The notes under the pieces: model-generated
Database searches by the model: none
Told to the model about the DNA's origin: nothing
Seen by the model: only the letters and a program-made list of their open reading frames with translations
In this document: positions 1 through 64,000 of the stretch, one piece after another
How the letters are laid out: the number at the start of each line of letters is the position of its first letter
Numbering within the stretch: position 1 is the first letter of the stretch
Sequence record: PX969468.1
Length of the DNA stretch: 64,000 bases
Direction: 5' to 3' (one strand)
DNA from: a phage
Position numbers and translations under genes: made by a program

Positions 1-149
1 AGCTGTTGCAAAAGAAACCGTCCCTGGTTTCTTCTCTTTTGCAGATGAGCTTTGAGTTCGTAACACAACCTTATGAACAGGCTTTCCATCGTCCCATACA
101 ACGCAAGCTGTGTGTGTCAACGACTGGTCTATGGATAATAGACGCTCTC

Positions 150-485
150 TCATGCTTCCTCATCCTCCTCTCCTTCATCAGGAGCATAAGCCTTATCTTT
201 GAACAAGACGAGAGAGCAAAGCTTAACATCTGTTTCCACACTGGTGAACATGCATAACCGCTCGCCCTCAATCAGCTCACAATCCTCTTTTAAAACAGCA
301 GACCATACACGGTCATCTGCGTAATCATCCGTGTACAGGATGTATGAAATGGTGTCATCTTCATACAACCGCCACATACCTGTGGCAACAACGAATGTGT
401 TTTTTGTTTTAAGTGTCCCTGTTGTATGATCATCCTCAAAAACAGCTTCCATAATTGCGTTATCTACAGCATTTTTAGTCATCAA
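150..485 (-). CDS. hypothetical protein (acidic C-terminus)
   Basis: 111-codon ORF; its start overlaps the stop of the upstream exonuclease gene (operon-style ATGA overlap); no recognisable motif. Confidence 0.4.
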   Translation of the reverse strand: MMTKNAVDNAIMEAVFEDDHTTGTLKTKNTFVVATGMWRLYEDDTISYILYTDDYADDRVWSAVLKEDCELIEGERLCMFTSVETDVKLCSLVLFKDKAYAPDEGEEDEEA

Positions 486-1621
486 ATTGCTCCAACATTT
501 CTAAGAACATTAACAAGTTTTGTTTGATCATTGAATGTTCGCTTCATATACAAACAGTCAAAAATTATACTCATCCATTGACCTACGGAAATTCTGCGAT
601 CAATACCATTGAAGTCAGTATACTTAACAACACCTTTCGGGAACCACTTCTTGTACTGATCAATAATAGCCACCCACATCTCCTTTGGAGTGCTGCACTG
701 AGACAGTAGGTAGAATGCTGAGGCATCCCCGAACTTACCCTTACCGATAAGTCCTTGATACGGCTTGATATTGTCAGCAGAGTCACCACACAGCATTTGG
801 TATCCGAAGAACAGCATCCCGTAACCACCAACCTCTCCATTAGGCTTCATGAAGATGTTCCCCATACCGTTATCGATCAGCATAGGGGTTTCCCTTACAA
901 AATCTCCCTTATCGTTTCGCATGGGATCGAACACAAGCCCCGGTAGTGTTCTTTGGTCCTTATCAATAGAGATAATAAACTTGTTGAACTTACCTGTTTT
1001 TTGGTAGTGGTTCCAACCTTCAAATTGCTGGATAGCTAACCAGTCGTCAGCCTCGATACCGTTGATCACTTGAGCATTATACTGCTTTTGGAGATACTGT
1101 CTTGCATCTCCAAGCAGCAGTGGTCGAAGAGTATTGTTACGGTTGGCTTTATATCTTTCCGGCATGGGAAGATCTAGTCTGAAATTACCTGTGCCTCCAA
1201 GTACCCCTACGCACCGATCTTCCGGAATACCGAGATAATTAAGGACTGCATTAGCTTTACACTTAATTGTGTGCAAGCAGTTCTCTACAGGATCAGGGGT
1301 TTGGATATCCAAGACATCGAAATCTTCTCGTGTCCACGGAATAAACTCCTTGCCAGCCTTTTTACATGCAGCTTCACGGTTGGTATTCTCAGCTTTTAAC
1401 CAACCACCAACGGTGTTCTTCTGCCGCCCCCAGAACTCTGTTCGTGTTTTAAACATCTTCTTACGTCCGGAGGCTTTGTGTGTTACCTCAATTGTCCTTT
1501 TTTCACAACTTGCTGCAGCTTGATATGCAACCTGATCGAAGTCATAATAAACTATAGCGTCAGGTTCAAGAAGATCAGCCAGACAATCTATGGACTCAAT
1601 AAGTGGATATTCTCTACTCAA
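482..1621 (-). CDS. 5'-3' exonuclease / flap endonuclease-like nuclease
   Basis: 379 codons; G-I-E-A-D-D motif and acidic clusters typical of the 5'-3' exonuclease (FEN/RNase H-like) family. Confidence 0.55.
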   Translation of the reverse strand: MSREYPLIESIDCLADLLEPDAIVYYDFDQVAYQAAASCEKRTIEVTHKASGRKKMFKTRTEFWGRQKNTVGGWLKAENTNREAACKKAGKEFIPWTREDFDVLDIQTPDPVENCLHTIKCKANAVLNYLGIPEDRCVGVLGGTGNFRLDLPMPERYKANRNNTLRPLLLGDARQYLQKQYNAQVINGIEADDWLAIQQFEGWNHYQKTGKFNKFIISIDKDQRTLPGLVFDPMRNDKGDFVRETPMLIDNGMGNIFMKPNGEVGGYGMLFFGYQMLCGDSADNIKPYQGLIGKGKFGDASAFYLLSQCSTPKEMWVAIIDQYKKWFPKGVVKYTDFNGIDRRISVGQWMSIIFDCLYMKRTFNDQTKLVNVLRNVGAI

Positions 1622-1922
1622 AGACCCTCCTGTTAGTTATTCTGCAAGATGGTTGGATGCTGTAATGGAATGCATCATCACTCTCTGCAATAAGTGACTC
1701 AACATCCCAATACTTTTCAAAAAGGAACGGATTAGACCCCCAGTGGTGGGTTATTTTCATCAAGGAGTCTGGTATCATATAACCACAGATCTTAATTACA
1801 TCGCCAGGTTGAATTGTGTTTTCATGAAGGTTGCTTGCCTTCTTCAGAATCATACCTTTATGATTCTCGTTTGCATACAACTGGACAATATCTTTATCTT
1901 CAACAATAAAAATTTTAAGCAT
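1614..1922 (-). CDS. hypothetical protein
   Basis: 102-codon ORF co-oriented and tightly packed in the leftward operon; no motif recognised. Confidence 0.4.
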   Translation of the reverse strand: MLKIFIVEDKDIVQLYANENHKGMILKKASNLHENTIQPGDVIKICGYMIPDSLMKITHHWGSNPFLFEKYWDVESLIAESDDAFHYSIQPSCRITNRRVFE

Positions 1923-1981
1923 ATCTAGTTCTCCTAGTTTATAGATATCTGACCGATAATATCAGATTAATAACACTTTTG

Positions 1982-2275
1982 TCAAGACTTTTTAGTCTTT
2001 CTTGGAGAGCTTTTTGTTGATCTTTTCCTTTTGTGGTAGATTCCAAGTGCAGCGTTTTCTTGGGCGCACGTTTTAACAGTTCTCAGACAAGAACTTTCAG
2101 CTTTAGGCAGGTTTAACTCCCACCAACCAAGCCAGTAAAGTTCTGATTCAGACAACTGCTCAGATTCAGCCTTCCGATACAAGGCTTGCATACCTCTGAT
2201 GATATCGTCCAGAGGTGTATCGAATACAAAAGCTGTCTTATCGAATTTCTCTTTTACAGGTCTCTTAGCCATCAA
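1982..2275 (-). CDS. hypothetical protein with basic C-terminal tail
   Basis: 97 codons; C-terminus KRKRSTKSSPRKTKKS; overlaps next gene by 11 nt. Confidence 0.4.
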   Translation of the reverse strand: MMAKRPVKEKFDKTAFVFDTPLDDIIRGMQALYRKAESEQLSESELYWLGWWELNLPKAESSCLRTVKTCAQENAALGIYHKRKRSTKSSPRKTKKS

Positions 2276-2729
2276 GGTAACCCTCTATCCACGAAAAGTC
2301 AGTCTTCCATTCTGGAACTTTACTAAGCTCACGCCACTCTGCAAAGCAGTCTCTGTAATACGCCTCTGCCATACCTTTGGTGATCTTATTCACCTTAGCC
2401 AACTGATTAACTGCCTGAGCATACTTTCCACGGATATTTGCTAACCCAGGATGCACCGATGTGTGACAATCTGGGCACAACGCTATCAGTCCGACAAGCC
2501 GGATCACTCCATCTTCGAAAGTGTAAAGTTCATGACACTCCACTGGGTGTTTGCTGCCTTTACCGCCGCACACCTCACAGGTGTAGTTGGCTTCTCTATA
2601 GCACTTCTTGCGGATCTTATCCCACTCACTCTTCTTTACAGCGTTTCGGAGGTTATTATACCAAGCTGTTTCTGGGATCAGTTGCACAATAAGCCTGCGT
2701 TCAGACTTCATTAAACGTCCGTCTTCCAC
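2265..2729 (-). CDS. HNH-type zinc-finger nuclease-like protein
   Basis: 154 codons; CEVCGG...HPVECHE...CPDCH arrangement of Cys/His resembling HNH/Zn-ribbon nucleases. Confidence 0.45.
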   Translation of the reverse strand: MEDGRLMKSERRLIVQLIPETAWYNNLRNAVKKSEWDKIRKKCYREANYTCEVCGGKGSKHPVECHELYTFEDGVIRLVGLIALCPDCHTSVHPGLANIRGKYAQAVNQLAKVNKITKGMAEAYYRDCFAEWRELSKVPEWKTDFSWIEGYLDG

Positions 2730-2738
2730 GTATTCTCC

Positions 2739-2945
2739 TCATTCAAAGAAATGGGTGCGAGGACAAGATCCAGCCTCGCCTTGTTTCACAAGCTCGTAGA
2801 GCTCACCTTGACTTGTCTCATAAAGGCAAATACGTTTACCATTGTCCCGGTATACATCGACAAGATACGCTGTTTCACCTGCAAACACGACACCACAGGC
2901 CAGACATGCTGCCATGAACAAAATTGCCAACAGAAAATCTTTCAT
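2739..2945 (-). CDS. small exported protein, possible lipoprotein
   Basis: 68 codons; N-terminal hydrophobic signal-like segment LLAILFMAACLACG with Cys in lipobox-like context, short hydrophilic body with two further Cys. Confidence 0.4.
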   Translation of the reverse strand: MKDFLLAILFMAACLACGVVFAGETAYLVDVYRDNGKRICLYETSQGELYELVKQGEAGSCPRTHFFE

Positions 2946-3008
2946 GGTTAAACCCTCCTAAACATTTTATGAGGTAACAATACCACGTCCGTGTGGTTAT
3001 GTCAATGA

Positions 3009-3770
3009 TCAATCCTTAACACAAGGTCTTGGATAGCCTCTGGATAACTTCCACTCAGTTAGTGACATCTCTCCGTAGAGACAGTTTACTTCCCAAGACT
3101 TTCTTGCACAAACTGCCTCCCACCACGGATTTAGCCACTTCCTGTCGTTGAAGCACCTTAAGTTTCTTCCTTTGTTATCTCGTGCCCTCCAACAGGTATC
3201 TTTCTTAGACCAATCAATACCGGGCAGGATATTATTCTTGTGCGGGTTTGGAACTATCTTTAAAGCCTCTTCCGGGTTGGCTATCGACCATTCAATCCTA
3301 GATTTAGCCTCTTCGAAAGTGTCAAAATCTCCCAACCTAACATTTACCCTATTTATCCTTCTACTTGCCCTCCACTTACCCTCTCTTTTCAGCCATACCA
3401 CACCAGTCACTGTAGAGGTATTATTGCTTTGTACATTTTCCAAGGCTCTCTTACAGTAGTTATCCCATGGCTTCAACATTTGAAGGTTTTCTATCTTGTC
3501 TACAGGCACTCCGTTAGTAGAATTTTTCTTAGATACGATATGATCGATATGCCAAGTATCTGTGACACATCCGTAAAACATGTCAAAAATTTCCCTATGT
3601 CTGCCACGTTTAACATTTGTCAGCTTATTGTACACTTGGAAATATCCAGTCTTTTTGTTGTAGTGTCCAGCCCTATTTCCATTCCTACTGTAGCCAGGTT
3701 TCCAAAAGATTAGATCACCATCCTTGTACCAATAAGGGTAATGATCATTAAAAAAGAAATGTATCTTCAT
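3009..3770 (-). CDS. HNH homing endonuclease with AP2-like DNA-binding domain
   Basis: 253 codons; H-I-D-H...N HNH core followed by segment GVVWLKREGKWRASRRINRVNVRLGDFDTFEEA typical of AP2 domains fused to phage HNH endonucleases. Confidence 0.6.
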   Translation of the reverse strand: MKIHFFFNDHYPYWYKDGDLIFWKPGYSRNGNRAGHYNKKTGYFQVYNKLTNVKRGRHREIFDMFYGCVTDTWHIDHIVSKKNSTNGVPVDKIENLQMLKPWDNYCKRALENVQSNNTSTVTGVVWLKREGKWRASRRINRVNVRLGDFDTFEEAKSRIEWSIANPEEALKIVPNPHKNNILPGIDWSKKDTCWRARDNKGRNLRCFNDRKWLNPWWEAVCARKSWEVNCLYGEMSLTEWKLSRGYPRPCVKD

Positions 3771-3796
3771 ATCTCAACACACCTCTGGTGTAGAAA

Positions 3797-3820
3797 GGTA
3801 GGCGAGTGGCCTACCTTTTG
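3797..3820. terminator. hairpin GGTAGGC-loop-GCCTACC with flanking T/A runs downstream of endolysin gene
   Basis: 7-bp perfect stem read directly; T-run on one side. Confidence 0.35.
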
Positions 3821-3824
3821 ATCA

Positions 3825-4322
3825 TTAATCCAGAACAACACCTCCAAACTCTACAAATTTCTTAAGCAACTTGTCAATGGTTTTTGGATTTTGGTCGTAC
3901 TGGTTGTATGGGAACGAAGCCCAAATATTTGAGGTCTTACGTATAGCAGATTTAATATGACCGTTATCTATGTCTTCAAGTGCTTTACGTTCCCTGATCA
4001 ACTGGATTGCCCACTTATCCTGGCTATCTGGTCCAAAATCCGGCAACTTAAGCTGTTTTTTGTAGTGTTCCCAGTATTTGACAAGAAATTGATATTTACC
4101 GCAGGCTGTAGTTCTTTGCCCTTTTGAGTTAAACACTTTACCAGGGCGACCGTTTGCAAAAGGGTGTGTAGAAAAATCTGTAAAGATTTCAGGTTTTCCG
4201 TCCATCCCGTATGCTACAACATCGTATCCTCCACATTTGGTGGCAGGGTGGGTTGTTGTTCCCTCTGCCCAGCCAATAAGATCCAAGAAAGCTTTTCGTT
4301 GAATATTTTTATCAAGTTTCAT
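3825..4322 (-). CDS. endolysin, lambda R-type lytic transglycosylase
   Basis: 165 codons; N-terminal QRKAFLDLIGWAEGT and overall pattern recalled as resembling phage lambda R; no signal peptide. Confidence 0.6.
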   Translation of the reverse strand: MKLDKNIQRKAFLDLIGWAEGTTTHPATKCGGYDVVAYGMDGKPEIFTDFSTHPFANGRPGKVFNSKGQRTTACGKYQFLVKYWEHYKKQLKLPDFGPDSQDKWAIQLIRERKALEDIDNGHIKSAIRKTSNIWASFPYNQYDQNPKTIDKLLKKFVEFGGVVLD

Positions 4323-4464
4323 TTTTCATACTCTCCAGTTCACTCATAACGAGCCCCGATCAGCACCACTGTGTGGTGTGGCTAGGTTGCCCAGTTCATA
4401 CATCAGGGCATATGTAGGTGCAAATTGAAAACACTTATTCAATTGGCTACTAAACATACCTAAA

Positions 4465-5748
4465 TTATTCCAGCACCTCCCAAGTGTCTGGGTTAACATT
4501 TCGGACGCAGATACCGACAGGGAATTGGTAGTTATTGTCTTCTGTCCTTGCTTGATATTTGAAGGTGACAAACTTGCCGATCATTTCCTGCATTCTGTCA
4601 TAGCTACGCTCCTCGTGCGTACCTTTCATCTTCATTTTAACAACAATACCTTCCTTGTCAACACAGATAAGAACACCTTCATCATTCTTATCTTTCTCAA
4701 CGTCAATAACTTTCACCTCTGCGTCGTTGAACTTTTTCCATTTCAATGCTTCAGATGTTCGCTGACCGTACTCGTATTTACCGCAGAAATTACGCATGAT
4801 AGTACCTTCATATCCTTCGGACATGAATATACCAACAGATTCTTCGCAATGATCAACTGTGTACGCAAGCTCTGCGTCAACAACCTTGATATGGTCAAGC
4901 ATCAGAGTGGTAACGGTATCCTCTGCATCCATAAGATCCTTGCAGCGTCCAGACTCTGTTTCTGGATCCCACCACACCTTGTCGCTAGGAATATCAAAAA
5001 TGTGATACTCCAGATCGTAGCTACAGTACCCACCGTAACGCAAATCATCACGAACAGGCTCAACATCGACAGGAATATCTACCTTGTTGAAGTTTTTGTA
5101 TGTTGATAAGCCTGCCTTAATTGCGGCATGACGGCGTTTTTTATCTGCCTCATAGTCTTTATCGATCTCGGCCTGAATCTCTTCCTGTGTGCGCCACCGT
5201 TTAGCAAGAGACACTATTTTCTGCAAAGGAAGACCATGAATGTATAGTTCCCCATCAAGTTGTTTAATCCCAGTGGTAGAATGGAAAGAACGAAGTTGCT
5301 CTAAAAGCTTTCCTTGAATAGGGTAGGACTTATTACCACGGGAAATAAATTTAGGCTCACCGTTTTGGAAAACAACTAGTAGACGAAGGCCATCTAACTT
5401 ACGCAAGATCCAGCAAGGTAATTTAAGTGCCTTTCCACGCTTCAGGTAGTCATGCACCAGCATGGGTAAAAGGTCAACACCCTGCTCGCAATCTTCCATA
5501 TTTTCAACATACCCCAGACGGACTTGTTTTTCCCACTTACTGATCGCTTCCAGCTCAGCCTGTTGCTCAGCTGTAGTTTCATTGGCACGACCCACGTTCT
5601 TAGGTGTGCAGATCGTCTCTTTGTATTGCAGTTTACCATCAAGCTTGCCAAACTCTACGATAACCTTATCACCATCCGTGAATACTTTCCACTGTTGGTA
5701 GCTGCCATCTTTATTCAGTGCGTACAGTGTTGTTTTGATTTGATGCAT
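4465..5748 (-). CDS. ATP-dependent DNA ligase
   Basis: 427 codons; adenylation motif K-L-D-G (KxDG) in RKLDGLRLLVV plus downstream ligase-like motifs. Confidence 0.65.
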   Translation of the reverse strand: MHQIKTTLYALNKDGSYQQWKVFTDGDKVIVEFGKLDGKLQYKETICTPKNVGRANETTAEQQAELEAISKWEKQVRLGYVENMEDCEQGVDLLPMLVHDYLKRGKALKLPCWILRKLDGLRLLVVFQNGEPKFISRGNKSYPIQGKLLEQLRSFHSTTGIKQLDGELYIHGLPLQKIVSLAKRWRTQEEIQAEIDKDYEADKKRRHAAIKAGLSTYKNFNKVDIPVDVEPVRDDLRYGGYCSYDLEYHIFDIPSDKVWWDPETESGRCKDLMDAEDTVTTLMLDHIKVVDAELAYTVDHCEESVGIFMSEGYEGTIMRNFCGKYEYGQRTSEALKWKKFNDAEVKVIDVEKDKNDEGVLICVDKEGIVVKMKMKGTHEERSYDRMQEMIGKFVTFKYQARTEDNNYQFPVGICVRNVNPDTWEVLE

Positions 5749-6017
5749 TACTCGGCCTCTTCCTTAAAAATTTTAAACATCTCTTCTTTACTCATTACCA
5801 ACCAGTCTCCCATAAAGTCAACTAACCAATCTCCCTGGTACAAGACTAGGTTACCAAACGGCTCTACAAGCTCACACATGCGACGAAGATCTCTGGTCCG
5901 AACAGGTGACGATGTAAACACACCTGTATCAATCCACCGTTGCAGATCAGATACTGATGAAGAGCTTCCGTCAAACTGGTGTGCTTCTACAGGTTTAGCA
6001 AGATTAAATAACGGCAT
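5748..6017 (-). CDS. hypothetical protein
   Basis: 89-codon ORF tightly packed between neighbours. Confidence 0.35.
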   Translation of the reverse strand: MPLFNLAKPVEAHQFDGSSSSVSDLQRWIDTGVFTSSPVRTRDLRRMCELVEPFGNLVLYQGDWLVDFMGDWLVMSKEEMFKIFKEEAE

Positions 6018-6312
6018 TACAGTCCTCCTTATCTAATAGGTCTTTTATCGGGTAAACAAGCAGGTGTGGATCGTAATAATTTATAGTTTTATTCTGCCAC
6101 ACTATGAACTTAATTACAACTAAATTTACCACATCTTTATCTCCATGTAGTCCAACACACAGATTTGTCCATATTTTGTGGTTGAATACTTTGCTGTCGA
6201 TGTAGATCTTAGTGTCAAACTTATCCTCTATCCTGCCTATGAGTTTAACCAACTCTTTCATCTGATCCCCAAACACAGCATCGTTTTCAAGATCTCTAGA
6301 GTGCTTGTACAT
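6004..6312 (-). CDS. hypothetical protein
   Basis: 102-codon ORF; AGGTAG-type RBS upstream of start on minus strand. Confidence 0.4.
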   Translation of the reverse strand: MYKHSRDLENDAVFGDQMKELVKLIGRIEDKFDTKIYIDSKVFNHKIWTNLCVGLHGDKDVVNLVVIKFIVWQNKTINYYDPHLLVYPIKDLLDKEDCNAVI

Positions 6313-6339
6313 AACTTTCTACCTCACTTGCATACTTTC

Positions 6340-6370
6340 CTAAACAAGTAAAGCCGGGATCGCCCCGGCT
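6340..6370 (-). terminator. rho-independent terminator-like hairpin after the MazG-like gene
   Basis: stem GCCGGG/CCCGGC with 5-nt loop followed on the minus strand by T-rich tract. Confidence 0.4.
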
Positions 6371-6376
6371 ATGTTA

Positions 6377-7090
6377 TTAAATATATTCTGTTACATCCTT
6401 GAAGCTTGAAGGCTTCATAATCTTACCTTTACTGTCGAGGAATATGATAACTTTATTTCCGTTGTAGAATTCTTCTTTAGCAACAAAACCTTCATAGCGA
6501 CCATCAAAGCGTCGCTCAAGATCTTTAATCTCCAACTCGATGAGTTGTTCAACAGGCATATCTGCACTGGCACCGTGTGAATACCGCAGATGGTTGACGC
6601 GTGCAAACTTGCTGTCATTAGATTTTAGAACCTTCCGCATCATCCCGCACACATCACCGCGAAGCTGGAACAGCAAAGCTGTTGACAACTCTGCTAAGCG
6701 GTAAGCAGACGCTCTTTGCTTAGAGGTATTTTTCGCAGCGATCAGTGTATCATAAAATTCACCGATCTTAAACTTAAGACCTCGCGGATTATCAAACAGG
6801 TTTGACCACTTTTCATGGTTATCGTTAACAAGATAAGCGGCATAACTTGTGACAACATGAAGATCGCAGGCCTCTTTTAGGAGATGATCCCCACCATCAC
6901 CTTTCTCCAACTCTTCCAAAACCTCATTGAACTCTTCCTCAATGAAACTCAGCTGAAGTTCGAATGGTGTGTATGATTTTTTCACTTTAGCTGCTACACG
7001 GTTCCAGTTTTCCACCCAGTTGGCAGACCAAAGGTAGTTTTCAGGCTGGGACAGTTTTTCCAGGTTGTCGATCAGTTTAGTATTCAGCAT
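6377..7090 (-). CDS. MazG-like nucleotide pyrophosphohydrolase domain protein (tentative)
   Basis: 237 codons; segment EEEFNEVLEELEKGDGGDHLLKEACDLHVV matches the E-x2-E...E-x-x-D acidic helix pattern of MazG-type enzymes. Confidence 0.4.
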   Translation of the reverse strand: MLNTKLIDNLEKLSQPENYLWSANWVENWNRVAAKVKKSYTPFELQLSFIEEEFNEVLEELEKGDGGDHLLKEACDLHVVTSYAAYLVNDNHEKWSNLFDNPRGLKFKIGEFYDTLIAAKNTSKQRASAYRLAELSTALLFQLRGDVCGMMRKVLKSNDSKFARVNHLRYSHGASADMPVEQLIELEIKDLERRFDGRYEGFVAKEEFYNGNKVIIFLDSKGKIMKPSSFKDVTEYI

Positions 7091-7104
7091 TAAAAGGCCT
7101 CCGC

Positions 7105-7866
7105 TTACAGTTCCATAAAGTTTTCTACGATGTCAATAAATGTTTTATCAGAGAAAGCGTCAACCGCCCCGTTAAACCAAACTGGGATGCCGCGATCCTC
7201 ATATTGATAAAGGTCGCTACGTGAAATGCCGCTTCCATCTGCACTCTGCGAATCATACTTGTTTACAATCAGTAGTTTTGTGCCTTTACAAGTAGCAGGA
7301 AACAATTCCCAGTTAAAATTAATAACTGTGTTAGAACAACCCACCAGAATCACCATATCATTGCTGGTAAGAGATGTCAATAGGTCATACATGTCTGTAT
7401 ACTTAGGAGCAACCTCACCGAAGAACACCACATTGGGCTTAACCCAAGTATACTTGCCTGTATCTACCTCCGTGTATCCGATATTTTTAATTACATCATT
7501 ACCTTCAGCATCTTCGTAGGTGATTTCAGGCAAATACCCGTGGACATGTAAGATATCTTCATGTTTAACACCAGCACGCTCCAGCAAATCATCTATATTG
7601 GTTGTCAGGTTGATCACACGACCAGACCAACGTGAATACCACTCAGCGATCCGGAGATGTGCAAGGTTAGGATCAACACTGCCCAGAGCTACACGCCGTG
7701 CATTGTAAAAGTCATGCACCTTATAGTAGTTCTTGGCAAAGGTGTGGATGTTACACACCTCATCGATGCTGAAATTCTCCCACATTGCAGTTTGACCAGA
7801 ACGAAAAGTTGGGATCCCAGATTCTGCGCTCAAGCCAGCACCAGAAATAACAATAAGTCGTCGCAT
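7105..7866 (-). CDS. Sir2-family (sirtuin-like) NAD-dependent enzyme
   Basis: 253 codons; GAGLSAESGIPTFR, TTNIDDL, HVHG and VKPNVVFFGE motifs in canonical order; no Cys4 zinc ribbon evident. Confidence 0.65.
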   Translation of the reverse strand: MRRLIVISGAGLSAESGIPTFRSGQTAMWENFSIDEVCNIHTFAKNYYKVHDFYNARRVALGSVDPNLAHLRIAEWYSRWSGRVINLTTNIDDLLERAGVKHEDILHVHGYLPEITYEDAEGNDVIKNIGYTEVDTGKYTWVKPNVVFFGEVAPKYTDMYDLLTSLTSNDMVILVGCSNTVINFNWELFPATCKGTKLLIVNKYDSQSADGSGISRSDLYQYEDRGIPVWFNGAVDAFSDKTFIDIVENFMEL

Positions 7867-7874
7867 AAATGTCC

Positions 7875-8225
7875 TTAGTAGATGTTTTGGTTGATCTCTA
7901 TTCCAAACTTCTTGAATGAGTCAGCAGCAAGCATAAATTTACGAGCCGCTGATGGGTTAGAAGTATGCACGAAAATCTTCACGTTGTCAACTACAGGAGG
8001 CTTACCAAATACAAATTTTTCCTCCAACATAGATAGGCAATCGTACCCTTCAAATACCTCTCCAAGATCGTTGTCCATGTGCCACTCAGAAACGCGCCTG
8101 TAGAGCTTTCCCTTATCGTTAATAAAATCCATAAACTCAGAGGAATTCTTTAGCCAAATAGCATCGGGGATCCCATAATTTGACGGATCTCTCAAGTCAT
8201 CCAGCCACACGATCAACTTCTTCAT
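7875..8225 (-). CDS. hypothetical protein, possible receiver-like (flavodoxin-fold) domain
   Basis: 116 codons; alternating hydrophobic strand/acidic loop pattern (LIVWLDD...SEWHMDND...KIFVHTSNP); assignment is pattern-based only. Confidence 0.3.
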   Translation of the reverse strand: MKKLIVWLDDLRDPSNYGIPDAIWLKNSSEFMDFINDKGKLYRRVSEWHMDNDLGEVFEGYDCLSMLEEKFVFGKPPVVDNVKIFVHTSNPSAARKFMLAADSFKKFGIEINQNIY

Positions 8226-9157
8226 TGCATATAGTCCTCGTTGTGGAAATAGCAGTCAAGTATCTCACGGCGTTCCTGCTCTAGGAGGCAGTTCCACACA
8301 TCTTCTGTGTAATTGTTACGAATGAAGTTTACCATGCCGTAAAACTCTTCGTCAATACGTTTAAAGATATCATCATCCCAAATCTTCCAAGCTTTACCCC
8401 TCATTACGGCCTTCCGTGCCAAATAGTATGGAGACTTGATCTTCAGCTGCAGATCATAAGGGTAGTAAGGCTTACGAATCATATACCCTTCACCTCTTGT
8501 TTCTGCAGCTAATTCTTTTGCATAGCTGAACGGAATTTCACGCACAGTGTGAGGACGTTTTGCACCAAGGTATTTGGCAATCCCATCTAAAGCTGCTTCT
8601 GGTAGCATTATTCCAGAATCATTATATCTGCAACCTATCAAATATGCGCCATGATCTTCCTGAACAATATGCGGATCTGAAGGGTGACAAATTTCAAACA
8701 TGAATGTCATGTTTTCATGGCCCATAACCTTCTTGATAAGATCTAAATTACCACATTGCTCCTGGATGGTTTCCTTTGCAAGGTTACAATATGGAGAATC
8801 AAGAGACCCGGTTGTTGAAAACAATAGTTCACCTTTATGAGATGATACCACACCAAGGAATCCGTTCTTTTTCTCTACCGCCGTCACAAGTTTATTGTCA
8901 GGCAGGTTGGTGGAGTTTTCTCCCAAATTAAACACTTTTGTGAAGGGCCATGCCACAACATTTCCTTCATTACCGACAACAATGCCTCGGCACTCTAGTA
9001 AACGCGGAGACAAATGCCATAAATTGTTGTAGAATACTTTTCTGGCATATTTGTAGATCTTTAATCCAAGATCTGGGTAATATCTGCTGGTTACAAGACC
9101 TTTGTCAACCAGGTCGTCTGCATTAAAATACTTCATCATACATTCCTCATTTGTCAT
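8222..9157 (-). CDS. RNA ligase-type covalent nucleotidyltransferase
   Basis: 311 codons; motif I K-x-N-G (EKKNGF), motif IV-like GEGYMIRKP, motif V-like LKIKSPYY; distinct from the DNA ligase at 4465..5748. Confidence 0.55.
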   Translation of the reverse strand: MTNEECMMKYFNADDLVDKGLVTSRYYPDLGLKIYKYARKVFYNNLWHLSPRLLECRGIVVGNEGNVVAWPFTKVFNLGENSTNLPDNKLVTAVEKKNGFLGVVSSHKGELLFSTTGSLDSPYCNLAKETIQEQCGNLDLIKKVMGHENMTFMFEICHPSDPHIVQEDHGAYLIGCRYNDSGIMLPEAALDGIAKYLGAKRPHTVREIPFSYAKELAAETRGEGYMIRKPYYPYDLQLKIKSPYYLARKAVMRGKAWKIWDDDIFKRIDEEFYGMVNFIRNNYTEDVWNCLLEQERREILDCYFHNEDYMQ

Positions 9158-9200
9158 TTTGTCCCTTTATTCTGCCACACAAATAACCTGGTGTCAACAC

Positions 9201-9229
9201 TTGAAATTAACAAAACAGTTAGGTATACT
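9201..9229 (+). promoter_or_regulatory. sigma70-like promoter (TTGAAA-17-TATACT) for the kinase operon
   Basis: hexamers and 17-nt spacer read directly in the divergent intergenic region. Confidence 0.45.
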
Positions 9230-9257
9230 CTCATTAAAATTAAAACGGAGAGTTACT

Positions 9258-9668
9258 ATGTCTAAAATGCTATATATCGTGCGTGGTCTACCAGGGTCTG
9301 GCAAATCAACACTGGCAAATGCGCTATCTTTAGAAGGTCTGTATCCACATTTTGAGAACGATATGTTCTGGTACGACGATGACGGCAATTACAATTGGGA
9401 TGCAAGTAAAGTAACACTTGCAGCAAAATGGTGCAAAGATAACGTAGAAGATATGATGCGTATGGGCTACGACCGTATCGTGGTAAGTAATACGTTTACA
9501 AAAGAAAAATATGTGCAAGAATATATTGACATGGCGATCAGTCATGGATATAGTTATACCGTGATCGTGGTTGAAAACCGCCATGGTAATAAAAGCATTC
9601 ATGATGTTCCAGACAGGGTTGTGGATCGTATGGAACGCCAGCTTAAAAACTGCATTAAACTTAAATGA
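9258..9668 (+). CDS. P-loop kinase, polynucleotide kinase-like
   Basis: 136 codons; Walker A GLPGSGKST near N-terminus; GGAG RBS 7 nt upstream; the track ORF starts upstream but the Met at 9258 has the RBS. Confidence 0.55.
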   Translation: MSKMLYIVRGLPGSGKSTLANALSLEGLYPHFENDMFWYDDDGNYNWDASKVTLAAKWCKDNVEDMMRMGYDRIVVSNTFTKEKYVQEYIDMAISHGYSYTVIVVENRHGNKSIHDVPDRVVDRMERQLKNCIKLK

Positions 9669-9675
9669 GGAATGT

Positions 9676-10230
9676 ATGAAATACTTTGTAACAAGCGACA
9701 CACACTTTCTCCACCAGCGGGTAATGGAGTTCGACTCATGTCAAAAACACAGATCTCAGTATGATCACAATCTTGACAGTATGAATGCGGGAATCATCAC
9801 CAAGTGGAACTCTGTTGTGTCACCTGCAGACACTGTGTTTCACTTGGGGGATATTGCGTGCACTAATGATAAGAATATCAACAAATTGCTTCCAGATGTT
9901 CTAAATATGTTGAACGGACATATTATTCTTGTTCGTGGTAACCATGACACAAGGACGACTGTCAGAATTATGAAAGAGTTCGGTCATGAGGTTGTAGATT
10001 ATTACGAGCTTCGCCACAACAAGAATTTGATCTGTATGAGCCATTACCAGTTTGCAAAGTGGAACAGAAAGCCTCACGGATCAGTCCAACTGTTCGGTCA
10101 TGCTCACGGAACCACACAGCAGTTGTTTGGCAGGCAGTTTGATGTCGGTTGGGATGTGTGGGGGAGACTCTTACCATTAGAAGAGGCATACCGTATTGCA
10201 ATGAGTCTTGCTATTGACAGCGGGGAGTAA
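9676..10230 (+). CDS. calcineurin-like metallophosphoesterase
   Basis: 184 codons; SDTHF, GDI, GNHD and GHAH motifs in canonical order. Confidence 0.6.
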   Translation: MKYFVTSDTHFLHQRVMEFDSCQKHRSQYDHNLDSMNAGIITKWNSVVSPADTVFHLGDIACTNDKNINKLLPDVLNMLNGHIILVRGNHDTRTTVRIMKEFGHEVVDYYELRHNKNLICMSHYQFAKWNRKPHGSVQLFGHAHGTTQQLFGRQFDVGWDVWGRLLPLEEAYRIAMSLAIDSGE

Positions 10231-10277
10231 TCCCTGCTATTTTAAAGAAAATTGCCACACAAGGAGAATCAGGAGAT

Positions 10278-10628
10278 ATGAAAGATGAGGATAAGCTGCT
10301 ATATCTTAAAGTCCCCCTTGAAATACTGTCTATGTCAAAAGTTTTGAATGGCACAACTGGGGAGGTTGTTGTTCTTGACTTATATGACAAGATCGTATAC
10401 TGCTACCTGCACAACTGGTATAAGCTTGGAGAAAATTCACGCTTCACACCCAGCACCAGGAAAATTGCAGCAGATGTTGGGATAAAGAAAACAAAAGCAG
10501 CAGCGTGCGTTAAAACTTTAGAATGTGCAGGAGTGGTTGAAATATCCACACAAGGGAGAGGTAAAAGATGCACATTTTCCAAAGTTTTGCCACCAGAAGA
10601 AGTTATTCGAATGTCAACAACTGGTTAG
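10278..10628 (+). CDS. putative DNA-binding protein (winged-helix/HTH-like)
   Basis: 116 codons; segment TRKIAADVGIKKTKAAACVKTLECAGVVEI has helix-turn-helix character; GGAG RBS. Confidence 0.35.
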   Translation: MKDEDKLLYLKVPLEILSMSKVLNGTTGEVVVLDLYDKIVYCYLHNWYKLGENSRFTPSTRKIAADVGIKKTKAAACVKTLECAGVVEISTQGRGKRCTFSKVLPPEEVIRMSTTG

Positions 10629-10702
10629 ACCAGTAAAAACTTAAACATCTGTACTATAAGGATTTGTATGTTTTATGTTCACTCTGGAGCAGAAGTTAGT
10701 AA

Positions 10703-10783
10703 CTGTCCGTGATACGGACACTACTGTCCGTCACGCGGACACATCTGCCCGTAATACGGACACTAACTGTCCGTGATACGGAC
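10703..10783. repeat. four tandem 17-bp palindromic sites TGTCCGT-N3-ACGGACA spaced 21-22 bp apart
   Basis: copies at 10703, 10724, 10745, 10767; first and fourth are perfect palindromes, second and third have 1-2 substitutions. Confidence 0.85.
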
Positions 10784-10826
10784 ACATAAAGAATATAACT
10801 AAAATAACTAAATAATAAAAAATAAA

Positions 10827-10886
10827 AGATCTAGTACTTATGGTACTAAAGTACATATACTTAACTTATGTAGAATATACTAGATC
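10827..10886. repeat. AT-rich region with inverted repeat GATCTAGTA...TACTAGATC containing two GATC sites
   Basis: 9-bp arms about 40 bp apart read directly; internal GTAC-rich palindromic segments. Confidence 0.7.
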
Positions 10887-10919
10887 CTAAGTACCATGTT
10901 TTAAATTTATTACTTATTA

Positions 10920-11285
10920 TGGGTAGTGTCGGCCCTTCATTGGCACTCGCCTACGAGGGGCGAGATGCCGGGCCTCCATAGTGCACACAATAACAGAAGT
11001 GCATACATGCAGGACTGTTAACATGTGTGGGAACGAAGCGATAGCGCAGGCCAAAGGCCGAGCACTAATGTGGACCACCGACGAAAGCTTGCCAGCGCCG
11101 GAAGGAGTCGGTTGAGAGCCTCCCGCGCGAGTTCGGATAAAGTTTATGTGTGGAAACTGACAAGAAGGACCCTAAATCGCTCCACAGCTATATAAACTAT
11201 ACCAAGTAAGGCAATCGCACCAGTTTGATAGAAAAGCTCGTTACAAAGCGATACAGTGAGTTTTTCTATAACTTGAAGAGGAGGC
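10920..11285 (+). other. GC-rich structured noncoding segment (candidate ncRNA)
   Basis: no ORF of 60 codons or more on either strand across 10629..11289; nested complementary stems such as GGCCC...GGGCC, CGCC...GGCG, GGCC-AAA-GGCC, GGAG...CTCC. Confidence 0.3.
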
Positions 11286-11289
11286 TGCT

Positions 11290-11868
11290 ATGAGTTCACG
11301 CAAAGATGCCAGTGAAAAGATTGCAAAACGTTATCAGAATGAAGAACAGATGGAGAAAACTTTCAAGTGGAAGCCAGGTTTCCAGCGTAATCATTCTAAC
11401 GCTCGTGATCGTAAGCATCCTGATAAGTGGCTAACACCGCCAAATGATGGCATGCAGGTTGGTGATGAGAAGGAGCTATCACCTGGAAAAGATGGCAACT
11501 ACATTCGCACTAAGGACGCTAGTCCAAAGGATGACAGCTATCTTGTAGATAAGGTTCTTAATGGTATTGATGTAGATGTTGACACTACACGGAACTTTTT
11601 TCTTGGGTGGTATCGCACAGGTTTTTTCGACATCAAGGCCATTCGTCGTGTTTGTGATATTAAAAAGTCTGCATATGATGACGACTCGTTACATCGCACA
11701 CTGAGACAATATTCAGAAAGATATGGTCATCCGGTTATCACTCTTGACGATGTTAACGAAGTGATGTATCATGCAGAGGTTGTTGCAGGCAGATTTGGTG
11801 ATGCATATCTTGATATCCTTTCTGCAAACGATGAGGTAATGTTGAATAAGATTTACTACGAACGTTGA
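11290..11868 (+). CDS. hypothetical protein
   Basis: 192 codons; strong RBS GAGGAGG; N-terminal half charged/low complexity. Confidence 0.5.
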   Translation: MSSRKDASEKIAKRYQNEEQMEKTFKWKPGFQRNHSNARDRKHPDKWLTPPNDGMQVGDEKELSPGKDGNYIRTKDASPKDDSYLVDKVLNGIDVDVDTTRNFFLGWYRTGFFDIKAIRRVCDIKKSAYDDDSLHRTLRQYSERYGHPVITLDDVNEVMYHAEVVAGRFGDAYLDILSANDEVMLNKIYYER

Positions 11869-11878
11869 GGAGAGCTTA

Positions 11879-12067
11879 ATGAACAATCCGGTAGCAAAGA
11901 ATTGTAATAAGTTCAACAAGTCTGCAATTCACACTGACAGGAAAAAGAGCTGGTCACCGGACATTGACGAGGAGCTGGAGAATTACTTTGAAGATCTGGT
12001 TACCAATGCAGGCGAGGTTGCGATTAAAGAATACGCAGACAGGAGGGATAAGGCCGGAATCTGTTGA
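11879..12067 (+). CDS. hypothetical small protein
   Basis: 62 codons; RBS GAGGAG upstream. Confidence 0.4.
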   Translation: MNNPVAKNCNKFNKSAIHTDRKKSWSPDIDEELENYFEDLVTNAGEVAIKEYADRRDKAGIC

Positions 12068-12092
12068 CAAAAATAATGTTACCTGATAAGAT
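12064..12092 (+). promoter_or_regulatory. sigma70-like promoter TTGACA-17-TAAGAT with TG extension
   Basis: read directly; precedes 12144 gene. Confidence 0.5.
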
Positions 12093-12143
12093 CTGCAATA
12101 TGATGTGATACAATTTTAACTTACGAGGTCTACAGGTAATGCT

Positions 12144-12386
12144 ATGTTTAAGGTTAAGCTCGTTTTCCGTTCCATGAATGAGGATTATTTAGAAGATGAA
12201 GGTGAATTTCGTGCACTAGATGATGCAATAGATTTTGCCAACGACTTAGCTTGTATGAATACGGGTTATGGTTTATGTTGTTGGGATGGTGGTGTTCAGA
12301 TTGGTGATAGCAAGATCTTCTACTTCTACCCTGAGCCCGATAACAAACAAATTAAGTATGTTTTATTTATTTGTGCTTTACAATGA
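12144..12386 (+). CDS. hypothetical small protein
   Basis: 80 codons; weak RBS. Confidence 0.35.
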   Translation: MFKVKLVFRSMNEDYLEDEGEFRALDDAIDFANDLACMNTGYGLCCWDGGVQIGDSKIFYFYPEPDNKQIKYVLFICALQ

Positions 12387-12674
12387 GGTTGTTTTCGTGT
12401 ATCATGATGAATATCCAATTTAAAGATGAGTTTGATGGCTTTATCTCCGGATGCTTTGAAACAGGGTTCGGAGAAGGCTGAGTTACCCTTAGAGGGCTTG
12501 ATAGTGCACCACACTTAAAATGGTAGGGGCAGCCAGCACATGACGATGTGACCCCAGCCAACCTGTAATAAGGTCGAGCCAGAGCGCGGTAATGGGTATC
12601 TGGTAACCCACTCGTTGGGTCTTGTTGGTCCAGGACGCTGGGCAAGTCGCAGGGAACACCACCCTGCGGCGAAC
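12387..12674 (+). other. GC-rich noncoding segment with a 26-codon mini-ORF and stable stems (candidate leader or sRNA)
   Basis: overlapping ORFs on both strands indicate absence of stops rather than coding; lies between a gene end and a consensus promoter. Confidence 0.25.
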
Positions 12675-12703
12675 TTGACAATCAGTATTTGCCGTGATAA
12701 AAT
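12675..12703 (+). promoter_or_regulatory. sigma70-like promoter TTGACA-17-TAAAAT with TG extension
   Basis: perfect -35, 17-nt spacer, near-consensus -10; 29 nt upstream of GGAGG RBS and ATG at 12732. Confidence 0.6.
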
Positions 12704-12731
12704 CCACCTATCACGTGATAATGGAGGAAAC

Positions 12732-13070
12732 ATGGCGGATACAACTAAAAAGCGTCGCCGTAGAGGCAGACCTCTGAAAGAGGAGTCCAACGCCATTCAG
12801 CTAGAGAAGAACATTCTTGATATGAAGGAATCTTTTATAGCGATGGTTCCAGAAGCTCACAAAGTTTTAAGAGAGCTGATGTTGGATCCGAAAACCAAGC
12901 AAAATATTCGTCAAAGCATTGCAGAGTATGTCCTTGATAAGGCAGACCGAATGCAGGAAGAATATGATGAGATGTTTGGTGAAGAGGAAGAGGTGGTAGT
13001 AGAAGAGGCTGAAAAACCAGCACCTTTTATGCCATTTACCACAGAGATACAGCCTGTTGGCAATAGTTAA
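12732..13070 (+). CDS. small AT-hook-like DNA-binding protein with acidic C-terminal tail
   Basis: 112 codons from the Met with GGAGG RBS; KKRRRRGRPLKEE (RGRP core) near N-terminus; C-terminus EEYDEMFGEEEEVVVEEAEK. Confidence 0.5.
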   Translation: MADTTKKRRRRGRPLKEESNAIQLEKNILDMKESFIAMVPEAHKVLRELMLDPKTKQNIRQSIAEYVLDKADRMQEEYDEMFGEEEEVVVEEAEKPAPFMPFTTEIQPVGNS

Positions 13071-13079
13071 AATATTTTC

Positions 13080-13108
13080 TTGACAAACTTTGCTTAACAG
13101 TGTAATAT
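13080..13108 (+). promoter_or_regulatory. sigma70-like promoter TTGACA-17-TAATAT upstream of tRNA cluster
   Basis: read directly; first tRNA begins about 60 nt downstream. Confidence 0.55.
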
Positions 13109-13166
13109 TATAAACATGGTCTCCCACCTTTTCTGGCGGCTCAGGTGTAAAAGAAAGCCACCCAGT

Positions 13167-13241
13167 GCCCTGTTAGCTTAGTGGATAAAGCAGCGGCCTT
13201 CTAAGCCGTTGACACTGGTTCGAGTCCAGTACGGGGTGCCA
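13167..13241 (+). tRNA. tRNA-Arg (anticodon TCT)
   Basis: hand-folded cloverleaf: acceptor GCCCTGT/ACGGGGT (two G-U), D-arm GCTT/AAGC, anticodon loop CTTCTAA, T-arm ACTGG-TTCGAGT-CCAGT, encoded CCA. Confidence 0.6.
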
Positions 13242-13245
13242 AATT

Positions 13246-13332
13246 GGGGAGTTATCCCGTAGAGGTAGCGGTGTAGACTGTAAATCTATTGTCATTGCGA
13301 CTCGGGTGGTTCGACTCCACCACTCCCCACCA
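13246..13332 (+). tRNA. tRNA-Tyr (anticodon GTA), long variable arm
   Basis: acceptor GGGGAGT/ACTCCCC, anticodon stem GTAGA/TCTAT with loop CTGTAAA, T-arm GGTGG-TTCGACT-CCACC, encoded CCA. Confidence 0.6.
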
Positions 13333-13446
13333 AATTTATATTTTTAAATGCATAAATCATACAGATAATGACATTGATATTTATCGTCGTTTATACTAGT
13401 CACTAACTGCTCGAAAATCAGTGTCATTATCAGTGTAATTTATAAA

Positions 13447-13537
13447 GGAGGGTAGGGAGCAATGGTGCTCAAGCGGTCTTGAAAACCGTCCCGTTGAGGA
13501 TGACTCGATGATGGTTCGATTCCATTACTCTCCGCCA
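13447..13537 (+). tRNA. tRNA-Ser (anticodon TGA), long variable arm
   Basis: acceptor GGAGGGT/ACTCTCC, anticodon stem-loop GCGGT-CTTGAAA-ACCGT, T-loop TTCGATT, encoded CCA. Confidence 0.55.
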
Positions 13538-13635
13538 CATTGTTGACCTTGTAATTAAGCGAAAGCCGGAAGCAGAACCGGATTATCAAATGTTACAGTC
13601 GTCATCGCCGACTAGCCACATGGTCAACATATTGC

Positions 13636-13735
13636 GCTAGGTAAGCCCTTTGGCAAGGGCGAGGATTTTTAATCCTGAAAATAGACGAGGTAGTCGTTGA
13701 ATACATAGGTGGTTCGATTCCATCACCTAGCACCT
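13636..13735 (+). pseudogene. atypical tRNA-like element (Lys-TTT-like 5' half, ~30-nt insert, no encoded CCA)
   Basis: perfect 7-bp acceptor GCTAGGT/ACCTAGC, D-arm GCCC/GGGC, anticodon-like loop TTTTTAA, T-arm GGTGG-TTCGATT-CCATC, but about 30 nt between anticodon arm and T-arm and CCT instead of CCA. Confidence 0.3.
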
Positions 13736-13738
13736 TTT

Positions 13739-13814
13739 GCTGATGTAGCACAATTGGCAGTGCAATTGATTTGTAATCAATAGGTTGCAGGTTCAAGTCC
13801 TGCCATCAGCACCA
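13739..13814 (+). tRNA. tRNA-Thr (anticodon TGT)
   Basis: perfect acceptor GCTGATG/CATCAGC, D-arm GCAC/GTGC, anticodon stem ATTGA/TCAAT loop TTTGTAA, T-arm GCAGG-TTCAAGT-CCTGC, encoded CCA. Confidence 0.7.
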
Positions 13815-13815
13815 T

Positions 13816-13890
13816 GGCCCTGTAGCTGGAAGGTTCAAGCAAGCGACTCATAATCGCCAGACGGTGGTTCAATTCCACCCAGGGCCACCA
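13816..13890 (+). tRNA. tRNA-Met or Ile2 (anticodon CAT)
   Basis: perfect acceptor GGCCCTG/CAGGGCC, anticodon loop CTCATAA, T-arm GGTGG-TTCAATT-CCACC, encoded CCA. Confidence 0.6.
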
Positions 13891-13901
13891 AATAATAAAT
13901 A

Positions 13902-13978
13902 CTCCGCGTAGCTCAGCTTGGTAGAGCGCCTGATTTGGGATCAGGAGGTCGAGTGTTCGAATCACTCCGTGGAGACCA
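13902..13978 (+). tRNA. tRNA-Pro (anticodon TGG)
   Basis: acceptor CTCCGCG/CGTGGAG, canonical D-arm GCTC-AGCTTGGTA-GAGC, anticodon stem CCTGA/TCAGG loop TTTGGGA, T-arm GAGTG-TTCGAAT-CACTC, encoded CCA. Confidence 0.7.
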
Positions 13979-14024
13979 CCTTTAGTTATACTTTAAATAT
14001 ATACACACAAAAGGAACCTTTAAA

Positions 14025-14294
14025 ATGTATACACTTAAAATTGTAGAACGTGTAAATCCAACCCATACTTTAGATCTTCGTGACGATTTCAACCCTCTTG
14101 CTGTAAATCTTCGAGAGTCGTATCATGAACTAAGCTGCGATGCAGTTGTGGTCTTCTTTGAAGACAACTCTGAAGGGGCAGTAGCTTGTGTTGTTGATAG
14201 CGAGCAGAAGTTTTATATTTACAGAGATGTGGATGCTTACTTGATGAATGAGAATGCGGTTACTGTCAGAATCATCCACCGAGTGCCTCGATAA
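14025..14294 (+). CDS. hypothetical protein
   Basis: 89 codons; followed by terminator. Confidence 0.45.
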   Translation: MYTLKIVERVNPTHTLDLRDDFNPLAVNLRESYHELSCDAVVVFFEDNSEGAVACVVDSEQKFYIYRDVDAYLMNENAVTVRIIHRVPR

Positions 14295-14347
14295 GTATTA
14301 GTCTCCTTTTAGTTAGTTTCGATCTATTTAGGTTACTCAATTTTAAC

Positions 14348-14383
14348 CCGCCCCGTTAGCTGTATAGCTGCGGGGTTTTTTCG
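14348..14383 (+). terminator. rho-independent terminator
   Basis: stem CCCCG/CGGGG enclosing a palindromic loop, followed by TTTTTT. Confidence 0.55.
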
Positions 14384-14399
14384 TTTCTGGAGCCTTAAA

Positions 14400-14798
14400 A
14401 TGATTTCAGTCTTAACATTGATGAGTAAATACAGAGGGATCATAAAAGGTTTAGTTTTTGCAGCGGCTATAGGCATGGCTTATCTTGGGGCCGTGTATTG
14501 GTTTAACTCTAAGCTCAATGATGCTTATCAGGAAGGTGTGTCAGCAACAGAGTTAAAGTGGGAACGGATCCTTGACCAACAACAAAAGCAGGCCGACAAA
14601 ATTAAAATGGGCCACGCAGAGGAGGTTAAAAACCTTGAAAAATCTCTTTCTGATCTACAGGATAAATTAAATATGGCTGAGAAGGCAGGTAAAGAAAAGC
14701 AGATTATCTACCTCCAATCTCCTGAAGGTAAGAAGTCAACACTTCCTGATCAGCTAATAGATATTTATAATGAGAGTATCAATCAGGAGGTTCGATGA
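14400..14798 (+). CDS. i-spanin (Rz-like inner-membrane spanin)
   Basis: 132 codons; N-terminal TM segment GLVFAAAIGMAYLGAVYWF then coiled-coil-like periplasmic domain; stop overlaps start of next gene. Confidence 0.6.
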   Translation: MISVLTLMSKYRGIIKGLVFAAAIGMAYLGAVYWFNSKLNDAYQEGVSATELKWERILDQQQKQADKIKMGHAEEVKNLEKSLSDLQDKLNMAEKAGKEKQIIYLQSPEGKKSTLPDQLIDIYNESINQEVR

Positions 14799-15082
14799 GA
14801 GTTACTGCACTGGTTGTTTTGTGCTTGTTATTGTGTGGGTGTGCAACCAGCGTTGAGAGAGAATACAAGATTGACCCTCCGGATGTAGGAAGGTTGATTG
14901 TTAAACCTCCCGAGGGTGCTATGAAACCACCTGCTAAAGCTATCCCTTTGAAGAAAGGTGCGCCAGATGCGGTGAATTCTGGCATTATGAGGGATAATAA
15001 CCTGTCTTGTAGTAATGATAGAGCTAAATTGATCATTTTGCAAGACTATATAAGAACACTGTTTCCAAAGGAGAGAGGTTAA
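14795..15082 (+). CDS. o-spanin (Rz1-like outer-membrane lipoprotein)
   Basis: 95 codons; signal peptide with lipobox L-C-G-C, proline-rich mature part. Confidence 0.6.
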   Translation: MRVTALVVLCLLLCGCATSVEREYKIDPPDVGRLIVKPPEGAMKPPAKAIPLKKGAPDAVNSGIMRDNNLSCSNDRAKLIILQDYIRTLFPKERG

Positions 15083-15507
15083 TGTCTAAGATTTACGGAC
15101 CGTGTTCTGAAAAGCAGAAGATGATCCTAGAGAACGATGCAGATATTTTGGTGATCGGAGGTGCAGCTGGGTCTGGAAAGTCGTTCCTCTTGCAGCTAAT
15201 GCCACTTAAAATTATTGATGACCCACACAGCTCTGTGGTTATGTTCCGAAGAACAACTCCACAGTTGGAAGGTGAGGGTGGGCTATGGCCTAAAGCAGTA
15301 GCTATTTACAGTGATCTGCCTGAAAACATTAAACCAAAGTTCAGAGAGAAGGATCATAAGTTTATTTTTCCACGGTTTGATCCGAGCACTGGCAAGTGGG
15401 ACAGGAGCAAAAAAGGGGCCGTTGTAAAATACTGCCACATGGAGTATGTCCAAGATAAGCTTAACCATCAAGGCCTTGAGTACACCATGGTTTGCTTCGA
15501 TGAGGGT
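15082..15507 (+). CDS. terminase large subunit, exon 1 (ATPase domain)
   Basis: Walker A GGAAGSGKS and Walker B VCFDEG; reading frame stops at TAA immediately after DEG. Confidence 0.65.
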
Positions 15508-16390
15508 TAATTTGTAGCTCTCGTAAAACCTCCCTAATTGCGGGGAAATCTTTATTATTGACACCACCAACCTGTTATGGTAACATGATAGAGGCTTCGA
15601 AGAGAGATCGAAGGTATGGTAACAGTGTGTTGATTTAGATAATCCGCAGCGAAGCATCCGAGAGGATGAACGTTCAACGACTAGTCGAAAGACGTAGAAT
15701 CAAGCGATTCGAAACGGGAGGGTGAATGTGTAATACTAAAAAATGTATGGATTGCCAAAGAGTTCTACCTCTTGATGATTTCTTTTTATCATCTAAGAGC
15801 CAGGATGGATACTCAGGTACATGCAAGGAATGCTATATGTACTACAGGAAGAATGGATCTCGTAGAAACAAAAATATGGTTAAGAGAGATGATGCAGCAT
15901 CTTTTATTCAAGACTTACTGAAGAAAGGTGAGCTTTTTGAATGTAAATCTTGTCATGAAAGTATGCTTGCTGATAGTTTTTACACAAAACGCGACTATGG
16001 TAAAGTGTATCTAGTCACGAACAGGTGTAAGATGTGTGAAAAGTTTTATCAGATTGAGAAGAAATTTCACATAACAAAAGATGAATACTATCGTCTACTC
16101 TCAGATCAAGATCATAAGTGTGCAATCTGTAGAATATCTCTTGATGAGTATAAGACTCAAGGATATAGAGATTTCTTTTGTGTTGATCATGACCATAAAA
16201 CTGGTGCTGTAAGAGGGTTGCTTTGTGATAAATGCAACAGGGCTTTAGGTTTCTTCCAAGAGGATGAGGAAACCATTCTTAGAGCGGCAGAGTATTTACA
16301 CATTCATAAGATATAGTCTGGTCTGCATGGAGACATGCAGCTGCCTGAAAATGGCGGGGCAAGACTAGCGACCTTGCCCGAACATAAACG
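15508..16390 (+). mobile_element. group I-like intron carrying an HNH endonuclease gene, inserted in the terminase large-subunit gene
   Basis: P/Q/R-like core elements AATTGCGGGGA (15536..15546), AATCCGCAGC (15641..15650), GTTCAACGACTAG (15672..15684); possible guide GCTCTC (15517..15522) pairing with exon end GAGGGT; ends in G; 3' boundary could be 16387 or 16390. Confidence 0.55.
15726..16316 (+). CDS. HNH homing endonuclease (intron-encoded)
   Basis: 196 codons; GGGAGGG RBS; several CxxC pairs and HNH core CVDHDHKTGAVRGLLCDKCNRALG. Confidence 0.7.
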   Translation: MCNTKKCMDCQRVLPLDDFFLSSKSQDGYSGTCKECYMYYRKNGSRRNKNMVKRDDAASFIQDLLKKGELFECKSCHESMLADSFYTKRDYGKVYLVTNRCKMCEKFYQIEKKFHITKDEYYRLLSDQDHKCAICRISLDEYKTQGYRDFFCVDHDHKTGAVRGLLCDKCNRALGFFQEDEETILRAAEYLHIHKI

Positions 16391-17512
16391 ACGCAATTCG
16401 AATGGGAGCAGATAGACTATTTGATGTCTCGTCTGCGATCTCAGTCAAAGTATCCATCAAGAATGGTTATCAGCTGTAACCCCGACTCAGAACACATGCT
16501 TGCCAAACTGGTTAGGTGGTGGTTGGACGATGAAGGGTATCCAGATCCGGAGAAATGCGGTAAGAAAAGATATTTTATCCGACGCGACGGGGAATTTATC
16601 TGGGGAGATTCTAAAGAAGAGTTGATAGAGAAATACACCACGGTTAACGGACTTGGCGTAGAGATCAAGCCAAGACCGTTGTCATTCTCGTTCATAGGCG
16701 CAACAATATTCGATAATCCTGTCTGTTTGAGAGACAACCCAGAATACCTTGCTTTCCTCGAAGGTCTACCAGAGCTGGAAAAAGCTCAGCTTCTCCATGG
16801 TAACTGGTTTGCAAAGCCTGAGGGTGCAAACTATTTTCAAAGATCTTTCCTTCGTGATGCCGATAGAGTACCTCTTGGGTCAGTATCTTGCAGGGCATGG
16901 GATAAGGCAGGAACCGAGAGAACTTCCGGTAATAAATTTCCTGACTTTACTGCCAGTATTAAGGTAAGTAAAGATAGCGACGGATTTTATTACCTGTCCG
17001 GTGATTATTGTCCTGAGAACGTGGATGACGGGAGGTATTCCACAGGTCTGGAAGGCAAGTTCTGTAAAAAGGCTGGTGAACGAGATGTGATCATCAGGAA
17101 ACAGGCGCAGTTCGATGGTGATGATTGCATAATCGTCTTCTCTGTGGACCCAGGGCAGGCAGGTAAGAGTGAGTTCTTAACCTCCTCCAGATCCTTGCTT
17201 GCCGAAGGGTTCAGGGTTGAAGAAGACCCAATGCCTTCCAACAAGTCTAAACTGACAAGGTTCTCACCTTTTGCCAATCTTGCCCAACAAGGAATGGTGA
17301 GGATTGTAAAATCCAGTTTCCATCCTGATACTCTGGAAGCATTTCTGACTGAACTTGAAAAATTCAACGGGGAAAGATCAACATTTAACAGAAAAGACGA
17401 CTGGGCCGACTGCGTAGCTTCTGCGATTAATTTCCTGGAGAAAGAGGAGGTAGCACTTCCTTGTGTGATTCCATCAATCTCATCACCTTCTATGTTCAAG
17501 CGTTTTATCTAA
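16391..17512 (+). CDS. terminase large subunit, exon 2 (nuclease domain)
   Basis: in-frame continuation TQFEWEQIDYLMSRLRS without convincing start/RBS; joins exon 1 as ...VCFDEG|TQFEW... Confidence 0.55.
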   Translation, partial: TQFEWEQIDYLMSRLRSQSKYPSRMVISCNPDSEHMLAKLVRWWLDDEGYPDPEKCGKKRYFIRRDGEFIWGDSKEELIEKYTTVNGLGVEIKPRPLSFSFIGATIFDNPVCLRDNPEYLAFLEGLPELEKAQLLHGNWFAKPEGANYFQRSFLRDADRVPLGSVSCRAWDKAGTERTSGNKFPDFTASIKVSKDSDGFYYLSGDYCPENVDDGRYSTGLEGKFCKKAGERDVIIRKQAQFDGDDCIIVFSVDPGQAGKSEFLTSSRSLLAEGFRVEEDPMPSNKSKLTRFSPFANLAQQGMVRIVKSSFHPDTLEAFLTELEKFNGERSTFNRKDDWADCVASAINFLEKEEVALPCVIPSISSPSMFKRFI

Positions 17513-17523
17513 GTGTTGCCAAT

Positions 17524-17552
17524 CTTAATTAGATGTGGTACAATAAAGTAAT
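17524..17552 (+). promoter_or_regulatory. sigma70-like promoter TTGCCA-17-TACAAT with TG extension
   Basis: read directly upstream of portal gene. Confidence 0.45.
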
Positions 17553-17570
17553 TGGAGATACTAGCCCTCT

Positions 17571-17596
17571 GACGAGGGCTATTTTGTTATACTGTT
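17571..17596 (+). terminator. terminator-like hairpin AGCCCTC-TGAC-GAGGGCT + ATTTTGTT in portal leader
   Basis: perfect 7-bp stem and T-rich tail, located between the promoter-like site and the portal start. Confidence 0.45.
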
Positions 17597-17612
17597 TTGA
17601 GGGGTAAAGCTT

Positions 17613-19169
17613 GTGTCCAAAAAGAACCGCAGGAAACACAACGCCACAGCCAAAACTGTGAATAAATCTGGGAACGCAGGCGCACCAACTCATAATGTTC
17701 GTATGAGTGAGATCGGTTCTGGCGCACTTTCCCAAATTATGGCAGAATCGCAATCTATGATGGTTGAGGAATTGCGTTGGCCTCAGCTGATTGCCACAGT
17801 GGAGACTATGAAATGTGATTCCACAGTTGCTACTGCCTTAGATACAAAATATGTTTTCATCACGAAAGCATTCAATGATTTTAAGATCCTTTATAATGTT
17901 AAAAGTGAAGACTCTAAGAAAGCTGCCGAGCTTATAGAGTATTCTTTGCGTAATTTGGCAAACCAACAAACTCTTCGAGATATTGCAAGAAGCGCAGCTA
18001 CCTTTAACGAGTATGGTTTTTCACTGTTTGAGAAAGTATACCGCAGAGAGAAAGAAGGTAAATACGCCGGGATGCTTCTTATTGATAAAATTGCATTCCG
18101 ACCTCAGGCCAGTTTGTCCAGATCAGAGCCGTTTGTCTTTGACAAGAATAGTAGAACACTGACAGGTATTTATCAATCACCTAATGCATTTCTAAACACG
18201 CAGAATGCACGCTGGGCTGGTCCTCTTGCTGCAATGCCTTCAAAAGGCTTTAATGAGCCTGAAATTTTCATCCCTGCTAAAAAGCTTATGCTCATGACTC
18301 TGTCAGGAACAGAATCTAACCCTGCAGGTGTGTCACCAATGATAGGTTGCTACAGATCTTTCCGTGAGAAAGTCTTGATTGAAAACCTTGAGGTAGTTGG
18401 CTGCTCCAAAGACCTTGGTGGTGTGCTTGAGCTGAAAATTCCTTCCAATATTCTGAACAAGGCCAGCATTGACCCGAATTCAATGGAAGGGAGAATGGTT
18501 GCAGATCTTATGCTTGACGCAGCAAATGCCCATAGTGGGGAGCAAAGTTTCTTTATACTTCCGTCTGATAGAGATAAGTCTGGTAAAGAGCTTTACTCCA
18601 TGACCCTGAAGGGGGTTGATGGTATGGGCAAGCAGTATTCGACTAAAGATTTGATTGATGCCCGTAAGAAGGCGATTCTTGACCGTTTCGGTGCTGGCTT
18701 TATTAACCTCGGTAACGATAACGTTGGATCCTTCTCTCTGTCTGAGTCAAAACAGTCTATCCATGGTCATTTTGTTCAGCGTGATATAGATATTATCACT
18801 GAAGCCTTCAATAAGGATCTTATTCCACAGCTTCTGGCATTGAATGGTATCATCCTTGAAGATGATGATATGCCTAAACTGAAACCTGGTCTGATTGAAG
18901 AGGTGGACATGGAGAGCTTCTCCAAATTTGTCCAGAGGATCGGTGCTGTAGGTTACTTGCCAAAAACTCCTGCAGTAATTAATAAGATTCTTGAAGTAGG
19001 CGGGTTTGATGAAAGATTTGACGAGGACATGGATCAGGAAGAGCTGATGAAGCTCTTGGGCCAGGATATCAGTAGGGCTGGTGATGGAATGGCTGCAGGA
19101 TCCACTGGTAACGGCACTTCTAAGATGTCATCAACCAGAGATAATTCCATATCCAACATGGAAAATTAA
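17613..19169 (+). CDS. portal protein (probable)
   Basis: 518 codons, GTG start with GAGGGG RBS; position directly after terminase; size in portal range. Confidence 0.55.
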   Translation: MSKKNRRKHNATAKTVNKSGNAGAPTHNVRMSEIGSGALSQIMAESQSMMVEELRWPQLIATVETMKCDSTVATALDTKYVFITKAFNDFKILYNVKSEDSKKAAELIEYSLRNLANQQTLRDIARSAATFNEYGFSLFEKVYRREKEGKYAGMLLIDKIAFRPQASLSRSEPFVFDKNSRTLTGIYQSPNAFLNTQNARWAGPLAAMPSKGFNEPEIFIPAKKLMLMTLSGTESNPAGVSPMIGCYRSFREKVLIENLEVVGCSKDLGGVLELKIPSNILNKASIDPNSMEGRMVADLMLDAANAHSGEQSFFILPSDRDKSGKELYSMTLKGVDGMGKQYSTKDLIDARKKAILDRFGAGFINLGNDNVGSFSLSESKQSIHGHFVQRDIDIITEAFNKDLIPQLLALNGIILEDDDMPKLKPGLIEEVDMESFSKFVQRIGAVGYLPKTPAVINKILEVGGFDERFDEDMDQEELMKLLGQDISRAGDGMAAGSTGNGTSKMSSTRDNSISNMEN

Positions 19170-19188
19170 AAATTATCAACACAGGGGG

Positions 19189-19217
19189 TTGCAAAACCTC
19201 CTTTGGCGTGATAAAAT
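19189..19217 (+). promoter_or_regulatory. sigma70-like promoter TTGCAA-17-TAAAAT with TG extension
   Basis: read directly. Confidence 0.5.
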
Positions 19218-19236
19218 AATCCACATGGGGAATAAG

Positions 19237-19656
19237 ATGCCACAGGAAGAAATGATTTCCTACGAAATCATCTACGAGCCTGACACTAAAGATGCTCACG
19301 GTGAGTGGATGAGTAAAGACACCATCAAAAAGGCTAAAGATAACTGGGACGCAGCATACGCCGCAGGCCTAGTTTCTGAAAACCTTTTTCACTTGACCTC
19401 TACAGATGCTTTCACTATTGAAAAGACGTGGATTCAAGAAGAGTTTGATGTTGTAGTAATTGGCACTGAGCAGGTCATCAAGGCTGGCTCTTGGGTTGCT
19501 AAAGTTAAATACAATAATCCTGAACTATGGGAAGCTAAGAAGGCTGGCATTGTTGGTGGCCTAAGCATTCAGGCAACAGGTAATGTTGATGAAGAAACTG
19601 GTGAAATTACCAACGTAAACTTCGGGATCAGTGTTGTAGAAGAGGGCAATGAATAA
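19237..19656 (+). CDS. head morphogenesis protein, possible prohead protease-like
   Basis: 139 codons from Met with GGGGA RBS (track ORF begins inside portal); position between portal and scaffold; weak GLSIQ motif. Confidence 0.3.
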   Translation: MPQEEMISYEIIYEPDTKDAHGEWMSKDTIKKAKDNWDAAYAAGLVSENLFHLTSTDAFTIEKTWIQEEFDVVVIGTEQVIKAGSWVAKVKYNNPELWEAKKAGIVGGLSIQATGNVDEETGEITNVNFGISVVEEGNE

Positions 19657-20633
19657 TGTCTGAAAAAACGATTACTATTAAAGAGAAGGGGATTGCCCTG
19701 TGCCATAAGGCGCAAGGCTATAGCGCTAACAACAGACCTGTATCTCTTTTGATGAAGAGTGATCTTAAGCCTGAGCAGTTAACAGACGACATTGTTAAGG
19801 CACTTCGCCAAGTTACTGTGGAGCTTAGTTTTGAAGAATACCTGCGTCGTTTCTTCGATATGTGGTATGATGATGCTAAAGCACTTGCACACATGCTTGG
19901 TTTTGAGATTGAAGAGGAGGCTTGGGCTAAAGAGCATCCTGATTGGGAATGGGCGCAAGCTGACGCAGAGTCTTGTATTGCATGGCTGGAAGAGCGTTGT
20001 GATAACGTGACCATTCATAAAGCTGCAAAAGAAGGCAAACAGCTTAGTGTGGTAGATCAATACAGCCTGTTAAAAACACAACAGATTTTTGAACAAGTAA
20101 CCGCTGATCTCTTCGATAAAGAAGGGAACCTGATCAAGGCGGTACAGGAACCTGCTGAGGTGGATAAAACTACCGAGGTGGATGATGTTGCAAAATCCGC
20201 AAATACCGAGGAGAATCCGGTGGACGTAACCAAAACTAAAGAGTATCTGGATCTGCTGAAGCAAGTAGAAGAGCTGAAAGCAACCCAGAGTAAAGCTGAA
20301 GAAATCATCAAGGCCCAGGTTGAAGTTGAAAAAGCTAAAATGCTGACTAAGGCTCAAGCTTTAAGCTTTGTTGGTGAAGAAGATCACGCAACCCTGGTTG
20401 ACTTCATGCTGGAAAAAGCTAACGAACCTATCGTAGCTATGCTGGAGAAAGCTCAAGCAAAAATTGAAGAGCTGGAAGCAGAGGTGCATAAAACTAAAGA
20501 AGAGTTTGCCACCACTGAACATGGTAATGATGGCGAACCTGTTGTGGATGATATTGCAAAATCCGCAGAAGAAATTCTTGCTGAAAACGTTGCAAAAGCA
20601 CTTGCTCGTGCACGTGCAGAATCTGCCAAATAA
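19656..20633 (+). CDS. scaffolding protein (probable)
   Basis: 325 codons; highly charged, alanine/glutamate/lysine-rich, coiled-coil-like; immediately upstream of decoration and capsid genes. Confidence 0.5.
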   Translation: MSEKTITIKEKGIALCHKAQGYSANNRPVSLLMKSDLKPEQLTDDIVKALRQVTVELSFEEYLRRFFDMWYDDAKALAHMLGFEIEEEAWAKEHPDWEWAQADAESCIAWLEERCDNVTIHKAAKEGKQLSVVDQYSLLKTQQIFEQVTADLFDKEGNLIKAVQEPAEVDKTTEVDDVAKSANTEENPVDVTKTKEYLDLLKQVEELKATQSKAEEIIKAQVEVEKAKMLTKAQALSFVGEEDHATLVDFMLEKANEPIVAMLEKAQAKIEELEAEVHKTKEEFATTEHGNDGEPVVDDIAKSAEEILAENVAKALARARAESAK

Positions 20634-20653
20634 GACATTAACGGGGGAAATAA

Positions 20654-21043
20654 ATGATTACCGCTCAATATTCTGATATCGTGCTCGGCAAAGTTGATTC
20701 TAGCGATGCTGGCTACAATTTTAAAGAGATGGAAATTACACTGACAGAGCACCATCATGCTGGTACTGTTGTAACAAAAACTGGCACTATCGCTAACGAT
20801 GATGGCTCAGACGTTTATGGTGTTCTCGTAGACCGAGCTCTGGTAAAAGATGCAGGAAAAGTTCATCTCGCTGAGCCTCTGCAAACAGGTCAGAAATATA
20901 AACTGGTTGTTGCAGTTCACGGTGTTACCTTTGCAAAAGATAAGCTGCTGGGGTCTAACGGTGAAGCAGCTAAGCAGGCTGTTCTTGAAAAGCTGGAAGC
21001 TCTGGGTAACAAAGTTCACGTCCAGACTCTTGGTGAAGAGTAA
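20654..21043 (+). CDS. head decoration-like protein
   Basis: 129 codons; position immediately before the major capsid gene as in lambda D-E arrangement. Confidence 0.4.
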   Translation: MITAQYSDIVLGKVDSSDAGYNFKEMEITLTEHHHAGTVVTKTGTIANDDGSDVYGVLVDRALVKDAGKVHLAEPLQTGQKYKLVVAVHGVTFAKDKLLGSNGEAAKQAVLEKLEALGNKVHVQTLGEE

Positions 21044-21091
21044 GCCCTAAATTGTTCGGGAAAATATTTAAGTTTTACTTTGGAGAAATAA

Positions 21092-22102
21092 ATGATTACT
21101 CGTAAAGATGAATTTGGCATTGTCGATTTAGGTGCTACTCTGGACCTTGTTCCGCGTCAATTTCGCCTGATTACCGGTATGGATCTGTTCGAAACTCGTC
21201 TCGGCACCTCAACAATTGCTCAGATTGAACGTGTTGATGAAGTTGTAACCGACATTCCGGCACGCCGTCGTGGTGGTGAGCGTAACTACGTGGGTAGTGA
21301 ACGTGCTCAGGTTAAAAACCTGAACATCCCGTTCTTCCCTCTGGACAAAGGCATCACCGCAGCAGATGTTCAGAACTTCCGTCGTTACTTCACCCCTGAT
21401 GCTCCGAAAACTGTTCAGGACGTAGTAACCCGCGTTGTTCGCCGTATCCGTGTTTCTCATGAAGCACTGCGTGAGAAAGCACTGTTCCAGGCTATTCTGG
21501 GTAAATCCTATGCGCCTGGTGACACAACCTGTCAGTATGACTACTACACTCTGTGGGGTGTGTCTCAGAAGTCTGTTGAGATTGACCCTGCAAAAGCAGA
21601 TCAGGATCCGATGGAGGTTCTGGAAGAAGCTCGTCTGCACATCGCGCTGCAAGCTGGCGATAACGCAGCTGGCTATCGTATTGTAGCCCTGTGCTCACCA
21701 GAGTTCTTCAGTGCTATTACCCATCACCCTCTGGTAGAACTGGCATACACCTATTACGGCTCTGCTCAGGAACCTCTGCGTCGCCGTCTGGGTGCTGGCG
21801 GTCAAGACAGCGTATACCGTGTGTTTGAGCATAAAGGTATCACCTTTATCGAAGATATCTCTGGCAATATTCCTAAGAAAGAAGCTCGCATTCTGCCGAT
21901 GGGTATTGATCAGATGTTCCAGCTGCACTTTGCTCCGGCAGACGATGTTAACGAAGCAAACACCCCAGCACAGGAACTGTACATGTGGTATAAACACTCT
22001 GCATACCTGCGTGAAGAGAAGATTGAATCTGAAACTTCTATGCTGGCAGTTAACACCCGTCCAGAGCTGGTTGTTAAAGTAACTCTGAAAAACGGTGACT
22101 AA
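21092..22102 (+). CDS. major capsid protein (probable)
   Basis: 336 codons; follows scaffold and decoration genes; strong terminator follows. Confidence 0.6.
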   Translation: MITRKDEFGIVDLGATLDLVPRQFRLITGMDLFETRLGTSTIAQIERVDEVVTDIPARRRGGERNYVGSERAQVKNLNIPFFPLDKGITAADVQNFRRYFTPDAPKTVQDVVTRVVRRIRVSHEALREKALFQAILGKSYAPGDTTCQYDYYTLWGVSQKSVEIDPAKADQDPMEVLEEARLHIALQAGDNAAGYRIVALCSPEFFSAITHHPLVELAYTYYGSAQEPLRRRLGAGGQDSVYRVFEHKGITFIEDISGNIPKKEARILPMGIDQMFQLHFAPADDVNEANTPAQELYMWYKHSAYLREEKIESETSMLAVNTRPELVVKVTLKNGD

Positions 22103-22126
22103 TCACTAAGGTGATTCATCCCATAC

Positions 22127-22155
22127 GGGGAGGGGGTTCTCCCCTCCCCTTTTTA
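22127..22155 (+). terminator. strong rho-independent terminator after capsid gene
   Basis: stem GGGGAGGGGG/CCCCTCCCC with 4-nt loop then TTTTT. Confidence 0.7.
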
Positions 22156-22182
22156 TTTATTAGGGTTTAACAGGAGTGTCCC

Positions 22183-23010
22183 GTGAAGAGAGCCGTATAT
22201 CCAGTTGAGTATGATCCTCTATTAAGAGTTTTCAACAATCAGTTAAGTTTTTATCAATTTTTAGCACAATATAACCCAGAAATCAATGTTGGTTTATCAG
22301 CCCTGCTGCCACCAACAGAATTCGTTATTGGCAGTGTTCACTATCCATGCAGAACGATTGTAGACTTCTTCGAGAAGATTGCAAAACATACAGGCCTGCC
22401 AATTGATACTGGTATTTCAACTATCCGTATGGGTGTTATTCTTCTGTTCTTCACAGAAAACCTTGATGAAAGCACTTTAACACTGCAAAGCGGGGATGTC
22501 AATATCACACTCACTCCGTCAGTGTTTAAAGAGGTAGATGCTGCTTTCCAAGTTTCCGTGGCAGAGGGCCATTTATGGGACCCTGTAGGGATGCCTAAAA
22601 AAGTGACCATAAACGATGAGCAATGCAACATTGTTTATGAAGAAGATACCCAAACTTTCACCATTGAGTGGCCTAAGAAACGTTCTCAGGTTGTAAATCT
22701 TGGACTGGTCTCTACGATAGCTCCACCTCCTGAACCAGAGCCGGAGCCGCCTGTAGGTCCTACTGAACCTAGTGGTGACGGTGAAGTTACTGTAGCAGAT
22801 CCGCAAGATGTGACTGTATCATCTTCCTCATTTGTAGCCATTGAGAATAAGGATGAAATCCTTAAACAGGCCGCAGCTCTTAACAACGAAGATGACAAAA
22901 GTGGTTCAAAAGATGCACTCCAAACCTTCGCTAAAGAGTACGGTGTTACCTTAAGTAAGGCAAAAACTTTCCAAAATATGATGAAAGATTTTGAGGCTGC
23001 ACTGGCATAA
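22183..23010 (+). CDS. structural protein with Pro/Glu-rich linker
   Basis: 275 codons; GTG start with AGGAG RBS; PPPEPEPEPPVGPTEP linker. Confidence 0.45.
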   Translation: MKRAVYPVEYDPLLRVFNNQLSFYQFLAQYNPEINVGLSALLPPTEFVIGSVHYPCRTIVDFFEKIAKHTGLPIDTGISTIRMGVILLFFTENLDESTLTLQSGDVNITLTPSVFKEVDAAFQVSVAEGHLWDPVGMPKKVTINDEQCNIVYEEDTQTFTIEWPKKRSQVVNLGLVSTIAPPPEPEPEPPVGPTEPSGDGEVTVADPQDVTVSSSSFVAIENKDEILKQAAALNNEDDKSGSKDALQTFAKEYGVTLSKAKTFQNMMKDFEAALA

Positions 23011-23019
23011 TTTTGTTAA

Positions 23020-23056
23020 GGCCCCTTCCAAATCAGGAATGGGGCTTTATTTTTAC
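23020..23056 (+). terminator. terminator-like hairpin
   Basis: stem GCCCC/GGGGC with long loop followed by TTTATTTTT. Confidence 0.4.
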
Positions 23057-23069
23057 GAGGTATTTTCAA

Positions 23070-23690
23070 ATGGCATGGTATGAAGATGAAGAGATTATCC
23101 CGTCACCGCCTAACCATGATGGTGTAGTCGATACCCCAGAAGAGCCACCAAAAGAAGATCCTGTACCTCCAGAACCTGATCCAGACCAACCTCTTATTAA
23201 TATTATGAGGTTGTTGCTCGGCAATGTTGATGAGGAAACTCTCCCTGATGAGGTAATTAAAACATTCCTTGACATGGAGAAGTTGAAACTAAATTATCCG
23301 GCAGATCCTGATAAGCTACCTCTACTTAAATACAATGTGCTTGTGCAACTTGTGCGGTGGCTGATGATGCAGGAAGTGTCCAGCGGTAATGCAAGTATAA
23401 CTTCCCGTCTGGAAAAAATAGGTGATGAGACTATAGAGATTCGTGGTGGGTCTTCCTACGCTCAATGGAAAGATTTCCTTGATTGGCTGCTGGCACACCC
23501 CGACTATGTAGATTCTGAGCTAGATGCTTACAGCAGAATGATTATCATTGGTGGTGTTCGTGTAGATGAAGGAATTCGGGTTAAATTTAATGAAAACAGC
23601 AACGGGCCGTTCGATGTCCAGGGTATTACACCTATCAGTGGTCTAAATAACCAACCTCCTCGCCACCCAAGACGCAAACGCAGTTTTTAA
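23070..23690 (+). CDS. hypothetical structural protein
   Basis: 206 codons from Met after the terminator (track ORF extends upstream through it). Confidence 0.45.
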   Translation: MAWYEDEEIIPSPPNHDGVVDTPEEPPKEDPVPPEPDPDQPLINIMRLLLGNVDEETLPDEVIKTFLDMEKLKLNYPADPDKLPLLKYNVLVQLVRWLMMQEVSSGNASITSRLEKIGDETIEIRGGSSYAQWKDFLDWLLAHPDYVDSELDAYSRMIIIGGVRVDEGIRVKFNENSNGPFDVQGITPISGLNNQPPRHPRRKRSF

Positions 23691-23696
23691 AAATTG

Positions 23697-23725
23697 TTGC
23701 TTTTGATGTATCTTTGTGGTAAAAT
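23697..23725 (+). promoter_or_regulatory. sigma70-like promoter TTGCTT-17-TAAAAT with TGG extension
   Basis: read directly. Confidence 0.45.
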
Positions 23726-23743
23726 ACATTAGTGAGGGATATA

Positions 23744-24202
23744 ATGCTAAAGGTTAAATGTCAAACAAGGTTCAACCTAAAGCGTTTAGATCGCTTCTAC
23801 AAAGAACTTGTGAGACTTGAAAGTAAAACAATAACCTACGGCTTTTATGACGAACCTCACCCGTCAGGCTTAAATATGGCAACATTGGCAGCCATTCACA
23901 ACTTCGGTTGGAACGGGCTGCCTGTTCGCAATTTCATGGAGACAGCCTTTGCATTTCACAGCACTCAACTACAGACCTTGACAGAAAAATTGTTGAGAGC
24001 TATGGCTAGAGGATCAAGTGCAGAGGCTATTCTTAAGCAGATGGGGGACACAGGGGCCAAAGCTATCCAGTTTGTTATTGAGGCTGGTCAGTTTAGTAAC
24101 CCTACTGTTAGTGAGCAGTGGGCACAAGAAAAGGGCTTCAACGAGGCTATGCGGCATTACGATGTGCTGCTTGAATCTGCAACCTTTAAAATTGGACAGT
24201 AA
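23744..24202 (+). CDS. head-tail joining / neck protein (tentative)
   Basis: 152 codons from Met with GAGGG RBS; position between head and tail genes. Confidence 0.35.
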   Translation: MLKVKCQTRFNLKRLDRFYKELVRLESKTITYGFYDEPHPSGLNMATLAAIHNFGWNGLPVRNFMETAFAFHSTQLQTLTEKLLRAMARGSSAEAILKQMGDTGAKAIQFVIEAGQFSNPTVSEQWAQEKGFNEAMRHYDVLLESATFKIGQ

Positions 24203-24217
24203 AAATAAGGGGGTTGA

Positions 24218-24643
24218 GTGGCAGCAGGTTATAAGCTGATAGGAAAGAACAGGCTAATACCTCGTAAAACATTCAAAGGTCGCCACAGAGTGTATAACAA
24301 AACAGTTGGTGGTCCTTTTGCTAACGAGGGGTTAGAACTTAAGTATGAAGAGTTTGATGTCTTAGAGTGTGTTGTGCAGCCGTTGACAGGAAGGGCAGCC
24401 AAAGATTACTCCTCTCAAATAAACCCTGAAGGTGACAGACAGTACGAGGCTTTTACAGTTTACTCCTCAACCAAGTTGTATAGTCCGGATGAAGGAACAT
24501 ATGCAATGGCTGACCAAATTCAGCTGCCCGACATCCGTGGTGACTTGAAATGGTTTACTGTTTTAAAATGCGATGCATATGTTACCTCTGGTGGTGGGAG
24601 ATATAGATTTTTTGTGGTAGAAGAGCCTGAAGGAGAAAACTGA
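24218..24643 (+). CDS. hypothetical structural protein
   Basis: 141 codons; GTG start. Confidence 0.4.
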   Translation: MAAGYKLIGKNRLIPRKTFKGRHRVYNKTVGGPFANEGLELKYEEFDVLECVVQPLTGRAAKDYSSQINPEGDRQYEAFTVYSSTKLYSPDEGTYAMADQIQLPDIRGDLKWFTVLKCDAYVTSGGGRYRFFVVEEPEGEN

Positions 24644-25194
24644 TGGAAGCTTTCGAAAAAGTTTTTTCTGATCTTGAAACAACCATTGCTAAGCTCGTCA
24701 AGGTTGCCACAGGAAGAACTGTAGTTCTGGCAGAAAGCTCTACCATACCTAAGCCGGAAGGTGAGTTTGTACTTTTACAAACCTTGGCGATCAATCCAAC
24801 CACTTGGGAAGATAATGAGTTTCAAGACGCGGAGGGTAATGCCTACGTCACCCACAGTTACACTGTTACTTATCTGTTAACAGCTTATCGTGGCAGGGCA
24901 TATGCTGCACTTAGCAGAGTATTGCAAGCAATAAACCTTCCGATGTTTTATGACAAGTATTTCCCTCTGGGATCGTGCTTTGCCTACTCTAACAATTCAA
25001 CAATCTCACCTCAAAGAGTGCCGTTGAATAAGCAGACGTATGAAAATAGAGCCACTGTGATGCTGACATTTAACGTAAGGTTTGTTGAAACAGACATTGG
25101 GGCTTTTGAGGATCTTGAGGGAATTAAGGCTGAAATAACCACACACTTCCCTTCACCCAATTCTGGTAAAGCGGTTACAGACAGTGGTCAGTAA
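24643..25194 (+). CDS. hypothetical structural protein
   Basis: 183 codons; start overlaps upstream stop. Confidence 0.4.
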   Translation: MEAFEKVFSDLETTIAKLVKVATGRTVVLAESSTIPKPEGEFVLLQTLAINPTTWEDNEFQDAEGNAYVTHSYTVTYLLTAYRGRAYAALSRVLQAINLPMFYDKYFPLGSCFAYSNNSTISPQRVPLNKQTYENRATVMLTFNVRFVETDIGAFEDLEGIKAEITTHFPSPNSGKAVTDSGQ

Positions 25195-25266
25195 TCGTTA
25201 TAATTGTGTAGTGTAATGATTACACTGCGTGTTTGATATCCGTGCACAGATATTAAGAGGAAACAA

Positions 25267-26643
25267 ATGCCATATTTAGATAAAGTGGTAGATGTTACAG
25301 TTAACCTCGGAACCCAGCCTATTGACACTGTAGGTTTCGAAACTCCCCTGTTCATCGCTATCCACAACAACTTTACTGAGCGAGCTCGCGTATATGCAGA
25401 GCTGGATCAGATGGTGGAAGATGGTTTCGCACAAGGCTCTGCAGCGTATGAGTTTGCAGCAAAAGCTTTTGGTGGTGTATTCCCTCCACAATACGTTATG
25501 ATCGGTAGACAGGCCAAAGAAAAGACCACTGTAGATTTTAAAGGTATTGCTGCCGCAGCTGATACCGATGTCGTAATGACTATTGCAAAAGGTAGCTACA
25601 ATACCTCTTTGATAGTCCCTATCTCTGGTGGAACAGCTGCAACTCAGATTGCAGAATCAATGAAGACTAAAATCGAAGCAGATGATAACTTGGACGATAT
25701 CACTGTAGAGGCTGCTGATGGTGTTATCACCATCACTGGTGACTGTACTGTTGGTTACCATACTGGTAACTATACAATCAAAAATATCGCCAATGCTGAA
25801 AAACCTTCTACAGTAGTTGATAAGATCAATGCTGAGCGTGACAATTGGTACTTCCTGTGCCATGAAGACCACACCGACATTGAAGCATGTGCTAAGTGGG
25901 CTCAGGCTAACTACAAGCTGCATGTCTACTCTACGGCAGAAGATGTGACTGGTAAAGATAATAACATCGCCACCAAACTGAAAGCTGCACAATATGACAG
26001 TGTCGGCATGTACGATCCTCGCGCAGATAAGGACTTCCCAGAGGGTGGTATCGTAGGCGCTATGGCATCCAACGATCCGTCTTACGGTGACAGCTTGCAT
26101 TTAAAACAGATGCCGGGTGTGATTGCACCATCTATGACTTTAACTCAGCGTATGGCGATTTGGGAAAACCACGTTAACTTCTACAGAATGATTAACGGTG
26201 TTGGTGCTTTCTGGGAAGGCAAGTGTGCTTCAGGTCAGTATGCAGACGCTATTCGTTTTGCACACTGGATCAAGTTCAGATCTGAAGAATCTATGTTTGG
26301 GTACATGCATCGTCGCTCCAACATGGGTTTAAGCATGAAGATGTCTGATGATGATCTTCCGGTTATCAAGTCTGTCCTGATGAACAACCCAATCAACACT
26401 GGCATTAAGAATGGTGCGATCCTGACAGGTTTTGACGAAGACAACAATGTGTTCTACGACCCGATCATCACAGTTCCTAAACGTGCAGAGATTCCAACCA
26501 ATCAGTTGGCTGCTCGTGTTCTGGAAGGTGTGAAAGTAGAACTGGTGTATAACAACGCCCTGCACTTCGTTCGTATCCGGATCAACGTCCTTCTGGACAA
26601 AGTTGGTTCTAAATCCACCAATGCTGTTGCAATGACTGAATAA
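25267..26643 (+). CDS. major tail protein, sheath-like (tentative)
   Basis: 458 codons; first gene of the tail block, followed by a 157-codon tube-sized gene, chaperone pair and tape measure. Confidence 0.4.
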   Translation: MPYLDKVVDVTVNLGTQPIDTVGFETPLFIAIHNNFTERARVYAELDQMVEDGFAQGSAAYEFAAKAFGGVFPPQYVMIGRQAKEKTTVDFKGIAAAADTDVVMTIAKGSYNTSLIVPISGGTAATQIAESMKTKIEADDNLDDITVEAADGVITITGDCTVGYHTGNYTIKNIANAEKPSTVVDKINAERDNWYFLCHEDHTDIEACAKWAQANYKLHVYSTAEDVTGKDNNIATKLKAAQYDSVGMYDPRADKDFPEGGIVGAMASNDPSYGDSLHLKQMPGVIAPSMTLTQRMAIWENHVNFYRMINGVGAFWEGKCASGQYADAIRFAHWIKFRSEESMFGYMHRRSNMGLSMKMSDDDLPVIKSVLMNNPINTGIKNGAILTGFDEDNNVFYDPIITVPKRAEIPTNQLAARVLEGVKVELVYNNALHFVRIRINVLLDKVGSKSTNAVAMTE

Positions 26644-26653
26644 GGAAGACTAG

Positions 26654-27127
26654 ATGGAAACTCAAATTTTAACTCCTTATGCTTATGATCCTAAAAAGGT
26701 CAAACTGTATCTGATGCAGCAGCGTGTCACTGGCTTCGCTGCTGACACCAAGATCGTTGTTTCAAGAAACGAAGACAACATCTACCCTCACGTTGGTGTG
26801 GATGGCGAAATGTCTGCTGCCCTGTCTCGTAACCAATCTGGTGTTATGACTGTATCTTTGCAGAACACTTCTGTATGGAACGCTTACCTTTCTGACTGGC
26901 AGAAACAGGCATCGATTACTGGCCTGGTATTCTTCCCGGTTCTGCTGGAAGGTAGCCAGGGCCCTGGTATTTCCACAATTGGTTGGATCCAGAAACAGCC
27001 TGACCTGACTTACGGAACCGAAGTAGGTCAGCTGGACTGGGATATCGGTATTCTGGATGCATGGCTCAACCGTGATAACATCACTGGTGCTCTTACTGGC
27101 CTCGCAGGTCTTGCAGGTATTATCTAA
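26654..27127 (+). CDS. tail tube-like protein (tentative)
   Basis: 157 codons; position between putative sheath and chaperone genes. Confidence 0.4.
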   Translation: METQILTPYAYDPKKVKLYLMQQRVTGFAADTKIVVSRNEDNIYPHVGVDGEMSAALSRNQSGVMTVSLQNTSVWNAYLSDWQKQASITGLVFFPVLLEGSQGPGISTIGWIQKQPDLTYGTEVGQLDWDIGILDAWLNRDNITGALTGLAGLAGII

Positions 27128-27145
27128 GGGCACACTTTAGCATAA

Positions 27146-27175
27146 GCCTCACCTTCGGGTGGGGCTTTTTGCTTT
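27146..27175 (+). terminator. rho-independent terminator
   Basis: stem GCCTCACC/GGTGGGGC with TTCG loop and TTTTT. Confidence 0.6.
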
Positions 27176-27217
27176 TATGGTTTTGACACACGTTCTTGAA
27201 TTGCTTGAAAGGTTAAA

Positions 27218-27246
27218 TTGACAATGCACCATAATCATGGTAAAAT
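27218..27246 (+). promoter_or_regulatory. sigma70-like promoter TTGACA-17-TAAAAT with TGG extension
   Basis: read directly. Confidence 0.6.
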
Positions 27247-27289
27247 ACACAAATATGGTGCACAACATGACTAATAAGGATGCTATAAA

Positions 27290-27763
27290 ATGGCTATAAA
27301 CTTTAGACCTACAACAGAGATTGATTTAGCAGGGCACAACTTTGTGATCACCCACTGGGGACCGATGAAAGCAATGAAAAACATGCCTAAAATCGGTAAG
27401 ATTGTGGCTGTCCCGCTAGGTGCTATCGGTGGATCTATTATCTCAGGCGGTCAGAACATGGCAGAGGTCCTTCCTACAGCTCTGGCTTACCTGTTCCAAG
27501 AACTTGATGATAACTCTATTGAAGAGCTATTTAAAATCTTGTTCGAAGATATTACCGTAGATGGTGTGGATAAGCTTAACCCGGATGTTGTGTTTGCAGG
27601 GCATCTGCTGGAGATGATTAAGCTGGCAGGTAAGGTTCTGGAGGTTAACTACGGCTGTTTTTTCACACAAGACGGTTTAGGAAGCCTTCTGGAGATGTTA
27701 CAGCAGATGGGTATGATTCAGCAGGTGAACAACCTGGATCAGACTCCGGAAGAGCAGGAATAA
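27290..27763 (+). CDS. tail assembly chaperone (G-like)
   Basis: 157 codons directly upstream of tape measure gene. Confidence 0.5.
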   Translation: MAINFRPTTEIDLAGHNFVITHWGPMKAMKNMPKIGKIVAVPLGAIGGSIISGGQNMAEVLPTALAYLFQELDDNSIEELFKILFEDITVDGVDKLNPDVVFAGHLLEMIKLAGKVLEVNYGCFFTQDGLGSLLEMLQQMGMIQQVNNLDQTPEEQE

Positions 27764-27774
27764 GCAAGGTTGTT

Positions 27775-28023
27775 GTGAGGGCCAGTGAGTGGGCAGCCAA
27801 GAACAGTTCACTCAACTGGTTCGACTTTCTTTGGTGCAGGGTGCTCAAGAATTTCAAAGGGGAAAATTTTGAATCGCTAAATCTTGCAGATATGGCGTAT
27901 TTCCTGAAGCTCTGTGAGTATCTTGATATCGAAGAATTCCTAGATACCGTCCAAAACAGGGAAATGGAGCGGGAGCAGAAGGCTGCCGCAGCTGCTGCGA
28001 AAGCTAAGCGCAGGAGAGGATAA
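27775..28023 (+). CDS. possible chaperone frameshift extension (T-like) or small independent gene
   Basis: ORF in the -1 frame relative to 27290..27763 and open across that gene's stop; no slippery heptamer identified. Confidence 0.3.
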   Translation: MRASEWAAKNSSLNWFDFLWCRVLKNFKGENFESLNLADMAYFLKLCEYLDIEEFLDTVQNREMEREQKAAAAAAKAKRRRG

Positions 28024-28028
28024 TCTAA

Positions 28029-28064
28029 GGGCCGGATTCCTTTTCTGGGATCTGGCCCTTTTTA
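28029..28064 (+). terminator. terminator-like hairpin
   Basis: stem GGGCCGG/CTGGCCC followed by TTTTTATT. Confidence 0.45.
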
Positions 28065-28077
28065 TTATGAGGAAACC

Positions 28078-30411
28078 ATGGCTACAAACAAAATAGTTGC
28101 CACAACAGTCAACAAGATTGGCTTTGAGATAGAGAACTCCTCCTACAAAAAAGCTGTAGAGAAAATTCGCAGTATTGGGAGGGAGTTCAGGAAACTGGGC
28201 GAGGATTTTAACTCAGCCAACCCCATGAGTAGATGGCAGGCGGTAGCTGTTAAAACCCAGCAGACAATGCAGAGGGTTGCCAGACAGCAATCTCAGGCAA
28301 ATGCTAAACTGCACAGAGAGAGCGTAGCACAGGCCAAGAAAGAGGCTGCAGTAAGGGCTGCAATAGAACGTAGGGAGAATGCGAGACGTAAACAAGCTGT
28401 AGGTAATCTTACCGCTAAAAATCCAGAAATGGCTAGGATGCGTAAGTTCTACCAGCAGCAAGCTAAAGAGGCCAAAAAGGCTGCCAAATCTGCACCAGTG
28501 TCTTACGGCGGTTATAAGCCACCTAAGGCAAGAGTTCTGGCTAATGCTAAAGCTTTCAAATATATCCCCGGTAACCCTAATATGGGTGGTGTGGCTTCCG
28601 ACCCTAATCTTGTGAAAGCTCAGACAGCTGCTATGAATCGTTATCATAGACAGCTAAGAAGGGACGGTAAAGCTGGTATGGATAATAGGCTTATGTCGGA
28701 TCGTGAGGCAAGAAGAACCCACCTCTACAACTCCGCGATAAGACTTTCTGCCAAGTATGGTGCCGGATTCCGTGGAAGCTTGCCAGGATACTCAGAGTTA
28801 GAGTCCAGGTTTGCTCGCGGGGAGATGAAAAAGTCAACCTTTAACGCCCACCTGTCAGCGCTGCAGTCTGGATTTAAAAGTGCCACCAGCCAAACGCTTA
28901 CACTAGGCGATGCCATGAGAGACTTACGTAGATCTGTTATTAATGCAACAGCTGCGTATACAGCTTTTTCTGGATTTGCTGCGGTTAACAGATCCGGTCA
29001 CATGATGGAGGGGGCAAGTGCTGCTCTTACTGCTGTTACTGGAGATCCAAACAAAGCCAACAGTGAGGTTGCGTTTGTCCAGCAAGAGGCTATGCGTCTT
29101 GGTTTTGATCTCAAATCTGGTCTTCAAGGTTACGCCCAAATGTCGGTAAACGCCAAAAACCAGATGACAAACCAGGAAGTGCATGAGCTGTTTTCTGCAT
29201 ATTCCCAGTATGCTGCTGCTTATGGTGCTGATGAGGTAAAATACCAGCGCGGTATTATGGCAATCCAACAGATGCTCGGTAAGGGACAAGTAATGTCCGA
29301 AGAGCTGAAGCAACAACTCGCTGAAGCATTGCCTGGTGCATATGAACCTTTTATCAAGGCCACCAAAGAGGCTTTTGGTCTTTCTGAACTCTCCATGGAT
29401 CAGTTCATGGACATGATGAAGAAAGGTGAGGTTAAAACAGCCAAGATCATGAAGTATGTAGCTAAGTACATGAACGAGGCATCTGCAGCTGGTTATGAAA
29501 GAATGCAGAAGTCTAACGTGCTGGCAGAAAACAGACTGAAAACCTTCATCGAACTGACTCGTCAGAAACTGTTCACCCGTTGGTCTGACGAACTAACAGA
29601 GTTCTATTATACACTAATCCGCACTGGTGAGACTCTGCAATTTGTGTGGGATGCCTCTGGTGATTTTGTTAGCGGGTTTGTGAGAGGCCTTAACTGGGTA
29701 GTTGGTGAACTAAACAATACTATAGTTAAGATCCGCATGTTTTTCCTTGAATGGGGTATTAAATGGGGATTCATAACAGCTAAGACGAAGGAATATTCTG
29801 AAGAGCTTCATGACACCTTTAGCTATGCTAAATGGGCAGGGTTTGCTGCTGCCATCATGCTGGTCGTCAACGCCCTAACAAAAGGTTTTGTCATGGCATC
29901 TATGCTTGTAAAAACCTTTAAATTCCTTAATTCTCTAAGAGGTGCAGCTGGAGCAGCAGGTGCAGCTACTGCAGAAGGATCTGGTGGTGGCGCGGCAGGA
30001 AAAGGTGGAGGTGGCCTCAAGACACCTGGTGGTAAAGTTGGTCTGCTTGGCAAGCTGGGCATTATCGGTACAATATTAAGCGCCGGGGAATTATTTAATG
30101 ACCGTTTCAACCCGCTGAGTGAAAGAAATCAGCAACTGGATACTATCAGCGATATGATTCGCAAAGATATCATATCGGGAGGTAACGGGTTTGTTAATCC
30201 TTTGGACACCTTGCCGGGTGGGACTCTTCCGTTGCCAGGTGGTCCTGGTTTTGCTTCTCAATTAAGAACTATGGAAATGCTACCTTTAGAGATCAGTGAT
30301 GGGAAAATCACGCTTTCCATAGATGAGGGCGAGTTTAGCAAAATACTTGATGCAAAACTTGAGTGGGAGAACAGTAAAGATATCAACTTCATGTCTACCG
30401 ACCTTTGGTAG
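28078..30411 (+). CDS. tail tape measure protein
   Basis: 777 codons; long helical, A/K/Q-rich sequence with Gly-rich segment and hydrophobic stretch; position after chaperone pair. Confidence 0.7.
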   Translation: MATNKIVATTVNKIGFEIENSSYKKAVEKIRSIGREFRKLGEDFNSANPMSRWQAVAVKTQQTMQRVARQQSQANAKLHRESVAQAKKEAAVRAAIERRENARRKQAVGNLTAKNPEMARMRKFYQQQAKEAKKAAKSAPVSYGGYKPPKARVLANAKAFKYIPGNPNMGGVASDPNLVKAQTAAMNRYHRQLRRDGKAGMDNRLMSDREARRTHLYNSAIRLSAKYGAGFRGSLPGYSELESRFARGEMKKSTFNAHLSALQSGFKSATSQTLTLGDAMRDLRRSVINATAAYTAFSGFAAVNRSGHMMEGASAALTAVTGDPNKANSEVAFVQQEAMRLGFDLKSGLQGYAQMSVNAKNQMTNQEVHELFSAYSQYAAAYGADEVKYQRGIMAIQQMLGKGQVMSEELKQQLAEALPGAYEPFIKATKEAFGLSELSMDQFMDMMKKGEVKTAKIMKYVAKYMNEASAAGYERMQKSNVLAENRLKTFIELTRQKLFTRWSDELTEFYYTLIRTGETLQFVWDASGDFVSGFVRGLNWVVGELNNTIVKIRMFFLEWGIKWGFITAKTKEYSEELHDTFSYAKWAGFAAAIMLVVNALTKGFVMASMLVKTFKFLNSLRGAAGAAGAATAEGSGGGAAGKGGGGLKTPGGKVGLLGKLGIIGTILSAGELFNDRFNPLSERNQQLDTISDMIRKDIISGGNGFVNPLDTLPGGTLPLPGGPGFASQLRTMEMLPLEISDGKITLSIDEGEFSKILDAKLEWENSKDINFMSTDLW

Positions 30412-30422
30412 TAAACTGTGTA

Positions 30423-30446
30423 GGGGGCTCTGGCCCCCTTTATTTT
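30423..30446 (+). terminator. rho-independent terminator
   Basis: stem GGGGGC/GCCCCC, 4-nt loop, TTTATTTT. Confidence 0.6.
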
Positions 30447-30453
30447 ATCAGTG

Positions 30454-30482
30454 TTGTAAAAACGGCTATTTTATGATACAAT
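30454..30482 (+). promoter_or_regulatory. sigma70-like promoter TTGTAA-17-TACAAT with TG extension
   Basis: read directly. Confidence 0.45.
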
Positions 30483-30515
30483 ATTTAGATGGTATCGGAG
30501 TGTCCTGGAGAGGTT

Positions 30516-31400
30516 ATGCAAAGTAATATAGTTGATGAAAAAGACCTGTACAAGCCTCAAGAGGTTAAATCTCCAAAGGCTGAAAAGGCAGAGCAGCAAA
30601 CCGAAAGCGATGTAAAGTACACTATGTTTGTCAGCGGTCTTAACTATGGCGGTCGCAACATAGAAATGAAGGGTAAAAACTTTACTAACGATCTTGCCAT
30701 TATCTTCGATCAGGTTGAGAATTACTCTTTCAAACATTCTGTTGATAAGACGGGGTTTGCGGTGGAAGATAAATCTACCCTGTCAGACCACGCTGTAATT
30801 AAAGATGGTGTATTTTCTTTTACCGGTAGGGTAAATACATCTCCACATATAATCTATGAGCAAAACTACATCGATAGGAATACTGACTCTAAAAACCCTG
30901 CAGCATCTATGCGACCAAGTGCTGCACTGGAGGCTTTGACTGAGATCATTAACAAGCGACAGTTGGTTTCTTTGGTTACCGAGGAGAGACTTCTTGAGAA
31001 CTACATCATAACCAGCCTTTCTGCCAGCAAGTCTGTTGGTGAAGGTGCTGCAATGGTTTTTGATGTAGAACTTACAGAGTTCCGCACATTCTACTTGAAC
31101 AAAGTTGTTAATGCAACTGTATACAGCAATCCTAAGAAAGTAGGCAAGACCCAACAAAAAGGTGCTGTCAACGACTGTAAGAATGGTAGTAACGTAGGTA
31201 ACAAGAGGGACACAGGAGCATTCGCAGACACCGCATCCACAAATGCTGCAGAGGAGTGGCAGCCATATAAATCTATGATGTGGACAGATGAAAACGGTGT
31301 TACCCAATCGGCTGCGGATTGGTATTACCAGGAATATGGAAGACCTTCTACCATAGTCCCATCTGAGCAGGGAAACTACGACAAAGTTAACGGGAAATAA
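30516..31400 (+). CDS. hypothetical tail/baseplate protein
   Basis: 294 codons from Met with GGAGAGG RBS; track ORF starts within the promoter. Confidence 0.4.
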   Translation: MQSNIVDEKDLYKPQEVKSPKAEKAEQQTESDVKYTMFVSGLNYGGRNIEMKGKNFTNDLAIIFDQVENYSFKHSVDKTGFAVEDKSTLSDHAVIKDGVFSFTGRVNTSPHIIYEQNYIDRNTDSKNPAASMRPSAALEALTEIINKRQLVSLVTEERLLENYIITSLSASKSVGEGAAMVFDVELTEFRTFYLNKVVNATVYSNPKKVGKTQQKGAVNDCKNGSNVGNKRDTGAFADTASTNAAEEWQPYKSMMWTDENGVTQSAADWYYQEYGRPSTIVPSEQGNYDKVNGK

Positions 31401-31412
31401 GGGGAGCGTATA

Positions 31413-31793
31413 ATGGAGCTTAAAGATTGGTGCATAATCACCTTTGTGTGGGACATTGACGGCTTTCCTGATCAAACCATGCGTGTTGTTTTAGACAATG
31501 AAACGTATGAAATGCGTATGCAATGGAATGAGAGGGATGAGTCCTGGTGGTTATCTCTTGGTCCAGTAGGTGACAGCCCTTTAGTAACCAGAAAAGTAAC
31601 AGCTTGTCAAGATATTTTAGACGGACTGCATTACAGAGATGATTTACCAAAAGGTAGACTGATGGCGCTGTCGTTTAAAGACGATCAATATTGGGGTAGG
31701 GTTGGAAGATATAACCTTGGGGCGAGATCTGAGCTACAGCTTGTATACGGCACCCCGGTTGATCTTTACAAGGAACAGCAAGGGTTAGAATAA
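31413..31793 (+). CDS. hypothetical baseplate protein
   Basis: 126 codons. Confidence 0.4.
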   Translation: MELKDWCIITFVWDIDGFPDQTMRVVLDNETYEMRMQWNERDESWWLSLGPVGDSPLVTRKVTACQDILDGLHYRDDLPKGRLMALSFKDDQYWGRVGRYNLGARSELQLVYGTPVDLYKEQQGLE

Positions 31794-32797
31794 TGGCAGA
31801 GTACAGACGTAGAACATGGCGATTATTGTTTGGTCGTCCGGTAGAGCATGGGGGTAAATCAAAAACCAATATCCCAAAATCTGTTGAAAAGAAAGGGGAT
31901 AGTGATTCCGGAGTTTATGAAGTTAGCTCAGACACTGGTGCTGCCAATATAGAGTTTGACATACAAAAGGACAATACCAAAGAGCCGAACAAAGGTTATG
32001 TGACAGTTTACAACCTGTCTGACGATACAGTTAACTATCTGGATATGCATCAGGCTGATGCCCTTGCAGTTATGTTTGAAGCTGGCTATGATAATGAGAA
32101 CCAGTTGATATTCTCCGGAACTGTGGAGTTTGTTGAAGACAGGTGGGAAGGTCCGACCAGAAAAACTAAGTTCATCTTTGGGGATGGTACTGAGAACATC
32201 ATTAAGTGCCAAAGCACAAGATCTTATCAGAAAGGCACACCTCTGAACTCTGTGCTTAATGACCTACTGAAGGATATGAACTTGCCAAAAGGTAGGGTTG
32301 TGGGTTTTGGAAACCAGACCCTGCAATACTCTATGGCTTTCTCTGGAAACACTGCAGAGAACCTCCGCAGGTTTGCAAGACTGACCAATTCAACATTTAG
32401 CGTTCAGGATGGAGCTTTGTATTGGACCAAGGTTGGAAAAAGGTTCAAAGACTCTGTGTTTGAAATAAGTGCAGAGTCTGGGATGCACGGATCGCCTACC
32501 CCTAAAAACCCAGAACCTGCTAAAAAACGAAAAGCTAAAGCTGCTGCCAAAGGTGGTTCGACATCTAAAAAGAAAAAGAAAAACCCGAGAGAGGATGTTG
32601 GTCTTACTGTAACCACATGCCTTAACGGAGCTATCCTCCCAGAGTCCACTATTTATCTTAAAAGCAAGCAATATACAGGCTTCTATAAGGTGATCACGGT
32701 GCATCATAAGGGCACCATAGAAGGCGGTGATTACACTACAGAGCTTGGCCTTGGGGAAACAGTGGGTGGAGTTGTTGACAAAACTGAGGAGGTATAA
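31793..32797 (+). CDS. baseplate hub-like protein (tentative)
   Basis: 334 codons; located immediately upstream of spike-like and gp25-like genes; Lys-rich internal segment. Confidence 0.3.
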   Translation: MAEYRRRTWRLLFGRPVEHGGKSKTNIPKSVEKKGDSDSGVYEVSSDTGAANIEFDIQKDNTKEPNKGYVTVYNLSDDTVNYLDMHQADALAVMFEAGYDNENQLIFSGTVEFVEDRWEGPTRKTKFIFGDGTENIIKCQSTRSYQKGTPLNSVLNDLLKDMNLPKGRVVGFGNQTLQYSMAFSGNTAENLRRFARLTNSTFSVQDGALYWTKVGKRFKDSVFEISAESGMHGSPTPKNPEPAKKRKAKAAAKGGSTSKKKKKNPREDVGLTVTTCLNGAILPESTIYLKSKQYTGFYKVITVHHKGTIEGGDYTTELGLGETVGGVVDKTEEV

Positions 32798-33474
32798 TGG
32801 CAATAAATAGGAAAGATGCTGCTGTAAGATCCTTTATAGAAAAAATAATGAGGGACTACCACACCAGCATCAGGGCCAGAGTTGTCAGTGTTGACTACAG
32901 TATTCCTTCTGCAGCCGTGCAGCCAATAGCTGAAACCACGTTTGATGACGGAGATGTGGAGAGATACCCTCTTATCTATGACGTTCCAATTCAGGTGATG
33001 TCTGCAAACAGCGGAAAGGCAAGGTTAACACTTCCTATTAAGGCTGGAGATGTTGTAGGATTGCAGTTTTCAGAGAGAAATGAAAACAATAACGACGATC
33101 AACAAACTCACGGCCTGTTTCCAGGGTGGGCAATCACCTCTGTTCATTCAGACTCAAACGCCTTACAGATCGATCCTGATAATGTAGAGTTATGGAATGA
33201 TAGGGTTTATTTTAAACTGACACCTTCTGGCGATTTTGAGCTTCAAACACCTGGTGGGACATTACGGTGCGACAGCAGCGGGGAGTTTTCTTTCACTAAC
33301 GGGGCTGCCAATTTGCGAGCTGCTGTGGATGGGAATATCAGAATGAATGGTGCTACAATAGACCCATCTGGTAGAATTATAACTGCTGCTGGCGTGGATT
33401 TGGATTCATTCTATGCAGAATATAAAGGTCATACCCACTCTTGCCCTGATGGCGAGACAAGTGGACCGCACTAA
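32797..33474 (+). CDS. baseplate central spike protein (gpV/gp45-like)
   Basis: 225 codons; C-terminal tip YKGHTHSCPDGETSGPH (His-x-His ... Pro-x-Gly) reminiscent of metal-binding spike apex of P2 V-type proteins. Confidence 0.45.
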   Translation: MAINRKDAAVRSFIEKIMRDYHTSIRARVVSVDYSIPSAAVQPIAETTFDDGDVERYPLIYDVPIQVMSANSGKARLTLPIKAGDVVGLQFSERNENNNDDQQTHGLFPGWAITSVHSDSNALQIDPDNVELWNDRVYFKLTPSGDFELQTPGGTLRCDSSGEFSFTNGAANLRAAVDGNIRMNGATIDPSGRIITAAGVDLDSFYAEYKGHTHSCPDGETSGPH

Positions 33475-33486
33475 TAGAGGGCTTTC

Positions 33487-34203
33487 ATGGCTACGCTTTA
33501 TAGTGATATATTGATGGACCCACAGACAGGCGATTTGGCGATAGACAAAGGTCTTGAGTTGATAGATTCAAACCAGGTAAGTCTGCGCCAGCGCTTGTGG
33601 ATGAGGTTTAATACGTGGAAGGGGAGCTGGTACTTTGACGAACTGTTTGGCTTCCCTTATATGGACTTTCTCAGTAAGAAGGTCATGAAGACTGTTCTTG
33701 ATAACAAGATTATGGAAGTGGCAAGACAAGAGCCGGATGTGCTAAACATCATAAACTTCCAGTCTACCATGGACCGAAGATCGAGAACATACCAAGCGTT
33801 CTTTGAGGTTGTTACCAAAGAGAACGAGATTGTAAGGCTGGCTTTCGTAGGTCTTGATCAGTTCACCTACCCACAACCTGATTCTGGGACAACCTCTCTC
33901 TGTGATGATGAGGGTTGGATTAAGTGGGCTAATAAACTGTACTACCTGATCAACTTCAGATTACCTAGAACCGGAGATGCTACATGGTGGAACCAGTATG
34001 CTGGTCCTGAGATGGAAAACCCGATCCCTGTAGGCTCTCTGTTGACTCAGGATAAAGATCTGCTGATGACTGAGGCAGAACAAACCATTAACCGCAATAC
34101 CTGGACACTTGCTCCAGATGAGCGCGAATACTCTGGTGTTATTGCTACCTCCAATGATGAGGCTATTGCCAACCAGTCTGGTCGTGCTATTGATGTTAAC
34201 TAA
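33487..34203 (+). CDS. baseplate wedge protein with gp25/GpW-like N-terminal domain
   Basis: 238 codons; N-terminal LYSDILMDPQTGDL...LRQRLWMRFNTWKGSWYFDELFGFPY resembles the gp25/W family pattern. Confidence 0.45.
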   Translation: MATLYSDILMDPQTGDLAIDKGLELIDSNQVSLRQRLWMRFNTWKGSWYFDELFGFPYMDFLSKKVMKTVLDNKIMEVARQEPDVLNIINFQSTMDRRSRTYQAFFEVVTKENEIVRLAFVGLDQFTYPQPDSGTTSLCDDEGWIKWANKLYYLINFRLPRTGDATWWNQYAGPEMENPIPVGSLLTQDKDLLMTEAEQTINRNTWTLAPDEREYSGVIATSNDEAIANQSGRAIDVN

Positions 34204-34212
34204 GGAGAAATC

Positions 34213-34881
34213 ATGGCTGTAGCTTATCCTACAATACCAATTCCAGATCTTGAAGATGCAGAAACAGTCCTGAGTGATGACTTCTTGGTTGTCAACCAGA
34301 CTGATGGGACAAGAAAGGCTAAGATTGACGATGTTGTCAACGATCTTAGCATTACTAAGATAGTCTATTTCACAGATGGTGGCTATCTTAAGAGCAAGAA
34401 GGACTTTGCTTATGACCCAGAGACTAAGCGCTACTACACGTGGAACGGGGATTATCCTAAAATAATCCTCCCAGACTCCACTGTAGAGGGTGCTGGGGGT
34501 GTGTCTGCAAATGCATGGTCTGTTTTTGGTGAGCTTGCTGCAACTTCTTATGGCAGAATAGTTGATTACGGATCTATCGGCGGTCAGCTTGATATGGATC
34601 TTGAAGTTGCGGATACCTTTAAGGTTCGACTAACTTCAAATACCACAATCTCTTTTGAAAATCAAACAGAAGGTCTTGAAGGTGTGGCGAGAACTATAAC
34701 CGTATGCATTACTCAGACCTCTGGCGGCAACAAAGTCTACTGGCCTGATAATGTTAAATGGGCCTACGGAAGAGATCCTATCCTAACATTTACAGCTGGT
34801 GCAACAGATATTTTCAAGTTGGAAACCTACGACAACGGGTTAACTTGGTACGGGGCACTGATCATCGCAGGAGCTATCTAA
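34213..34881 (+). CDS. tail fibre/spike-like protein with conserved N-terminal anchor domain
   Basis: 222 codons; N-terminal ~100 residues align with the N-terminus of the 37516..41316 protein. Confidence 0.45.
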   Translation: MAVAYPTIPIPDLEDAETVLSDDFLVVNQTDGTRKAKIDDVVNDLSITKIVYFTDGGYLKSKKDFAYDPETKRYYTWNGDYPKIILPDSTVEGAGGVSANAWSVFGELAATSYGRIVDYGSIGGQLDMDLEVADTFKVRLTSNTTISFENQTEGLEGVARTITVCITQTSGGNKVYWPDNVKWAYGRDPILTFTAGATDIFKLETYDNGLTWYGALIIAGAI

Positions 34882-34882
34882 G

Positions 34883-37480
34883 ATGCGTATTCAACACAAC
34901 ATTGATAACGTATTTCAGATGATTGAGGGGCACAGGAAGTGCCTCGATAACAACACAGGTATTACCAACACCTCTACACAAAATAGGCTAGTAAACCCTG
35001 ATGGTCTTATAGCTGCAGGGTGGGCAGGTAATAAGATAAATAATGATTGGGCAATGCATGAGTCCCAAGCTGTGTTGATTCTGGGATACATTGAAGCATA
35101 CAGGGCATCGAAAAGCGATTTCTATCTGGATAGGGCAAAAGATGCTTGGGAAGCTTACAATAGTCATCTTCTGGGTGCATATGCTGTAGAAAGTAAAATG
35201 CAAAGATTGTCCCACTACCCTCTATCCACAGACGGGGTTCCATCACATGGTGGGTTTAAAGATGTGGTGGTGTCTTTTACCAATGGTAGAGGAAAAATCC
35301 CAACTGGATCTCCGACATGGGGGGAATACCTGGACAAGGCATTCCAAGCGTATAACGGTGTGTTAGGAAGAAACACTGTAGACTCTGATGTTTACGGTGG
35401 CACAGATGCTAACCCAGATTGGACAACATCCGGATTAAGTTGGTGGGTTGAGTGGTACATAGCATGGGATGGTAACCGCTATTGGGCTAACGGTAGCATA
35501 GCCGACAGTGGTCATACGTCTGTAGAGTTCGGCACAATCCAATTACAAGATAAGGGTGTTACAGGCAGCCACAAGGTGACCTATTGTGTAAGATTACCTC
35601 AAGAGCAGGGTGGATCGGTGATACCTGCAGGATCCCCTGTAATTGTAAATCCTATAAACGTGGTTGCAGATAATCAGGCCCCAGAGCTGGACGGGGAAGA
35701 AATGTGGTGTGACGCTTGTTATCAACTCTACACCTTGACAGGTGAGGAAAAGTATTACACCGCGTTTAAACAGTCTTACAACAAGTTGCTTAATTTCAGT
35801 GATATAAACGCCTACGACAAGCTGTTTAGAAAGACCACGTTGATTAAGGCACCGTTCACGGATGGTACTTGTCTTGTTGCAGGAACAGTTCCTGTCATGA
35901 GCAGGGACAGTGACGGGTATATCAATTTTAGAATGAACGCACGCCAGCCTTGCGAAATAATTCAAAAAGGGACTACATACAAAATAGGCAGAGATGCTGA
36001 AATTGTTATGAATTTCGGAGGAGAAGGGGTTCTGTTCCAGCCGCATTTCATCCTTAACGATGGCAACAATAACAAAAAACAGTACAGGATAGGGGTTCCT
36101 TTTGGAGGGGCAGAGGTAACAGAAGTAGTTGCCAAGGTCACTGATTTCGTAGAGGTAGTTGGTAAAGACGGTAATCCGTATCTCTTACCTAAAGAGGAAA
36201 ACATTGCCGTAAGCGGTGGTGCTAGTGTCAGTATGCAGTATGATACCGACATTTACAACCACTCTGACAACTTCACCCGTTGTAATATAGCAAGAGGCAA
36301 AGTAACTTTCAATTTTGGAAGAGAGATTTCTTTAAACTCAGTAACTTATCGATCAGATGATGAGATGGTAAGGGTCAAATTTCTTGACAAAGACAGGTGG
36401 TTATGGTATGCTGATCTATATGCCACTAATGGACAATGGATAACAGAAACTCTTACTCTAGGAGATTTCAAACTAGATCCGACACAACCTCATCACACCG
36501 AAGAAGAGATTAAACCTTTCTTTGCTAATCCTAAGGGGCTCACCTCTGTAGATTTCAGCCTAAGCGACAGACAGATAGGTAATGGCTTGTTTGATCTGTA
36601 TTGCGTCAACACACTGCCGCAATTTTATATTGCAGATAGAGATGCTTATCTAATCTGGTTTAGCGTATGGATGGCAAGCAAGACAGAATCAACCGCTAAG
36701 GTTGGCGATTGCTATGTCAGAAACTACAAGCAAGGTGCATACAGGCACACACCGGGTGTGTTCCCTGCCGGAAAGGTGATAGATAAGGAAAACTATCTCT
36801 TAGAGGAAAGGCCAAATTGGCCCTACCCTGGCATGCAATACCCAGCAGTCTACTGCATGGGTGCAGAAAACATAGATCGCCATAGATTGTCAAATACAAT
36901 AGGCTTTCTGTATGACGCTCAAGTCTGGTATAATAATACATTTAAGACAGAGGGTCCAGTTGCCTCACGTTATGTATGGCAAAGAGGTAATGAAGGGTTG
37001 ACTGGTTGGTGGGAGATGGTAGATAACTCTAAGCTCCAGTCAAGATCTTTTGTTGCTGCGTGCCGCACAATATATGAGCTCAAGAAACATAAAGAACCTG
37101 TTGATGAAAGACTATTCCTGTTCTGCCAGAAATGGGCATGGTTCCTCAACAGATTCCAGTCATCTCATTCAGGAAATCTGCCTACAGACTTTAACACCTC
37201 TGGGGGATATTCTTATCAGGACAGAGGAGACAGGATGTGGGTGGTAGGTGAATGGCTTGCAGGTTGCTGCTGGCTAGGTCTGTGCGGGTATTCAGAGACA
37301 ATACCTCAAATAGATATTGTTGTGGAAGCCTGTGTGAAGCTACTGCAAAAGCACCACTTCATTAATGGGGATAATATTTTAAACGGCTGCTGGGCAGTTT
37401 CTGACCCGGTTGGCTATCACTCTGGCGAAATCCTTCGCGGTCTAGGTCTTTATGCTCAATACCGTGGATTGTACCTTTAA
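34883..37480 (+). CDS. large tail-associated protein, possible glycan-degrading enzyme
   Basis: 865 codons; co-located with fibre genes; Trp/Tyr/Asp/Asn-rich composition typical of carbohydrate-active structural proteins; no catalytic motif confirmed. Confidence 0.3.
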   Translation: MRIQHNIDNVFQMIEGHRKCLDNNTGITNTSTQNRLVNPDGLIAAGWAGNKINNDWAMHESQAVLILGYIEAYRASKSDFYLDRAKDAWEAYNSHLLGAYAVESKMQRLSHYPLSTDGVPSHGGFKDVVVSFTNGRGKIPTGSPTWGEYLDKAFQAYNGVLGRNTVDSDVYGGTDANPDWTTSGLSWWVEWYIAWDGNRYWANGSIADSGHTSVEFGTIQLQDKGVTGSHKVTYCVRLPQEQGGSVIPAGSPVIVNPINVVADNQAPELDGEEMWCDACYQLYTLTGEEKYYTAFKQSYNKLLNFSDINAYDKLFRKTTLIKAPFTDGTCLVAGTVPVMSRDSDGYINFRMNARQPCEIIQKGTTYKIGRDAEIVMNFGGEGVLFQPHFILNDGNNNKKQYRIGVPFGGAEVTEVVAKVTDFVEVVGKDGNPYLLPKEENIAVSGGASVSMQYDTDIYNHSDNFTRCNIARGKVTFNFGREISLNSVTYRSDDEMVRVKFLDKDRWLWYADLYATNGQWITETLTLGDFKLDPTQPHHTEEEIKPFFANPKGLTSVDFSLSDRQIGNGLFDLYCVNTLPQFYIADRDAYLIWFSVWMASKTESTAKVGDCYVRNYKQGAYRHTPGVFPAGKVIDKENYLLEERPNWPYPGMQYPAVYCMGAENIDRHRLSNTIGFLYDAQVWYNNTFKTEGPVASRYVWQRGNEGLTGWWEMVDNSKLQSRSFVAACRTIYELKKHKEPVDERLFLFCQKWAWFLNRFQSSHSGNLPTDFNTSGGYSYQDRGDRMWVVGEWLAGCCWLGLCGYSETIPQIDIVVEACVKLLQKHHFINGDNILNGCWAVSDPVGYHSGEILRGLGLYAQYRGLYL

Positions 37481-37515
37481 CATAGGGGGCTGTTTGCCCC
37501 CTTTCAGGAGAAAGA

Positions 37516-40500
37516 ATGGCTGATATTAAAGTTGTCAGAATTGAATCTCTTCCTGCCACTACCGCAGTGACAGAGGATGATTACCTGGTTGTTCAACAAC
37601 CAGACCTGACTCGTCGTGTAAAAATTGGCGATGTTGTCCATGTTGATGGGACTGTTTCTCATGTAATCTCCTTTAAGGAAGGTGGTAAGTTAAACGGCCC
37701 AATGGATTTTGCCTACTTCGAAGAGGAAGACCTCTACCTGCGTTGGAAAGGCGAATTTCCACACACTGTTCCTGCACTGTCTTCACCGTACTCCGATGGT
37801 GGGATTACTGACGCTGCATGGATGGTATATACAGATCCGTCCTTAAGGGAGGAGCTGGAATCTACCATTGGCGCATCTATGATCATGACAGCCGAAGGGC
37901 AGTCTGTCCAGGATGTAATGGATGTTACTGTTCAGACAGCTAACGATGCTAAAGCCCTTGCACAGCGTGTAGATTTTGGTACAGTGCACACTGTAGGCGA
38001 TGTTATTCACCTTGATAACTTTGTTGGCCCTGCAGTTATTGAAGAGGGAAGAACTACCAACTACCCTTCTGTAGCAGCTGGTGAAAAATTTCTGAATGGT
38101 GTGGTATCTCGTCGTGATACTACAACTGTTGATGGTATTTTCCGTGGCGCTACTTCAGGAGCCATGTATACCATTGCAGTAACCAACGGTGTGGCAACAA
38201 CAAAAAGAATAGCACTTCGTGATGAATTTAAACGCCTAGAGGCAAATACCCCAACAAGAACAGTTATCCGTGCTGGAGATGACTTAAACACGGCAGGGTA
38301 CTTGCAGCTTGACGCAACAGGCCGTTGGGGCATGTGGAACCAACAAACAGCCTCGTGGCAACCTCTTGCTATAGAGCAAGGCGGTACAGGTGCCAGGGAT
38401 GCCGCAGGTGCACGCATTAACTTGGGGGCTTTCTATAAGCAACGTGCAGCCCTTGAGCCAAATTTCAATATCAATAACTTGACTGGTAATCAGGATGGTG
38501 TATACTACCAACCGATGACTGCTTATGCAACCGAGGCAAATGGTTACCCTGCAGGTTCTGGTGCTGGTCACTTGATTGTTTGGCAGAACAATGCTAACGG
38601 CGGTACAGGTTGTCGTCAGGAATACTATCCATTCTCTAACGTAGATGTTTGGTATTTGAGAACCTATCAGGCCAACACAAACCAGTGGACTGCATGGCAG
38701 CCGATGGTCAGACCTCGTAACGATGATACCTTTAGATCGCACATCGGTCTTGGGCCTAGAAATACCCCTACCTTCGGGCACCTTTACCTGTCTCAAAGTT
38801 CTGCTGATGTTAAGTCGGCATCAGGTATTGTTAACGGGGACAAATACAGTGCTGACGGTGTCCTTGAGCACGGGTATAGGATCTACTCTGAAGTAAGAAA
38901 CGACAATAAGGCTTGGTTGACAATCCACCTACACAAAGGTGCAAAAGGATCTGAAACTCATAGATATTTGGGTTTCCGCGAAGACGGTGTATTAGACTGC
39001 CCTAAATACATGCAGGTTGGGGATCTTACTGGTCAGCTGACAAACTGGGGACTTGGAGAGTGGATCCGTAGTTCAGGGGCAGAAAGAGGCTTCTGGGGGT
39101 CTAAGAAAGCCGCCAAGATGGTTGTCTGGGATGGTGGGATGGACGAATCCGGTAACGGCACTCTGGAATGGGGTGTTTATAACAACCGGAAGGCCAAGTG
39201 GGAACCTTTACCTCAAGCCGCAGGCGGCACTGGGGCTACAACTTTAGCAGATGCTCAGAATCTGTTCAAAGTTCCTATAGCAGCAGGTGTAAAAGACTTC
39301 TTGACACTGCCAAGAACCGCAGGGATGGAAGATGGGAAATACTACCCAATTATCGTTAGAACAGATCCGTATTACGCCCCTTCGACAGGTACAGATATTA
39401 CCATAGTCACCAGGTCTTCATCTGGAAATGACCCTATGAACTGTGCCACCCTGCAGTGTCACTATAGAACTGGTGGCTGGACGGACAGGGGAGACTCTTT
39501 CTACGGGGTAGTAAATTTCTACCAGAATGAAAAAGCACTTCTTGGGATGGTTGCTCCAACAAGGGGTAAACAAGAGTATGTTGCTTTCTATGTAGAGGCT
39601 CGTGCTTTCCCTGTCAGCATATACGCAAGTAGAAATGTTGTCGAAGTGTTTACCAGAGAGCAAGATTACCAGGTCGGGGCTGTAACAGACAATCAGGATG
39701 GGGTTAAGTTCGTTGCACCTCTTCAGTCAGCAGATTTGAATCTTGCTATTCTTGGAGATAACAACACCAATACCAGACCTATTGTTGACTTCAAAGGTAC
39801 TTCAGGGTTCTACACTGGTGGCGGCACACAGTGGCACTATATAGGCACTGCTGAGCGCTATGCTGTGATGAGCAAAATGAATATGCCAAAAGTCGAGCTA
39901 TGGGCAGACGGCCTTGACTATTTGTGCTACGGCAGTCCTAGAAAGGCGTTATTCTCTAATGCAGGATTCCAGTGTGCATCCGATGGGACAGAGGATCTGA
40001 CTAACGGTACGTTTACCTCTAAATGCGGTAATGGTGCTGGTCTCAAAGGTCAGGCAGAGTTCAGATCTACTCCAGAGGCTGGTCAAGTTATTGTTCGTGA
40101 TGTTGTAGGTTCTGCTCACAGATTCTACAACTTCAACAAAGATGGCACTTTCTCAGCTCCTGGTGGTTTTGTATGCCACACAGGTGCAGACTGGAACAAC
40201 CAGTTCGGGAATAACAACCCTTCTAAAATAATGGCTGGTAACGTCAACGGACCTGAAGGTTCCATGGTTGTAGCAGGGTTGTCGGTTGGTTTTTCTGGAA
40301 ACTACGCTTTCCAGATGGCAGGTCGTTTAGACCAGCTGTACACTCGTTCCATAGAGCAGGGAAACCACAGAGCGTGGAACAAAGTTATTCAGCACCGTGG
40401 TCAAGGGTTGGGAACTAATGACCTTAACGACTACAAAGGAGATAGAGAGGGTTTTTATCATCAGGAGGCCAATGCTCAAGCCGCACTTGATAGAAACTAC

Positions 40501-41316
40501 CCATGCTCTCAGGCAGGTACTCTCCTTGTCTATAGAAACTATGTCAACGTTCCAGAGAGTTGCGTACAGGAATATACAACATATCTTGGAGAAAAATTCC
40601 TGCGTTATGGAACAACGATAGGTGGTGTTTTCACATGGGGCCATTGGCAGCAGCTTGGCGGTAAGGGTATCACTTTAAAAACTCAAGGGTCCAATCTTGA
40701 ACCTGAGTTCACAATACACACAGGTGGTGGTACTGATGTTACCAACACTTCGAACATGCCTTCTAATACAGGCAGGTTGTACTATTGGGGTGATGGCGCT
40801 GATAGGAAGAATGTGTTTGAGTTTCAGATAAGTGATAACTCAACAGCCGCCAGCTGGGTATTCCACTGCGGAGCTAAGGCAGATGAGGCTAAATCAAGAT
40901 ATTTTGCTGTCAACGGCACGGTAGAATGTACCACTGTTAGCCAAAGTTCCGATAGAGACCTGAAGGATAATATAGAGGTCATACCTAACGCTCTGGAAGC
41001 AATTAGAAAGATGAAAGGCTATACCTACACCTTGAAAGAGAATGGTATGCCTTATGCAGGCGTGATTGCTCAAGAGGTTATGGAAGCATTGCCAGAGGCA
41101 GTAGGATCTTTCGTGAAAAGGAAGGAAATAGAAGGTCCTACTCAAGACGGTATTCCTCTGATGACCGAGGAAAGGTTCTATAACGTTGACTACGCAGCTG
41201 TAACAGGCTTGCTTGTCCAGGTTTGCAGGGAACAGGACGATAAAATAACCGCCCTTGAGGAGCAGGTTAAAAAATTGACAGAGGTTGTTACTGGATTGCA
41301 AGAGAAACTGAAGTAA
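37516..41316 (+). CDS. long tail fibre with C-terminal intramolecular chaperone (peptidase S74-like) domain
   Basis: 1266 codons; C-terminal ...SQSSDRDLKDNIEVIPNALEAIRKMKGYTYTLKENG... followed by coiled coil, matching self-cleaving chaperone domains of phage fibres. Confidence 0.6.
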   Translation: MADIKVVRIESLPATTAVTEDDYLVVQQPDLTRRVKIGDVVHVDGTVSHVISFKEGGKLNGPMDFAYFEEEDLYLRWKGEFPHTVPALSSPYSDGGITDAAWMVYTDPSLREELESTIGASMIMTAEGQSVQDVMDVTVQTANDAKALAQRVDFGTVHTVGDVIHLDNFVGPAVIEEGRTTNYPSVAAGEKFLNGVVSRRDTTTVDGIFRGATSGAMYTIAVTNGVATTKRIALRDEFKRLEANTPTRTVIRAGDDLNTAGYLQLDATGRWGMWNQQTASWQPLAIEQGGTGARDAAGARINLGAFYKQRAALEPNFNINNLTGNQDGVYYQPMTAYATEANGYPAGSGAGHLIVWQNNANGGTGCRQEYYPFSNVDVWYLRTYQANTNQWTAWQPMVRPRNDDTFRSHIGLGPRNTPTFGHLYLSQSSADVKSASGIVNGDKYSADGVLEHGYRIYSEVRNDNKAWLTIHLHKGAKGSETHRYLGFREDGVLDCPKYMQVGDLTGQLTNWGLGEWIRSSGAERGFWGSKKAAKMVVWDGGMDESGNGTLEWGVYNNRKAKWEPLPQAAGGTGATTLADAQNLFKVPIAAGVKDFLTLPRTAGMEDGKYYPIIVRTDPYYAPSTGTDITIVTRSSSGNDPMNCATLQCHYRTGGWTDRGDSFYGVVNFYQNEKALLGMVAPTRGKQEYVAFYVEARAFPVSIYASRNVVEVFTREQDYQVGAVTDNQDGVKFVAPLQSADLNLAILGDNNTNTRPIVDFKGTSGFYTGGGTQWHYIGTAERYAVMSKMNMPKVELWADGLDYLCYGSPRKALFSNAGFQCASDGTEDLTNGTFTSKCGNGAGLKGQAEFRSTPEAGQVIVRDVVGSAHRFYNFNKDGTFSAPGGFVCHTGADWNNQFGNNNPSKIMAGNVNGPEGSMVVAGLSVGFSGNYAFQMAGRLDQLYTRSIEQGNHRAWNKVIQHRGQGLGTNDLNDYKGDREGFYHQEANAQAALDRNYPCSQAGTLLVYRNYVNVPESCVQEYTTYLGEKFLRYGTTIGGVFTWGHWQQLGGKGITLKTQGSNLEPEFTIHTGGGTDVTNTSNMPSNTGRLYYWGDGADRKNVFEFQISDNSTAASWVFHCGAKADEAKSRYFAVNGTVECTTVSQSSDRDLKDNIEVIPNALEAIRKMKGYTYTLKENGMPYAGVIAQEVMEALPEAVGSFVKRKEIEGPTQDGIPLMTEERFYNVDYAAVTGLLVQVCREQDDKITALEEQVKKLTEVVTGLQEKLK

Positions 41317-41323
41317 CTGTTCT

Positions 41324-41350
41324 GCCCTCGCTTCGGCGGGGGCTTTTTGT
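41324..41350 (+). terminator. rho-independent terminator
   Basis: stem GCCCTCGC/GCGGGGGC with TTCG loop and TTTTT. Confidence 0.6.
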
Positions 41351-41355
41351 TTGTA

Positions 41356-41384
41356 TTGCGTATTAACTCAAAATCTGGTAAAAT
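41356..41384 (+). promoter_or_regulatory. sigma70-like promoter TTGCGT-17-TAAAAT with TGG extension
   Basis: read directly. Confidence 0.5.
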
Positions 41385-41415
41385 AGCTATCATGATTGTT
41401 TAACCTGGAGGCACA

Positions 41416-42006
41416 ATGTTTTTATGGGAAAGGCCTAGATACCTTCCAGATATTAGATTGGAGCTGCTGGCAGATATTGTTACGTTTAAAAGTCCGTTTA
41501 CAGGTAAAACGCAAAAAGTGACCTATGCCACACCTAACTGGAAAGGCACTTTGACGGTTTCCAATATCAGCGAGTCACAGCTGCTAGAGCTTAAGAGCTT
41601 TGTTGATCAGGTGTATAAAGATGGGAACATTTTTCTTATTAAAACGTACGGTCACTCAGTAACAGCTAATGAGCCAATCGCCCTTGGGCCTACTGGTAAC
41701 GACGATTTTTTGAAGACGGTCGGATGGGAGCCAAACAGAGACATAGCCAGAGCTGGGGATAAAATATCTGTCAATGATGAATTGAAAGTGGTAACAGCTC
41801 CAGTGCGCAGCGATGGTGTTGGGTCTGCTGTCATAAGCATATCCCCAAGACTTAGAAAACCTATTGCCGCAGGGGACACTATGAAGATAATAACTCAATC
41901 CCCAAAGGGTAGGTTTCATATCAGAGATATTTATAAAATTAAGCAAAAAGTCGATGCTATGCAAAAAGGTGATAATATAGTTATCAACTTCTTTGAGGAT
42001 TTCTAA
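41416..42006 (+). CDS. tail tip/baseplate assembly protein (tentative)
   Basis: 196 codons; GGAGG RBS; first of three small genes preceding the J-like gene. Confidence 0.35.
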   Translation: MFLWERPRYLPDIRLELLADIVTFKSPFTGKTQKVTYATPNWKGTLTVSNISESQLLELKSFVDQVYKDGNIFLIKTYGHSVTANEPIALGPTGNDDFLKTVGWEPNRDIARAGDKISVNDELKVVTAPVRSDGVGSAVISISPRLRKPIAAGDTMKIITQSPKGRFHIRDIYKIKQKVDAMQKGDNIVINFFEDF

Positions 42007-42007
42007 G

Positions 42008-42559
42008 ATGATTAGAGCGCCATTAGATAATTTATTTCTTGAAAAGCTGGAGCTTGATAGTGTTGAGATCTTAATTGCTGCAAAGCTAGAGCTACCAACA
42101 GGTACTGTCAGGGTGTGCTCAGGAACTGGTGTTGTGGTGATTGAGGGGCAACATTTTATAGGGATAGGTGGATCAGCAACATTGACCGCTGTGTCTGAGA
42201 AAGATGCCACCAACTTCGGGTCTGTGGTAGCAACATTGAACGGGTTTGATCCAAAGTATGTAGGTGATCTGCTGAAGACGGAGTATTCGGGTTGTCGTGC
42301 CACGTTGTATATCACAGCTATGGAGAATGGTTTACCTGTTACAACCAATGGCTTGTTTGACGGCCTTATAACAGACATGGCTATTCAGACAGGGGAGAAT
42401 AGTGCTTTGTCCATATCCATATCTTCCATCTTCAACAGCTGGTTAAGAGGTTTTCCTTATCGGTACACAGAGGAGAGCCATAGCTCAAGAAACGATAATG
42501 ACAGATTTTTTAAATATGTGGATCAGGTGGCAAGCCGCCCGATCATTTGGGAGGTTTAA
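42008..42559 (+). CDS. tail tip/baseplate assembly protein (tentative)
   Basis: 183 codons from ATG just after upstream stop. Confidence 0.35.
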   Translation: MIRAPLDNLFLEKLELDSVEILIAAKLELPTGTVRVCSGTGVVVIEGQHFIGIGGSATLTAVSEKDATNFGSVVATLNGFDPKYVGDLLKTEYSGCRATLYITAMENGLPVTTNGLFDGLITDMAIQTGENSALSISISSIFNSWLRGFPYRYTEESHSSRNDNDRFFKYVDQVASRPIIWEV

Positions 42560-42984
42560 TGAGCACACACCCTCGTTTAGTGGACTGGCAAGAAAGATTG
42601 TGGAAAGTGTTTGACGAAGAAGCCACCGTCCCGTTTGAATGGGGATTCCACGATTGCTGCACTTTTGCGGCTAAGTGTGTTGATGCCCAATACGGAACAG
42701 ATTTTCTTTCTAACTTTGAAGGAACGTATAAAACAGAGTTGGAAAGCAAGAGATGGTGCATGCTTCGTTTCAAAACCACACATCTGCCTACTATTTTTGA
42801 TCTCTTTTTGACTCGATTGGATACTCCTAAACAGGTTCAGCGTGGTGATATTGTTATTTTCGAAGGTCTGAACGGGCTCACCGCTGGTGTGTTCTGGAAC
42901 AACCAGATTTGGGCGAAAGGTGATAAAGGGATCTTTATGTTCGACATGAAAGATTCTATCGTTGTTGATGTCTGGAGGTATTAA
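42559..42984 (+). CDS. tail assembly protein with Cys-containing FHDCCTF motif (tentative)
   Basis: 141 codons from Met with GGAGG RBS; motif WGFHDCCTFAAKC; position immediately before J-like gene. Confidence 0.35.
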   Translation: MSTHPRLVDWQERLWKVFDEEATVPFEWGFHDCCTFAAKCVDAQYGTDFLSNFEGTYKTELESKRWCMLRFKTTHLPTIFDLFLTRLDTPKQVQRGDIVIFEGLNGLTAGVFWNNQIWAKGDKGIFMFDMKDSIVVDVWRY

Positions 42985-45900
42985 TGCCAATTGCAATGAT
43001 TGATAACATCGTTGCTTCTGCAAGATCTTCGAGCTATGACTGGAACGCATCCAAGGCAGCTCTGGCTGACAGCCTGAACACTGTTACCACCAGAACCCTT
43101 GATAAGATTTTCGAAGGCAACAAATCTTACAGAAGTCAACAAGATAGACAAAAACTTCTCAGATCTTCTGCTGCACCTTGCTCTGTAGTATATGGGAAGA
43201 CACGTACATCTGGATTGCTTGCGTTTTTAGAGCAGGACAGGGACAGAACCCTTCATTGTGCTATTGTTCTTGCCAATCATCCCTTGGAAGGTATAGAAGA
43301 TATACTTATCGACGGTAATCCTATTTCCTCGTATGGGGATTTGGTATCGTGGGAGTTGCATAACGACAGGAAAACCTCTGATCCTTTCATGGGCACACAC
43401 TGCCCTTCGTGGTCACCAGACATGATAGGTAGAGGGATCAGTTGGCTACGTGCCAGCTTTAAGTTTGACCCTAACAAGTTTCCTTTTGGGTTGCCAAACG
43501 TTACACTTGTCAAGGTTGGTAAAAAATGTTATGATCCTCGTATCAGTAAAGAGGTGTATACCAACAACGCTGCCTTGGTGATTCTGGACTATCTAAGAAC
43601 GTACCTTAAATGTCCTGACGAAACCATCAACTGGGAGTCCTTCAAGGAAGCTGCCAACATATGCGACGAGGCTGTAAAAAACGCGGACGGAACCAGTGAG
43701 CGCCGTTACACCATTAATGGTGAGTTCGACATGGACGAAGCACCAGCAAGTATTATGGCAGAAATGCTGAAGGCTTGTGGTGCAGATCTTAGCTATGTAG
43801 CTGGCAAATACGGTCTGCTGGTAGGTGCATACTATGGCCCGGCAACAATGACACTGAGTGAGGACTGTGTTTGCGGTGAGGTTAAGATCTATCCTGAAGC
43901 CTCCTTCGACAAAAGATCAAACACAATAACTGGGAGATTCACCAGTCCAACCAAAGGGTATTCTGAAACAGACTTCCCATCGGTGTTCGTACCTGAATGG
44001 GTAGAGAAGGACGGAGAAAGAAAGATAATTGATATAGATTATCGTTTTGTTACCAGTCCTTATCAGGCTCAGCGTGTTTCCGCAATATTCTTAAGACGTG
44101 CCAGAGCTGGCAGGATTATTGAAGTAACCTGCAATATGCGGGGTTTTAAATTTAAGCCTGGGCGTTACGTTACGATGGACCTCCCAAGTATTGGTATAGT
44201 GGGCCAAGAAATGAGGGTTCTTGAATGGGAGTTCACCAAAAAGGGCGGTGTCAAGGTAAAACTCCGTCAAGATGCTAAAGAGTGGAATGATGCCACAGGG
44301 CAACTTCCGGATTCTGGAGATGTGGATATTCCGATATCCCCGTCCGGTGTAGCTCAACCGCAAAACTTCAGATACTCTGTTCTTCAAGCTGGGGAAGTAA
44401 CTCATGGTGTTTTGGCTTGGGACAACGTTGGAACTTATGCTCAAAATATTGTGCAGGTAAGAAAGAACGGAGAGATTATTTGGACAGCGCAAACAGTCGA
44501 GCAGTTTGTCCGCGTAGAAGGATTGACCAAAGGGTCATATACAGCAACCGTGGTTGCAACATCTTATAAGGGTGGTGTATCTCCAGAAGCCTACTGCGAG
44601 TTCAACATTCAAGCACCTGAAGCTCCTGTTTCTGTAGAAGTTAAGCAGGGATACTTTGCTATCACCTTGATTCCGCACAGCAGGGACTTAGCAAGTGTAA
44701 GCACCCAGTATGATTTTTGGACATCTGGTATGACAAGGTTGCCTGACACAAGTGATGCAACCGTTACTTCAAAAGCCACCCGTATGGGTGTTGGTTCAAC
44801 TTGGACATCTGAAGGTCTGCAGAACGATAAGATTTATTATTGGTATATTCGAACCACAAACGCTTTTGGTAGTTCTCAGTTTGTAGAATGCGCTGCACGC
44901 TGCTACACCTCTATTGAAGATTTGATGCCTCAGATAGATGCTGAATTTAAAAAGACAGAAACTTATAAAGAGTTGATGAGCACTTTAGATTCCTCTATCG
45001 AGGAGGTTGAAAATCGTGTCATAGAGCTTAACAAGTACATGGACGGAAGGGTAGATGAGGCATTCCAACAACTTGGAGATAGGATAGGTGCGGTAGTTAC
45101 AGAGACAACTCAGAAGTTTGAGGATGTCAATGGAAATATCACAGCTCTGGATAGGAAACTTGTTGCTGCACAGAACAAGTTCACCAACGATCTGAACACT
45201 GAAAGTGGAAGACTGGCATCCCTGATCGAGACAACCAATAAAGCAACCACTGATCTTCTGAACAAAAAGACAGAGGCTTTAGACGAGAAATTGGTTGCAG
45301 CCAAAGGGGAGTTGGTAGAACAAATAAGTGGTGTGGAGAGCGGATACCTTGCCGGAGATAAAACTCTAGATGGCAAGATCAATACCCAGAGAACGGAACT
45401 TGATGCAAGCATCTTAAGCACCAACCAGGCGACAGTGGATCTTCTCAACAGGACATCTGAAACTCTGGATCAAAAGATCAGTCAGACAAACGCGACGGTA
45501 TCTAAGAACTATACCACCCTTGATGGTAAGATAACTACCGCAAAAACTGATCTCAATACCTTGATTGCCAATACCAACAAGGCCACCACAGATTTGTTGA
45601 ATCAGAAAACCTCTGCACTGTCGGAGCAGATAACTTCTGCACGTGGGGAAATTTCTACCAACAAACAGGCGATTAAGGATTTAGATGGGAAGCTGACCTC
45701 CACAAAAACAGCACTGGACGCTACAATCTCCGATACCAACAAAGCAACCGTGGATCTTATTAACGGCACAGCGTCAGCTATTCGTCAAGAACTTGCTGTT
45801 GCTAAGCAGGAGATCATTGATGATGTCGGTGATGTGTCAGAGCTTAGAGCTGCAGTAGCTACAACATCTAAGGCTGTGACAGACTTAGAGGGCAAAGTAA

Positions 45901-46823
45901 ATGCTCAATGGGGCACAAAAATACAGGTAGACTCCGCAGGGAATAAGTATGTGGCAGGTATCCAGTTAGGCATGGAAGGCTCTGGAGGCCAAGTTCAGTC
46001 ATATTTCATGGTTAGCGCAAACAACTTTGCGGTATACAACCCAGGCAATGGAACAGCAACCCTTGCTTTCGCAATCAAGAACAACCAAGCGTTCTTGAAA
46101 GACGCTTTTATAGAGAACGGCACGATCTCTTCTGCCAAGATCGCGCAAGAAATTTCGTCAAACAACTACGATGGCAATGGGTACCACAAATACGGTTGGT
46201 ATATTAACAAGAACGGGCACGCCCAGTTTATGGATGTGTGGGTGAAAGGTAACATCAACGCTAGTGCAGGTAACTTCACAGGGGCAGTTAACGCTACCAG
46301 TGGCACCTTCCGTGGAGATGTTTATGCCAACAATGGTAGCTTTAGAGGAACCATAGATGCAACAGGAGGTACATTCCGTGGACGTGTAGAAGCTTCCGTT
46401 ATCCGTGCTAACCAGTTCGAAGGTGCGATTGTTGCACACAGGACTTACGGAGATTGTGCTCCAGTATACAACTCCCAGCAAAGGGTTTGCCGTTGGAGGT
46501 GGAGATATGTAGATAACGTTTCAGGTCAGGGTAAGAACGTAACATTCTTCTTTAAACTGAATGGTACTCTTGCCAGCTCCCAGCTTAACGTTTGGATAGC
46601 CGGACATCAAATCCTTGCAGGCAAGAAGTACGGAAACGACAACAACGGCATGTGTGCGGTAGGGATAACAGGTCTTGGTGAACAAACTATAGACATTATC
46701 GTCGAGATTTACACACCATGGTCAACGTCAAGTGTGACAGGGGTTACAATATCTTGTCCAACCGTAATAGTTAGTCGTTCAAACTCTAGCCTCCAGGGAC
46801 CTTGGAACGAGTCTCATGACTAA
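42984..46823 (+). CDS. lambda J-like tail tip / host-specificity protein with internal tandem repeat region
   Basis: 1279 codons; segments QAPEAPVSVEVKQGYFAITLIPH and YVAGIQLGMEGSGGQVQSYFMVSANNFAVYNPGNG resemble conserved blocks of lambda J as recalled; central ~240-residue region of imperfect repeats (TNKATTDLLN...). Confidence 0.6.
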   Translation: MPIAMIDNIVASARSSSYDWNASKAALADSLNTVTTRTLDKIFEGNKSYRSQQDRQKLLRSSAAPCSVVYGKTRTSGLLAFLEQDRDRTLHCAIVLANHPLEGIEDILIDGNPISSYGDLVSWELHNDRKTSDPFMGTHCPSWSPDMIGRGISWLRASFKFDPNKFPFGLPNVTLVKVGKKCYDPRISKEVYTNNAALVILDYLRTYLKCPDETINWESFKEAANICDEAVKNADGTSERRYTINGEFDMDEAPASIMAEMLKACGADLSYVAGKYGLLVGAYYGPATMTLSEDCVCGEVKIYPEASFDKRSNTITGRFTSPTKGYSETDFPSVFVPEWVEKDGERKIIDIDYRFVTSPYQAQRVSAIFLRRARAGRIIEVTCNMRGFKFKPGRYVTMDLPSIGIVGQEMRVLEWEFTKKGGVKVKLRQDAKEWNDATGQLPDSGDVDIPISPSGVAQPQNFRYSVLQAGEVTHGVLAWDNVGTYAQNIVQVRKNGEIIWTAQTVEQFVRVEGLTKGSYTATVVATSYKGGVSPEAYCEFNIQAPEAPVSVEVKQGYFAITLIPHSRDLASVSTQYDFWTSGMTRLPDTSDATVTSKATRMGVGSTWTSEGLQNDKIYYWYIRTTNAFGSSQFVECAARCYTSIEDLMPQIDAEFKKTETYKELMSTLDSSIEEVENRVIELNKYMDGRVDEAFQQLGDRIGAVVTETTQKFEDVNGNITALDRKLVAAQNKFTNDLNTESGRLASLIETTNKATTDLLNKKTEALDEKLVAAKGELVEQISGVESGYLAGDKTLDGKINTQRTELDASILSTNQATVDLLNRTSETLDQKISQTNATVSKNYTTLDGKITTAKTDLNTLIANTNKATTDLLNQKTSALSEQITSARGEISTNKQAIKDLDGKLTSTKTALDATISDTNKATVDLINGTASAIRQELAVAKQEIIDDVGDVSELRAAVATTSKAVTDLEGKVNAQWGTKIQVDSAGNKYVAGIQLGMEGSGGQVQSYFMVSANNFAVYNPGNGTATLAFAIKNNQAFLKDAFIENGTISSAKIAQEISSNNYDGNGYHKYGWYINKNGHAQFMDVWVKGNINASAGNFTGAVNATSGTFRGDVYANNGSFRGTIDATGGTFRGRVEASVIRANQFEGAIVAHRTYGDCAPVYNSQQRVCRWRWRYVDNVSGQGKNVTFFFKLNGTLASSQLNVWIAGHQILAGKKYGNDNNGMCAVGITGLGEQTIDIIVEIYTPWSTSSVTGVTISCPTVIVSRSNSSLQGPWNESHD

Positions 46824-46830
46824 CAGTAAA

Positions 46831-46858
46831 GCCCCGCTTCGGCGGGGTTTATTTTTAT
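46831..46858 (+). terminator. rho-independent terminator
   Basis: stem CCCCGC/GCGGGG with TTCG loop then TTTATTTTTAT. Confidence 0.65.
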
Positions 46859-46865
46859 GCTCGGA

Positions 46866-46894
46866 TTGACTATTGTTACAAAATTTGGTAAAAT
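46866..46894 (+). promoter_or_regulatory. sigma70-like promoter TTGACT-17-TAAAAT with TGG extension
   Basis: read directly. Confidence 0.55.
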
Positions 46895-46927
46895 ACCTTG
46901 TAGAGATTTTCATACCGGAGGAGTGAC

Positions 46928-48418
46928 GTGGCTAAGTATGGATTGACAGAGGCTGGTTTCGTTATACCAACCCTAAATGACCTAATCGTTGAAACTAAGC
47001 AAAGCCTGATCCGTGCTTTTGGCGAAAACTTCAACGTACAGAGTAACTCCGTTGCAGATAAGCTGACCACTATCTTCAACGAGCGAGAGTATCAACTTAT
47101 TCTTATGGCAGCATCTGTATACGCATCGCAGACGCTGTATGGGGCAGAAGGTATTTACCTGGATGAGCTTCTTGGAAGACAGGGTATTTACCGAAGAGGC
47201 CGTTCTAAATCATCAGGTACCTGCCAGTTGACAATCAACACAACTGTGCCGTACAATATGATTTATGATTCCAAAACTTATACGCTGGACAGTGGCAACT
47301 TTGTTCTTAGCAACGATGTGCAGGTGGCGGGAAATCTTATTGCTCACAGAATAAACGCTCCAGACCTAAGAATTGGGAAATACAACTTTCAAATTACCAA
47401 CCAGACAGACGGAAGTATCAAAACAAAAAGTTTGGTTTTAACAGATAAGGCTCTGGACTCTTCTGATTTGCCAAGCTTTTACGGCGAGATTAAGCAATTC
47501 ATTGTCGATAATACAACCCTGCTGAATGATGATTTAATTCAGATAGATATGTTGACAGGGACGTTGTGGATAGGGTACAATTCGAATCTTGATCAGGTTG
47601 GACTTAATAGCAGGGTAGATTTCAGAGTATCCCCGATTGTAGGGGAAAGAACTATCACCCTAGATGTTATCGCTAACGAGGCTGGTGAGCTGTCAAGAGA
47701 GGCAGAAACCGTGACAACAATGTCACCTACTCCCAGCGGATTTATCAAGCTTACCAACCGAGAAAGATTCAATGAGGGTAGGGATGTTGAGAAAGACTCT
47801 GAGTATCGCTTAAGAGCTTCCAGCACTAAACAGCTGACATCTAAAGCTACCCGTCCTGCAATCCTTAGCGCTGTAAGCGAGGTGAAAGGTGTTGAAAAAG
47901 TAAGAGTGTTCTCTAACAACACCGATAAAACGGATGTGAAAGGTATACCACCTTATAAGTTTCAAGTGGTGGTGTTTGGTGGTGCAACAGAGGATATCTG
48001 TCAGGCGCTGTATCAAACCATAGCTTGCACAAACAGAACTTATGGGAATATCTTCTACGATATTACCACATCAGACGGTCAGACTGAAAGGATTTATTAC
48101 TCCAAGGCAAATACCTACCGCCTAGATGTAAGAATTACCTACTCAGGTGCTGCGCTTTCCACAACCGAAAAAGATGCCATTGTAGAGGCTCTTTTGCAGG
48201 TTGTTAACGGACTGGATGTTGCAGATACGTTGTACAATATCCAATTGGTTGGTGCTGCATCGGCTGCTGTGTCAATAGGCAGATTTAACAGACTTGTAAT
48301 TCAAGTCAAACCTGTGGGGGCCTCTGATGAAGCTTACACTACAAACGATATTGTTGCAAACATGACTGAGGTGTTTGACCTAGACGAAAGTAATATAACT
48401 TTCCAACAAACTATTTAA
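46928..48418 (+). CDS. baseplate/tail structural protein
   Basis: 496 codons; GTG start with GGAGG RBS. Confidence 0.4.
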   Translation: MAKYGLTEAGFVIPTLNDLIVETKQSLIRAFGENFNVQSNSVADKLTTIFNEREYQLILMAASVYASQTLYGAEGIYLDELLGRQGIYRRGRSKSSGTCQLTINTTVPYNMIYDSKTYTLDSGNFVLSNDVQVAGNLIAHRINAPDLRIGKYNFQITNQTDGSIKTKSLVLTDKALDSSDLPSFYGEIKQFIVDNTTLLNDDLIQIDMLTGTLWIGYNSNLDQVGLNSRVDFRVSPIVGERTITLDVIANEAGELSREAETVTTMSPTPSGFIKLTNRERFNEGRDVEKDSEYRLRASSTKQLTSKATRPAILSAVSEVKGVEKVRVFSNNTDKTDVKGIPPYKFQVVVFGGATEDICQALYQTIACTNRTYGNIFYDITTSDGQTERIYYSKANTYRLDVRITYSGAALSTTEKDAIVEALLQVVNGLDVADTLYNIQLVGAASAAVSIGRFNRLVIQVKPVGASDEAYTTNDIVANMTEVFDLDESNITFQQTI

Positions 48419-48429
48419 GGCGGTGAGAT

Positions 48430-49116
48430 ATGGCAGAGATTAAGTCGGATGTCAACCACATCCACACTCTGCCAGATTTTGTTCAGGGAGGTCTTGATTA
48501 CCTGCCTGGGGATTTTCTGGCTGAGAAGGTTAATTTAGTCACATTCTTAACCGTGTACCTTAAAAGGTTGGAGAATGTTGATAAAATACTGGTAGGCTTG
48601 GCTGAAGGAAGATTGCTTAACAATGCCAGCGGGAGATACCTTGACGAAGTTGGTAATCAACTTGGTATCCTTAGGAATGGTCTTTCAGACGCGGATTTTC
48701 GTGCTACGCTGATTATTCAGCAGGCAGCATCATCAAGAGGTGGTACTCGCGAAGATGTCATCTCCACCTTACGACAGTTGTTCGGAAGAGATAATTTCGA
48801 TACGTGGAAAGGTGACAATTTCAGGTTTGACATAAACATTAGAAAAACTTGCTTTGACATATTGCAGTCTATCGACCAGATCTTAGATATGCTGCCATTG
48901 CCTTGTCATTTGCGTCTTACGGAATCGCAAGGGCAAGCTTTTGGTTTTGAAGGGGACTCTGCAGCTCTCGGCTTCGGATCAGTGTGGGAAGAAAACCAGT
49001 TCGGGGTTGGTGGGTTGGCTACTTTGTTATATGTTCCTGACGTAAGACCTGATTGGGACACCACAACTATTTATTGTGAAAGTATTACAGTAAACGCAAC
49101 TAGACAGGAGGGTTAA
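48430..49116 (+). CDS. baseplate/tail structural protein
   Basis: 228 codons. Confidence 0.4.
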   Translation: MAEIKSDVNHIHTLPDFVQGGLDYLPGDFLAEKVNLVTFLTVYLKRLENVDKILVGLAEGRLLNNASGRYLDEVGNQLGILRNGLSDADFRATLIIQQAASSRGGTREDVISTLRQLFGRDNFDTWKGDNFRFDINIRKTCFDILQSIDQILDMLPLPCHLRLTESQGQAFGFEGDSAALGFGSVWEENQFGVGGLATLLYVPDVRPDWDTTTIYCESITVNATRQEG

Positions 49117-51188
49117 TGGCAATAGCTGTTTTTAAACCTTACCGTGATTACTCTACAATGGCTGCACGGTTTCATTACCGCACAGTTCAAGATACTGCAG
49201 TTCCAGGTAGGGATTATGATCATGTTGAGGGTGATATAACTATTCCGGTTGGGGCAACCAGTATTGAGATTCCTGTAGAAATTGTTGACAAATTGCCAAA
49301 CAGGTTGCCAAGAAGCTTCTTTATGGAGTTTTCATCAAACTCCCAAGGGGTTATGATTGGAACACAAAGAGCGAAATGTACAATAGTTTCAGATGAGAAT
49401 CTTGACAGAATATCTTGGGATACCGTTGAGGAGAGAATGTTTCACCCAAGATACTGGGTTACAACCACACAGCAGACTGAAAGCACCTGTATTGTTGCGG
49501 ATAATAACTGCTGTATTAACCGTTTAGTGTCAAGAACATATGGAGGCATGGCTGGGTGCATTTGGGAAACAGTTGACAAGTATGACCATTTCGGTATTGG
49601 ATTTGATGATCACTACGAGATGAGAAACACCAAGCTTTGGTTCAGAATGTCAATAACCAATGCCAGCAACTTTTCCACCCCTGAAAAGATGATTATGACT
49701 GTAGACCTTGTTGATGGTACAATCATCTATGTTCCTTTAGCTCAATATGCTGTCAGCATCTCAGAGGATAAGAATGTTGCAGAAATTCATATTGATTTCG
49801 AGGACTGCGTCGGGATGGACCAGAACAACAACATGATGGGTGTTGATCCTCGGCAGGTGAGAAGGATTCTAATACCACTTATGCCTAAAGATTGGGTAGG
49901 TAATAGCACAGACCCGAGAACGGAAAATGTAGAGTGTGAGCTGCGTCTAGATCTGCTTCAGCCGGACACAGGCTGGAAAATGATGCAACTTAACAATATC
50001 CAGGTGAAAGAGCACGACGTCGGGATCTGCACAGCATATGACGATATGTGGAACGTATCCCCTTTAAGGGTGTTGAGCAATATCAAGCGCCTTGGCTATA
50101 CCGGAACCATAAATCATTATGTTGGTATGAGTCATTATTATGACTACACATGGTCAGGAACCCAATGGTCTATAAACAAAACAGGGGCTCTAAACGCTGC
50201 AGCTTATAAATGGCATGATGATTTTATGTACAATGCCAAACGACATGACTTCGACGTTATGCAGTCTGTAAGCTTTGAGCTTTATAGCGATGCCTGCCCG
50301 TTGGAATGGACCCAGAGAGACTGGAACGATAACTATGCTAAAACAGGCTATACGCCTTGTAGTTACCTCCTGTCTCCAACCATTGAAGAGGGTATGAATT
50401 TCCTTACTGCGGTATTTAAGAATTTTGCATCAGCCGCTATGAGAAACAACCTGCCAGTGATTATGCAGATTGGTGAACCGTGGTGGTGGTTCAATACCGA
50501 TACTCGTAAGCCTTGTATTTATGACTACCCTACAAAGCAGGCGTTTTATGATGAGACTGGTGAATATGCACTAGACATTGGGACTATTGACGATCCTAAA
50601 ACTGGCGGTGTTTATGACAAGTATGTAGCATTTTGTCGTGGTAAGCTTGGCGCTCGTATTGCAGCCATTTCAAAGGCAATAAAAGCACACGCTGCATCGG
50701 CTCAGATGACAGCTTTACTGTTTTTCCCCACTATTATGGAAACCGAGCTTACGCAAAAACTGAACCTTGCTGACCAATATAAAAAGGAAGCAGGTGCTCT
50801 TGATTTCTTCTGCACTGAGTGCTACGATTGGGTGATGCAGGGAGGTATTGAAAAGGCAAAAGAGTCTGTAAACATACCTATCGTTAAGTTAGGTTGGAAA
50901 CCGTCTGAAATACAATACCTTGCAGGGTTCGTTCCTAGCAAAGAGCTTGCTCCGGTATATGGCTACGACCCAACCAGGAATTACCAAGAATTTTTATGGA
51001 GATGTATTTGCGGAAACATGGCAACCATAGAGTATAGATACCCTGAGGTAAAACAGTATGTGTGGGCATACCCGCAAGTAATGTCTGACAGCATCACTGT
51101 TACCGCTAGAGATTCTACCGTGCTTCATATGGGGCAGGTTGCTCTGAAAGGGTATGTAGAAGATGTTGTCCCGCCAGACTTCTCATAA
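49116..51188 (+). CDS. tail-associated protein, N-terminal Calx-beta-like segment (tentative)
   Basis: 690 codons; N-terminal DYDHVEGDITIPVGATSIEIPVEIVD pattern; Trp-rich C-terminal region. Confidence 0.3.
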   Translation: MAIAVFKPYRDYSTMAARFHYRTVQDTAVPGRDYDHVEGDITIPVGATSIEIPVEIVDKLPNRLPRSFFMEFSSNSQGVMIGTQRAKCTIVSDENLDRISWDTVEERMFHPRYWVTTTQQTESTCIVADNNCCINRLVSRTYGGMAGCIWETVDKYDHFGIGFDDHYEMRNTKLWFRMSITNASNFSTPEKMIMTVDLVDGTIIYVPLAQYAVSISEDKNVAEIHIDFEDCVGMDQNNNMMGVDPRQVRRILIPLMPKDWVGNSTDPRTENVECELRLDLLQPDTGWKMMQLNNIQVKEHDVGICTAYDDMWNVSPLRVLSNIKRLGYTGTINHYVGMSHYYDYTWSGTQWSINKTGALNAAAYKWHDDFMYNAKRHDFDVMQSVSFELYSDACPLEWTQRDWNDNYAKTGYTPCSYLLSPTIEEGMNFLTAVFKNFASAAMRNNLPVIMQIGEPWWWFNTDTRKPCIYDYPTKQAFYDETGEYALDIGTIDDPKTGGVYDKYVAFCRGKLGARIAAISKAIKAHAASAQMTALLFFPTIMETELTQKLNLADQYKKEAGALDFFCTECYDWVMQGGIEKAKESVNIPIVKLGWKPSEIQYLAGFVPSKELAPVYGYDPTRNYQEFLWRCICGNMATIEYRYPEVKQYVWAYPQVMSDSITVTARDSTVLHMGQVALKGYVEDVVPPDFS

Positions 51189-51200
51189 TCAGGAGATAAA

Positions 51201-52241
51201 ATGTCAAAACCTAGTTTTCCATTAGAGATTTGGGCAGAGGAGGATCAGGTTCTGCCTAACACCCACAGACAGAACAGGCTACGCCCGATTGATGATTTGT
51301 GGAGAAAAGGTTGGGATCTTGGTCAAAAGCCCTCATGTGAAGAACTTAACTATATTTTCAATATGCTCGGAACTTGGGCAAAATACATTGCTGACGAGCA
51401 GATCCCCGCTCAAGAAGGCCGTTATCTGGTACGCGATAATAACTTGAGTGATCTTTTGAACATCCCTGTTGCCCGTAGAAACCTTGGGATTATTACTAAG
51501 GAAGAGGCAGACGCCAGGTATGTAAAAGTTACAGGTGATACAATGACAGGCCCATTGGGTTTGCAACGTATCAACTTTAAAGCTGCCGAGACAGACAGGG
51601 CTTGGATAGAGACAACTATTGGCCCAGATAAGACAACTCTCGACTTTGGGTTAAGTGATAATATTGGGTCGTTTGATGATGGTGGTACATCTACAGTAGA
51701 TGCGTTTCGTTGGAGATTTCAGCCAACTCAGCCGGATATCAATCCGGAGTTCACTTTGATGTACCTTAACGCGATCACGGCTAACCGTGCGCTGTTGAAA
51801 GTGGTAGGCAATGTTGAAGTTGTCGATAACATGAGGTGCAATAACCTTACTATTAGCAATACAGCAACATTCACCAACTGTAATGTGGCTAGTCAGTTGA
51901 CGGCTGGGTCAGTGTATGTTAATGGTGGTACAAGTTGTGACAGTATGGTTGTAAGAAGTCAGCACTGTGTTGTCGGTAACAGAAATGTGGTGCGCTCTGT
52001 AAATGGAGTGACGGCTAACGGTAACGGTGATGTAACAATCACTATCCCGCAGACAGGTGTGCAAGACATCAGAATCGGTGCAAGACTTGTTGACGGCGTT
52101 TCCGAATCTCCAATTCGCAACGGCTACGTTGTCACAGGCTGGCATTTCGGTGACAAAAAAGAGATGCGTGGTTCAACCTACTGGGCAGGACCTTTACAAA
52201 AACTTGTAAATGGTCAATGGATCACTGTTAATTATGCATAG
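51201..52241 (+). CDS. tail fibre protein (paralogue A)
   Basis: 346 codons; paralogous to 53256..54299 (shared PL-IWA N-terminus, FRWRFQP core, C-terminal VNGQWITVNYA). Confidence 0.55.
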   Translation: MSKPSFPLEIWAEEDQVLPNTHRQNRLRPIDDLWRKGWDLGQKPSCEELNYIFNMLGTWAKYIADEQIPAQEGRYLVRDNNLSDLLNIPVARRNLGIITKEEADARYVKVTGDTMTGPLGLQRINFKAAETDRAWIETTIGPDKTTLDFGLSDNIGSFDDGGTSTVDAFRWRFQPTQPDINPEFTLMYLNAITANRALLKVVGNVEVVDNMRCNNLTISNTATFTNCNVASQLTAGSVYVNGGTSCDSMVVRSQHCVVGNRNVVRSVNGVTANGNGDVTITIPQTGVQDIRIGARLVDGVSESPIRNGYVVTGWHFGDKKEMRGSTYWAGPLQKLVNGQWITVNYA

Positions 52242-52255
52242 ATCGGAGGACTAGC

Positions 52256-52840
52256 ATGAAAATACTTCAAGAGTTTAAACTTTACCAACCGGGATCTGGC
52301 GAATACCACGCCAACAAGGAAACCAAAGAGCTGACCCCTCAAGAGGTTGAGGATTACACCGCATACACTGGGTATTTTTTACGTAATGATGATGGCGATT
52401 GGTATGTGCAGTCACGAACATTACGACAAGAAAATCCGGGTTGTATCTTCCTACTTGTTGACGAGAAGGGAATTCTTAAGACATCTACAGAAGAGCCTGA
52501 TGCCTTATGGCCTGCTCCAGGTCTTCGTGTGGTTATCGCCAAAAAAGAAGAGGTACCAGAAAACATTATGCTTCACCACGACGCTTTGCGTTTAGTTGGT
52601 GATGAATTTGTCACAGATAATGAATTCTTTGTTCAACAGGCAGAGGGTGTCATAGAGACAGAACTTGCTTGGGCTACTGCTAGAATTGGTGCCTATCAAG
52701 ACATGATTGACCTTGAATATGATCTTACTGATGACCAGAAACGTAACATCAGAGATTTGAAAATGTACAGGGTAAAACTTCTTGAAATAGATACATCTAA
52801 AGCCCCTGACATTTTCTTCCCGGAGCGACCTACCCTCTAA
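52256..52840 (+). CDS. tail fibre assembly chaperone (Tfa-like)
   Basis: 194 codons immediately downstream of fibre gene; C-terminal LTDDQKRNIRDLKMYRVKLLEID pattern. Confidence 0.45.
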   Translation: MKILQEFKLYQPGSGEYHANKETKELTPQEVEDYTAYTGYFLRNDDGDWYVQSRTLRQENPGCIFLLVDEKGILKTSTEEPDALWPAPGLRVVIAKKEEVPENIMLHHDALRLVGDEFVTDNEFFVQQAEGVIETELAWATARIGAYQDMIDLEYDLTDDQKRNIRDLKMYRVKLLEIDTSKAPDIFFPERPTL

Positions 52841-52851
52841 GAGGAGGTGTT

Positions 52852-53166
52852 GTGGAGTTGGATTTGGCGGCATTGTACGGTATCTGCATGGGTACCGTTG
52901 TCCCGATCTGTGTATGGGCTTTCAACCAGTGGCACACCAAATGGAAAGGCATTTCCAAGAGGTTGGATGAACTGGAGAAAGACCTCATCTTAGTGAAAAA
53001 CAGTATGGTTACAAAAGATAAACTTGATTCCGTTATCGAGACCCGGTTAAGCAAGCTAGAGGCCGATATTAACGACCTTAAGCAGGATGTCAGGACAGAT
53101 GTCTCCGGCATCCGAGCTGATGTACAAAAGATTTTGCACATGCTTGTAGAGCATAGTAAAAGGTAA
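52852..53166 (+). CDS. small membrane protein, TM helix + coiled coil (holin-like candidate)
   Basis: 104 codons; GTG start 4 nt after GAGGAGG; N-terminal hydrophobic helix LAALYGICMGTVVPICVWAF then charged helical tail. Confidence 0.35.
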   Translation: MELDLAALYGICMGTVVPICVWAFNQWHTKWKGISKRLDELEKDLILVKNSMVTKDKLDSVIETRLSKLEADINDLKQDVRTDVSGIRADVQKILHMLVEHSKR

Positions 53167-53196
53167 ACAAAGGTCAGGACGGAAAGGACTCCGTTC

Positions 53197-53225
53197 TTGC
53201 ATTTTGTTTCCTAAAGTGTTAAAAT
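53197..53225 (+). promoter_or_regulatory. sigma70-like promoter TTGCAT-17-TAAAAT with TG extension
   Basis: read directly; preceded by a short hairpin. Confidence 0.45.
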
Positions 53226-53255
53226 AGTCCTAAGGAATTTTCTCAGGAGAACGTG

Positions 53256-54299
53256 ATGACTAAACCAGTTATCCCTCTTGATATTTGGGCCAATCAGGAT
53301 GTTGTGCTTGAAAATACGGGAGAATTGAATAAGTCTCAACCAAAAAAAGAAGAGAGATTGAAAGGTTGGGATATGACACAAAGAGTGGCATGTGAAGTTG
53401 TTAACTTTGAACTTCACATGCTTTCTGCGTGGTTAAAGCATTTAACAGAAGATGTTGTCCCAGGATGGGATAATAGATTCTTAAGGGTCACTAATAATCT
53501 AGCAGACGTTCCAGACAAAGCTGCTGCACGTCAAGTTCTCAATGTATACTCGCCTGAAGAAATGGACGATCTGTATGTTGACAAGTCTGGAGACATAATG
53601 ACTCAGACTCAAACTTTAGGCCTTCAAAGAATCGAGTTTGCATCTGCGTCAACAGACAATGCGGCAATATATACCACCATAACCTCAGACAAGACGATGA
53701 TGGATTTCTGGATTATGGACAACATCGGTGGTGCTGACGGCACAGATCTTGATGATCCTTCTCACCAAATAGACGGGTTCCGTTGGAGATTTCAGCCTTC
53801 TGGTGGGCAGCCTGTGTTTTCGGCTATGAAGCTCAATGCTATAACTGCCAACCGTGCAAGACTGGCTATTCAAGGAAATCTTGAATGCAACGATGCAAAA
53901 AGTTCCTCTGCAAATGCCAATGCAGTTACTATACCAAGAGCCACTGTTAATGGTCAACAATCCTGTGGAAGCGCTCAAATAGGTGGAAGAGTTGATTGTA
54001 ACGATGAAACCGTCAGGGGCCAATATGCAACAGTTGGTGGAAGAAACGTGGTCCGTAGGGTAAATGGTAACAGCGCAGACGGTAGTGGTAACCTTACTAT
54101 TCCTATGCCTAGTAGGGGTGTTGAAGATGTAAGGATAGCAAACCGTTTCAGAACCACCTACAGAGAATCAAGAGTATACCCTGGGCATGTAATGTGCTCC
54201 GGCAATTACGCCTATAAACACCCGTATCAGGGCGACTATTGGACTGGAGCCATTCAAAAATTTGTAAATGGTCAATGGATCACTATATCTTATGCTTAA
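53256..54299 (+). CDS. tail fibre protein (paralogue B)
   Basis: 347 codons from ATG with CAGGAGA RBS; paralogous to 51201..52241. Confidence 0.55.
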   Translation: MTKPVIPLDIWANQDVVLENTGELNKSQPKKEERLKGWDMTQRVACEVVNFELHMLSAWLKHLTEDVVPGWDNRFLRVTNNLADVPDKAAARQVLNVYSPEEMDDLYVDKSGDIMTQTQTLGLQRIEFASASTDNAAIYTTITSDKTMMDFWIMDNIGGADGTDLDDPSHQIDGFRWRFQPSGGQPVFSAMKLNAITANRARLAIQGNLECNDAKSSSANANAVTIPRATVNGQQSCGSAQIGGRVDCNDETVRGQYATVGGRNVVRRVNGNSADGSGNLTIPMPSRGVEDVRIANRFRTTYRESRVYPGHVMCSGNYAYKHPYQGDYWTGAIQKFVNGQWITISYA

Positions 54300-54310
54300 A
54301 AAGAGGGTAA

Positions 54311-54577
54311 ATGAAATTAACTCAGTTTTTATGGGGGTTGGTTGCAGCATCTGATGACCCTACGAAAGTGTCCCAATCTAAGCTATGGTCAAACATAGGC
54401 ATGGCAGTGATGACTGGGGTGTTTATTCATATGGGGTACAATGATACGCTTCCTGAATGGTATGCGTGGATATATGCACCTTCAGTAGCCTGCCCCCAGC
54501 TTATTAGCAAATTCATCTCGCTCCGGTGGGGTTGCCAGCACCCTGACCACGTTAAAAACGAAGAGCAAAAAGCTTAA
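54311..54577 (+). CDS. small hydrophobic protein (membrane protein or fibre accessory)
   Basis: 88 codons; hydrophobic segments FLWGLVAA and IGMAVMTGVFIHMGY. Confidence 0.35.
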   Translation: MKLTQFLWGLVAASDDPTKVSQSKLWSNIGMAVMTGVFIHMGYNDTLPEWYAWIYAPSVACPQLISKFISLRWGCQHPDHVKNEEQKA

Positions 54578-54586
54578 GGAGAAATC

Positions 54587-56332
54587 ATGGCGCAAGACAT
54601 GACAAGCTTCGAGCAGGCGGTAGATCAAGTAATTGTTGATTCTGAACGTTTGCACTTGATTGTCAACGGTAACGCTGTGGATGAAGTTGTCGTAGAGGAT
54701 GGGACCACCATCCCTACGGTACGAAAAGCCATGCTTGACACCCTTTATTTTAAAACGCCACCAATCCCTTGGGCGTATGGTGCATCCACAACAGTTTTTA
54801 ACCAGTTGTATGAGTTTAAAGGGGATACAGGCACTCAGTGGTGGTATGCCCCAGCAGCATCAAAATCTAACCCGGTTAGGATGCCAGCAGATCCTTCACA
54901 ATCTCCGAACTGGAGATTATATACCGATTCTGCAGTAATGGCAAAATACTACGCAAAACTTAACAGTCCAAGGTTCGAAGGTGACCCGAGAGCACCTACA
55001 CCTCCAATGGACGATAAGTCCGAGTCTATAGCAAACACAGAGTTTGTTGTTGACTATGTGGATAGTATATTCAAAGCCATGGAGGGGATGAAAGTAACTG
55101 TAGGGTCTTTGGTAGTAAAAGGTCTTACAGAACTGGCTAACACCATAGTTGGTGGCACCCTTACCATACACGGGCCTGTTAATGGAGCGGATTCTACTGC
55201 ACGCTTCAGGAACCTAATCCTTACTGCAAATACTTCTACACTAACTTTTGCGTGGAGCGATCCTAAGCATGCCGACTGGAGAAGCACAGAGCTGCAACCT
55301 CATGAAGTATCCACCCACAGAGTTATAGCCGACACTATAACCTCTGGGAAACCAGTGGCTAATAACAACGATGTGCATTTTGACGGTCTAGGTAATAACT
55401 TTTTTGACTACGTGTACATTCGTGGTAATGCCATGAAGGCAGCAACCGAACCGACATTGCAGGTCGATGGGACCACTAGGGTTAAGAACCTTGAGGTGAC
55501 AGGTACCGTTACAGGGATAACCTACTCTGTCGATGGCACCATGATCTACCCTAGCTATATTGAAAGCACGGGTGACGCATTAATAAATGGTGATTTGGAG
55601 GTTGGCGGGTCTGTAGTTATTCGAGGTACGGCCTCTATCCAAAACATAGCTCTGAATACTCTCAGAGTCAATGAGCGTGCAACTTTTGAAGGAGAAGGGC
55701 TTACAGCCAACAAAGGTGTAATTACCGAGCTGACAACCACCACTTTAACTGCAACAACTGCAAACTCTGAAAACTGCAACGTTACCAGAAACTTGCAGGT
55801 AAATGGGGATGTTAGTTTAAACGCAGCAGGTACGGGCACCACCTACCTTCACAACCTTGAAATATCCGGCACAGTGACTGGTTGGCTGCCAGACTTCTCT
55901 AATGTCAACTTTGTCTGTAATGGTATTAACTCTAGTGGTAAGATAACCACCTCTCAAGAAATTGAGGCTGGTAAAACCATCACTGCCCCTACTTTCCACG
56001 CAGGGAAGGTAGATTTCGATTTAGAGGAGGTTGACGCGTCCAGTGGGACATGGACACCTAACGGGCAGGCCAGTATGTATGTTGTCCACGCTAAAGGGGA
56101 TTTTACAATAGGCCAATGGCCTGGAACATCGGCTGAAGATAAACCTTACCCGTTTACTGCAATCATCTATGTCATTCAAGATGCCGTAGGCCACAACGTG
56201 ACTTTGCACGATAAATATGCCATACTGTCGGCTACCCCTGTTATTAACAACAAAGCCAACAGCGTCACCTTGCTACAATTGACATATTGTGGTGTTGGTG
56301 ATATCGTAGATGTGGTTATTGCACAACGTTAA
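54587..56332 (+). CDS. tail fibre protein
   Basis: 581 codons; motif KLNSPRFEGDPRAPTPP resembling the conserved tail-fibre motif; Gly/Thr/Asn-rich repeats. Confidence 0.55.
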   Translation: MAQDMTSFEQAVDQVIVDSERLHLIVNGNAVDEVVVEDGTTIPTVRKAMLDTLYFKTPPIPWAYGASTTVFNQLYEFKGDTGTQWWYAPAASKSNPVRMPADPSQSPNWRLYTDSAVMAKYYAKLNSPRFEGDPRAPTPPMDDKSESIANTEFVVDYVDSIFKAMEGMKVTVGSLVVKGLTELANTIVGGTLTIHGPVNGADSTARFRNLILTANTSTLTFAWSDPKHADWRSTELQPHEVSTHRVIADTITSGKPVANNNDVHFDGLGNNFFDYVYIRGNAMKAATEPTLQVDGTTRVKNLEVTGTVTGITYSVDGTMIYPSYIESTGDALINGDLEVGGSVVIRGTASIQNIALNTLRVNERATFEGEGLTANKGVITELTTTTLTATTANSENCNVTRNLQVNGDVSLNAAGTGTTYLHNLEISGTVTGWLPDFSNVNFVCNGINSSGKITTSQEIEAGKTITAPTFHAGKVDFDLEEVDASSGTWTPNGQASMYVVHAKGDFTIGQWPGTSAEDKPYPFTAIIYVIQDAVGHNVTLHDKYAILSATPVINNKANSVTLLQLTYCGVGDIVDVVIAQR

Positions 56333-56340
56333 TATATCTG

Positions 56341-56367
56341 ACCGCTCCTGACGGGGCGGTTTTCTTA
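56341..56367 (+). terminator. terminator-like hairpin
   Basis: stem CCGCTCC/GGGGCGG, loop TGAC, then TTTTCTT. Confidence 0.45.
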
Positions 56368-56380
56368 TCTGGAGAACACA

Positions 56381-59300
56381 ATGCTTCCAATCCCTTTGCT
56401 AAAACTTGGTCGTCATTTCCTCGATAAGAGGGGTGGAGTTAAGGAACTTGCTGTTCTGTCATACCCAATAGACAACAGTGACGGTACAAGCACTACAGTG
56501 CCATATGTAAATAGCTTAGCCATACTTTTTGACGACGGTCAACTCAATATTACAGGTTACAACAGGTTCGGGGAGTGCAGGACTGGAGATCTTGACACGA
56601 TAAACTACCCAAATGAGGCTGCCTGGAACGTTGATCATGTGTGGAGAGCAGACCGTGCGTTTGTGATCCGAACTTTTGATAATCAGTTTTTCTACATCGG
56701 CTGCACTGCAGGGCTTATTGGATCTGATGCTGCAGGTGGTAATGATGTTTGTGTAAGGGAGTGGACACCTCTTCCTGAACAGATTGTTAAAGGGTTGCAC
56801 CTTGACACCCACCCGGAGCGCCTTGTTGAGGTGATGGGTGGTATTAACAACACTGTCTGGGTTATTGCAGAGGCAGAAGGCACAGGCATACTGAATCTGT
56901 ATGGGTCTGGTAACAACACCTACGGATCTTTGCATGTAGATAAAAATCAGCATGCAACCCCTGTAAAGATCGGTGAGACATCGGAAAATCCTGAAACAGG
57001 CCCTTGGAAAAACCCAAGCATTAACTGCGAGGTGCATGACAACTCTGTTATTTTCGGTGGTCCTAGAGGTTTCTGGATTGCTGGATACGACTTTCTGAGA
57101 AATAACAGTAGAAACGACCTTGTTTGGCCTCCTGTGCAGATTACTCGTAACGATTTGAGAGGCATTCCTGCAGATGAGGAGTGGAAAGGGTTTATGTGTG
57201 GTCCTAACGGGGCAATAATTGCCACACAGAGGATGCACAAACCTAATGACCAGCAGCTTGTTAACGTATTCTACGGGCAAGACGTCTGGGGAGATGACAC
57301 ATGGCGTTCCTTAAATATCACCTACACCCATGAGGTGATAATGGCTCGTGGATACGGCACAAGTGGCATTTTCTTCAATAATGGCACTAAGCAGTATCGT
57401 GGGTTCTCTCGCAACTTGTGTAATGATATTGGTGCACAATCTGCAAACAATAGCCCTAGGGCCAATTTTATCCACTATCAAGCTCTTGCTACAGCTAAAT
57501 ATGTTGAGCAACGCCTGCCAGTTAGCTGGACAGAGAGTGTTTATTTCCAAGGCATCCACAGAGAAGGTTTCTTAGGGACCTTTACTGTTGTTAATGGTAA
57601 ACTTTGGTGGTCAGGCATCCCGAGGGGAAGTTTTGCAGGATCTAACAACCTGTTTGGCGGCAGACTTAATAGTCAGGGGTTCACAGAGGTTCCTGAGAAT
57701 TGGTATAAAAATGTCCCAGTAGACAGTTGGGGTGTTGATGATATTTTCGATGTTAACGGTGTTAGCAGCGTTAGCAATATCTACATTGGTGACACGGTCA
57801 AGATGAAACTGAAGCCTCAGCCAGAGGGGGCTACGTTCATTATTGACAAAATTGAACTGGTAAATGCTGCAGGCACGGTTGTTACAGATGCAAATTACCA
57901 ATTCTCCACCAACTGGAACCACGGTGGGGCCAACGAAGTTGTTGTTACCCAATATAACAGAAATGTTAACAGACGTGGACTGTACTCTGTAAAAATAACC
58001 TATCATGACAAACATGGCACAGGCAGAACCCACACAACAAGGACTTTGAACTGGAACACTATCGTCCCAGCGTACCCGTCTGATGGTAAATGGCATACTG
58101 TCGGTAGAAACAAACAGTTCCATGTCAACGATACTGTATACTTTGGGTTGAATGCCGCCCAGCCTGCAGTAGAAGGGGATACATCGTATATGGTCAGACT
58201 CCATAGAATGGATGCTGGATCAGTAACTTATGATGTTACTCAAGAGATTTATAATCAGCGACGAAATACCTATGATAACTTGGTGCAGACACAGGCCTTA
58301 TGGGAGTTCAACCCAAACGGCAGAGGTGGTAAAATGTTGCAGGTCAATGAACAAAACTGGACATCGTTGACTGTTCACGAACACCAAAACCCTTGGCCTG
58401 ATCCTGGAAAACCTAACTCTGGTGCTCGTACACTGAAAATTGTCAGCCATGATGTAGGGTATTTCGGAATACGCTGGGAAGCTACAGTAAGATATGCTGA
58501 TGGGACAACAAACAACATAGGGATCACTCTTGGTGGCACTAGTGAGGATAACTCACTGAAAATTGCCTACACCCCTAGAGGCATCTCTATTGACAATATG
58601 GATGTTGTTCGCAACGGTTACGGCGATGTGAATGTCAAAGTTACTCTTGGCGAACATCTTGGTGGGGAAAGGATCATCATGTATGCCTTTGATCATGACC
58701 CTCGCACCAATGGAACCTATGCAGACCAAGCATGGAGTTACCTGATAAGCGCACCTGAGCCAAATACTAAAGAATTCTACTATGGTATGAAGCGAGATGT
58801 GTGCAAGAAAACAGGAACACATGACTGGATTGCTATCTGCGTTAAAGATGAGCGCACAGCTTGGGATGAGCCTGTTAACAGATGGTTCATAGGTATTCCT
58901 ACCAGAAGTGATAAGTATGTCGCAGAGTATATTGTATGCATGGGCGGTACCAACCTGAACATGTGTTGGAACGAAGATGTAAACAAATACTCTGATTATG
59001 ACTATATGAGGGATTACTCTTGCAATCTGTGGTTTAACCAAACTACAGGTTACCCTCCGCGTCAGGCAAGGGTAAATCCTGCAATCTTTACAGATACTCA
59101 GGTTTTCTTGACAAAACAGGCCAACGAGGTTCAGACCTTCAAGAATAAATACGATCCTAACAAGTGGTTCTACAACTGTTACGGCGCATTTTTCTGGGGC
59201 CCTGGTGAGTTACCTGGTGGAGGATCTTGCTTGAATGAGGCAACTTACGCCAGTGACTACATCATGGGGCAGGTCAAGAAGTATAAGATAATTCCCGGTC

Positions 59301-62008
59301 CTGAAACTCTGGGTAATGCCGTTGACCCTTATATCATCATGACTGCACTGAGATCCAACATGGACGGGACATCCATGTCTATGCAAATTCCGGTAACAAA
59401 CGGGTACAAACGTGTTGTGATGATCATTAAGTGCGACTTAATAGGTAAACAAGTTCTTGCAGAAAACGGGACATCCACACATCCTTTTGAGGTTGCTCTG
59501 CACTATCAGTTTGCTGACTCACCTTTTGCAGGCGATAAGAGAATATCTGATACAGATGCACAGCGTTGTAAGAAAGTATTGTTGGGTGCAGGTTGGTGGT
59601 GGTATGAGTTTGATTTAACAGACAAATTCACCGACACGTCTAAAGTTGTAACAGGACTTCGTCTAGACCTTGGTGAGAACATGCACAAAGCTGTTTGTGA
59701 TGGCACCTATGGTGACCCTACAATATACCTAAAATATATTTCTTTTGAGCATCCGGAAGATGTTGTCTACGGTCCAAAACTGAGATTGTTTGGCAGTTGG
59801 ATTGCAAAAGATAGGGTAGGGATGGGTAAGAAGGTGAGAGGGTTCTTGGTTGATGCAGGAACAGAAGACATGCTGGTTAATGCAGTATGGCCTGAATTAC
59901 CCGGGACTCAGTGGAACAACTCAGCCAAATCTATAAACTGGTTTAACATTCATAGAGCCATGTGGACCACCAACTGCTACTTGTGGAGAGAGCTTAACGA
60001 TCAGGCCTTTGGCTTCAGCGATGGTAGAAGGATGGCGATCATTTGCTGGACAACACTGCAAAGATGTTATGACCATGACTACGAGATTGGGGGCAGGGCA
60101 TGGAAAAATATCAGGGACAGAATCATAACCAATTTTGCAGACGACAACGGTGGTGGAGCACATAACTTTGGCACAAGCCGACTCATCCATTTGAACGGAT
60201 CCTCAGCCTACAAGAAAGAAGGTTACTCTGGGTCTATGATCGAGTGGGGTCTGGTGAAAGATGCTCGCGTATTGATGGGCCAGCAACTTGCTGCCGCAAT
60301 AGGTCCCAGCGCAGTGCAGTCGGTTAAACCAGCGTGGTTCGATATTCCAATATGGTCATCTGGAACACCAGGAACTGCTGCAATCAATCCTACTACCGGG
60401 GATCTGGAAATCTCTTGGGAGGACTTGAAGCAGGTTGGGGGCTGGGATAAGACAGGGTACCAGGTGCAATGGTGGAGGTCTGACGGATCGTTAGCTGCTG
60501 ATGAGTTTGTTAAGGACAACTTCTACACCATGCCCTCTGCAAAAGCACAACAACTGTTCGGTCAGTCTACCCCGTCAACGATCACCATGTCCATGTGCTG
60601 TAAAGACAACAGGACTGGAGCTTTGGGCCCAAGGGTTGCTAAAGTTTTCTCAGGTATCAAATGGAATCTTCCTGTTCAAAGTGTTGCATGGAAGCAAATA
60701 GGCGATAACAAGCTGCTAGTTACCCCAGCTTGTCAGTTCAACGCAACTCTTAACGTTGATCCTGCTGTTGCGGCAAACTCAGCTAAAGCTTCTGACTTCT
60801 CTGTGTCTAACACTGCCATGGCAGATGTGAGGAAGATTGACACGCTGAACGCCAGAATTACCTGTAAAAACACTTATGGCACATTTCAGATCATCAACAA
60901 CTTCACAGACGCGGATTCTAAGGTAGTGAGGACAGCAAGCCAGACTCTGAGTTTAGGAACTCTGGCCTATGCGGCCCTGATCACTGAACAGTCAGCAACA
61001 CTCCAAGGGGGTGGTGTAGGCAAGTCCATTACAACACCTGTGTGGAAGCCAAATGAGTGGGTTGTGTTTGATTTGACCGTGGACTTCTCCAGCGATAATA
61101 ACTGGACATGGGTAAGGAATTGCTTGTCACAACTGATGGGTGGTCCAAGCTCCGTTAGTGATAGCCACTACTCCACTGACCCGAGTGTGTTTCAGGTGGG
61201 TAAAACTCACCCGGAGACTGGAGCAACGTTGCCTGACAGGAAGTATGCTTTGGTTTGCATCTCTTACGGGAAGGCAGATGTCACCTTCTCAGGGACACAC
61301 ACTTATAACGGAACCTACAACTTCTCAAGGAAGTATAGTCTCAAAGCAGGGAACATTATAGACGAGGTTGGTGTGCTGTATAATCCTGGCAACGGCATAG
61401 GGATTGTGGGCGGTAAACTGCAGATGCAGGAACCTTCTATTACCCCTTCCAACGTATCCGGGATTAGAAAGACTTGGGAAAGTAGTAATACCAACATTGC
61501 AACAGTGGATGCCACCACAGGGCTGGTAACATTTAAAGCTACTGGGAATGTCACCATAAAGTTTGTAGTTACAGATGATGCAGGCCGCAAAACGTCTTCA
61601 ACATCGTTTACTGTCAGACAGATGGCACCTCAGTGGTTTATTTGGGAAGGAAATCCTCTTGACGGGGCTTACCCTAGACCTGCAGGAACGTCCAATATGA
61701 GGGTCTTTACCGGTCCGGTCATGAACAATCCGACCACAACCACCAACCCTACATTTTTTGGTGCTTACATACCTGAAATTATTGGCCTACCAAGGAACCA
61801 GATACAACTGCTTTTCGGAGCAGGTGTTGATGGTCTAGCCACTTTTGGGTACAGTGACAACATTGATGCAGCCAGAAGCTCGGGTTGGATTGGATTTAAG
61901 TTTCAGTGGAACCCTGGTGGTAGAACATTAGGTGTTGCAAGCATAGGTGTTATGCTACCTGGTGACCAGCAATACCATCTCGAAGCTTATACAAACTTCC
62001 CTAGTTAA
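56381..62008 (+). CDS. very large virion-associated protein (putative receptor-binding/tail protein) with Ig-like domain
   Basis: 1875 codons, uninterrupted; N-terminal repeats with YGSGNNTYGSLHVD-type motifs (propeller-like, tentative); C-terminal segment SITPSNVSGIRKTWESSNTNIATVDATTGLVTFKATGNVTIKFVVTDDAGRKTSSTSFTV typical of bacterial Ig-like domains. Confidence 0.5.
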   Translation: MLPIPLLKLGRHFLDKRGGVKELAVLSYPIDNSDGTSTTVPYVNSLAILFDDGQLNITGYNRFGECRTGDLDTINYPNEAAWNVDHVWRADRAFVIRTFDNQFFYIGCTAGLIGSDAAGGNDVCVREWTPLPEQIVKGLHLDTHPERLVEVMGGINNTVWVIAEAEGTGILNLYGSGNNTYGSLHVDKNQHATPVKIGETSENPETGPWKNPSINCEVHDNSVIFGGPRGFWIAGYDFLRNNSRNDLVWPPVQITRNDLRGIPADEEWKGFMCGPNGAIIATQRMHKPNDQQLVNVFYGQDVWGDDTWRSLNITYTHEVIMARGYGTSGIFFNNGTKQYRGFSRNLCNDIGAQSANNSPRANFIHYQALATAKYVEQRLPVSWTESVYFQGIHREGFLGTFTVVNGKLWWSGIPRGSFAGSNNLFGGRLNSQGFTEVPENWYKNVPVDSWGVDDIFDVNGVSSVSNIYIGDTVKMKLKPQPEGATFIIDKIELVNAAGTVVTDANYQFSTNWNHGGANEVVVTQYNRNVNRRGLYSVKITYHDKHGTGRTHTTRTLNWNTIVPAYPSDGKWHTVGRNKQFHVNDTVYFGLNAAQPAVEGDTSYMVRLHRMDAGSVTYDVTQEIYNQRRNTYDNLVQTQALWEFNPNGRGGKMLQVNEQNWTSLTVHEHQNPWPDPGKPNSGARTLKIVSHDVGYFGIRWEATVRYADGTTNNIGITLGGTSEDNSLKIAYTPRGISIDNMDVVRNGYGDVNVKVTLGEHLGGERIIMYAFDHDPRTNGTYADQAWSYLISAPEPNTKEFYYGMKRDVCKKTGTHDWIAICVKDERTAWDEPVNRWFIGIPTRSDKYVAEYIVCMGGTNLNMCWNEDVNKYSDYDYMRDYSCNLWFNQTTGYPPRQARVNPAIFTDTQVFLTKQANEVQTFKNKYDPNKWFYNCYGAFFWGPGELPGGGSCLNEATYASDYIMGQVKKYKIIPGPETLGNAVDPYIIMTALRSNMDGTSMSMQIPVTNGYKRVVMIIKCDLIGKQVLAENGTSTHPFEVALHYQFADSPFAGDKRISDTDAQRCKKVLLGAGWWWYEFDLTDKFTDTSKVVTGLRLDLGENMHKAVCDGTYGDPTIYLKYISFEHPEDVVYGPKLRLFGSWIAKDRVGMGKKVRGFLVDAGTEDMLVNAVWPELPGTQWNNSAKSINWFNIHRAMWTTNCYLWRELNDQAFGFSDGRRMAIICWTTLQRCYDHDYEIGGRAWKNIRDRIITNFADDNGGGAHNFGTSRLIHLNGSSAYKKEGYSGSMIEWGLVKDARVLMGQQLAAAIGPSAVQSVKPAWFDIPIWSSGTPGTAAINPTTGDLEISWEDLKQVGGWDKTGYQVQWWRSDGSLAADEFVKDNFYTMPSAKAQQLFGQSTPSTITMSMCCKDNRTGALGPRVAKVFSGIKWNLPVQSVAWKQIGDNKLLVTPACQFNATLNVDPAVAANSAKASDFSVSNTAMADVRKIDTLNARITCKNTYGTFQIINNFTDADSKVVRTASQTLSLGTLAYAALITEQSATLQGGGVGKSITTPVWKPNEWVVFDLTVDFSSDNNWTWVRNCLSQLMGGPSSVSDSHYSTDPSVFQVGKTHPETGATLPDRKYALVCISYGKADVTFSGTHTYNGTYNFSRKYSLKAGNIIDEVGVLYNPGNGIGIVGGKLQMQEPSITPSNVSGIRKTWESSNTNIATVDATTGLVTFKATGNVTIKFVVTDDAGRKTSSTSFTVRQMAPQWFIWEGNPLDGAYPRPAGTSNMRVFTGPVMNNPTTTTNPTFFGAYIPEIIGLPRNQIQLLFGAGVDGLATFGYSDNIDAARSSGWIGFKFQWNPGGRTLGVASIGVMLPGDQQYHLEAYTNFPS

Positions 62009-62018
62009 CAGGAGGCAA

Positions 62019-62050
62019 ATAAAAAGGGGGCCAGACGGCCCCTTTCTTTT
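62019..62050. terminator. bidirectional rho-independent terminator between convergent genes
   Basis: stem GGGGCC/GGCCCC, loop AGAC, A-run upstream and T-run downstream. Confidence 0.65.
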
Positions 62051-62055
62051 TATAA

Positions 62056-62256
62056 TTAGTAATATTCCCAACACGACCCATCTTCAGACGGCTGGACACG
62101 CTTACCTTCATGATCGACATAGGTGTAACCACAGCCTTCACAGATAACAGGGGCCGCATAACCTTCCTTCCACTGGTCCTCTGTGATCAGTCCTTTCAGA
62201 TCTCCGCAGTCACGACCAAACAACTCTTCAGAACAATCTTTGCAAAAATCAGCCAT
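62056..62256 (-). CDS. small Cys-rich zinc-ribbon-like protein
   Basis: 66 codons; CKDC...CEGCG pairs. Confidence 0.4.
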   Translation of the reverse strand: MADFCKDCSEELFGRDCGDLKGLITEDQWKEGYAAPVICEGCGYTYVDHEGKRVQPSEDGSCWEYY

Positions 62257-62259
62257 TTC

Positions 62260-62706
62260 TCAGTCCTCGCATTTAACAAATTTTTCTACAGATCCACCAA
62301 GCACAGCTTGTTGTTTAATGGCACTTTCTTCATCATAGTGGGTAGATTTATGTTCCGTACCTCCAAACTTACCTGTGTGGAAGGTGTGCACCCAAATCTC
62401 TTTAGGAAGGGATTTATTCTCTTCCTCCACCAACTCCCACATACCCCACAAGTGATCTGTGATATCTCTGATGAAATATCCCTCACCGAGGTTTGTATTC
62501 ACACTATAAGCTGATTCGTGATCTCCGCAAATATAACGGAAGGCAGTGTACTCTTTACCTGGTGTGAAGTGAGTGTCCATTAGTATAGCTGTTAAAGAAT
62601 AAGGGTCTCGAAAGCCTAAGAACTTTAGTTTAACAATTTCGACATTTACATCCGCAAGATTATCCATGACGATCTCCTCTGTTCGGTTGGTGAGATAATC
62701 ATACAT
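62260..62706 (-). CDS. hypothetical protein
   Basis: 148 codons; His-rich motifs GDHES and HTFHTG; function not assignable. Confidence 0.4.
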   Translation of the reverse strand: MYDYLTNRTEEIVMDNLADVNVEIVKLKFLGFRDPYSLTAILMDTHFTPGKEYTAFRYICGDHESAYSVNTNLGEGYFIRDITDHLWGMWELVEEENKSLPKEIWVHTFHTGKFGGTEHKSTHYDEESAIKQQAVLGGSVEKFVKCED

Positions 62707-62831
62707 AGATCTGGTGTTGGTGTCAAGTTTAATTTTAAGCGATTCTGGGGAGGTATTTTGTTCAGGAGGGTAATCACACAGGGTAGGGCAATTTATGAAG
62801 GCACAGGCCTCGTTTGAGGCCTTAAAATAGG

Positions 62832-63212
62832 TTATGACGCTTTGACGTAGCGCTCTGACAAAGCTGGGAAGCCAAAAGCAGTACCTATACTACCGTATGC
62901 TACCCACCAGTGAAGTTCATCGTGACACCATTTTCCGATCAGGAAGGTGCTGGGGTAGCGGGTCAGTATTTTGGCATAAGCTTTAGGGTCTGCATCCTCT
63001 GGGATAATGATACTTGGAACATCTTTGTTATGACCACAGCAGCAGTTTAGAGTTTTCAATCCTGCCGCCCATAGACTCATGATAGGCTTAGCCATGCACT
63101 TATCAAGGCACACACGTTTTTTGCCGTCACGGAGCTTTTTAGGCACATCAACGATAACATTTTGATGCTTGGCACCTTTCACTTTCCAATTATAGGATTT
63201 ACACTTGCACAT
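62832..63212 (-). CDS. hypothetical Cys-rich protein
   Basis: 126 codons; CKCK, CLDKC and NCCCGHN clusters suggest metal binding. Confidence 0.4.
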   Translation of the reverse strand: MCKCKSYNWKVKGAKHQNVIVDVPKKLRDGKKRVCLDKCMAKPIMSLWAAGLKTLNCCCGHNKDVPSIIIPEDADPKAYAKILTRYPSTFLIGKWCHDELHWWVAYGSIGTAFGFPALSERYVKAS

Positions 63213-63409
63213 TTAATCAGTCTCCATCTAGAAAGCAATACTTTACTTAAAATCTTTGTCACCTATTACGATTGCACGAATCCACTCATTGTGATGTTCA
63301 ATGGCGGTAAGATGTAACATAATGCAGTGATTGTCATTACCAAACACGGTGCGGTAAGCTTTAGCAGCACCATGATATAACTTCCACATCAGGTAATGAT
63401 ATCTTCGCC

Positions 63410-63889
63410 TCATGGCTCTTTCTCCGGTTCAGGATCTGGGTAATCTTCAATAATAAAGGGCCATCCGTTCCGCTTAGCCTCAGACTTGTACTCAATCTCC
63501 TTCATTGCAAACTCTAACTGATTTTTAGCCGGAATACATGCCGGAGAATCATCCACCCAGATGTCAGGGTAGATATCGAACTGCGCCAGGTAGGCTGCCT
63601 TCTGCACACCGCCTGTATAGAACACACCTACGTCCAACTCTTTGCGCCAATACTCAATGTCCACGTTGTCTTGAGTGATGAATCGGAAAGTCACAAGGTA
63701 TACTGTCCACCCTTCCTTTTTCAAGTCCCTAATCAGACGGGAGAAGATGAAAGGACTCGCATTAAATGTTCCATCAAAGTCAATGGCAATGATGTGTGTG
63801 CCGTGGCGAGTCTCGTATGGATTGCTTGTGGTAAGATTACTGTAGTTAAAAGGAACTTCTTCCCCGCAGTAGCTGTAGTCCATATTCAC
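63410..63889 (-). CDS. HAD-superfamily phosphatase-like protein (possible nucleotidase)
   Basis: 159 codons; motif I IAIDFDGTF (DxDGT). Confidence 0.45.
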   Translation of the reverse strand: MNMDYSYCGEEVPFNYSNLTTSNPYETRHGTHIIAIDFDGTFNASPFIFSRLIRDLKKEGWTVYLVTFRFITQDNVDIEYWRKELDVGVFYTGGVQKAAYLAQFDIYPDIWVDDSPACIPAKNQLEFAMKEIEYKSEAKRNGWPFIIEDYPDPEPEKEP

Positions 63890-64000
63890 ACCTTCTCGTT
63901 GATAAATTTACGGGCGGTTTGGTGAGTTGTTTCTGCTGTCTTCAGAATGATATTAATTTTATTGTCAAGATCATTCATCTCTGCAGTTAATTCAGGAATC

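Follow-up and report, generated by a model that had tools for sequence, protein, structure and literature searches.

Two architectural classes of predicted host-type promoters and associated terminators in a genome region of an rV5-like phage

The DNA analysed here is a stretch of 64,000 nucleotides from the phage sequence record PX969468.1 (the window). It derives from a Vequintavirus of the rV5 type, ~97% identical to rV5 overall, and showed ~93-98% identity to rV5 across the homologous stretches that carry all 12 sites described below. As an rV5-like myovirus (Vequintavirus), the source phage would have no RNA polymerase of its own, and its promoters would be read by the host enzyme; among the 233 numbered genes of rV5 (RefSeq), no product name denotes an RNA polymerase or a sigma factor. 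Promoters and terminators of rV5, of sigma-70 type or late, were predicted by Kropinski et al. 2013 (Virol J 10:76, Table S4; PMC3606486), and the rV5 names and parts of Table S4 given below refer to these predictions.

The original prediction had listed 12 plus-strand sites with a TTGACA-like -35 element, a 17-nt spacer and a TAAAAT-like -10 element. Eleven of them are present exactly as written (TTGnnn, 17-nt spacer, TAnnnT), whereas the site placed at 17524 is 8 nt off and starts at 17516. The sites are intergenic and lie on the coding strand; their -10 elements end 21-68 nt ahead of a start codon, and the lengths of the leaders fit Shine-Dalgarno sequences. TTG is found at exactly 17 bp from the -10 element in all sites, and the -10 element reads TAnnnT (A at -11, T at -7) in 12 of 12 and TA(A/C)AAT in nine. 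The individual hexamers are TAAAAT (7 sites), TACAAT (2 sites) and TATACT, TAAGAT and TAATAT in the other three.

The sites form two classes, early/middle and late, and not the single TG-extended family that had been proposed. Two sites, 9201 and 13080, lack TG at -15/-14, which the other 10 carry. Members of the early/middle class, which has many further representatives elsewhere in the genome, keep TTGACA almost perfectly at -35 and vary at the -10 element. The promoter at 9201..9229 (+ strand, like all promoters and terminators described here; rV5 P081, Table S4A) reads TTGAAA-17-TATACT with AGG before the -10 element and no TG extension, and precedes an AAA-type ATPase gene (start 9258, + strand; Pfam AAA_33 match). 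The promoter at 12064..12092 (rV5 P075, Table S4B) reads TTGACA-17-TAAGAT with a TGA extension. The tRNA-cluster promoter at 13080..13108 (rV5 PtRNA, Table S4B; TTGACA-17-TAATAT, GTG, no TG extension) lies ~59 nt ahead of tRNA-Arg (13167). A hybrid promoter at 12675..12703 (rV5 P074, Table S4A), which joins a perfect TTGACA to TGATAAAAT, is followed by ORF74 (start 12732, + strand) ahead of the tRNA block.

The late class comprises eight sites. The promoter at 17516..17544 (rV5 P064, Table S4C) reads TTGCCA-N14-TGGTACAAT, with a TACAAT -10 element and a TGG extension. At 19189..19217, TTGCAA-N14-TGATAAAATA precedes a gp063-like, prohead-protease-like gene. TTGCTT-N14-TGGTAAAATA at 23697..23725 (rV5 P056) lies upstream of a Neck1/tail-completion gene, and TTGACA-N14-TGGTAAAATA at 27218..27246 (rV5 P051, annotated in NC_011041) upstream of a tail assembly chaperone gene. 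The remaining promoters are TTGTAA-N14-TGATACAAT at 30454..30482 (rV5 P048) before a gp048-like gene, TTGCGT-N14-TGGTAAAATA at 41356..41384 (rV5 P040) before the distal tail protein gene, TTGACT-N14-TGGTAAAATA at 46866..46894 (rV5 P036) before a baseplate wedge gene and TTGCAT-N14-TGTTAAAATA at 53197..53225 (rV5 P030) before a tail fibre gene.

Late-class promoters share TTGnnn at -35, an exact 17-bp spacer and an invariant extended -10 element, TGnTA(A/C)AAT. Counting the hybrid, TG at -15/-14 is found in 9 of 9 sites and an additional conserved A after the hexamer in 8 of 9. In an extended -10 promoter of this 17-bp geometry, most of the binding energy comes from the contacts of sigma region 3.0 with the TG and of region 2.4 with the -10 element. 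Perfect TTGACA promoters cluster in the early/middle regions, outside the virion-gene block, which uses TGnTAAAATA. No conserved positions were detected upstream of the -35 element, and terminators adjoin it so closely (as near as 13-16 nt) that no room is left for a shared activator site.

To quantify the motif we used a strict pattern, TTG-N17(ending TGn)-TAnAAT, and derived chance expectations from 1000 dinucleotide-preserving shuffles. The pattern, which was set after the sites had been seen, occurs nine times on the + strand and never on the - strand of the window, against 0.15 expected (shuffle maximum 4), an enrichment of ~60-fold; all nine matches are intergenic and lie just upstream of + strand genes. 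Since the pattern is post hoc, the enrichment is backed by independent facts, namely the location in gaps, the coding strand, the distance to start codons and the TTG spacing. TGnTAAAAT alone is found in 10 copies versus 2.2 expected. TTG stands exactly 17 nt upstream of 7/7 intergenic copies but of 0/3 intragenic copies, and three intragenic copies are about the chance number. Generic consensus scans were too noisy to be used alone (found versus expected: 64 vs 41.5, 41 vs 32 and 44 vs 36). The full rV5 genome gave 10 strict sites, 10/10 on the coding strand and eight of them inside the virion-gene block.

A GC stem followed by a U tract is present at eight intrinsic terminators of the window. 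Four of them form canonical cassettes with a promoter, ending 13-51 nt upstream of its -35 element: 27144..27167 (-21.8 kcal/mol; rV5 t052), behind the genes of the sheath and of the next virion structural protein (gp052-like); 30422..30439 (-15.5 kcal/mol; rV5 t049), after the tape-measure gene; 41324..41343 (-16.9 kcal/mol; rV5 t041); and 46829..46850 (-16.5 kcal/mol), after the gene of a 1279-aa tail protein. Five such cassettes had been claimed; the fifth, at 53.2 kb, has a weak hairpin (53176..53197, -12.3 kcal/mol) that overlaps the -35 element, has a U tract with interruptions, is missing from the rV5 terminator list and is a marginal terminator. At 17.5 kb the order is reversed, the terminator (17562..17581, -14.2 kcal/mol; rV5 t064ABC) lying downstream of the 17516 promoter, between it and the portal gene start at 17613. 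This promoter would fire into the terminator ~10 nt past its predicted start, which counts against the sigma-70 reading preferred below. Three terminators have no promoter behind them: 22127..22149 (-21.5 kcal/mol; rV5 t060) after the major capsid gene, 28027..28060 (-26.1 kcal/mol; rV5 t050) directly before the tape-measure gene and 56340..56361 (-17.1 kcal/mol; rV5 t028) before the gene of a 1875-aa Ig-like protein. These terminators at 22.1, 28.0 and 56.3 kb must therefore be attenuators or be read through, and expression of the tape-measure gene needs read-through of the 28027 terminator.

The set of promoters and terminators is real, and nearly all of it was predicted for rV5 in 2013. Eleven of the 12 sites and seven of the terminators correspond to named rV5 features, as given above, and regulatory features are also annotated in the rV5 record NC_011041 (GenBank). 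The rV5 paper already gave the late motif "TggTAaAAtA", counted 11 promoters with an extended -10 element and pointed out the resemblance of the motif to the T4 late consensus. It also posed the question of holoenzyme modification, which its authors suggested 'might not occur' (PMC3606486). The window differs from rV5 by a few spacer substitutions; positions that vary within the genus (0/90 vs 15/441, p = 0.087) reflect a variation too small to be informative. The 19189 site is absent from the rV5 list (Table S4), although it is the best conserved of all. For rV5 P048, the published MEME alignment is in another register than the sigma-70 geometry, and the cross-genus comparison favours the latter. 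The window counterpart of rV5 P055 (TGGTAGAAG) has no T at -7 and no TTG at -35. The literature searched held no transcription-start, RNA-seq, timing or in vitro transcription data on rV5-like phages. What the present analysis adds to the rV5 paper is the division into two promoter classes, the occurrence of the late class at orthologous gaps elsewhere and the absence of the T4 late motif TATAAATA.

A comparison across the Vequintavirinae revealed the late motif, with diverged spacers, at orthologous gaps before gp063-, gp056-, gp048- and gp036-like genes in three other lineages (Seunavirus, a Seunavirus-like Klebsiella phage and Certrevirus). In these gaps the -35 TTG is identical at 21/24 positions, compared with only 69/152 for the other 19 positions of the 29-mer; the identity of the extended -10 element is partly ascertainment, since the sites were located by motif search. 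Conservation is deepest at 19189, where TTGCAA-N14-TGnTAAAATAA with diverged spacers is found in PVP-SE1, EspYZU15, the Klebsiella phage and Certrevirus F2M1E. The 23697 site is kept in the Seunavirus phages, the Klebsiella phage and Certrevirus. Counterparts of the 30454 site read TTGTTT-N14-TGATAAAAT in PVP-SE1, EspYZU15 and the Klebsiella phage and TTTTTT-N14-TGCTAAAATA in Certrevirus, and the terminator-promoter cassette at 30.4 kb is also kept across genera. Counterparts of the 46866 site in PVP-SE1 and Certrevirus retain TGATAAAATA with a weak -35 element (TTTATA, TTTTAA); in general, the -35 element at 17 bp is less constant in other genera than in Vequintavirus. At the position of the 12675 hybrid, Seunavirus and the Klebsiella phage have a late-type and an early-type promoter in tandem. 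The 27218 promoter is specific to Vequintavirus, and the 17516 promoter is known only from Vequintavirus and MiataMamis.

Judged from their sequence, the sites are very likely genuine predicted host sigma-70 promoters of two architectural classes, in an rV5-like phage without its own polymerase, and we infer that the sigma-70 holoenzyme initiates at them. Together with the terminators, these predicted host-type promoters split the genes of the window into transcription units. The earlier proposal that transcription, including that of the virion genes, is punctuated in this way is supported by the enrichment, the strand and gap location, the leader geometry and the cross-genus conservation, and it agrees with the rV5 annotation. 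In the proposed scheme, promoters and terminators would divide the 45 kb of the virion block into some eight units. Strong terminators would act after the genes of abundant proteins (capsid, sheath and the adjacent structural protein, chaperones, tape-measure). Of all terminators, four are directly followed by a fresh promoter.

The motif might instead be no promoter at all: it could be bound by a DNA-binding protein of the phage, act as a signal at the RNA level or be an artefact of chance or composition, and AT-rich motifs are indeed frequent in intergenic DNA. This reading is very improbable given the ~60-fold enrichment with complete strand bias and three separate elements at the exact sigma-70 spacing. 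The position right after terminators and 21-68 nt ahead of start codons, and the conservation across genera of sigma-contact positions only, also speak against it, and no Rfam family was found in these gaps. A so far unrecognised phage-encoded late sigma-like factor could also read TGGTAAAATA, as gp55 of T4 with gp33 and the sliding clamp reads TATAAATA. Such a factor would account for a motif that is confined to the virion-gene block and distinct from the early class, for the extra A after the hexamer at 8/9 sites and for the occasional loss of the -35 element with retention of the -10 block in other genera, and Kropinski et al. remarked on the likeness to the T4 late consensus (PMC3606486). 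However, TATAAATA is not enriched (2 matches vs 2.1 expected, both on the non-coding strand), and two invariant elements of the sites, TG at -15/-14 and TTG exactly 17 bp away, are typical contacts of sigma-70 regions 3.0 and 4.2. Homologues of gp55, gp33 and gp45 were reported absent from rV5 (PMC3606486), its RefSeq annotation names no sigma factor, and Pfam and PHROG searches with ten candidate proteins yielded nothing sigma-like. We regard a factor of this kind as improbable.

If the late class acts late, a modifier of RNA polymerase instead of a new sigma factor is a reasonable explanation, as raised earlier by Kropinski et al. There is precedent for binders of sigma region 4 or the beta-flap that spare extended -10 promoters (PMC3950348). 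A phage factor that disables -35 recognition, silences the TTGACA class and spares the extended -10 class, as AsiA of T4 and gp39 of Thermus phage P23-45 do, might drive an early-to-late switch, but this model is speculative and rather unlikely. The invariant TTG in Vequintavirus implies that the -35 contact still matters, which weakens a model of the AsiA/gp39 type. Searches of Pfam and PHROG with ten candidate proteins revealed no modifier and no binder of sigma region 4 or the beta-flap; rV5 gp153 matched a 'transcriptional regulator' PHROG. The sole lead to a modifier is rV5 gp011, encoded outside the window, which had PHROG matches to 'decoy of host sigma70' (E = 6e-12) and to Srd (E = 6e-9). 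Quite possibly, the promoters are ordinary constitutive sigma-70 promoters read by an unmodified polymerase, and the virion genes are transcribed throughout infection. 'Late' abundance would then result from the gene dosage brought by genome replication, from relieved competition once early promoters or host DNA are on the wane, and from mRNA stability. By E. coli rules near-consensus elements require no activator, and an extended -10 element with TTG should fire on naked DNA from the onset of infection, so that a strictly late role fits uneasily unless the promoters are repressed. Constitutive use is also consistent with the lack of a dedicated regulator among the ten candidates (Pfam, PHROG), with the view of Kropinski et al. 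on modification (PMC3606486) and with the plain TTGACA-17-TAGACT promoter in the gp063 gap of the more distant phAPEC8. In contrast, the sharp split into early and late classes, kept across genera, suggests differential regulation. The gp011 match also speaks against purely constitutive use, and read-through may be regulated at strong terminators without a promoter, for example at the one ahead of the tape-measure gene.

The Thermus phage P23-45 with gp39 and T4 with AsiA likewise have a -35-dependent class followed by a later class that depends on the extended -10 element, with host RNA polymerase for late genes and intrinsic terminators inside late units. In P23-45, gp39 doubles as an antiterminator (PMC3950348, PMC3351154), and the -10/-35 class it inhibits was reported from promoters of the host and not from early promoters of the phage (PMC3950348). 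Unlike in these systems, neither a gp39 nor an AsiA homologue was identified and the late promoters of the window keep TTG at -35. The resemblance would be one of possible mechanism, not of membership. With the T4 late promoters (TATAAATA; gp55, gp33, gp45) the window shares a short AT-rich motif in the -10 region that is common to virion-gene promoters. An assignment to the T4 type was rejected: the coding strand of the window lacks TATAAATA, TG and the -35 TTG are present, and gp55, gp33 and gp45 are not among the product names of the rV5 RefSeq annotation. The extended -10 (TGn) sigma-70 promoters of E. coli are alike in TG at -15/-14, A at -11, T at -7 and a weak or partial -35 element. 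The predicted sites of the window differ from them in a TTG that is invariant within the genus, in TAAAAT instead of TATAAT and in the extra A that follows.

Direct reading of the twelve plus-strand promoter sites listed in the original prediction (9201, 12064, 12675, 13080, 17524, 19189, 23697, 27218, 30454, 41356, 46866 and 53197) confirmed eleven of them as written, but the site at 17524 was out of register; the true element there is TTGCCA-17-TACAAT at 17516. A TG at -15/-14, which had been ascribed to the whole family, was present in 10 of the 12 sites and missing at 9201 and 13080. The strict pattern TTG-N17(ending TGn)-TAnAAT, which was itself built from these sites, occurred nine times on the plus strand of the window and never on the minus strand, against a mean of 0.15 and a maximum of 4 in 1000 dinucleotide-preserving shuffles. 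Because of this derivation, independent support was sought in gap location and spacing. The plus-strand block has few intergenic gaps, and all nine strict sites fall within them, with 21-68 nt between the end of the -10 and the start codon and a Shine-Dalgarno sequence before the latter. TGnTAAAAT was found ten times on the plus strand; the seven intergenic copies all have a TTG exactly 17 nt upstream, whereas none of the three intragenic copies (2.2 expected by chance) does. A generic consensus scan of the window gave a modest excess over shuffles and numerous intragenic matches, and was therefore discarded as evidence.

A 20-kb stretch of the window has matches in over 100 Vequintavirus genomes, with identities of 95-98%. 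Local BLAST against the reverse complement of coliphage rV5 (NC_011041) gave an alignment from about 11.5 to 75 kb, with homology interrupted twice, at about 3.0-5.7 kb and 40.3-40.9 kb. The plus strand at 9.2-62 kb carries an early/middle cluster, tRNAs, spanin-like lysis genes, terminase genes and the entire virion block. The sites had been described as one family, a grouping that did not hold, as sites of an early/middle -10/-35 class (9201, 12064, 13080) stand in it beside those of a late class with an extended -10. The complete rV5 genome contains the strict late-type pattern ten times, in each case on the coding strand (10/10). The virion block accounts for eight of these copies; of the other two, one precedes ORF74 and the tRNA block and the other gp210. 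A perfect TTGACA combined with a variable -10 is found mainly in the early/middle regions of rV5 (60-135 kb), and P051 is its only intergenic occurrence within the virion block. The genome-wide distribution of both patterns thus divides the family into two classes. The consensus of the late class is TTGnnn-N14-TGnTA(A/C)AAT-A, with the A directly after the -10 hexamer in eight of nine late-type sites. Its three conserved elements sit where, as is well established for E. coli promoters, sigma-70 regions 4.2, 3.0 and 2.4 contact the DNA.

Both the observation and its interpretation are already known for the type phage rV5, as published predictions. Kropinski et al. (2013; PMC3606486) described 33 sigma-70-type promoters in rV5, including 11 whose -10 is extended, together with 20 rho-independent terminators and a MEME motif, 'TggTAaAAtA', with eight copies upstream of late genes. 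As this map has been available since 2013, little is added by the observation as such. Table S4 of the same paper holds counterparts for eleven of the twelve sites (P081, P075, P074, PtRNA, P064, P056, P051, P048, P040, P036 and P030) and for most terminators of the block (t064ABC, t060, t052, t050, t049, t041 and t028; PMC3606486). Several of these promoters and terminators are also annotated in the GenBank rV5 record. The rV5 table has no entry for 19189, although that site is the best conserved of all. P048 is better placed in the register TTGTAA-N14-TGATACAAT, and P055 (TGGTAGAAG) has neither the key T at -7 nor a -35. The literature searched contained no rV5-like phage with mapped transcripts and no experimental work on the late promoters of this group; the exact motif string returned unrelated papers only, the paper on Certrevirus CB7 describes only an early TTGAC-type promoter, and that on phiPMW had no bearing on the question.

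The promoter/terminator feature is real, well supported statistically and phylogenetically, and ordinary: it is the published map of rV5-like phages. Beyond that map, the present analysis contributes a footprint across genera and a two-class model that can be tested. We compared the virion blocks of relatives whose major capsid protein shares with that of the window an identity of 87.5% for MiataMamis, 66-68% for PVP-SE1 and EspYZU15 (Seunavirus), about 66% for a Klebsiella phage, 51% for Certrevirus F2M1E and 42% for phAPEC8. The gp063-like, gp056-like and gp048-like gaps show the same architecture, with diverged spacers, in the Seunavirus phages, the Klebsiella phage and Certrevirus, so that the late architecture is kept at orthologous positions in three further Vequintavirinae lineages. 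Before gp063, the promoter reads TTGCAA-aacctcctttggcg-TGATAAAATA in the window, TTGCAA-aagaaaatgaacgg-TGTTAAAATA in PVP-SE1 and TTGCAA-aacagtcagttcag-TGCTAAAATA in Certrevirus. The cassette of terminator and promoter after the tape-measure gene is conserved whole across these lineages. In the baseplate-wedge gap, other genera retain the extended -10, and the -35 has decayed to TTTATA or TTTTAA. For four sites in two genera, the TTG of the -35 was identical at 21 of 24 positions, compared with 69 of 152 at the remaining 19 positions of the 29-mer; identity of the extended -10 across genera is inflated in part by ascertainment. Among the relatives compared, promoters before the gp051-like and portal genes are confined to Vequintavirus and MiataMamis, and phAPEC8 has plain or TG-extended TTGACA promoters in two orthologous gaps. 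Variation within the genus, from the window, rV5 and MiataMamis only, affected 0 of 90 constrained and 15 of 441 other positions, an underpowered comparison (p = 0.087). The cross-genus footprint argues strongly for a functional late motif, whose core would be the extended -10 with the TTG as an auxiliary element. In the gap before the tail assembly chaperone gene, P051 is missing from Seunavirus, the Klebsiella phage and Certrevirus, and a hairpin-like element, gtgccacatggacgtggcc, is common to all of them (about 30000-30060 in the compared genome L004, and in genomes L005, L007 and L009).

Five of the promoters had been described as preceded by a rho-independent terminator. Four of these terminators are canonical (27144, 30422, 41324 and 46829; -15.5 to -21.8 kcal/mol), all with a U tract and three with a UUCG loop, but the hairpin at 53176 is weak and overlaps the -35. 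Neither the 46829 terminator nor the 53176 hairpin has an entry in rV5 Table S4. In three terminator-promoter cassettes, the terminator ends within 13-16 nt of the -35. The order is reversed at 17.5 kb, where the 17516 promoter is followed, about 10 nt past its predicted start, by an intrinsic terminator (17562-17581, -14.2 kcal/mol) and then by the portal gene, which starts at 17613. A non-functional promoter, a hairpin acting as a 5' stabiliser and regulated termination are all possible readings of this arrangement. The terminators at 22127, 28027 and 56340 have no promoter behind them and must therefore be leaky or allow read-through. Transcript boundaries and stoichiometry would be set by the terminators that follow the capsid, sheath/structural, chaperone and tape-measure genes. 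The 73-bp gap ahead of the tail sheath gene is without a promoter motif and contains an AT-rich hairpin (25205-25231; -9.9 kcal/mol, with 9-12 pairs according to the tool used), which may serve in RNA processing or stability.

Judged from the promoter sequences, the host sigma-70 holoenzyme, possibly modified, probably initiates at the predicted sites. The late-type sites share no conserved position upstream of the -35, and in three cassettes the terminator ends 13-16 nt from it, which makes a sequence-specific upstream activator unlikely. The TATAAATA consensus of T4-type late promoters was not enriched in the window and never found on the coding strand, and the T4 late-promoter hypothesis was rejected on this count. 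Homologues of gp55, gp33 and gp45 are reported absent from rV5 (PMC3606486), and its RefSeq annotation nowhere names an RNA polymerase or sigma factor. From the genome-wide spread of host-type promoters, the authors of the rV5 study considered that a T4-like holoenzyme modification 'might not occur', and they proposed the Srd-like gp11 as a possible part of the early/late switch (PMC3606486).

The two architectures, the conservation of the late class and the absence of T4-type late promoters together narrow the switch mechanism to two options, either no early-to-late switch or a factor telling -35-dependent from extended -10 promoters. Constitutive promoters, with late abundance arising from gene dosage, would do without a switch, and we hold this as a tentative possibility. 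A factor able to block recognition of the -35 and leave extended -10 promoters active would fit the -35 decay in other genera and the clean split between the classes, but is harder to reconcile with the invariant TTG in Vequintavirus; we consider it somewhat unlikely. Such activity is known from T4 AsiA and P23-45 gp39, the latter being also an antiterminator (PMC3950348, PMC3351154). A functional analogue of these two, conceivable though improbable, would be a small Vequintavirinae protein directed against sigma-70 region 4/beta flap, silencing TTGACA-dependent early and host promoters and sparing TGnTAAAATA; it might also aid read-through at 22.1, 28.0 and 56.3 kb. If so, the two-class architecture would be the mark, in cis, of a new factor with which a large group of therapeutic coliphages hijacks RNA polymerase. 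Phages of the rV5 type are in wide use in biocontrol and therapy cocktails against E. coli and Salmonella, and phage engineering gains defined, predicted promoters. Pfam and PHROG searches with eight window proteins of the 9-14 kb cluster and with rV5 gp011 and gp153 revealed no sigma-like or RNA-polymerase-binding domain, and yielded only an HTH_36/'replication initiation' protein, an Srd-like match and a small 'transcriptional regulator' PHROG. The only leads to a putative switch factor lie outside the window: gp011, with matches to the PHROGs 'decoy of host sigma70' and Srd, as well as gp153, with a match to 'transcriptional regulator'.

The sole strict late-type motif of rV5 outside the region covered by the window (NC_011041, 123662-123690, minus strand; TTGTAA-N14-TGCTAAAATA) is located in the gap before gp210/gp209, within the early region, and gp209 may be a late-expressed gene. 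The PVP-SE1 orthologue of this site before gp210 has not kept the late motif and carries TTGACA-17-TAATAT. Back to back with the 9201 promoter, a minus-strand element at 9169-9197 (TTGACA-17-CAGAAT, with TG extension) has its -35 hexamer about 4 bp from that of its neighbour and is a plausible divergent promoter of the RNA-ligase-like gene at 8222-9157 (minus strand). The rV5 paper expected a bidirectional pair in this region and lists only its P081 half (PMC3606486).

The tRNA cluster comprises six tRNA genes and one odd tRNA-like sequence (13636-13734), for which ARAGORN gave a 4-base anticodon (tRNA-???) and Rfam a tRNA at 35.5 bits, barely over threshold; this could be a tRNA of the cluster that is unusual or has degenerated. 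Rfam detected nothing beyond tRNAs in the whole window. The large terminase gene is present in three ORF pieces (15082-15510, 15726-16316 and 16421-17512), and about 1 kb with an HNH homing endonuclease in rV5 (58.8-59.8 kb) is missing from this region (15082-17512), so intron or homing-endonuclease content varies between strains. The segment 3015-5707, which covers the 3' portion of the ligase gene together with the minus-strand ORFs 3009-3770 and 3825-4322, has almost no nucleotide match in rV5 (107 bp alone align, at 89% identity) and looks like a mosaic replacement within the early/middle region. Just downstream of the gene for the 116-aa HTH_36/'replication initiation protein' (10278-10628), the non-coding gap 10629-11289 contains four tandem 21-22-bp repeats (10700-10785), each a palindrome, TGTCCGT-N3-ACGGACA, and spaced two helical turns apart, with a very AT-rich stretch after them. 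These repeats look like an iteron or operator array and mark a candidate replication origin.

Follow-up and report, generated by a model that had tools for sequence, protein, structure and literature searches.

The window analysed here, a single stretch of 64,000 nucleotides, derives from a coliphage of the rV5 type (genus Vequintavirus). Around the array described below, 1.1 kb of sequence is 99.4% identical to the corresponding region of phage vB_EcoM-ECP26, and this neighbourhood is present in 119 GenBank phage records. A plus-strand gene at 10278..10628 encodes a winged-helix protein of 116 amino acids, comprising a DNA-binding domain only, which we propose to be an origin-binding initiator. 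It is preceded by a sigma-70-like promoter on the same strand (10214..10243; TTGACA-18-TATTTT) that possesses 10 of 12 consensus matches and a TG extension, and the record for rV5 in RefSeq has a sigma-70 promoter, 'P76', annotated at the corresponding position. Downstream of the gene lies a non-coding region of 662 bp (10629-11290), in which a spacer, four palindromic sites, an AT-rich tract, an inverted repeat, a GC-rich block and the leader of the next gene follow one another in that order. An earlier note on this DNA had described an HTH-like gene upstream of a palindrome array, a gap of 75 bp between the stop of that gene (10628) and the array, and an AT-rich inverted-repeat region beyond it. 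The gap is as described, the gene product is a winged helix, and both the sequence and the DNA fold bear out the AT-rich inverted-repeat region.

Four palindromic sites form a unique array

The array comprises four 6-N5-6 palindromes arranged in tandem at about two helical turns, with start-to-start distances of 21, 21 and 22 bp. The sites belong to a direct-repeat family with a repeat unit of 22 nt, TAACTGTCCGTGATACGGACAC. Iteron 1 (10704..10720) reads TGTCCGTGATACGGACA and is a perfect palindrome whose half-sites are invariant in relatives while its central bases vary. Iteron 2 (10725..10741) is TGTCCGTCACGCGGACA, and iteron 3 (10746..10762) is TGCCCGTAATACGGACA, with a C at position 3 of its half-site. 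Iteron 4 (10768..10784), which adjoins the AT-rich region, is again perfect and has the same sequence as iteron 1, TGTCCGTGATACGGACA. The central 5 bp of the sites are GATAC, CACGC or AATAC. The array of four 17-bp palindromes reported in the earlier note is therefore real, as is its spacing of about 21 bp. The starts given there (10703, 10724, 10745 and 10767) each lie one base too far to the left and fit only if the preceding C is counted. Measured against TGTCCGT-N3-ACGGACA, the first and last sites are perfect as claimed, and the middle two, for which one to two substitutions had been reported, carry one each.

The palindrome is confined to this locus. A search for TGTCCG-N5-CGGACA at no more than one mismatch returned exactly four matches in the 64-kb window, all of them in the array. 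Under the same match rule, 100 dinucleotide-preserving shuffles of the window gave a mean of 0.07 matches, and none reached four. The complete genome of a relative (OR992645; 136,204 bp) contains no further site with one mismatch or fewer. Random recurrence elsewhere, which had been named, along with a lack of binding, as grounds for dismissing the proposed role of the array, is seen neither in the window nor in this one complete 136-kb genome.

The sequences flanking the array

An AT-rich tract directly beside the last iteron (10786..10826; ATAAAGAATATAACTAAAATAACTAAATAATAAAAAATAAAA) consists of 9-bp periodic TAACTAAA(A/T) units and is a candidate DNA-unwinding element. The 40-mer starting at 10786 is 92.5% AT, the maximum of the window, a value reached by 3 of 63,961 such 40-mers, which overlap one another. 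The 100-mer from the same position (82% AT) is the single most AT-rich 100-mer of the window. The tract is followed by a compound inverted repeat (10827..10887), AGATCTAGTA...TACTAGATC, which contains the inner palindromes GTACTAAAGTAC and TACATA..TATGTA as well as two GATC sites. When folded as DNA, the segment 10690-10920 has a z-score of -5.95. No DnaA box and no IHF or Fis consensus was found near the array, and GATC is not enriched there.

Further downstream, a GC-rich non-coding block on the plus strand (10925..11130), which includes a strong hairpin at 10931-10975, is conserved in 119 of 119 relatives at 80-99% identity, mostly without annotation. Its RNA fold has a z-score of -2.45, and an alignment of six sequences contained no covariation and no informative changes. 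A scan of the region against Rfam yielded no relevant family, and a weak match to rli43 (24.6 bits) fell below the gathering score of 100. Whether this block is part of the proposed origin is uncertain.

Terminator-like sites were not found between 10628 and 11290. Promoter-like sites are likewise missing from both strands of 10700-10830, where the rV5 record annotates none either, and the four sites thus neither overlap nor flank a promoter that they could control. With neither kind of signal at the array, early read-through from the upstream promoter is probable. Judging from the sequence, transcripts that start at 10214..10243 would probably cross the gene, the array and the AT-rich region. 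The cumulative GC-skew minimum falls 1.5-2 kb from the array. Its position coincides with a switch in transcription direction at about 9150, and it is therefore not independent evidence; a minimum near the array is consistent with an origin and is confounded with gene orientation. The authors of the rV5 genome paper tried a skew analysis, could not separate the origin from transcription, and left it undefined (PMC3606486).

Constraint and copy number among relatives

Sixteen Vequintavirus relatives were aligned, and variable positions were counted in the 12 that carry all four copies. In these, the half-sites vary at 2 of 48 positions, both being T/C at position 3, and the central N5 at 5 of 20. 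The constrained core is therefore the 6-bp half-site, and the motif is better written TG(T/C)CCG-N5-CGGACA. The AT-rich tract (3 of 41 positions variable) and the inverted repeat (3 of 61) may be compared with the third codon positions of the winged-helix gene (40 of 116) and with the variable spacer between stop codon and array (10629..10699), where constraint is weakest within the region (25 of 71). On the evidence of this alignment, purifying selection on the AT-rich tract and the inverted repeat is stronger than on synonymous sites.

In phages Aya and WM, a T7 to C change in site 2 creates a perfect palindrome, TGTCCGC-CAC-GCGGACA, and site 3 of phiWec193 carries TGTCCG. Natural isolates possess four, three or two copies, having undergone exact in-register deletions of 21, 22 or 42 bp; O157 typing phage 4, V18 and the 'Campylobacter' phage C9 have three copies, and YN3 has two. 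This copy-number behaviour fits iterons. In phage lambda, two to three iterons combined with the AT-rich tract are enough for unwinding and replication (PMC7466680).

The winged-helix protein resembles replication initiators

The 116-amino-acid protein matches PHROG 12838, 'replication initiation protein', with an E-value of 2.4e-77. Weaker matches to initiator families (PHROGs 8102, 428 and 270; E-values of 8e-6 to 7e-3) involve families that are also matched by O-like proteins associated with TGTCCG arrays. In Pfam, the protein reaches 25.2 bits for HTH_36 (cut-off 25) and 27.8 bits for DUF6945 (cut-off 28); neither RepA_N (PF06970) nor Phage_rep_O appears among its matches at E <= 1, and BLASTP revealed no similarity to lambda O. 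Many records carry the annotation 'putative transcriptional regulator' for this protein, and annotation pipelines also name it 'replication initiation protein'.

An AlphaFold2 model built from a nine-sequence alignment reached a pLDDT of 82.8 and a pTM of 0.78; the alignment was needed, as the single sequence gave an unusable pLDDT of 33. The model has the fold of RepA_N N-terminal domains, a DnaD-NTD-like winged helix with an N-terminal beta-hairpin, and closes with the wing and one short helix, having neither a C-terminal domain nor a nuclease domain. The top Foldseek match in the PDB was 4RO3 (E-value 1.2e-5, TM-score 0.64), followed by the staphylococcal RepA_N initiators 4PQL, 4PT7, 5KBJ and 4PTA, one of them bound to iteron DNA; 4PQL, 5KBJ and 4PT7 align with TM-scores of 0.50-0.59 over 83-122 columns. 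Comparison of the sequence profile with the PDB gave the same ranking, with 4RO3 at an E-value of 1e-8 over residues 7-109 and staphylococcal RepA_N proteins at about 7e-4 over residues 3-95. The repressors CodY, LexA and MarR were weaker matches restricted to the core helix-turn-helix, covering about 72 of 116 columns in the structural comparison and residues 50-106 in the sequence comparison. The top match, 4RO3, represents the N-terminal domain of RepA from Vibrio cholerae PLE, an experimentally proven initiator that drives replication, binds semi-palindromic iterons, and was placed in the RepA_N family by structure only (PMC7145576).

Among viral protein models, Foldseek recovered small DUF6945 proteins of large phages, proteins named replication initiators, and ORF88 of phage ICP1. 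The last of these is Odn, an origin-directed nuclease whose DNA-binding domain copies that of PLE RepA (PMC8263062). The family itself is very small: nine matches at E <= 1e-3 were found among 1.84 billion representative sequences, relatives found in a homologue search were all at least 85% identical apart from one at 33%, and a search of IMG/VR for relatives of the protein found none. No repeat array is visible near P0013, P0014 or P0007, the closest relatives of the protein. Some remote homologues are fused to GIY-YIG or T5orf172 nucleases. Other homologues lie beside HNH-like genes, judged by eye from the downstream ORF, and have no visible array. From these nuclease associations we conclude that the domain is a general DNA-targeting module.

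One further candidate was considered, a split O protein in which the 192-amino-acid product of the next gene (11290-11868) would supply the C-terminal domain. That product has no Pfam or NCBIfam match, belongs to PHROG 12226 of unknown function, and is unlike any ORF beside other arrays, and the candidate was rejected.

Arrays of the same palindrome accompany initiator genes in unrelated viruses

IMG/VR was scanned at the DNA level alone for two adjacent TGTCCG-N5-CGGACA sites, a single-site pattern having given mostly chance hits. Nineteen loci were recovered in unrelated viral contigs of 40-70% GC, with 3-7 copies spaced 20-25 bp apart. At 16 of the 19, an ORF that encodes an N-terminal winged helix either contains the array or immediately precedes it, and group representatives of these array-bearing ORFs match Pfam HTH_36 and the initiator or O-like PHROGs 270, 345, 391 and 678. 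The others are L118, which has no family match, and L037 and L137, in which high GC content makes the reading frames ambiguous. Arrays located inside genes encode a repeated peptide in an inter-domain linker, as does the lambda origin in the O gene. Most of the loci have an AT-rich dip on the gene-downstream side: in locus L127, which is 35% AT overall, one stretch reaches 78% AT (top 0.03% of windows), and L085 has a lambda-like, A-rich purine tract after its array. The layout described here recurs in L126, from a 169-kb contig of 40% GC that encodes a 120-amino-acid HTH_36 protein with four sites directly past its stop codon.

In bacterial genomes, arrays were found inside O-like initiator ORFs at prophage-like loci of Treponema, Parachlamydiaceae and Actinoplanes. 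Two-site pairs of the palindrome also occur in a different context in metagenome-assembled genomes of Burkholderiales, which shows that the palindrome is not confined to origins.

Homologues of the protein can be accompanied by other repeats. In P0012, found by protein similarity, the gene itself contains three copies of TGTCCC..GGGACA, after which comes an A-rich tract. The related genus Mydovirus has a distant homologue (hhalign probability 94.7%) that lies by three copies of TATTCC-N6-GGAATA and an AT-rich region. A 136-amino-acid homologue in Pseudomonas phage phiPMW (probability 95.9%) is encoded after three copies of GGACA-AAA-TGTCC and an AT/purine-rich tract; these repeats lie at a strand-switch region, 1.8-1.9 kb from the published GC-skew minimum (40,001). 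That protein and repeats change together fits cognate pairs, either of initiator and iterons or of repressor and operators. In Mydovirus and phiPMW, the repeats are upstream of the homologue gene in promoter-bearing intergenic regions, a position that would suit operators just as well.

Discussion

We propose that the array supplies the iterons of a theta-type, initiator-dependent origin of rV5-like phages and that it is bound by the 116-amino-acid protein, a reading to which we assign a probability of roughly 0.7. The earlier note had left several meanings side by side: an operator or iteron array marking a replication origin, a partition-like site, or an early/late transcriptional switch. 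The relationship of the protein to initiators, the AT-rich neighbour of the array and the occurrence of such arrays in O-like genes favour the iteron origin among these. The partition-like site finds no support, the phage being lytic and having no ParA/ParB-type gene nearby.

We infer the binding, the dimer stoichiometry, the melting and the replisome loading, and the order of events could be as follows. The 116-amino-acid protein, expressed early, would bind each 17-bp palindrome as a dimer; the half-site centres lie 11 bp, or one helical turn, apart. The spacing of 21-22 bp, or two helical turns, would align the four dimers along a single face of the helix, where they could bend or wrap the DNA into a nucleoprotein complex resembling the lambda O-some. 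The resulting strain would be released in the adjoining 41-bp, 92.5% AT tract, leading to melting, and transcription through the origin from the upstream promoter may aid its opening, as in lambda. Other phage proteins would then load the helicase and replisome, a role that we assign to them because the 116-amino-acid protein lacks a second domain. Phage rV5 encodes both a DnaB-like primase/helicase and a PIF1/RecD-like SF1B helicase (PMC3606486).

A regulatory role with no part in replication would instead make the array an operator or roadblock, at which the protein blocks or times read-through from the early promoters into the genes from 11290 onward and so acts as an early/late switch. The gene and array head a long rightward gene block, continued by tRNA, lysis and structural genes, with no terminator between, and the repeats of the Mydovirus and phiPMW homologues are promoter-proximal; both features lend such a role some plausibility. 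The 'putative transcriptional regulator' annotation in many records, and the presence of the winged-helix repressors CodY, LexA and MarR among the weaker structural and sequence matches, point the same way. We nevertheless consider it unlikely, since no promoter-like site overlaps the array and since the full-length best matches of the protein are initiators, the repressors covering the core helix-turn-helix only. It also leaves unexplained both the constrained tract beside the array, the most AT-rich of the window, and the arrays with AT-rich dips in O-like initiator genes of unrelated phages. These last two observations also weigh against the idea that the array serves another DNA transaction, for example as a packaging (pac) site, as a site of recombination, or as the target sequence of a homing or origin-directed nuclease, with the winged-helix gene incidental or acting as a targeting factor. 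Terminase genes do lie about 4-5 kb downstream, in-register copy-number changes mark the array as recombinogenic, and a nuclease connection is suggested by the GIY-YIG or T5orf172 fusions of remote homologues and by the structural neighbour Odn of ICP1 (PMC8263062). Yet nothing links the site to a genome terminus or to a terminase small-subunit signature, the 116-amino-acid protein has no nuclease domain, and the targets of Odn-type nucleases are themselves origins, so that the site would still be one. We regard this explanation as very improbable.

The palindromes might, finally, act not as DNA but as hairpins in a read-through transcript, serving as processing or protein-binding sites. Transcription from the upstream promoter probably covers the region, and each site can fold into a 7-bp stem with a 3-nt loop. 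The imperfections of the sites speak against this. That of site 2 (T7/G11) forms a G-U pair only on the plus strand, and those of site 3 (C3/A15) and of the WM site 4 variant pair only on the minus strand. Imperfections that pair on opposite strands argue against a hairpin in a single strand and for a protein that reads duplex DNA. Variation, moreover, clusters at positions 7-11, among them those of the pairs that close the stem, the 6-N5-6 pattern of constraint suits protein reading of double-stranded DNA, and no Rfam family matches. An RNA function of this kind seems to us scarcely credible.

If the array is an iteron origin as we propose, a wider interpretation may be put forward tentatively, with the odds against it. 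The 116-amino-acid protein would be a minimal single-domain initiator, akin to PLE RepA and DUF6945 proteins and common to several unrelated groups of large lytic myoviruses (with Vequintavirus, Mydovirus and the phiPMW group as candidates), that only marks and distorts its cognate palindromic-iteron origin and leaves helicase loading to other phage factors, much as PLE depends on an SF1B helicase. TGTCC/GGACA would then be an ancient specificity of initiators that have diverged beyond detection by BLAST, from Actinobacteria to Spirochaetes and Chlamydiae, and the same domain would have been recruited into origin-directed GIY-YIG and T5orf172 nucleases.

Phages of the rV5 type are frequently put forward for therapy or biocontrol of E. 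coli, and their origin has so far been undefined; our literature search found no paper on TGTCCG/ACGGACA iterons or on a Vequintavirus origin. A precise candidate, comprising four iterons, an unwinding element and the gene of the likely binder, makes replication initiation in these phages directly testable. For phage engineering, it could serve in origin-based shuttle or amplification vectors, and it indicates a site to spare in gene deletions. The array also explains assembly breaks at the locus. The candidate origin is a possible target of satellites or origin-directed nucleases, and TGTCCG-N5-CGGACA arrays accompanied by an AT-rich dip offer a simple DNA signature for lambda-type origins in metagenomic phage contigs.

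Comparison with known origins

The locus closely recalls the origin of phage lambda, which possesses four sites of the form TCCCTC-N5-GAGGGA (TCCCTC-AAAAC-GAGGGA and variants) spaced 20, 24 and 23 bp apart (NC_001416). Both arrays consist of four 17-18-bp palindromes, with 6-bp half-sites separated by 5 bp and a spacing of 20-24 bp. In both, an AT-rich tract of about 40 bp follows straight after the iterons and is itself followed by a palindrome (PMC7466680; NC_001416), the inverted repeat at 10827..10887 being placed like the lambda palindrome to the right of the AT-rich region (NC_001416). The order of DNA-binding-domain coding sequence, iterons and AT-rich tract is shared, as is transcription across the origin, which is predicted here. 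The half-sites differ, being TCCCTC in lambda and TGTCCG in the rV5-type array. The lambda origin, moreover, is embedded in the O gene, where it falls in the segment that links two domains, whereas the rV5-type array begins 75 bp past the gene stop, and lambda O has a C-terminal recruiting domain that the single-domain 116-amino-acid protein lacks. No lambda-P-like loader was identified here.

RepA_N initiators (PLE RepA and the staphylococcal RepA proteins of pSK41 and pTZ2162) are the best structural and profile matches over nearly the whole 116-amino-acid protein. They bind as dimers to semi-palindromic direct repeats at their own origin (PMC7145576). PLE RepA needs a phage SF1B helicase and the phage replisome (PMC7145576), and rV5 encodes a PIF1/RecD-like helicase (PMC3606486). 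Unlike RepA_N proteins, the 116-amino-acid protein has no genus-specific C-terminal domain. RepA_N iterons typically converge on a poly-A tract. The sites described here are palindromic direct repeats whose centres are not poly-A; those of the phiPMW relative have an AAA centre. Iteron plasmids, in which the gene of an initiator lies by tandem sites and an AT-rich element (RepE of F, pi of R6K, RepA of pPS10 and TrfA of RK2), offer a further parallel, and these initiators possess a winged-helix DNA-binding fold. Their iterons are asymmetric direct repeats bound by monomers, the dimers binding separate inverted-repeat operators. Each repeat of the rV5-type array, unlike theirs, is a palindrome as in lambda, and DnaA boxes are absent. 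Given a design of the lambda and RepA_N type, the candidate origin is therefore a new example of a known design, with a noteworthy twist: a putative single-domain initiator encoded in front of the candidate origin.

Copy number of the proposed iterons

The number of iterons in the array (window positions 10700-10785), a set of palindromic sites that forms part of a candidate replication origin, is polymorphic among sequenced isolates. Most isolates carry four copies. Three are present in O157 typing phage 4 and V18, each with a 21-bp deletion, and in phage C9, with a 22-bp deletion, while YN3 retains two following a 42-bp deletion; every deletion is in register. Three metagenomic Logan contigs (L138, L142 and L143) end inside the array. 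Short-read assemblies are broken by the iteron repeats, and the array may therefore be under-represented in metagenomic data.

Sequences flanking the array

A GC-rich (~60%) non-coding block at 10925-11130, conserved in all 119 GenBank phage records matching the 1.1 kb around the array, contains a very stable hairpin at 10931-10975. This block has no family match in Rfam, and no covariation was detected within it in an alignment of six sequences. Part of it is annotated as ORF78 in rV5, although rV5 carries an 18-bp indel in this stretch. The block could represent a small RNA or an additional origin element. Further along the window, 13167-13975 holds five or more clustered tRNA genes, together with two long-arm tRNA-like matches (13246-13328 and 13447-13533) that score under the tRNA-Sec threshold; one is annotated as a pseudo-tRNA in a relative.

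Among the relatives matching the array region are 18 records titled "Campylobacter phage" (MG0656xx), which are ~97% identical there to E. coli rV5-like phages. The two examined, MG065661 and OR992645-like entries, are flagged UNVERIFIED, and the Campylobacter host labels of these 18 records look doubtful.

Related modules and palindromes in other genomes

Remote homologues of the 116-aa winged-helix protein, the proposed initiator, adjoin repeats in other phages. In Pseudomonas phage phiPMW, the 136-aa homologue PMW_115 (L200, 6002-6412) is preceded by three GATGGTGGACAAAATGTCC repeats (5841-5917) and an AGATAG-rich AT tract. This arrangement is found where the coding strand switches, and the minimum of the GC skew, published as 40,001, is 1.8-1.9 kb away. 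It is probably the phiPMW counterpart of the window module. In the Klebsiella phage NDO71 (Mydovirus), a 122-aa homologue (L145, 1068-1436) adjoins three TATTCC-N6-GGAATA palindromes (1445-1551) as well as AT-rich DNA in which inverted repeats contain GATC. The NDO71 half-site, TATTCC, differs from the TGTCCG of the window, and protein and repeat therefore appear to co-vary.

TGTCCG-N5-CGGACA sites also occur, in pairs 20 bp apart, in Burkholderiales metagenome assemblies (L162, L164, L170, L175, L182 and others), directly 3' of a gene whose product ends in ...LYEKLAEIK and, by eye, looks like a Fis-type helix-turn-helix protein. This is a different use of the palindrome from that in the window.

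In two further remote homologues, the winged-helix domain is fused to a nuclease domain, of the GIY-YIG type in P0008 and the T5orf172 type in P0011. These fusions are reminiscent of the ICP1 origin-directed nuclease Odn (ORF88), and Odn is itself among the structural neighbours of the AF2 model of the 116-aa protein.

Follow-up and report, generated by a model that had tools for sequence, protein, structure and literature searches.

We identified an AT-rich segment in the genome of an rV5-like phage that we read, with rather more confidence than doubt, as the unwinding element of an iteron-type origin of replication in a Vequintavirus. The segment lies within a 64-kb stretch of DNA (hereafter the window) whose source is a Vequintavirus, an rV5-like myovirus of ~137 kb. 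A first-pass annotation, made from the letters alone, had likened this place to a classic origin, with an unwinding element next to phased protein-binding sites. Computation supports that architecture: the segment is an extreme of duplex stability, it adjoins an array found nowhere else in the genome and a winged-helix gene, and it belongs to a set of seven such modules in related phages. We infer the function by comparison, and on these grounds the conserved unit is most likely the replication origin of the rV5-like phages of E. coli. To our knowledge, the replication origin of rV5-like phages has never been located. These phages are widely used in therapy cocktails and form part of the BASEL reference collection.

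Results

The 1.2 kb surrounding the AT-rich segment is 91–99% identical to 119 Vequintavirus phage records. Relative to rV5 and ECP26 the window is in reverse orientation, its plus strand matching their minus strand, and it spans ECP26 positions 27156–91637. The complete 137-kb genome of ECP26, which is 99% identical in this region, served as the genome-wide reference. Eighteen records labelled 'Campylobacter phage' (MG0656xx) also match the region, at ~91–96% identity to the E. coli vequintaviruses; their host attribution is doubtful, and the two that we inspected are both marked UNVERIFIED.

On the plus strand the local gene order begins with a polynucleotide kinase gene, followed by a phosphoesterase gene (9676–10230) and a gene for a 116-aa winged-helix protein (10278–10628), the candidate origin-binding initiator. 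Upstream of the winged-helix gene, at 10214–10243 on the same strand, there is a sigma-70-like promoter (TTGACA, 18 nt, TATTTT, with TG before it) that agrees with the consensus at 10/12 positions. Transcription from it would cross the module, and no terminator-like sites were found in 10200–11400. The winged-helix gene is succeeded by a gap of 661 bp (10629–11289) without a convincing ORF, which opens with a variable spacer (10629–10699) between the gene and the array. A minus-strand sigma-70-like match (TGAACA, 17 nt, TATAGT) runs from 10681 to 10653 within this spacer and points into the 3′ end of that gene; the match may be due to chance or may drive an antisense transcript. Downstream of the gap lies a hypothetical plus-strand gene (11290–11868) encoding a 192-aa protein with no match in Pfam, NCBIfam or PDB, and beyond it small ORFs, a tRNA cluster, spanins and the terminase large subunit gene, the last ~4.9 kb downstream of the module. 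The tRNA cluster comprises six genes (Rfam matches) at 13167–13975, as in rV5. Between the module and the 192-aa gene there are ~340 bp (10921–11262) of 54–58% GC without a convincing ORF, containing a strong local hairpin at ~10931–10974. An 18-nt tandem duplication in this GC-rich part (10987–11004) is missing from two relatives, and some records call small ORFs there.

The segment itself (10786–10920) has a GC content of 18–19% and is the lowest-GC window of the 64 kb at both 100 and 130 bp (0.18 and 0.19, the next lowest being 0.25–0.27). By nearest-neighbour free energy it is also the least stable duplex in the window at window sizes of 40–130 (z 4.9–6.3), and it is the stability minimum of the 137-kb ECP26 genome as well (z 4.6–5.9). 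The very AT-rich stretch described in the first-pass annotation is therefore the extreme of its 64 kb in both composition and stability, and the melting prediction that had been proposed as a check singles out the same place in the window and in ECP26. The segment starts with an A-rich tract of 42 bp (10786–10827; 7% GC and 71% A on the plus strand), with ATAATAAAAAATAAAA at 10812–10827, which is a candidate DNA unwinding element and stops at the first GATC. A 59-bp box bounded by GATC sites (10828–10886) comes next, followed by 34 bp of remaining AT-rich sequence (10887–10920) and then by the 340-bp GC-rich stretch.

Directly adjoining the other side of the A-rich tract, and starting 72 bp past the winged-helix stop codon, is an array of four dyad-symmetric units TGTCCGTnnnACGGACA (10700–10785) that are candidate iterons. 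Each unit is 17 bp long with 7-bp arms, and the units lie at 10704–10720, 10725–10741, 10746–10762 and 10768–10784, giving spacings of 21, 21 and 22 bp. A search allowing up to 2 mismatches gave no further copies in the window or across the 137 kb of ECP26. Among relatives the array has 3, 4 or 6 copies, and it is labelled only 'repeat_region' in a few GenBank records. The first-pass annotation had placed the segment adjacent to a palindrome array and described the sites as phased; the array does abut the segment, and the phasing is that of 21–22 bp.

The GATC-bounded box is framed by the arms of a perfect 9-bp inverted repeat, GATCTAGTA (10828–10836) and TACTAGATC (10878–10886), which are 41 bp apart. 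The position given earlier for the first arm holds, and the second arm sits one base further right than had been stated. Each arm contains one GATC (at 10828 and 10883), as had been noted. Taken alone the repeat is not significant: a perfect 9-bp inverted repeat with a loop of 3–60 bp occurs in 21% of random sequences of the same composition. The single-strand hairpin of the AT-rich segment is likewise ordinary (folding z -0.47), and on these two counts we rejected a cruciform or hairpin formed by the repeat. Nor is GATC depleted (305 observed against 319 expected in 64 kb), and two sites within 55 bp are unremarkable, since 23% of the gaps between neighbouring GATC sites are ≤60 bp. The inverted repeat and GATC pair that had been singled out are thus at chance level in isolation; what sets them apart is that both arms and both GATC sites are unchanged in 11/11 diverged vequintaviruses.

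GTAC occurs between the arms at 10834, 10843 and 10851 and again past them at 10891, and these four copies in 61 bp form a unique cluster within the window. Among the 11 vequintaviruses, 3/4 of the copies are each lost in one relative, which led us to reject the cluster as a set of repeated binding sites. The GTAC-rich segments described between the arms are therefore there, as three copies, although the motifs are not individually conserved. Across the window GTAC is about twofold depleted (114 observed against 217 expected from trinucleotides) and GATC is not; escape from a restriction system that recognizes GTAC may be the cause of the depletion.

On the minus strand at 10819–10831, reading from the GATC towards the array, GATCTTTTATTTT is an exact match to the 13-mer consensus of E. 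coli oriC, GATCTnTTnnTTT (PMC4081077). It is single and unrepeated in the module, the ECP26 genome holds 3 matches against 0.57 expected, and the modules of Klebsiella phage KpS8 have no exact match. Given the genome-wide count and the empty KpS8 modules, we keep the 13-mer as a statistically weak resemblance and not as evidence. DnaA boxes (TTATCCACA, ≤1 mismatch) are absent from 10629–11289, the nearest lying at 10542 and 11544, and no IHF consensus was found in the module. Over the whole window, DnaA-box-like 9-mers by the same definition are over-represented (36 against 19.7 expected, a count that 0/100 shuffles reached). Of these, 28/36 are on the minus strand and they do not cluster at the module; the excess may be a coding-strand or codon effect.

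Nucleotide diversity was measured over 11 vequintaviruses picked for divergence. It is 0.013 in the array (10700–10785), 0.004 in the A-tract and 0.009 in the GATC-to-GATC box, and it rises on either side of these, to ~0.05 in the 3′ end of the winged-helix coding sequence (10600–10628), 0.125 in the variable spacer, the highest of the region, 0.070 in the remaining AT-rich sequence (with 10/34 columns variable) and 0.04–0.056 in the GC-rich part. The block 10700–10886, ~190 bp long, is 5–10× less variable than its non-coding flanks (0.04–0.125), and we take it from this alignment to be under much stronger constraint than its surroundings. It ends exactly at 10886, the last base of the second GATC arm, and it is because the conserved block stops there that the inverted repeat and GATC pair gain meaning. 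The AT-rich sequence beyond it, at 10887–10920, is poorly conserved and therefore probably lies outside the functional core.

The 116-aa protein matches PHROG 12838, 'replication initiation protein' (2e-77), and more weakly PHROGs 8102, 428 and 270 of the same description (8e-6 to 7e-3). The Pfam HTH_36 score barely reaches its cut-off (25.2 against 25 bits), DUF6945 falls just short of its own, and the best solved relative is PDB 4ro3, a hypothetical protein (1.5e-5). Only positions 21–95 of the 337-position PHROG 8102 profile are matched; the protein is a single winged-helix domain and has no second domain of the kind that recruits a helicase or loader. Its close homologues are confined to Vequintavirus, and an exhaustive HMMER search returned nine proteins in total, namely the vequintavirus copies and a few remote winged-helix proteins. 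Where a remote homologue has a good HTH_36 domain, the families it matches are those of long initiators of the O-like, Rep and DnaD-like kinds; sequence similarity to O-like families is remote (E 1e-4 to 1e-6). An AF2 model built on 5 near-identical sequences was unusable (pLDDT 42). To judge by these profile matches, the protein appears to be a stand-alone version of an origin-binding winged-helix domain. The phage encodes its own DnaB-like primase-helicase. The ECP26 genome also carries three genes annotated as DNA adenine methyltransferase (L011:11071-12411, L012:43843-44676 and L013:7930-8460), one with a strong Pfam N6_N4_Mtase match, one with a weak, sub-threshold match to Dam/EcoRI-methylase and one without a Pfam family. 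These enzymes may be relevant to the module, given its conserved GATC sites.

Using the phosphoesterase as a synteny anchor, we located counterparts of the module in KpS8 and GAP31, two relatives described below. In all, seven modules in Vequintavirus, Mydovirus, Seunavirus and Henunavirus share, in this order, a winged-helix gene, repeats, an A-rich tract and GATC. The tracts are 39–59 bp long with a GC content of 7–16% and are A-rich on the same strand; the window module has 2 GATC sites and each of the six others has 1–3. The repeats are dyad or direct, and their sequence changes between genera while the tract and GATC are retained. KpS8 (Mydovirus) and Cronobacter phage GAP31 (Seunavirus) encode a 105-aa 'replication initiation protein' that is 33% identical over 48 aa to the 116-aa protein of the window (pairwise E 5e-6). 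Beside this gene, in what we term module 1, are two 23-bp repeats with the palindrome TGCTCAATTTGAGCA, a 59-bp A-rich tract and then AGATCT-N6/7-AGATCT. For GAP31 an automatic boundary gives a module-1 tract of 75 bp, but this runs into the repeat. Erwinia phage pEp_SNUABM_01 (Henunavirus) has the same module-1 layout with one GATC.

A second winged-helix paralogue, 38% identical to the first in KpS8, defines module 2 in KpS8 (L029:29740-30202), GAP31 (L030:701-1135) and Erwinia phage Hena1 (L031:683-1085). Here the repeats are 3′ of the paralogue gene and comprise TGTCCGG (three copies), CTGACAAAAACG (two copies) and TGACAAATTTGTCA. They are succeeded by an A-rich tract of 39–45 bp that starts ...TAAAGAA... 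and then by 2–3 GATC sites. The window tract aligns with the module-2 tracts above composition-matched shuffles (z 2.7–3.8), and a 14-mer, AACTAAATAATAAA, is common to the window tract and the module-2 tract of GAP31. Moreover, paralogues in the relatives match the O-like PHROGs 391 and 678.

The extreme instability of the segment also recurs outside Vequintavirus: the two modules of KpS8 are its first and second least stable 100-bp windows in 143.8 kb. Of the 30 least stable 100-bp windows, 15 each from ECP26 and KpS8, the three that represent modules hold 2, 2 and 3 GATC sites, against none in 20 and one in 7 of the other 27. The winged-helix gene is directed away from the repeats in module 1 and towards them in module 2 and in the window. 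Since gene orientation differs between the module types, the order of the module is independent of the direction of transcription. Near-consensus sigma-70 promoters of KpS8 and the Erwinia phage are situated beyond the limits of the module; at the module-1 loci the repeats are part of the 5′ leader, with a strong promoter on one side and the start of the winged-helix gene on the other. Two Aeromonas phages with a more distant homologue have palindromes flanking ~200 bp of AT-rich DNA without GATC. Searches for further related loci with two sub-alignments gave only six, at least four of which probably belong to phages already compared. Another locus of ECP26, at ~132.5–132.85 kb and outside the window (L013:32540-32840), combines a duplex stability that ranks with the lowest in the genome with direct repeats GAAAACGAAAAACAGATCGAGTACT, promoter-like sites and GC-rich hairpins, and lies in a 1-kb stretch without an annotated CDS.

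In ECP26, where the module is at ~81.4–81.6 kb, cumulative GC skew reaches its global minimum at 83043, which is 1.5 kb away and at a point of divergent transcription. We do not count it as independent evidence, because it coincides with the switch in transcription direction. Skew analysis in the rV5 genome paper gave only such switches, and an origin could not be defined. In the literature searched we found neither replication mapping for Vequintavirinae nor a description of the module.

Discussion

Taken together, the origin reading draws on the stability minimum, the unique phased array, the winged-helix gene family, the bounded constraint and the common order of the seven modules. It is further favoured by the GATC-rich module windows, the independence of gene orientation, the position of the relatives' promoters outside the module and the presence of a phage-encoded DnaB-like helicase. 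Against it we count that the initiator would be a DNA-binding domain only, that HTH_36 is at threshold and that DnaA boxes and IHF sites are absent from the module. The module-1 repeats, being in the 5′ leader of the gene, also fit autoregulation, and neither the inverted repeat nor the 13-mer match carries much statistical weight. Recombination and transcripts are other means by which large lytic phages can begin to replicate.

If the module is an origin, dimers of the 116-aa protein would bind the four dyad sites, as homology and the symmetry of the sites suggest. Dimers are expected because dyad-symmetric sites face a single winged-helix domain, and as the sites are phased at two helical turns the dimers would sit on one face of the DNA. 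The resulting complex, together with negative supercoiling and read-through transcription from the promoter at 10214–10243, would then melt the 42-bp tract, as its extreme instability suggests. The function of the box at 10828–10886 is more speculative: it might be where the DnaB-like primase-helicase is loaded, or its GATC sites might allow Dam methylation or SeqA to modulate opening, or both of these roles might apply. Replication forks would subsequently depart from the origin, with the virion ends being made ~40 kb away.

The explanation closest to this one is transcriptional control, in which the array is the operator of a winged-helix repressor or autoregulator and the AT-rich DNA tunes the expression of nearby early genes, as a bent or UP-like element or as a place where a nucleoid protein binds. 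The protein is annotated 'transcriptional regulator' in many records, its fold is common to the MarR, LexA and CodY regulators, and in Mydovirus, Seunavirus and Henunavirus the module-1 repeats between a strong promoter and the gene have the typical layout of autoregulation. We consider it unlikely, while granting it a real chance: the array is past the stop codon of the gene in the window and at all module-2 loci, and a search of 10786–10920 on either strand (-35/-10 hexamers at 16–18 bp spacing) gave no sigma-70 site, so that a promoter in the segment was rejected. The promoter tables of the rV5 paper list none at the segment, and an 8-bp PhagePromoter feature in the annotation of phage Gotham is a prediction only. 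Control of transcription also leaves three things unexplained: that the lowest duplex stability of the whole genome falls on the tract in two genera, that the operator changes but the A-tract and GATC do not, and that the order is kept despite inversion of the gene.

Repeats and an inverted repeat could equally bind a recombinase or the small subunit of a terminase, and the gene for the terminase large subunit is only ~4.9 kb away, so that the segment might be a recombination hotspot, a packaging site or pac enhancer, or an anchoring site. Phage Gotham is reported to carry terminal repeats of 459 bp and to start packaging at a fixed point (PMC7471380). Its annotated terminal repeat maps to ECP26 121238–121696, in the known 2.5-kb non-coding region of rV5, which is ~40 kb off, outside the window and without a match in it. 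The packaging alternative raised in the first-pass annotation consequently falls, the virion termini being ~40 kb away, and we rejected a terminal-repeat site here. Nor is there an adjacent recombinase or small terminase, the 192-aa neighbour having no match in Pfam, NCBIfam or PDB, and protein–DNA sites of this general class seem to us improbable. We give still less credence to a non-coding RNA or RNA element in or from the segment, such as a promoter or leader for the GC-rich part. It would make use of the 661 bp without a convincing ORF, the strong hairpin at ~10931–10974 and a weak Rfam match to rli43; that match, at 24.6 bits against a threshold of 100, probably reflects base composition, and only tRNAs elsewhere in the window reach an Rfam threshold. 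Folding is unexceptional (z -1.4 and -2.15 in the GC-rich part and -0.47 in the AT-rich part), there is no promoter match, and the GC-rich part is less conserved than the module. Finally, that the segment is a plain AT-rich spacer in which an inverted repeat and a GATC pair arose by chance agrees with the 21% frequency of such repeats in random sequence and with the unremarkable GATC spacing genome-wide, and it is hardly credible in view of a diversity of 0.004–0.009 against 0.07–0.125 in adjacent spacers, the genome-wide stability extreme and the recurrence of the architecture in four genera.

Returning to the module as an origin, a wider hypothesis can be put forward, which we offer as a long shot. 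A single-domain O-like winged-helix initiator of ~100–116 aa may serve the origins of Vequintavirinae at large, its specificity having been swapped repeatedly (five repeat motifs) with the tract and its distal GATC cluster left in place, and with two modules per genome in three genera. Through the GATC sites, the opening of the origin or its re-firing might then be tied to adenine methylation, with either host Dam and SeqA or a methyltransferase of the phage responsible. If true, this would represent a methylation-gated origin in a strictly lytic phage. The changing specificity of the iterons, the persistence of A-tract and GATC and the presence of two modules in some genera offer a compact system for the co-evolution of initiator and origin. 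Moreover, the candidate is sharply bounded, at ~190 bp (10700–10886), and comes with its probable binding protein, which makes the question of the origin directly testable. For phage engineering it marks a region to leave intact and could be the basis of infection-dependent replicons.

Comparison with known systems

The closest parallels are with the origin of phage lambda and its O protein. The iterons of lambda ori are 19-bp imperfect inverted repeats, numbering 4 in lambda and 6 in Stx phages, and unwinding there requires the AT-rich tract beside them (PMC7466680). In both systems the repeats to which the initiator binds, or would bind, are imperfect inverted repeats (of 17 bp here against 19 bp in lambda), the AT-rich tract is directly on one side of them, the iteron number is variable (4–6 in lambdoid phages; 3, 4 or 6 here), the protein has a winged-helix domain, origin-binding in lambda and putatively so here, and the site is within a transcribed region. 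However, lambda ori is inside the O gene, whereas the present module is ~70 bp past its gene. The C-terminal part of O recruits P-DnaB; here there is a 116-aa DNA-binding domain and the phage has its own DnaB-like primase-helicase. The conserved GATC cluster at the far edge of the tract is a further difference from lambda.

Iteron plasmid origins (RK2 oriV/TrfA, F oriS/RepE and P1 oriR/RepA) similarly place specific repeats by an unwinding element and use winged-helix initiators without an AAA+ domain (PMC4081077). Plasmid Rep proteins differ in having two winged-helix domains and binding direct repeats as monomers, against one domain and dyad-symmetric sites here. In P1 oriR the GATC sites are inside the AT-rich region, and the origin depends on Dam methylation. 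A further contrast with plasmid origins is that no DnaA boxes are present here, and that the replicon is a lytic 137-kb phage and not a copy-controlled one.

With E. coli oriC the module shares an AT-rich, thermodynamically weak region, a GATC at the start of a T-run and one exact match to GATCTnTTnnTTT, and in both GATC is enriched relative to other AT-rich DNA (PMC4285127 for oriC). There are three 13-mers in oriC, against the one match here, which is not retained in other genera. Moreover, the module has neither DnaA boxes nor an IHF site, and its candidate initiator is phage-encoded.

Lastly, the origins of T7 and T4 consist of a promoter and then an AT-rich unwinding element, and are primed by transcription in lytic phages that have their own helicase-primase. 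They resemble the present case in the phage's own helicase-primase and in the AT-rich element downstream of a promoter. They differ in that they have no iteron array and no dedicated origin-binding protein, whereas here the tract has the array and the winged-helix gene as its conserved partners.

Follow-up and report, generated by a model that had tools for sequence, protein, structure and literature searches.

A conserved, structured non-coding element beside an origin-like region of rV5-like phages, with a core shared by ~13-kb plasmids

An initiator, palindromic iterons and an A+T-rich stretch together make up the anatomy of a lambda-type iteron origin. In other replicons a structured or origin-crossing transcript is part of initiation, as with RNA II of ColE1, pAMbeta1-type plasmids and the R-loops at oriF and oriG of phage T4. 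PLE satellites have their own RepA and iterons and borrow the replisome of their virulent helper, ICP1. Further, several large phages encode small stable RNAs near their tRNA genes, among them species 1 and 2 of T4. Both structured leaders and structured elements that adjoin origins belong to kinds already known. We know of no conserved structured flank of ~360 nt at ori-lambda, nor of a structured element that PLE has in common with its helper.

Here, we describe a locus in a stretch of 64,000 nucleotides (PX969468.1, hereafter the window), which derives from an rV5-like E. coli phage of the genus Vequintavirus. Positions 10600-11300 are 99% identical to phage ECP26 and were found in at least 119 phage records at 91-99% identity. 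A gap at 10629-11289 is flanked by genes for a 116-aa winged-helix protein (10278-10628) and a 192-aa protein (11290-11868). An RNA ligase, a PNK-like kinase and a metallophosphatase are encoded upstream of the gap, a cluster of seven tRNAs lies 1.9 kb downstream of the element (tRNAs were detected by ARAGORN and Rfam at 13167-13978 only), and all genes near the element are on the + strand. The original prediction had singled out this gap as lacking any ORF that reaches 60 codons, on one strand or the other, which was borne out, the longest frames being 56 aa (+) and 53 aa (-). The GC content is 0.52 in 10900-11199 versus 0.35-0.45 in the flanks and ~0.43-0.44 for the 64-kb window; the segment is GC-rich as claimed, but the genome, described as AT-rich, is only moderately so and the difference is small. 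All of the complementary stretches pointed out at the outset, four in number, occur in the sequence: GGCCC/GGGCC (10931-35 with 10970-74), an inner stem around CGCCTACGAGGGGCG, GGCCAAAGGCC at 11049-59, and GGAG...CTCC (11104-07 with 11120-23).

The features of the locus are listed below, with the strand where one applies and the basis in brackets.

10278-10628, + strand: gene for the 116-aa winged-helix, initiator-like protein (PHROG phrog_12838, 2e-77)
10700-10785: four iteron-like, palindromic direct repeats of 21-22 bp, TAACTGTCCGTGATACGGACAC (repeat search)
10786-10830: A+T-rich stretch (read from the sequence; GC 0.35 in the region)
within 10786-10897: inverted repeat GATCTAGTA at 10828-36 / TACTAGATC at 10878-86 (sequence)
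10931-10974, + strand: block A, the 5' hairpin, with outer stem GGCCC/GGGCC and inner stem GGCACUCGCC/GGGCGAG-a-UGCC (MFE -28 kcal/mol)
10978-11023, + strand: variable hairpin CACACA..UAACAG...CUGUUA..UGUGUG, dispensable (alignments)
11024-11129, + strand: conserved core (13 phage copies; nhmmer to plasmids)
11024-11031, + strand: UGUGUGGG motif of the core
11038-11047, + strand: core hairpin GCG[AUAG]CGC
11049-11059, + strand: core hairpin GGCC[AAA]GGCC
11067-11076, + strand: core sequence AAUGUGGACC
11077-11082 with 11107-11112, + strand: core helix S1, enclosing the loop 11083-11106
11120-11129, + strand: invariant CUCCCGCGCG of the core
11130-11166, + strand: variable linker with a second UGUGUGG at 11147-53 (16 of 39 columns invariant)
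11167-11222, + strand: 3' domain (in all plasmids, including the variant CP134895)
11170-11177, + strand: CCCUAAAU of the 3' domain
11179-11188, + strand: hairpin h3 of the 3' domain, GCU[CCAC]AGC
11190-11202, + strand: hairpin h4 of the 3' domain, with an AAC-containing loop
11210-11219, + strand: GGCAAUCGCA of the 3' domain
11228-11269, + strand: last hairpin, AUAGAAAAGCUC...GAGUUUUUCUAU (single-sequence and consensus folds)
11278-11284, + strand: Shine-Dalgarno (SD) sequence GAGGAGG of gene 11290 (within 11228-11289)
11290-11868, + strand: 192-aa protein of PHROG phrog_12226, function not known; the first gene downstream

In its layout, the region at 10700-10897 resembles a lambda-type replication origin. 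Four dyad-symmetric repeats stand about two helical turns apart (spacing 21, 21 and 22; relatives annotate a repeat_region of period 21), an A+T-rich stretch and an inverted repeat adjoin them, and the neighbouring gene, by annotation an initiator gene, encodes a winged-helix domain that matches O-like and replication-initiator PHROGs. The match of the 116-aa protein to phrog_12838, named 'replication initiation protein', is accompanied by weaker matches to other initiator PHROGs, these names being annotations and not functional tests. Pfam DUF6945/HTH_36 was matched at threshold, and RefSeq names the rV5 homologue, gp075, 'replication initiation protein' as well. In contrast to ori-lambda, the iterons of the phage are not within the initiator gene, and its protein, of only 116 aa, is without an O-like C-terminal domain. 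The likeness concerns the region to the left of the structured element and not the element itself. The GC skew changes sign at 9-10 kb, ~1-1.5 kb from the element, a change that is confounded with the direction of transcription (PMC3606486); in the rV5 paper, which located no origin, the nearby skew change was put down to transcription orientation (PMC3606486). DnaA boxes are not enriched, nor is the 64-kb window enriched for the plasmid motif CTAATAGATAAA.

Comparison with two divergent phage relatives, an IMG/VR contig (L003) and a Logan contig (L014), separates the intergenic region into two parts. Homology between the phage and L003 begins abruptly at ~10925, and everything upstream is unrelated; this includes 10786-10897, which is conserved within the genus. 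Both relatives have a different repeat and a different winged-helix protein in place of the phage cassette. In L014, a gene for a 143-aa winged-helix protein with initiator PHROG matches comes first, then at least five copies of another palindrome, of 23 bp, after which the structured element of the phage is found again. These comparisons indicate that initiator and iterons are swapped as a cassette, next to a structured flank that is constant.

Downstream of this boundary, the sequence is strongly kept. The 192-aa protein of L003 and L014 is only 82% identical to that of the phage, and nucleotide identity to L003 is 84.5% for the element and 83% for the coding sequence of the 192-aa protein. 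Single blocks reach 94% (5' hairpin), 88% (core) and 88-91% (last hairpin and SD) in L003/L014, and 87 of the 113 columns of the core are invariant among 13 phage copies. Two segments of the element are variable, the second hairpin (14 of 42 columns invariant) and the linker; in rV5 and Murica, an 18-nt deletion takes out the 5' arm of this hairpin. We take the element to be functional and under selection, because its conservation equals or exceeds that of the flanking genes, with sub-blocks at 88-94%.

The element at 10926-11289 is not coding. ORFs of 31, 44 and 56 aa are marked within the gap in some GenBank records, and the 56-aa frame (rv5_gp074) is open in most close isolates. It is interrupted by a stop in L003 and by frameshifts in L014, Phage 206 and Alma, while in L003/L014 the 44-aa frame has stops and the 31-aa frame has frameshifts. 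All five small ORFs are broken by stops or frameshifts in L003/L014 and in some isolates, and none of the small ORFs has a Pfam match. The core, whose conservation is above that of real genes, has no third-position pattern. The claim that the segment is non-coding was therefore confirmed by the interruption of each small frame in divergent relatives.

The statement that its family cannot be named was upheld by a search of 10629-11289 against Rfam 15, which gave no family at the gathering threshold. At E-values up to 10, only chance-level matches and no riboswitch appeared; one of these, rli43, scored 24.6 bits where 100 are needed and lies mostly upstream of the element. The plasmid copies described below have no Rfam match either, and neither ARAGORN nor Rfam detected a tRNA or tmRNA in the element.

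The proposed check of folding was run on a 375-nt stretch, which has an MFE of -121.5 kcal/mol compared to -106.3 +/- 5.1 for dinucleotide shuffles (z = -3.0); none of 100 shuffles was as stable. The minus strand of the same stretch gave z = -2.9. Stability comes chiefly from the 5' hairpins and the last hairpin, and the conserved core, folded by itself (11017-11225), shows no unusual stability (z = +0.1). Therefore, the significance of the core rests on conservation and covariation.

The proposed covariation check, carried out on a joint alignment of 17 distinct phage and plasmid copies that is ungapped around the core, revealed compensatory changes in S1 and in h3; the 5' hairpin has some as well. 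S1 joins 11077-11082 (ACCGAC) to 11107-11112 (GUCGGU), where the plasmids have GCUGCC and GGCAGC. All six pairs are paired in 100% of the 17 sequences, three of the six have changed on both sides between phages and plasmids, and an intermediate, A-U to G.U, occurs in three phages. The 24-nt loop enclosed by S1 (11083-11106), GAAAGCUUGCCAGCGCCGGAAGGA, is invariant save for position 18, which is G or U among phages. In block A, plasmid CP020521 has two compensatory changes from G-C to U-A. Hairpin h3 covaries as GCU/AGC, GUC/GAC and GCC/GGC, with double changes in two of its pairs and pairing in 92% of cells, and the stem of h4 varies as U-A, G-C and C-G among phages, with the AAC-containing loop kept. 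Over the tested helices, 91.6% of cells are paired, as against 22-52% when the partner is slid; this covariation draws on about three independent lineages and its statistics are thin. Taken together, the substitutions point to a conserved secondary structure whose pairs are kept by compensatory changes.

Further pairings are suggested by complementarity. A candidate stem, S2, would join 11095-98 to 11125-28 and 11104-06 to 11121-23; here GCGC and GGA of the loop are complementary to UCC and GCGC of the invariant CUCCCGCGCG, and both sides are invariant. The invariant loop and the invariant CUCCCGCGC could thereby form an H-type pseudoknot. In plasmid CP134895, S1 is replaced by an unrelated 8-bp hairpin, the S2 loop is absent and the 3' domain is kept; the pseudoknot is therefore not universal. 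Alternatively, CUCCCGCGCG could engage in G.U pairing with UGUGUGGG (11024-31), as in the single-sequence MFE structure, or with the second UGUGUGG (11147-53), and in the core fold UGUGUGGG can pair with CCCGCGCG in competition. The SD has a complement in CCUCC (11119-23), a purely putative pairing. Two candidates were set aside. Long-range pairs proposed by RNAalifold from a phage-only alignment (among them GAGCGA/UCGCUC and 5' end/SD) were dropped, being unsupported by L003 and the plasmids. The palindrome GUGGACCAC (11070-78) shows U-A, C-G and U.G variation, but it would have a loop of 1-3 nt and compete with S1, and it is kept as a possible alternative only.

Outside the phages, the core was found on circular E. 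coli plasmids of 13.2-13.9 kb by blastn against complete E. coli genomes and PLSDB (CP020521, CP178698, CP035869, CP148565, CP134895 and CP043822, the last a head-to-tail trimer). The part of the core matched by blastn (11063-11129) is 85% identical in the plasmids, with identical runs of 26 and 15 bases, and in one plasmid the 5' hairpin is present as well (87% identity). With an HMM built from phage copies (nhmmer), ~200-240 nt of the plasmids can be aligned at E-values of 1e-21 to 1e-22. Protein identities between phage and plasmids are 24-51%, compared to 85% for the non-coding core. The order on the plasmids is that of the phage: four to five palindromic repeats of their own, of ~22 bp, are followed by an A+T-rich stretch, by hairpin modules in variable number, each associated with (C)UGUGUGGG, and by the core. 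Two plasmid proteins of 133 and 305 aa match O-like initiator and helicase-loader PHROGs. Where the phage has the last hairpin, the plasmids have a different, A/U-rich one, and a sigma-70 promoter (TTGACA-N17(TG)-TAAGAT) stands between the element and the first downstream ORF, the genes there differing from those of the phage. At the left, origin-proximal edge of the plasmid element lie two terminator-like hairpins oriented towards the minus strand.

The plasmids code for several virion proteins (major head, Neck1/tail-completion, baseplate-like and tape measure) as well as for winged-helix proteins, with identities to the phage counterparts of 43% for Neck1/tail-completion and 51% for the baseplate-like protein; terminase, portal, sheath and tube genes were looked for in the plasmids and not found. 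E. coli strains 190, E275a and RM10740 are among the carriers. These ~13-kb plasmids, with their rV5-like head and tail genes, look like satellites, and we found no literature describing them. As in the PLE-ICP1 pair, they combine their own initiator-like proteins and iterons with a partial set of rV5-like virion genes; unlike PLE, they are extrachromosomal circles and not integrated islands, and their helper dependence is putative. rV5 and ICP1 have in common Pol A and a gp4-like replisome type (PMC3606486).

With the element and both flanking proteins as queries, blastn and tblastn against phages recovered only the genus Vequintavirus, and blastn (word size 11) against 72,556 plasmids and 50,697 phages matched only Vequintavirus and the ~13-kb plasmids. 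No copy was found in 185,579 species-representative genomes, and a single relative contig was found in IMG/VR. Exact-pattern scans of contigs gave 0 matches for the first pattern and one chance match, in a Bacteroidetes gene (L031), for the second. Ten matches of a metagenome scan comprised two more plasmid-type copies, four phage-type copies and four chance matches in GC-rich genes. The core is single-copy. Given the limited matches of the blastn, HMM, metagenome and genome scans, the family is narrow, consisting of one phage genus and the ~13-kb plasmids. Literature on rV5/Vequintavirus satellites, non-coding RNAs, transcriptomes and ssi consensus sequences offered nothing applicable.

On the + strand of 10629-11289, neither a sigma-70-like promoter nor a terminator-like site was found (the scan was for sigma-70; phage-specific promoters fall outside it), and the element runs into the SD of gene 11290 without a recognisable promoter or terminator between. 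Since there is none from the iterons to the ATG, and since in rV5 a sigma-70 promoter is annotated ahead of the initiator-like gene, a rightward message probably includes the element. The only minus-strand sigma-70-like promoter in 10400-13200 (10653-10681) lies to the left of the element. In the tested helices, the + strand has G.U over A.C by 11 to 3, or ~7 to 4 in a hand count of independent events, and folding energies do not differ between strands; the + strand is favoured as the folding strand, though not strongly. Like pAMbeta1-type plasmids, the phage has initiator-like gene, putative origin and element in one orientation. Unlike RNA II of ColE1, which leads towards the origin, a + strand transcript of the phage would lead away from the iterons, and there is neither an Rfam match to RNA I/RNA II nor sequence similarity.

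The 192-aa protein has no Pfam or NCBIfam match, and its AlphaFold2 model (pLDDT 51) was not used for a fold search. A 50%-identical homologue on another phage contig is separated from the gene before it by 60 nt, a spacer that lacks the element. Because of this leaderless homologue, and because a promoter separates the element from the genes in the plasmids, we regard the element as linked to the origin region and not to the downstream gene.

We propose, with a probability of roughly 0.4, that the element flanks what by analogy would be an origin and works in cis through the fold of a single strand, which most likely is RNA, within the rightward transcript. The element would be the constant half of a two-part intergenic region whose variable half is 10700-10897. 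Its + strand would be part of a transcript that crosses the origin into gene 11290, in which the invariant loop may pair with the invariant CUCCCGCGC to give the H-type pseudoknot, and CUCCCGCGC could pair alternatively with the G/U-rich UGUGUGGG motifs on either side. The folded core might then dock a factor that phage and plasmids have in common, supplied by the host or, as a replication or transcription protein, by the helper phage. From its place beside the origin, the core could act in cis and link initiation or priming to the transcription that passes through; it would not be adapted to any single gene downstream, nor released as a free stable RNA.

We consider it somewhat unlikely, though worth serious attention, that the element is a gene-regulatory 5' leader of the operon from 11290, riboswitch-like or protein-binding, with the core as sensor and the linker and last hairpin as expression platform. 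The unbroken course to the SD speaks for such a leader, as do the position and the conservation (88-91%) of the last hairpin next to it, the invariant unpaired nucleotides around a covarying helix, which are typical of aptamers, the complementarity of CCUCC to the SD, and a possible switch between the three alternative partners of CUCCCGCGC (UGUGUGGG upstream, GCGCC..GGAG, and UGUGUGG downstream). In the plasmids, however, the core lies beside different genes with a strong sigma-70 promoter in between; the leaderless homologue of the 192-aa protein, the lack of an intrinsic terminator and the lack of a riboswitch among Rfam matches at E-values up to 10 also argue against it. The T4 gene 32 operator and the IncI-alpha/IncB repZ leader are similar in that a hairpin loop may pair downstream, in a leader before the SD, and in a replication-related setting. 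Unlike in these, only one stem of the pseudoknot has covariation here, an antisense RNA gene and a leader peptide are lacking, the promoter isolates the plasmid copies from the genes downstream, and there is no sequence relation. The original prediction, a structured ncRNA or a 5' leader of gene 11290, thus stands as regards a non-coding, conserved, folded and family-less element, and its leader option fits the anatomy. Its comparison with the small stable RNAs by phage tRNAs was not supported: the element lacks both a promoter and a terminator of its own, the tRNA cluster is 1.9 kb away, and the conserved partner of the element is an iteron and A+T-rich region, not the tRNAs nor gene 11290. 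With T4 species 1 and 2 it shares a large myovirus and a tRNA cluster nearby, but it is not tRNA-sized, has no processing signals and is tied to iterons. We find it improbable that a processed, trans-acting stable ncRNA is made here, for example as a sponge or decoy that targets a defence system or an RNA-binding protein of the host. Such an RNA would account for a conserved structure outside known families and for the somewhat enriched GGA triplets (24.7 versus 15.7 per kb), and the same decoy could benefit phage and putative satellites; the fixed place beside iterons would be unexpected for it, and the core is single-copy.

Alternatively, the fold may be one of DNA, although we judge this distinctly unlikely. 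The hairpins on the + strand, the lagging-strand template of a rightward fork, would then be a single-stranded signal flanking the origin, a primosome or primase ('ssi'/pas-like) or helicase loading site, recognised by a host or helper replication protein. It adjoins iterons and an A+T-rich region in every lineage, its hairpin modules vary in number and are often followed by (C)TG-rich motifs, and equal fold energies on both strands are what is expected of DNA hairpins. Also, sequence conservation between phage and plasmids despite protein identities of 24-51% recalls shared priming signals, and rV5 has a T7-gp4-like primase-helicase (PMC3606486). Described ssi sites, such as the G4-type site near oriR of R1, are likewise hairpin-rich, strand-specific, non-coding, placed beside an iteron origin and found in phages and plasmids. 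The element is nevertheless no relative of them, having no blastn similarity to other plasmids or phages; the possible pseudoknot and the G.U-rich alternative helices, weak in DNA, point to RNA, and DnaA boxes are not enriched. A double-stranded site common to helper and satellite, either a pac signal or a late-regulator operator, seems very improbable to us. It is common for satellites to copy the helper's cis sites, the assembly of one plasmid is a head-to-tail trimer and the plasmids are without terminase, but compensatory intrastrand pairing across a 24-nt loop is unexpected for a duplex protein site and the element is not beside head genes, the major head gene being at 21092-22102. A small protein (rv5_gp074 with 56 aa, or the 31- or 44-aa ORFs) is barely credible, despite its annotation in some GenBank records and the open 56-aa frame of most close isolates, in view of the stops and frameshifts in L003, L014 and several isolates, the missing Pfam match and a core that is more conserved than real genes and shows no third-position pattern.

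Returning to the origin-flanking cis-acting element that we prefer, its presence on the plasmids allows a further, speculative proposal, which we think unlikely to hold as a whole. The plasmids may be undescribed extrachromosomal satellites of virulent rV5-like phages, with the core, as RNA or single-stranded DNA, serving as a shared landing pad that recruits the helper's replication machinery or a common host factor. Placed beside interchangeable initiator-iteron cassettes, it would allow the satellite to be amplified upon helper infection.

What is new is the constant structured core by interchangeable initiator-iteron cassettes, common to a virulent phage and putative satellites. If the element were only the leader of one phage gene, it would amount to a modest new cis-regulatory motif of narrow distribution. 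The rV5-like phages (Vequintavirus) are widely used as candidates for therapy and biocontrol; the locus is a concrete candidate origin with a conserved structured neighbour of no known RNA family. The core that they have in common with the plasmids points to a possible helper-satellite pair with a virulent coliphage, for which the shared non-coding element would be the most direct handle on the interaction of phage and plasmid.

Beside the structured element lies a region that, together with the adjoining initiator-like winged-helix gene (10278-10628 of the window), we propose as a candidate lambda-type replication origin of rV5-like phages. The origin was not located in the rV5 genome paper (PMC3606486), and the region is annotated as a replication origin in no record. 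Its sequence features, and two further RNA-related loci in the window, are as follows:

10700-10897, four palindromic iterons of 21-22 bp, a stretch rich in A+T, and an inverted repeat with 9-bp arms (from the sequence)
8222-10230, adjacent genes for an RNA ligase (T4 Rnl1-type Pfam), a P-loop kinase (AAA_33, PNK-like) and a calcineurin-like phosphoesterase
13636-13734, tRNA-like gene of 99 nt with a four-base anticodon (atcc), predicted by ARAGORN

Both gene orientation and GC skew switch at the ligase, kinase and phosphoesterase genes, which likely form an RNA/tRNA repair set. Against the Rfam tRNA model the tRNA-like gene reached a score of just 35.5 bits, and its counterpart is labelled tRNA-Lys or "tRNA-OTHER" in relatives; it could represent an intron-containing or otherwise aberrant tRNA.

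A second ORF-poor, GC-rich stretch was observed in the window at 12387-12731 (GC 0.52-0.55). Its identity in the divergent phage relatives L003 (IMG/VR) and L014 (Logan) reached 91.6%, compared with 83-86% for the flanking genes, and its folding energy gave an MFE z of -1.9. A near-consensus promoter (TTGACA-17-TAAAAT, with TG) is located at its 3' end (12675-12703). The stretch yielded no Rfam match and has no counterpart in the plasmids described below. This stretch is possibly another non-coding element with a structured fold.

A homologue of the 192-aa protein encoded downstream of the structured element, 50% identical, was found in another phage (L013, a 24.5-kb Logan contig from DRR174583), where its gene sits in a tightly packed array beside genes for a DNA ligase and a pRha-domain protein. 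The structured leader is absent there, and the protein family therefore also occurs without the structured element.

Eighteen MG0656xx records from a phage collection, titled "Campylobacter phage" with Campylobacter jejuni as host, contain this rV5-type locus of E. coli phages, with 95-96% identity. These host labels look doubtful.

The core of the structured element is shared with circular E. coli plasmids of ~13 kb (CP020521, CP178698, CP035869, CP148565, CP043822 and CP134895), which form a family together with two metagenome contigs (13.9 and 15.5 kb). In the plasmids, two hairpins separate the A+T-rich stretch from the core, within 2243-2356 of the family member L016 and at equivalent positions in the others:

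C6/G5-rich hairpin (CCCCCCUAACCCCCCC/GGGGGAAUGGGGAGGG)
11-bp hairpin (GCCUAAAGAG...CUCUUUAGGC)

On the minus strand, the two hairpins resemble intrinsic terminators directed at the iterons. Each plasmid contains an ORF-free region of ~2.3 kb, and one is assembled as a trimer. Their genes encode a major head protein, Neck1, a baseplate-like protein, a tape measure and O-like initiator proteins (24-51% identity to rV5); terminase, portal, sheath and tube genes were not found in them. The plasmids have the appearance of extrachromosomal satellites, as yet undescribed, that depend on rV5-like phages as helpers.
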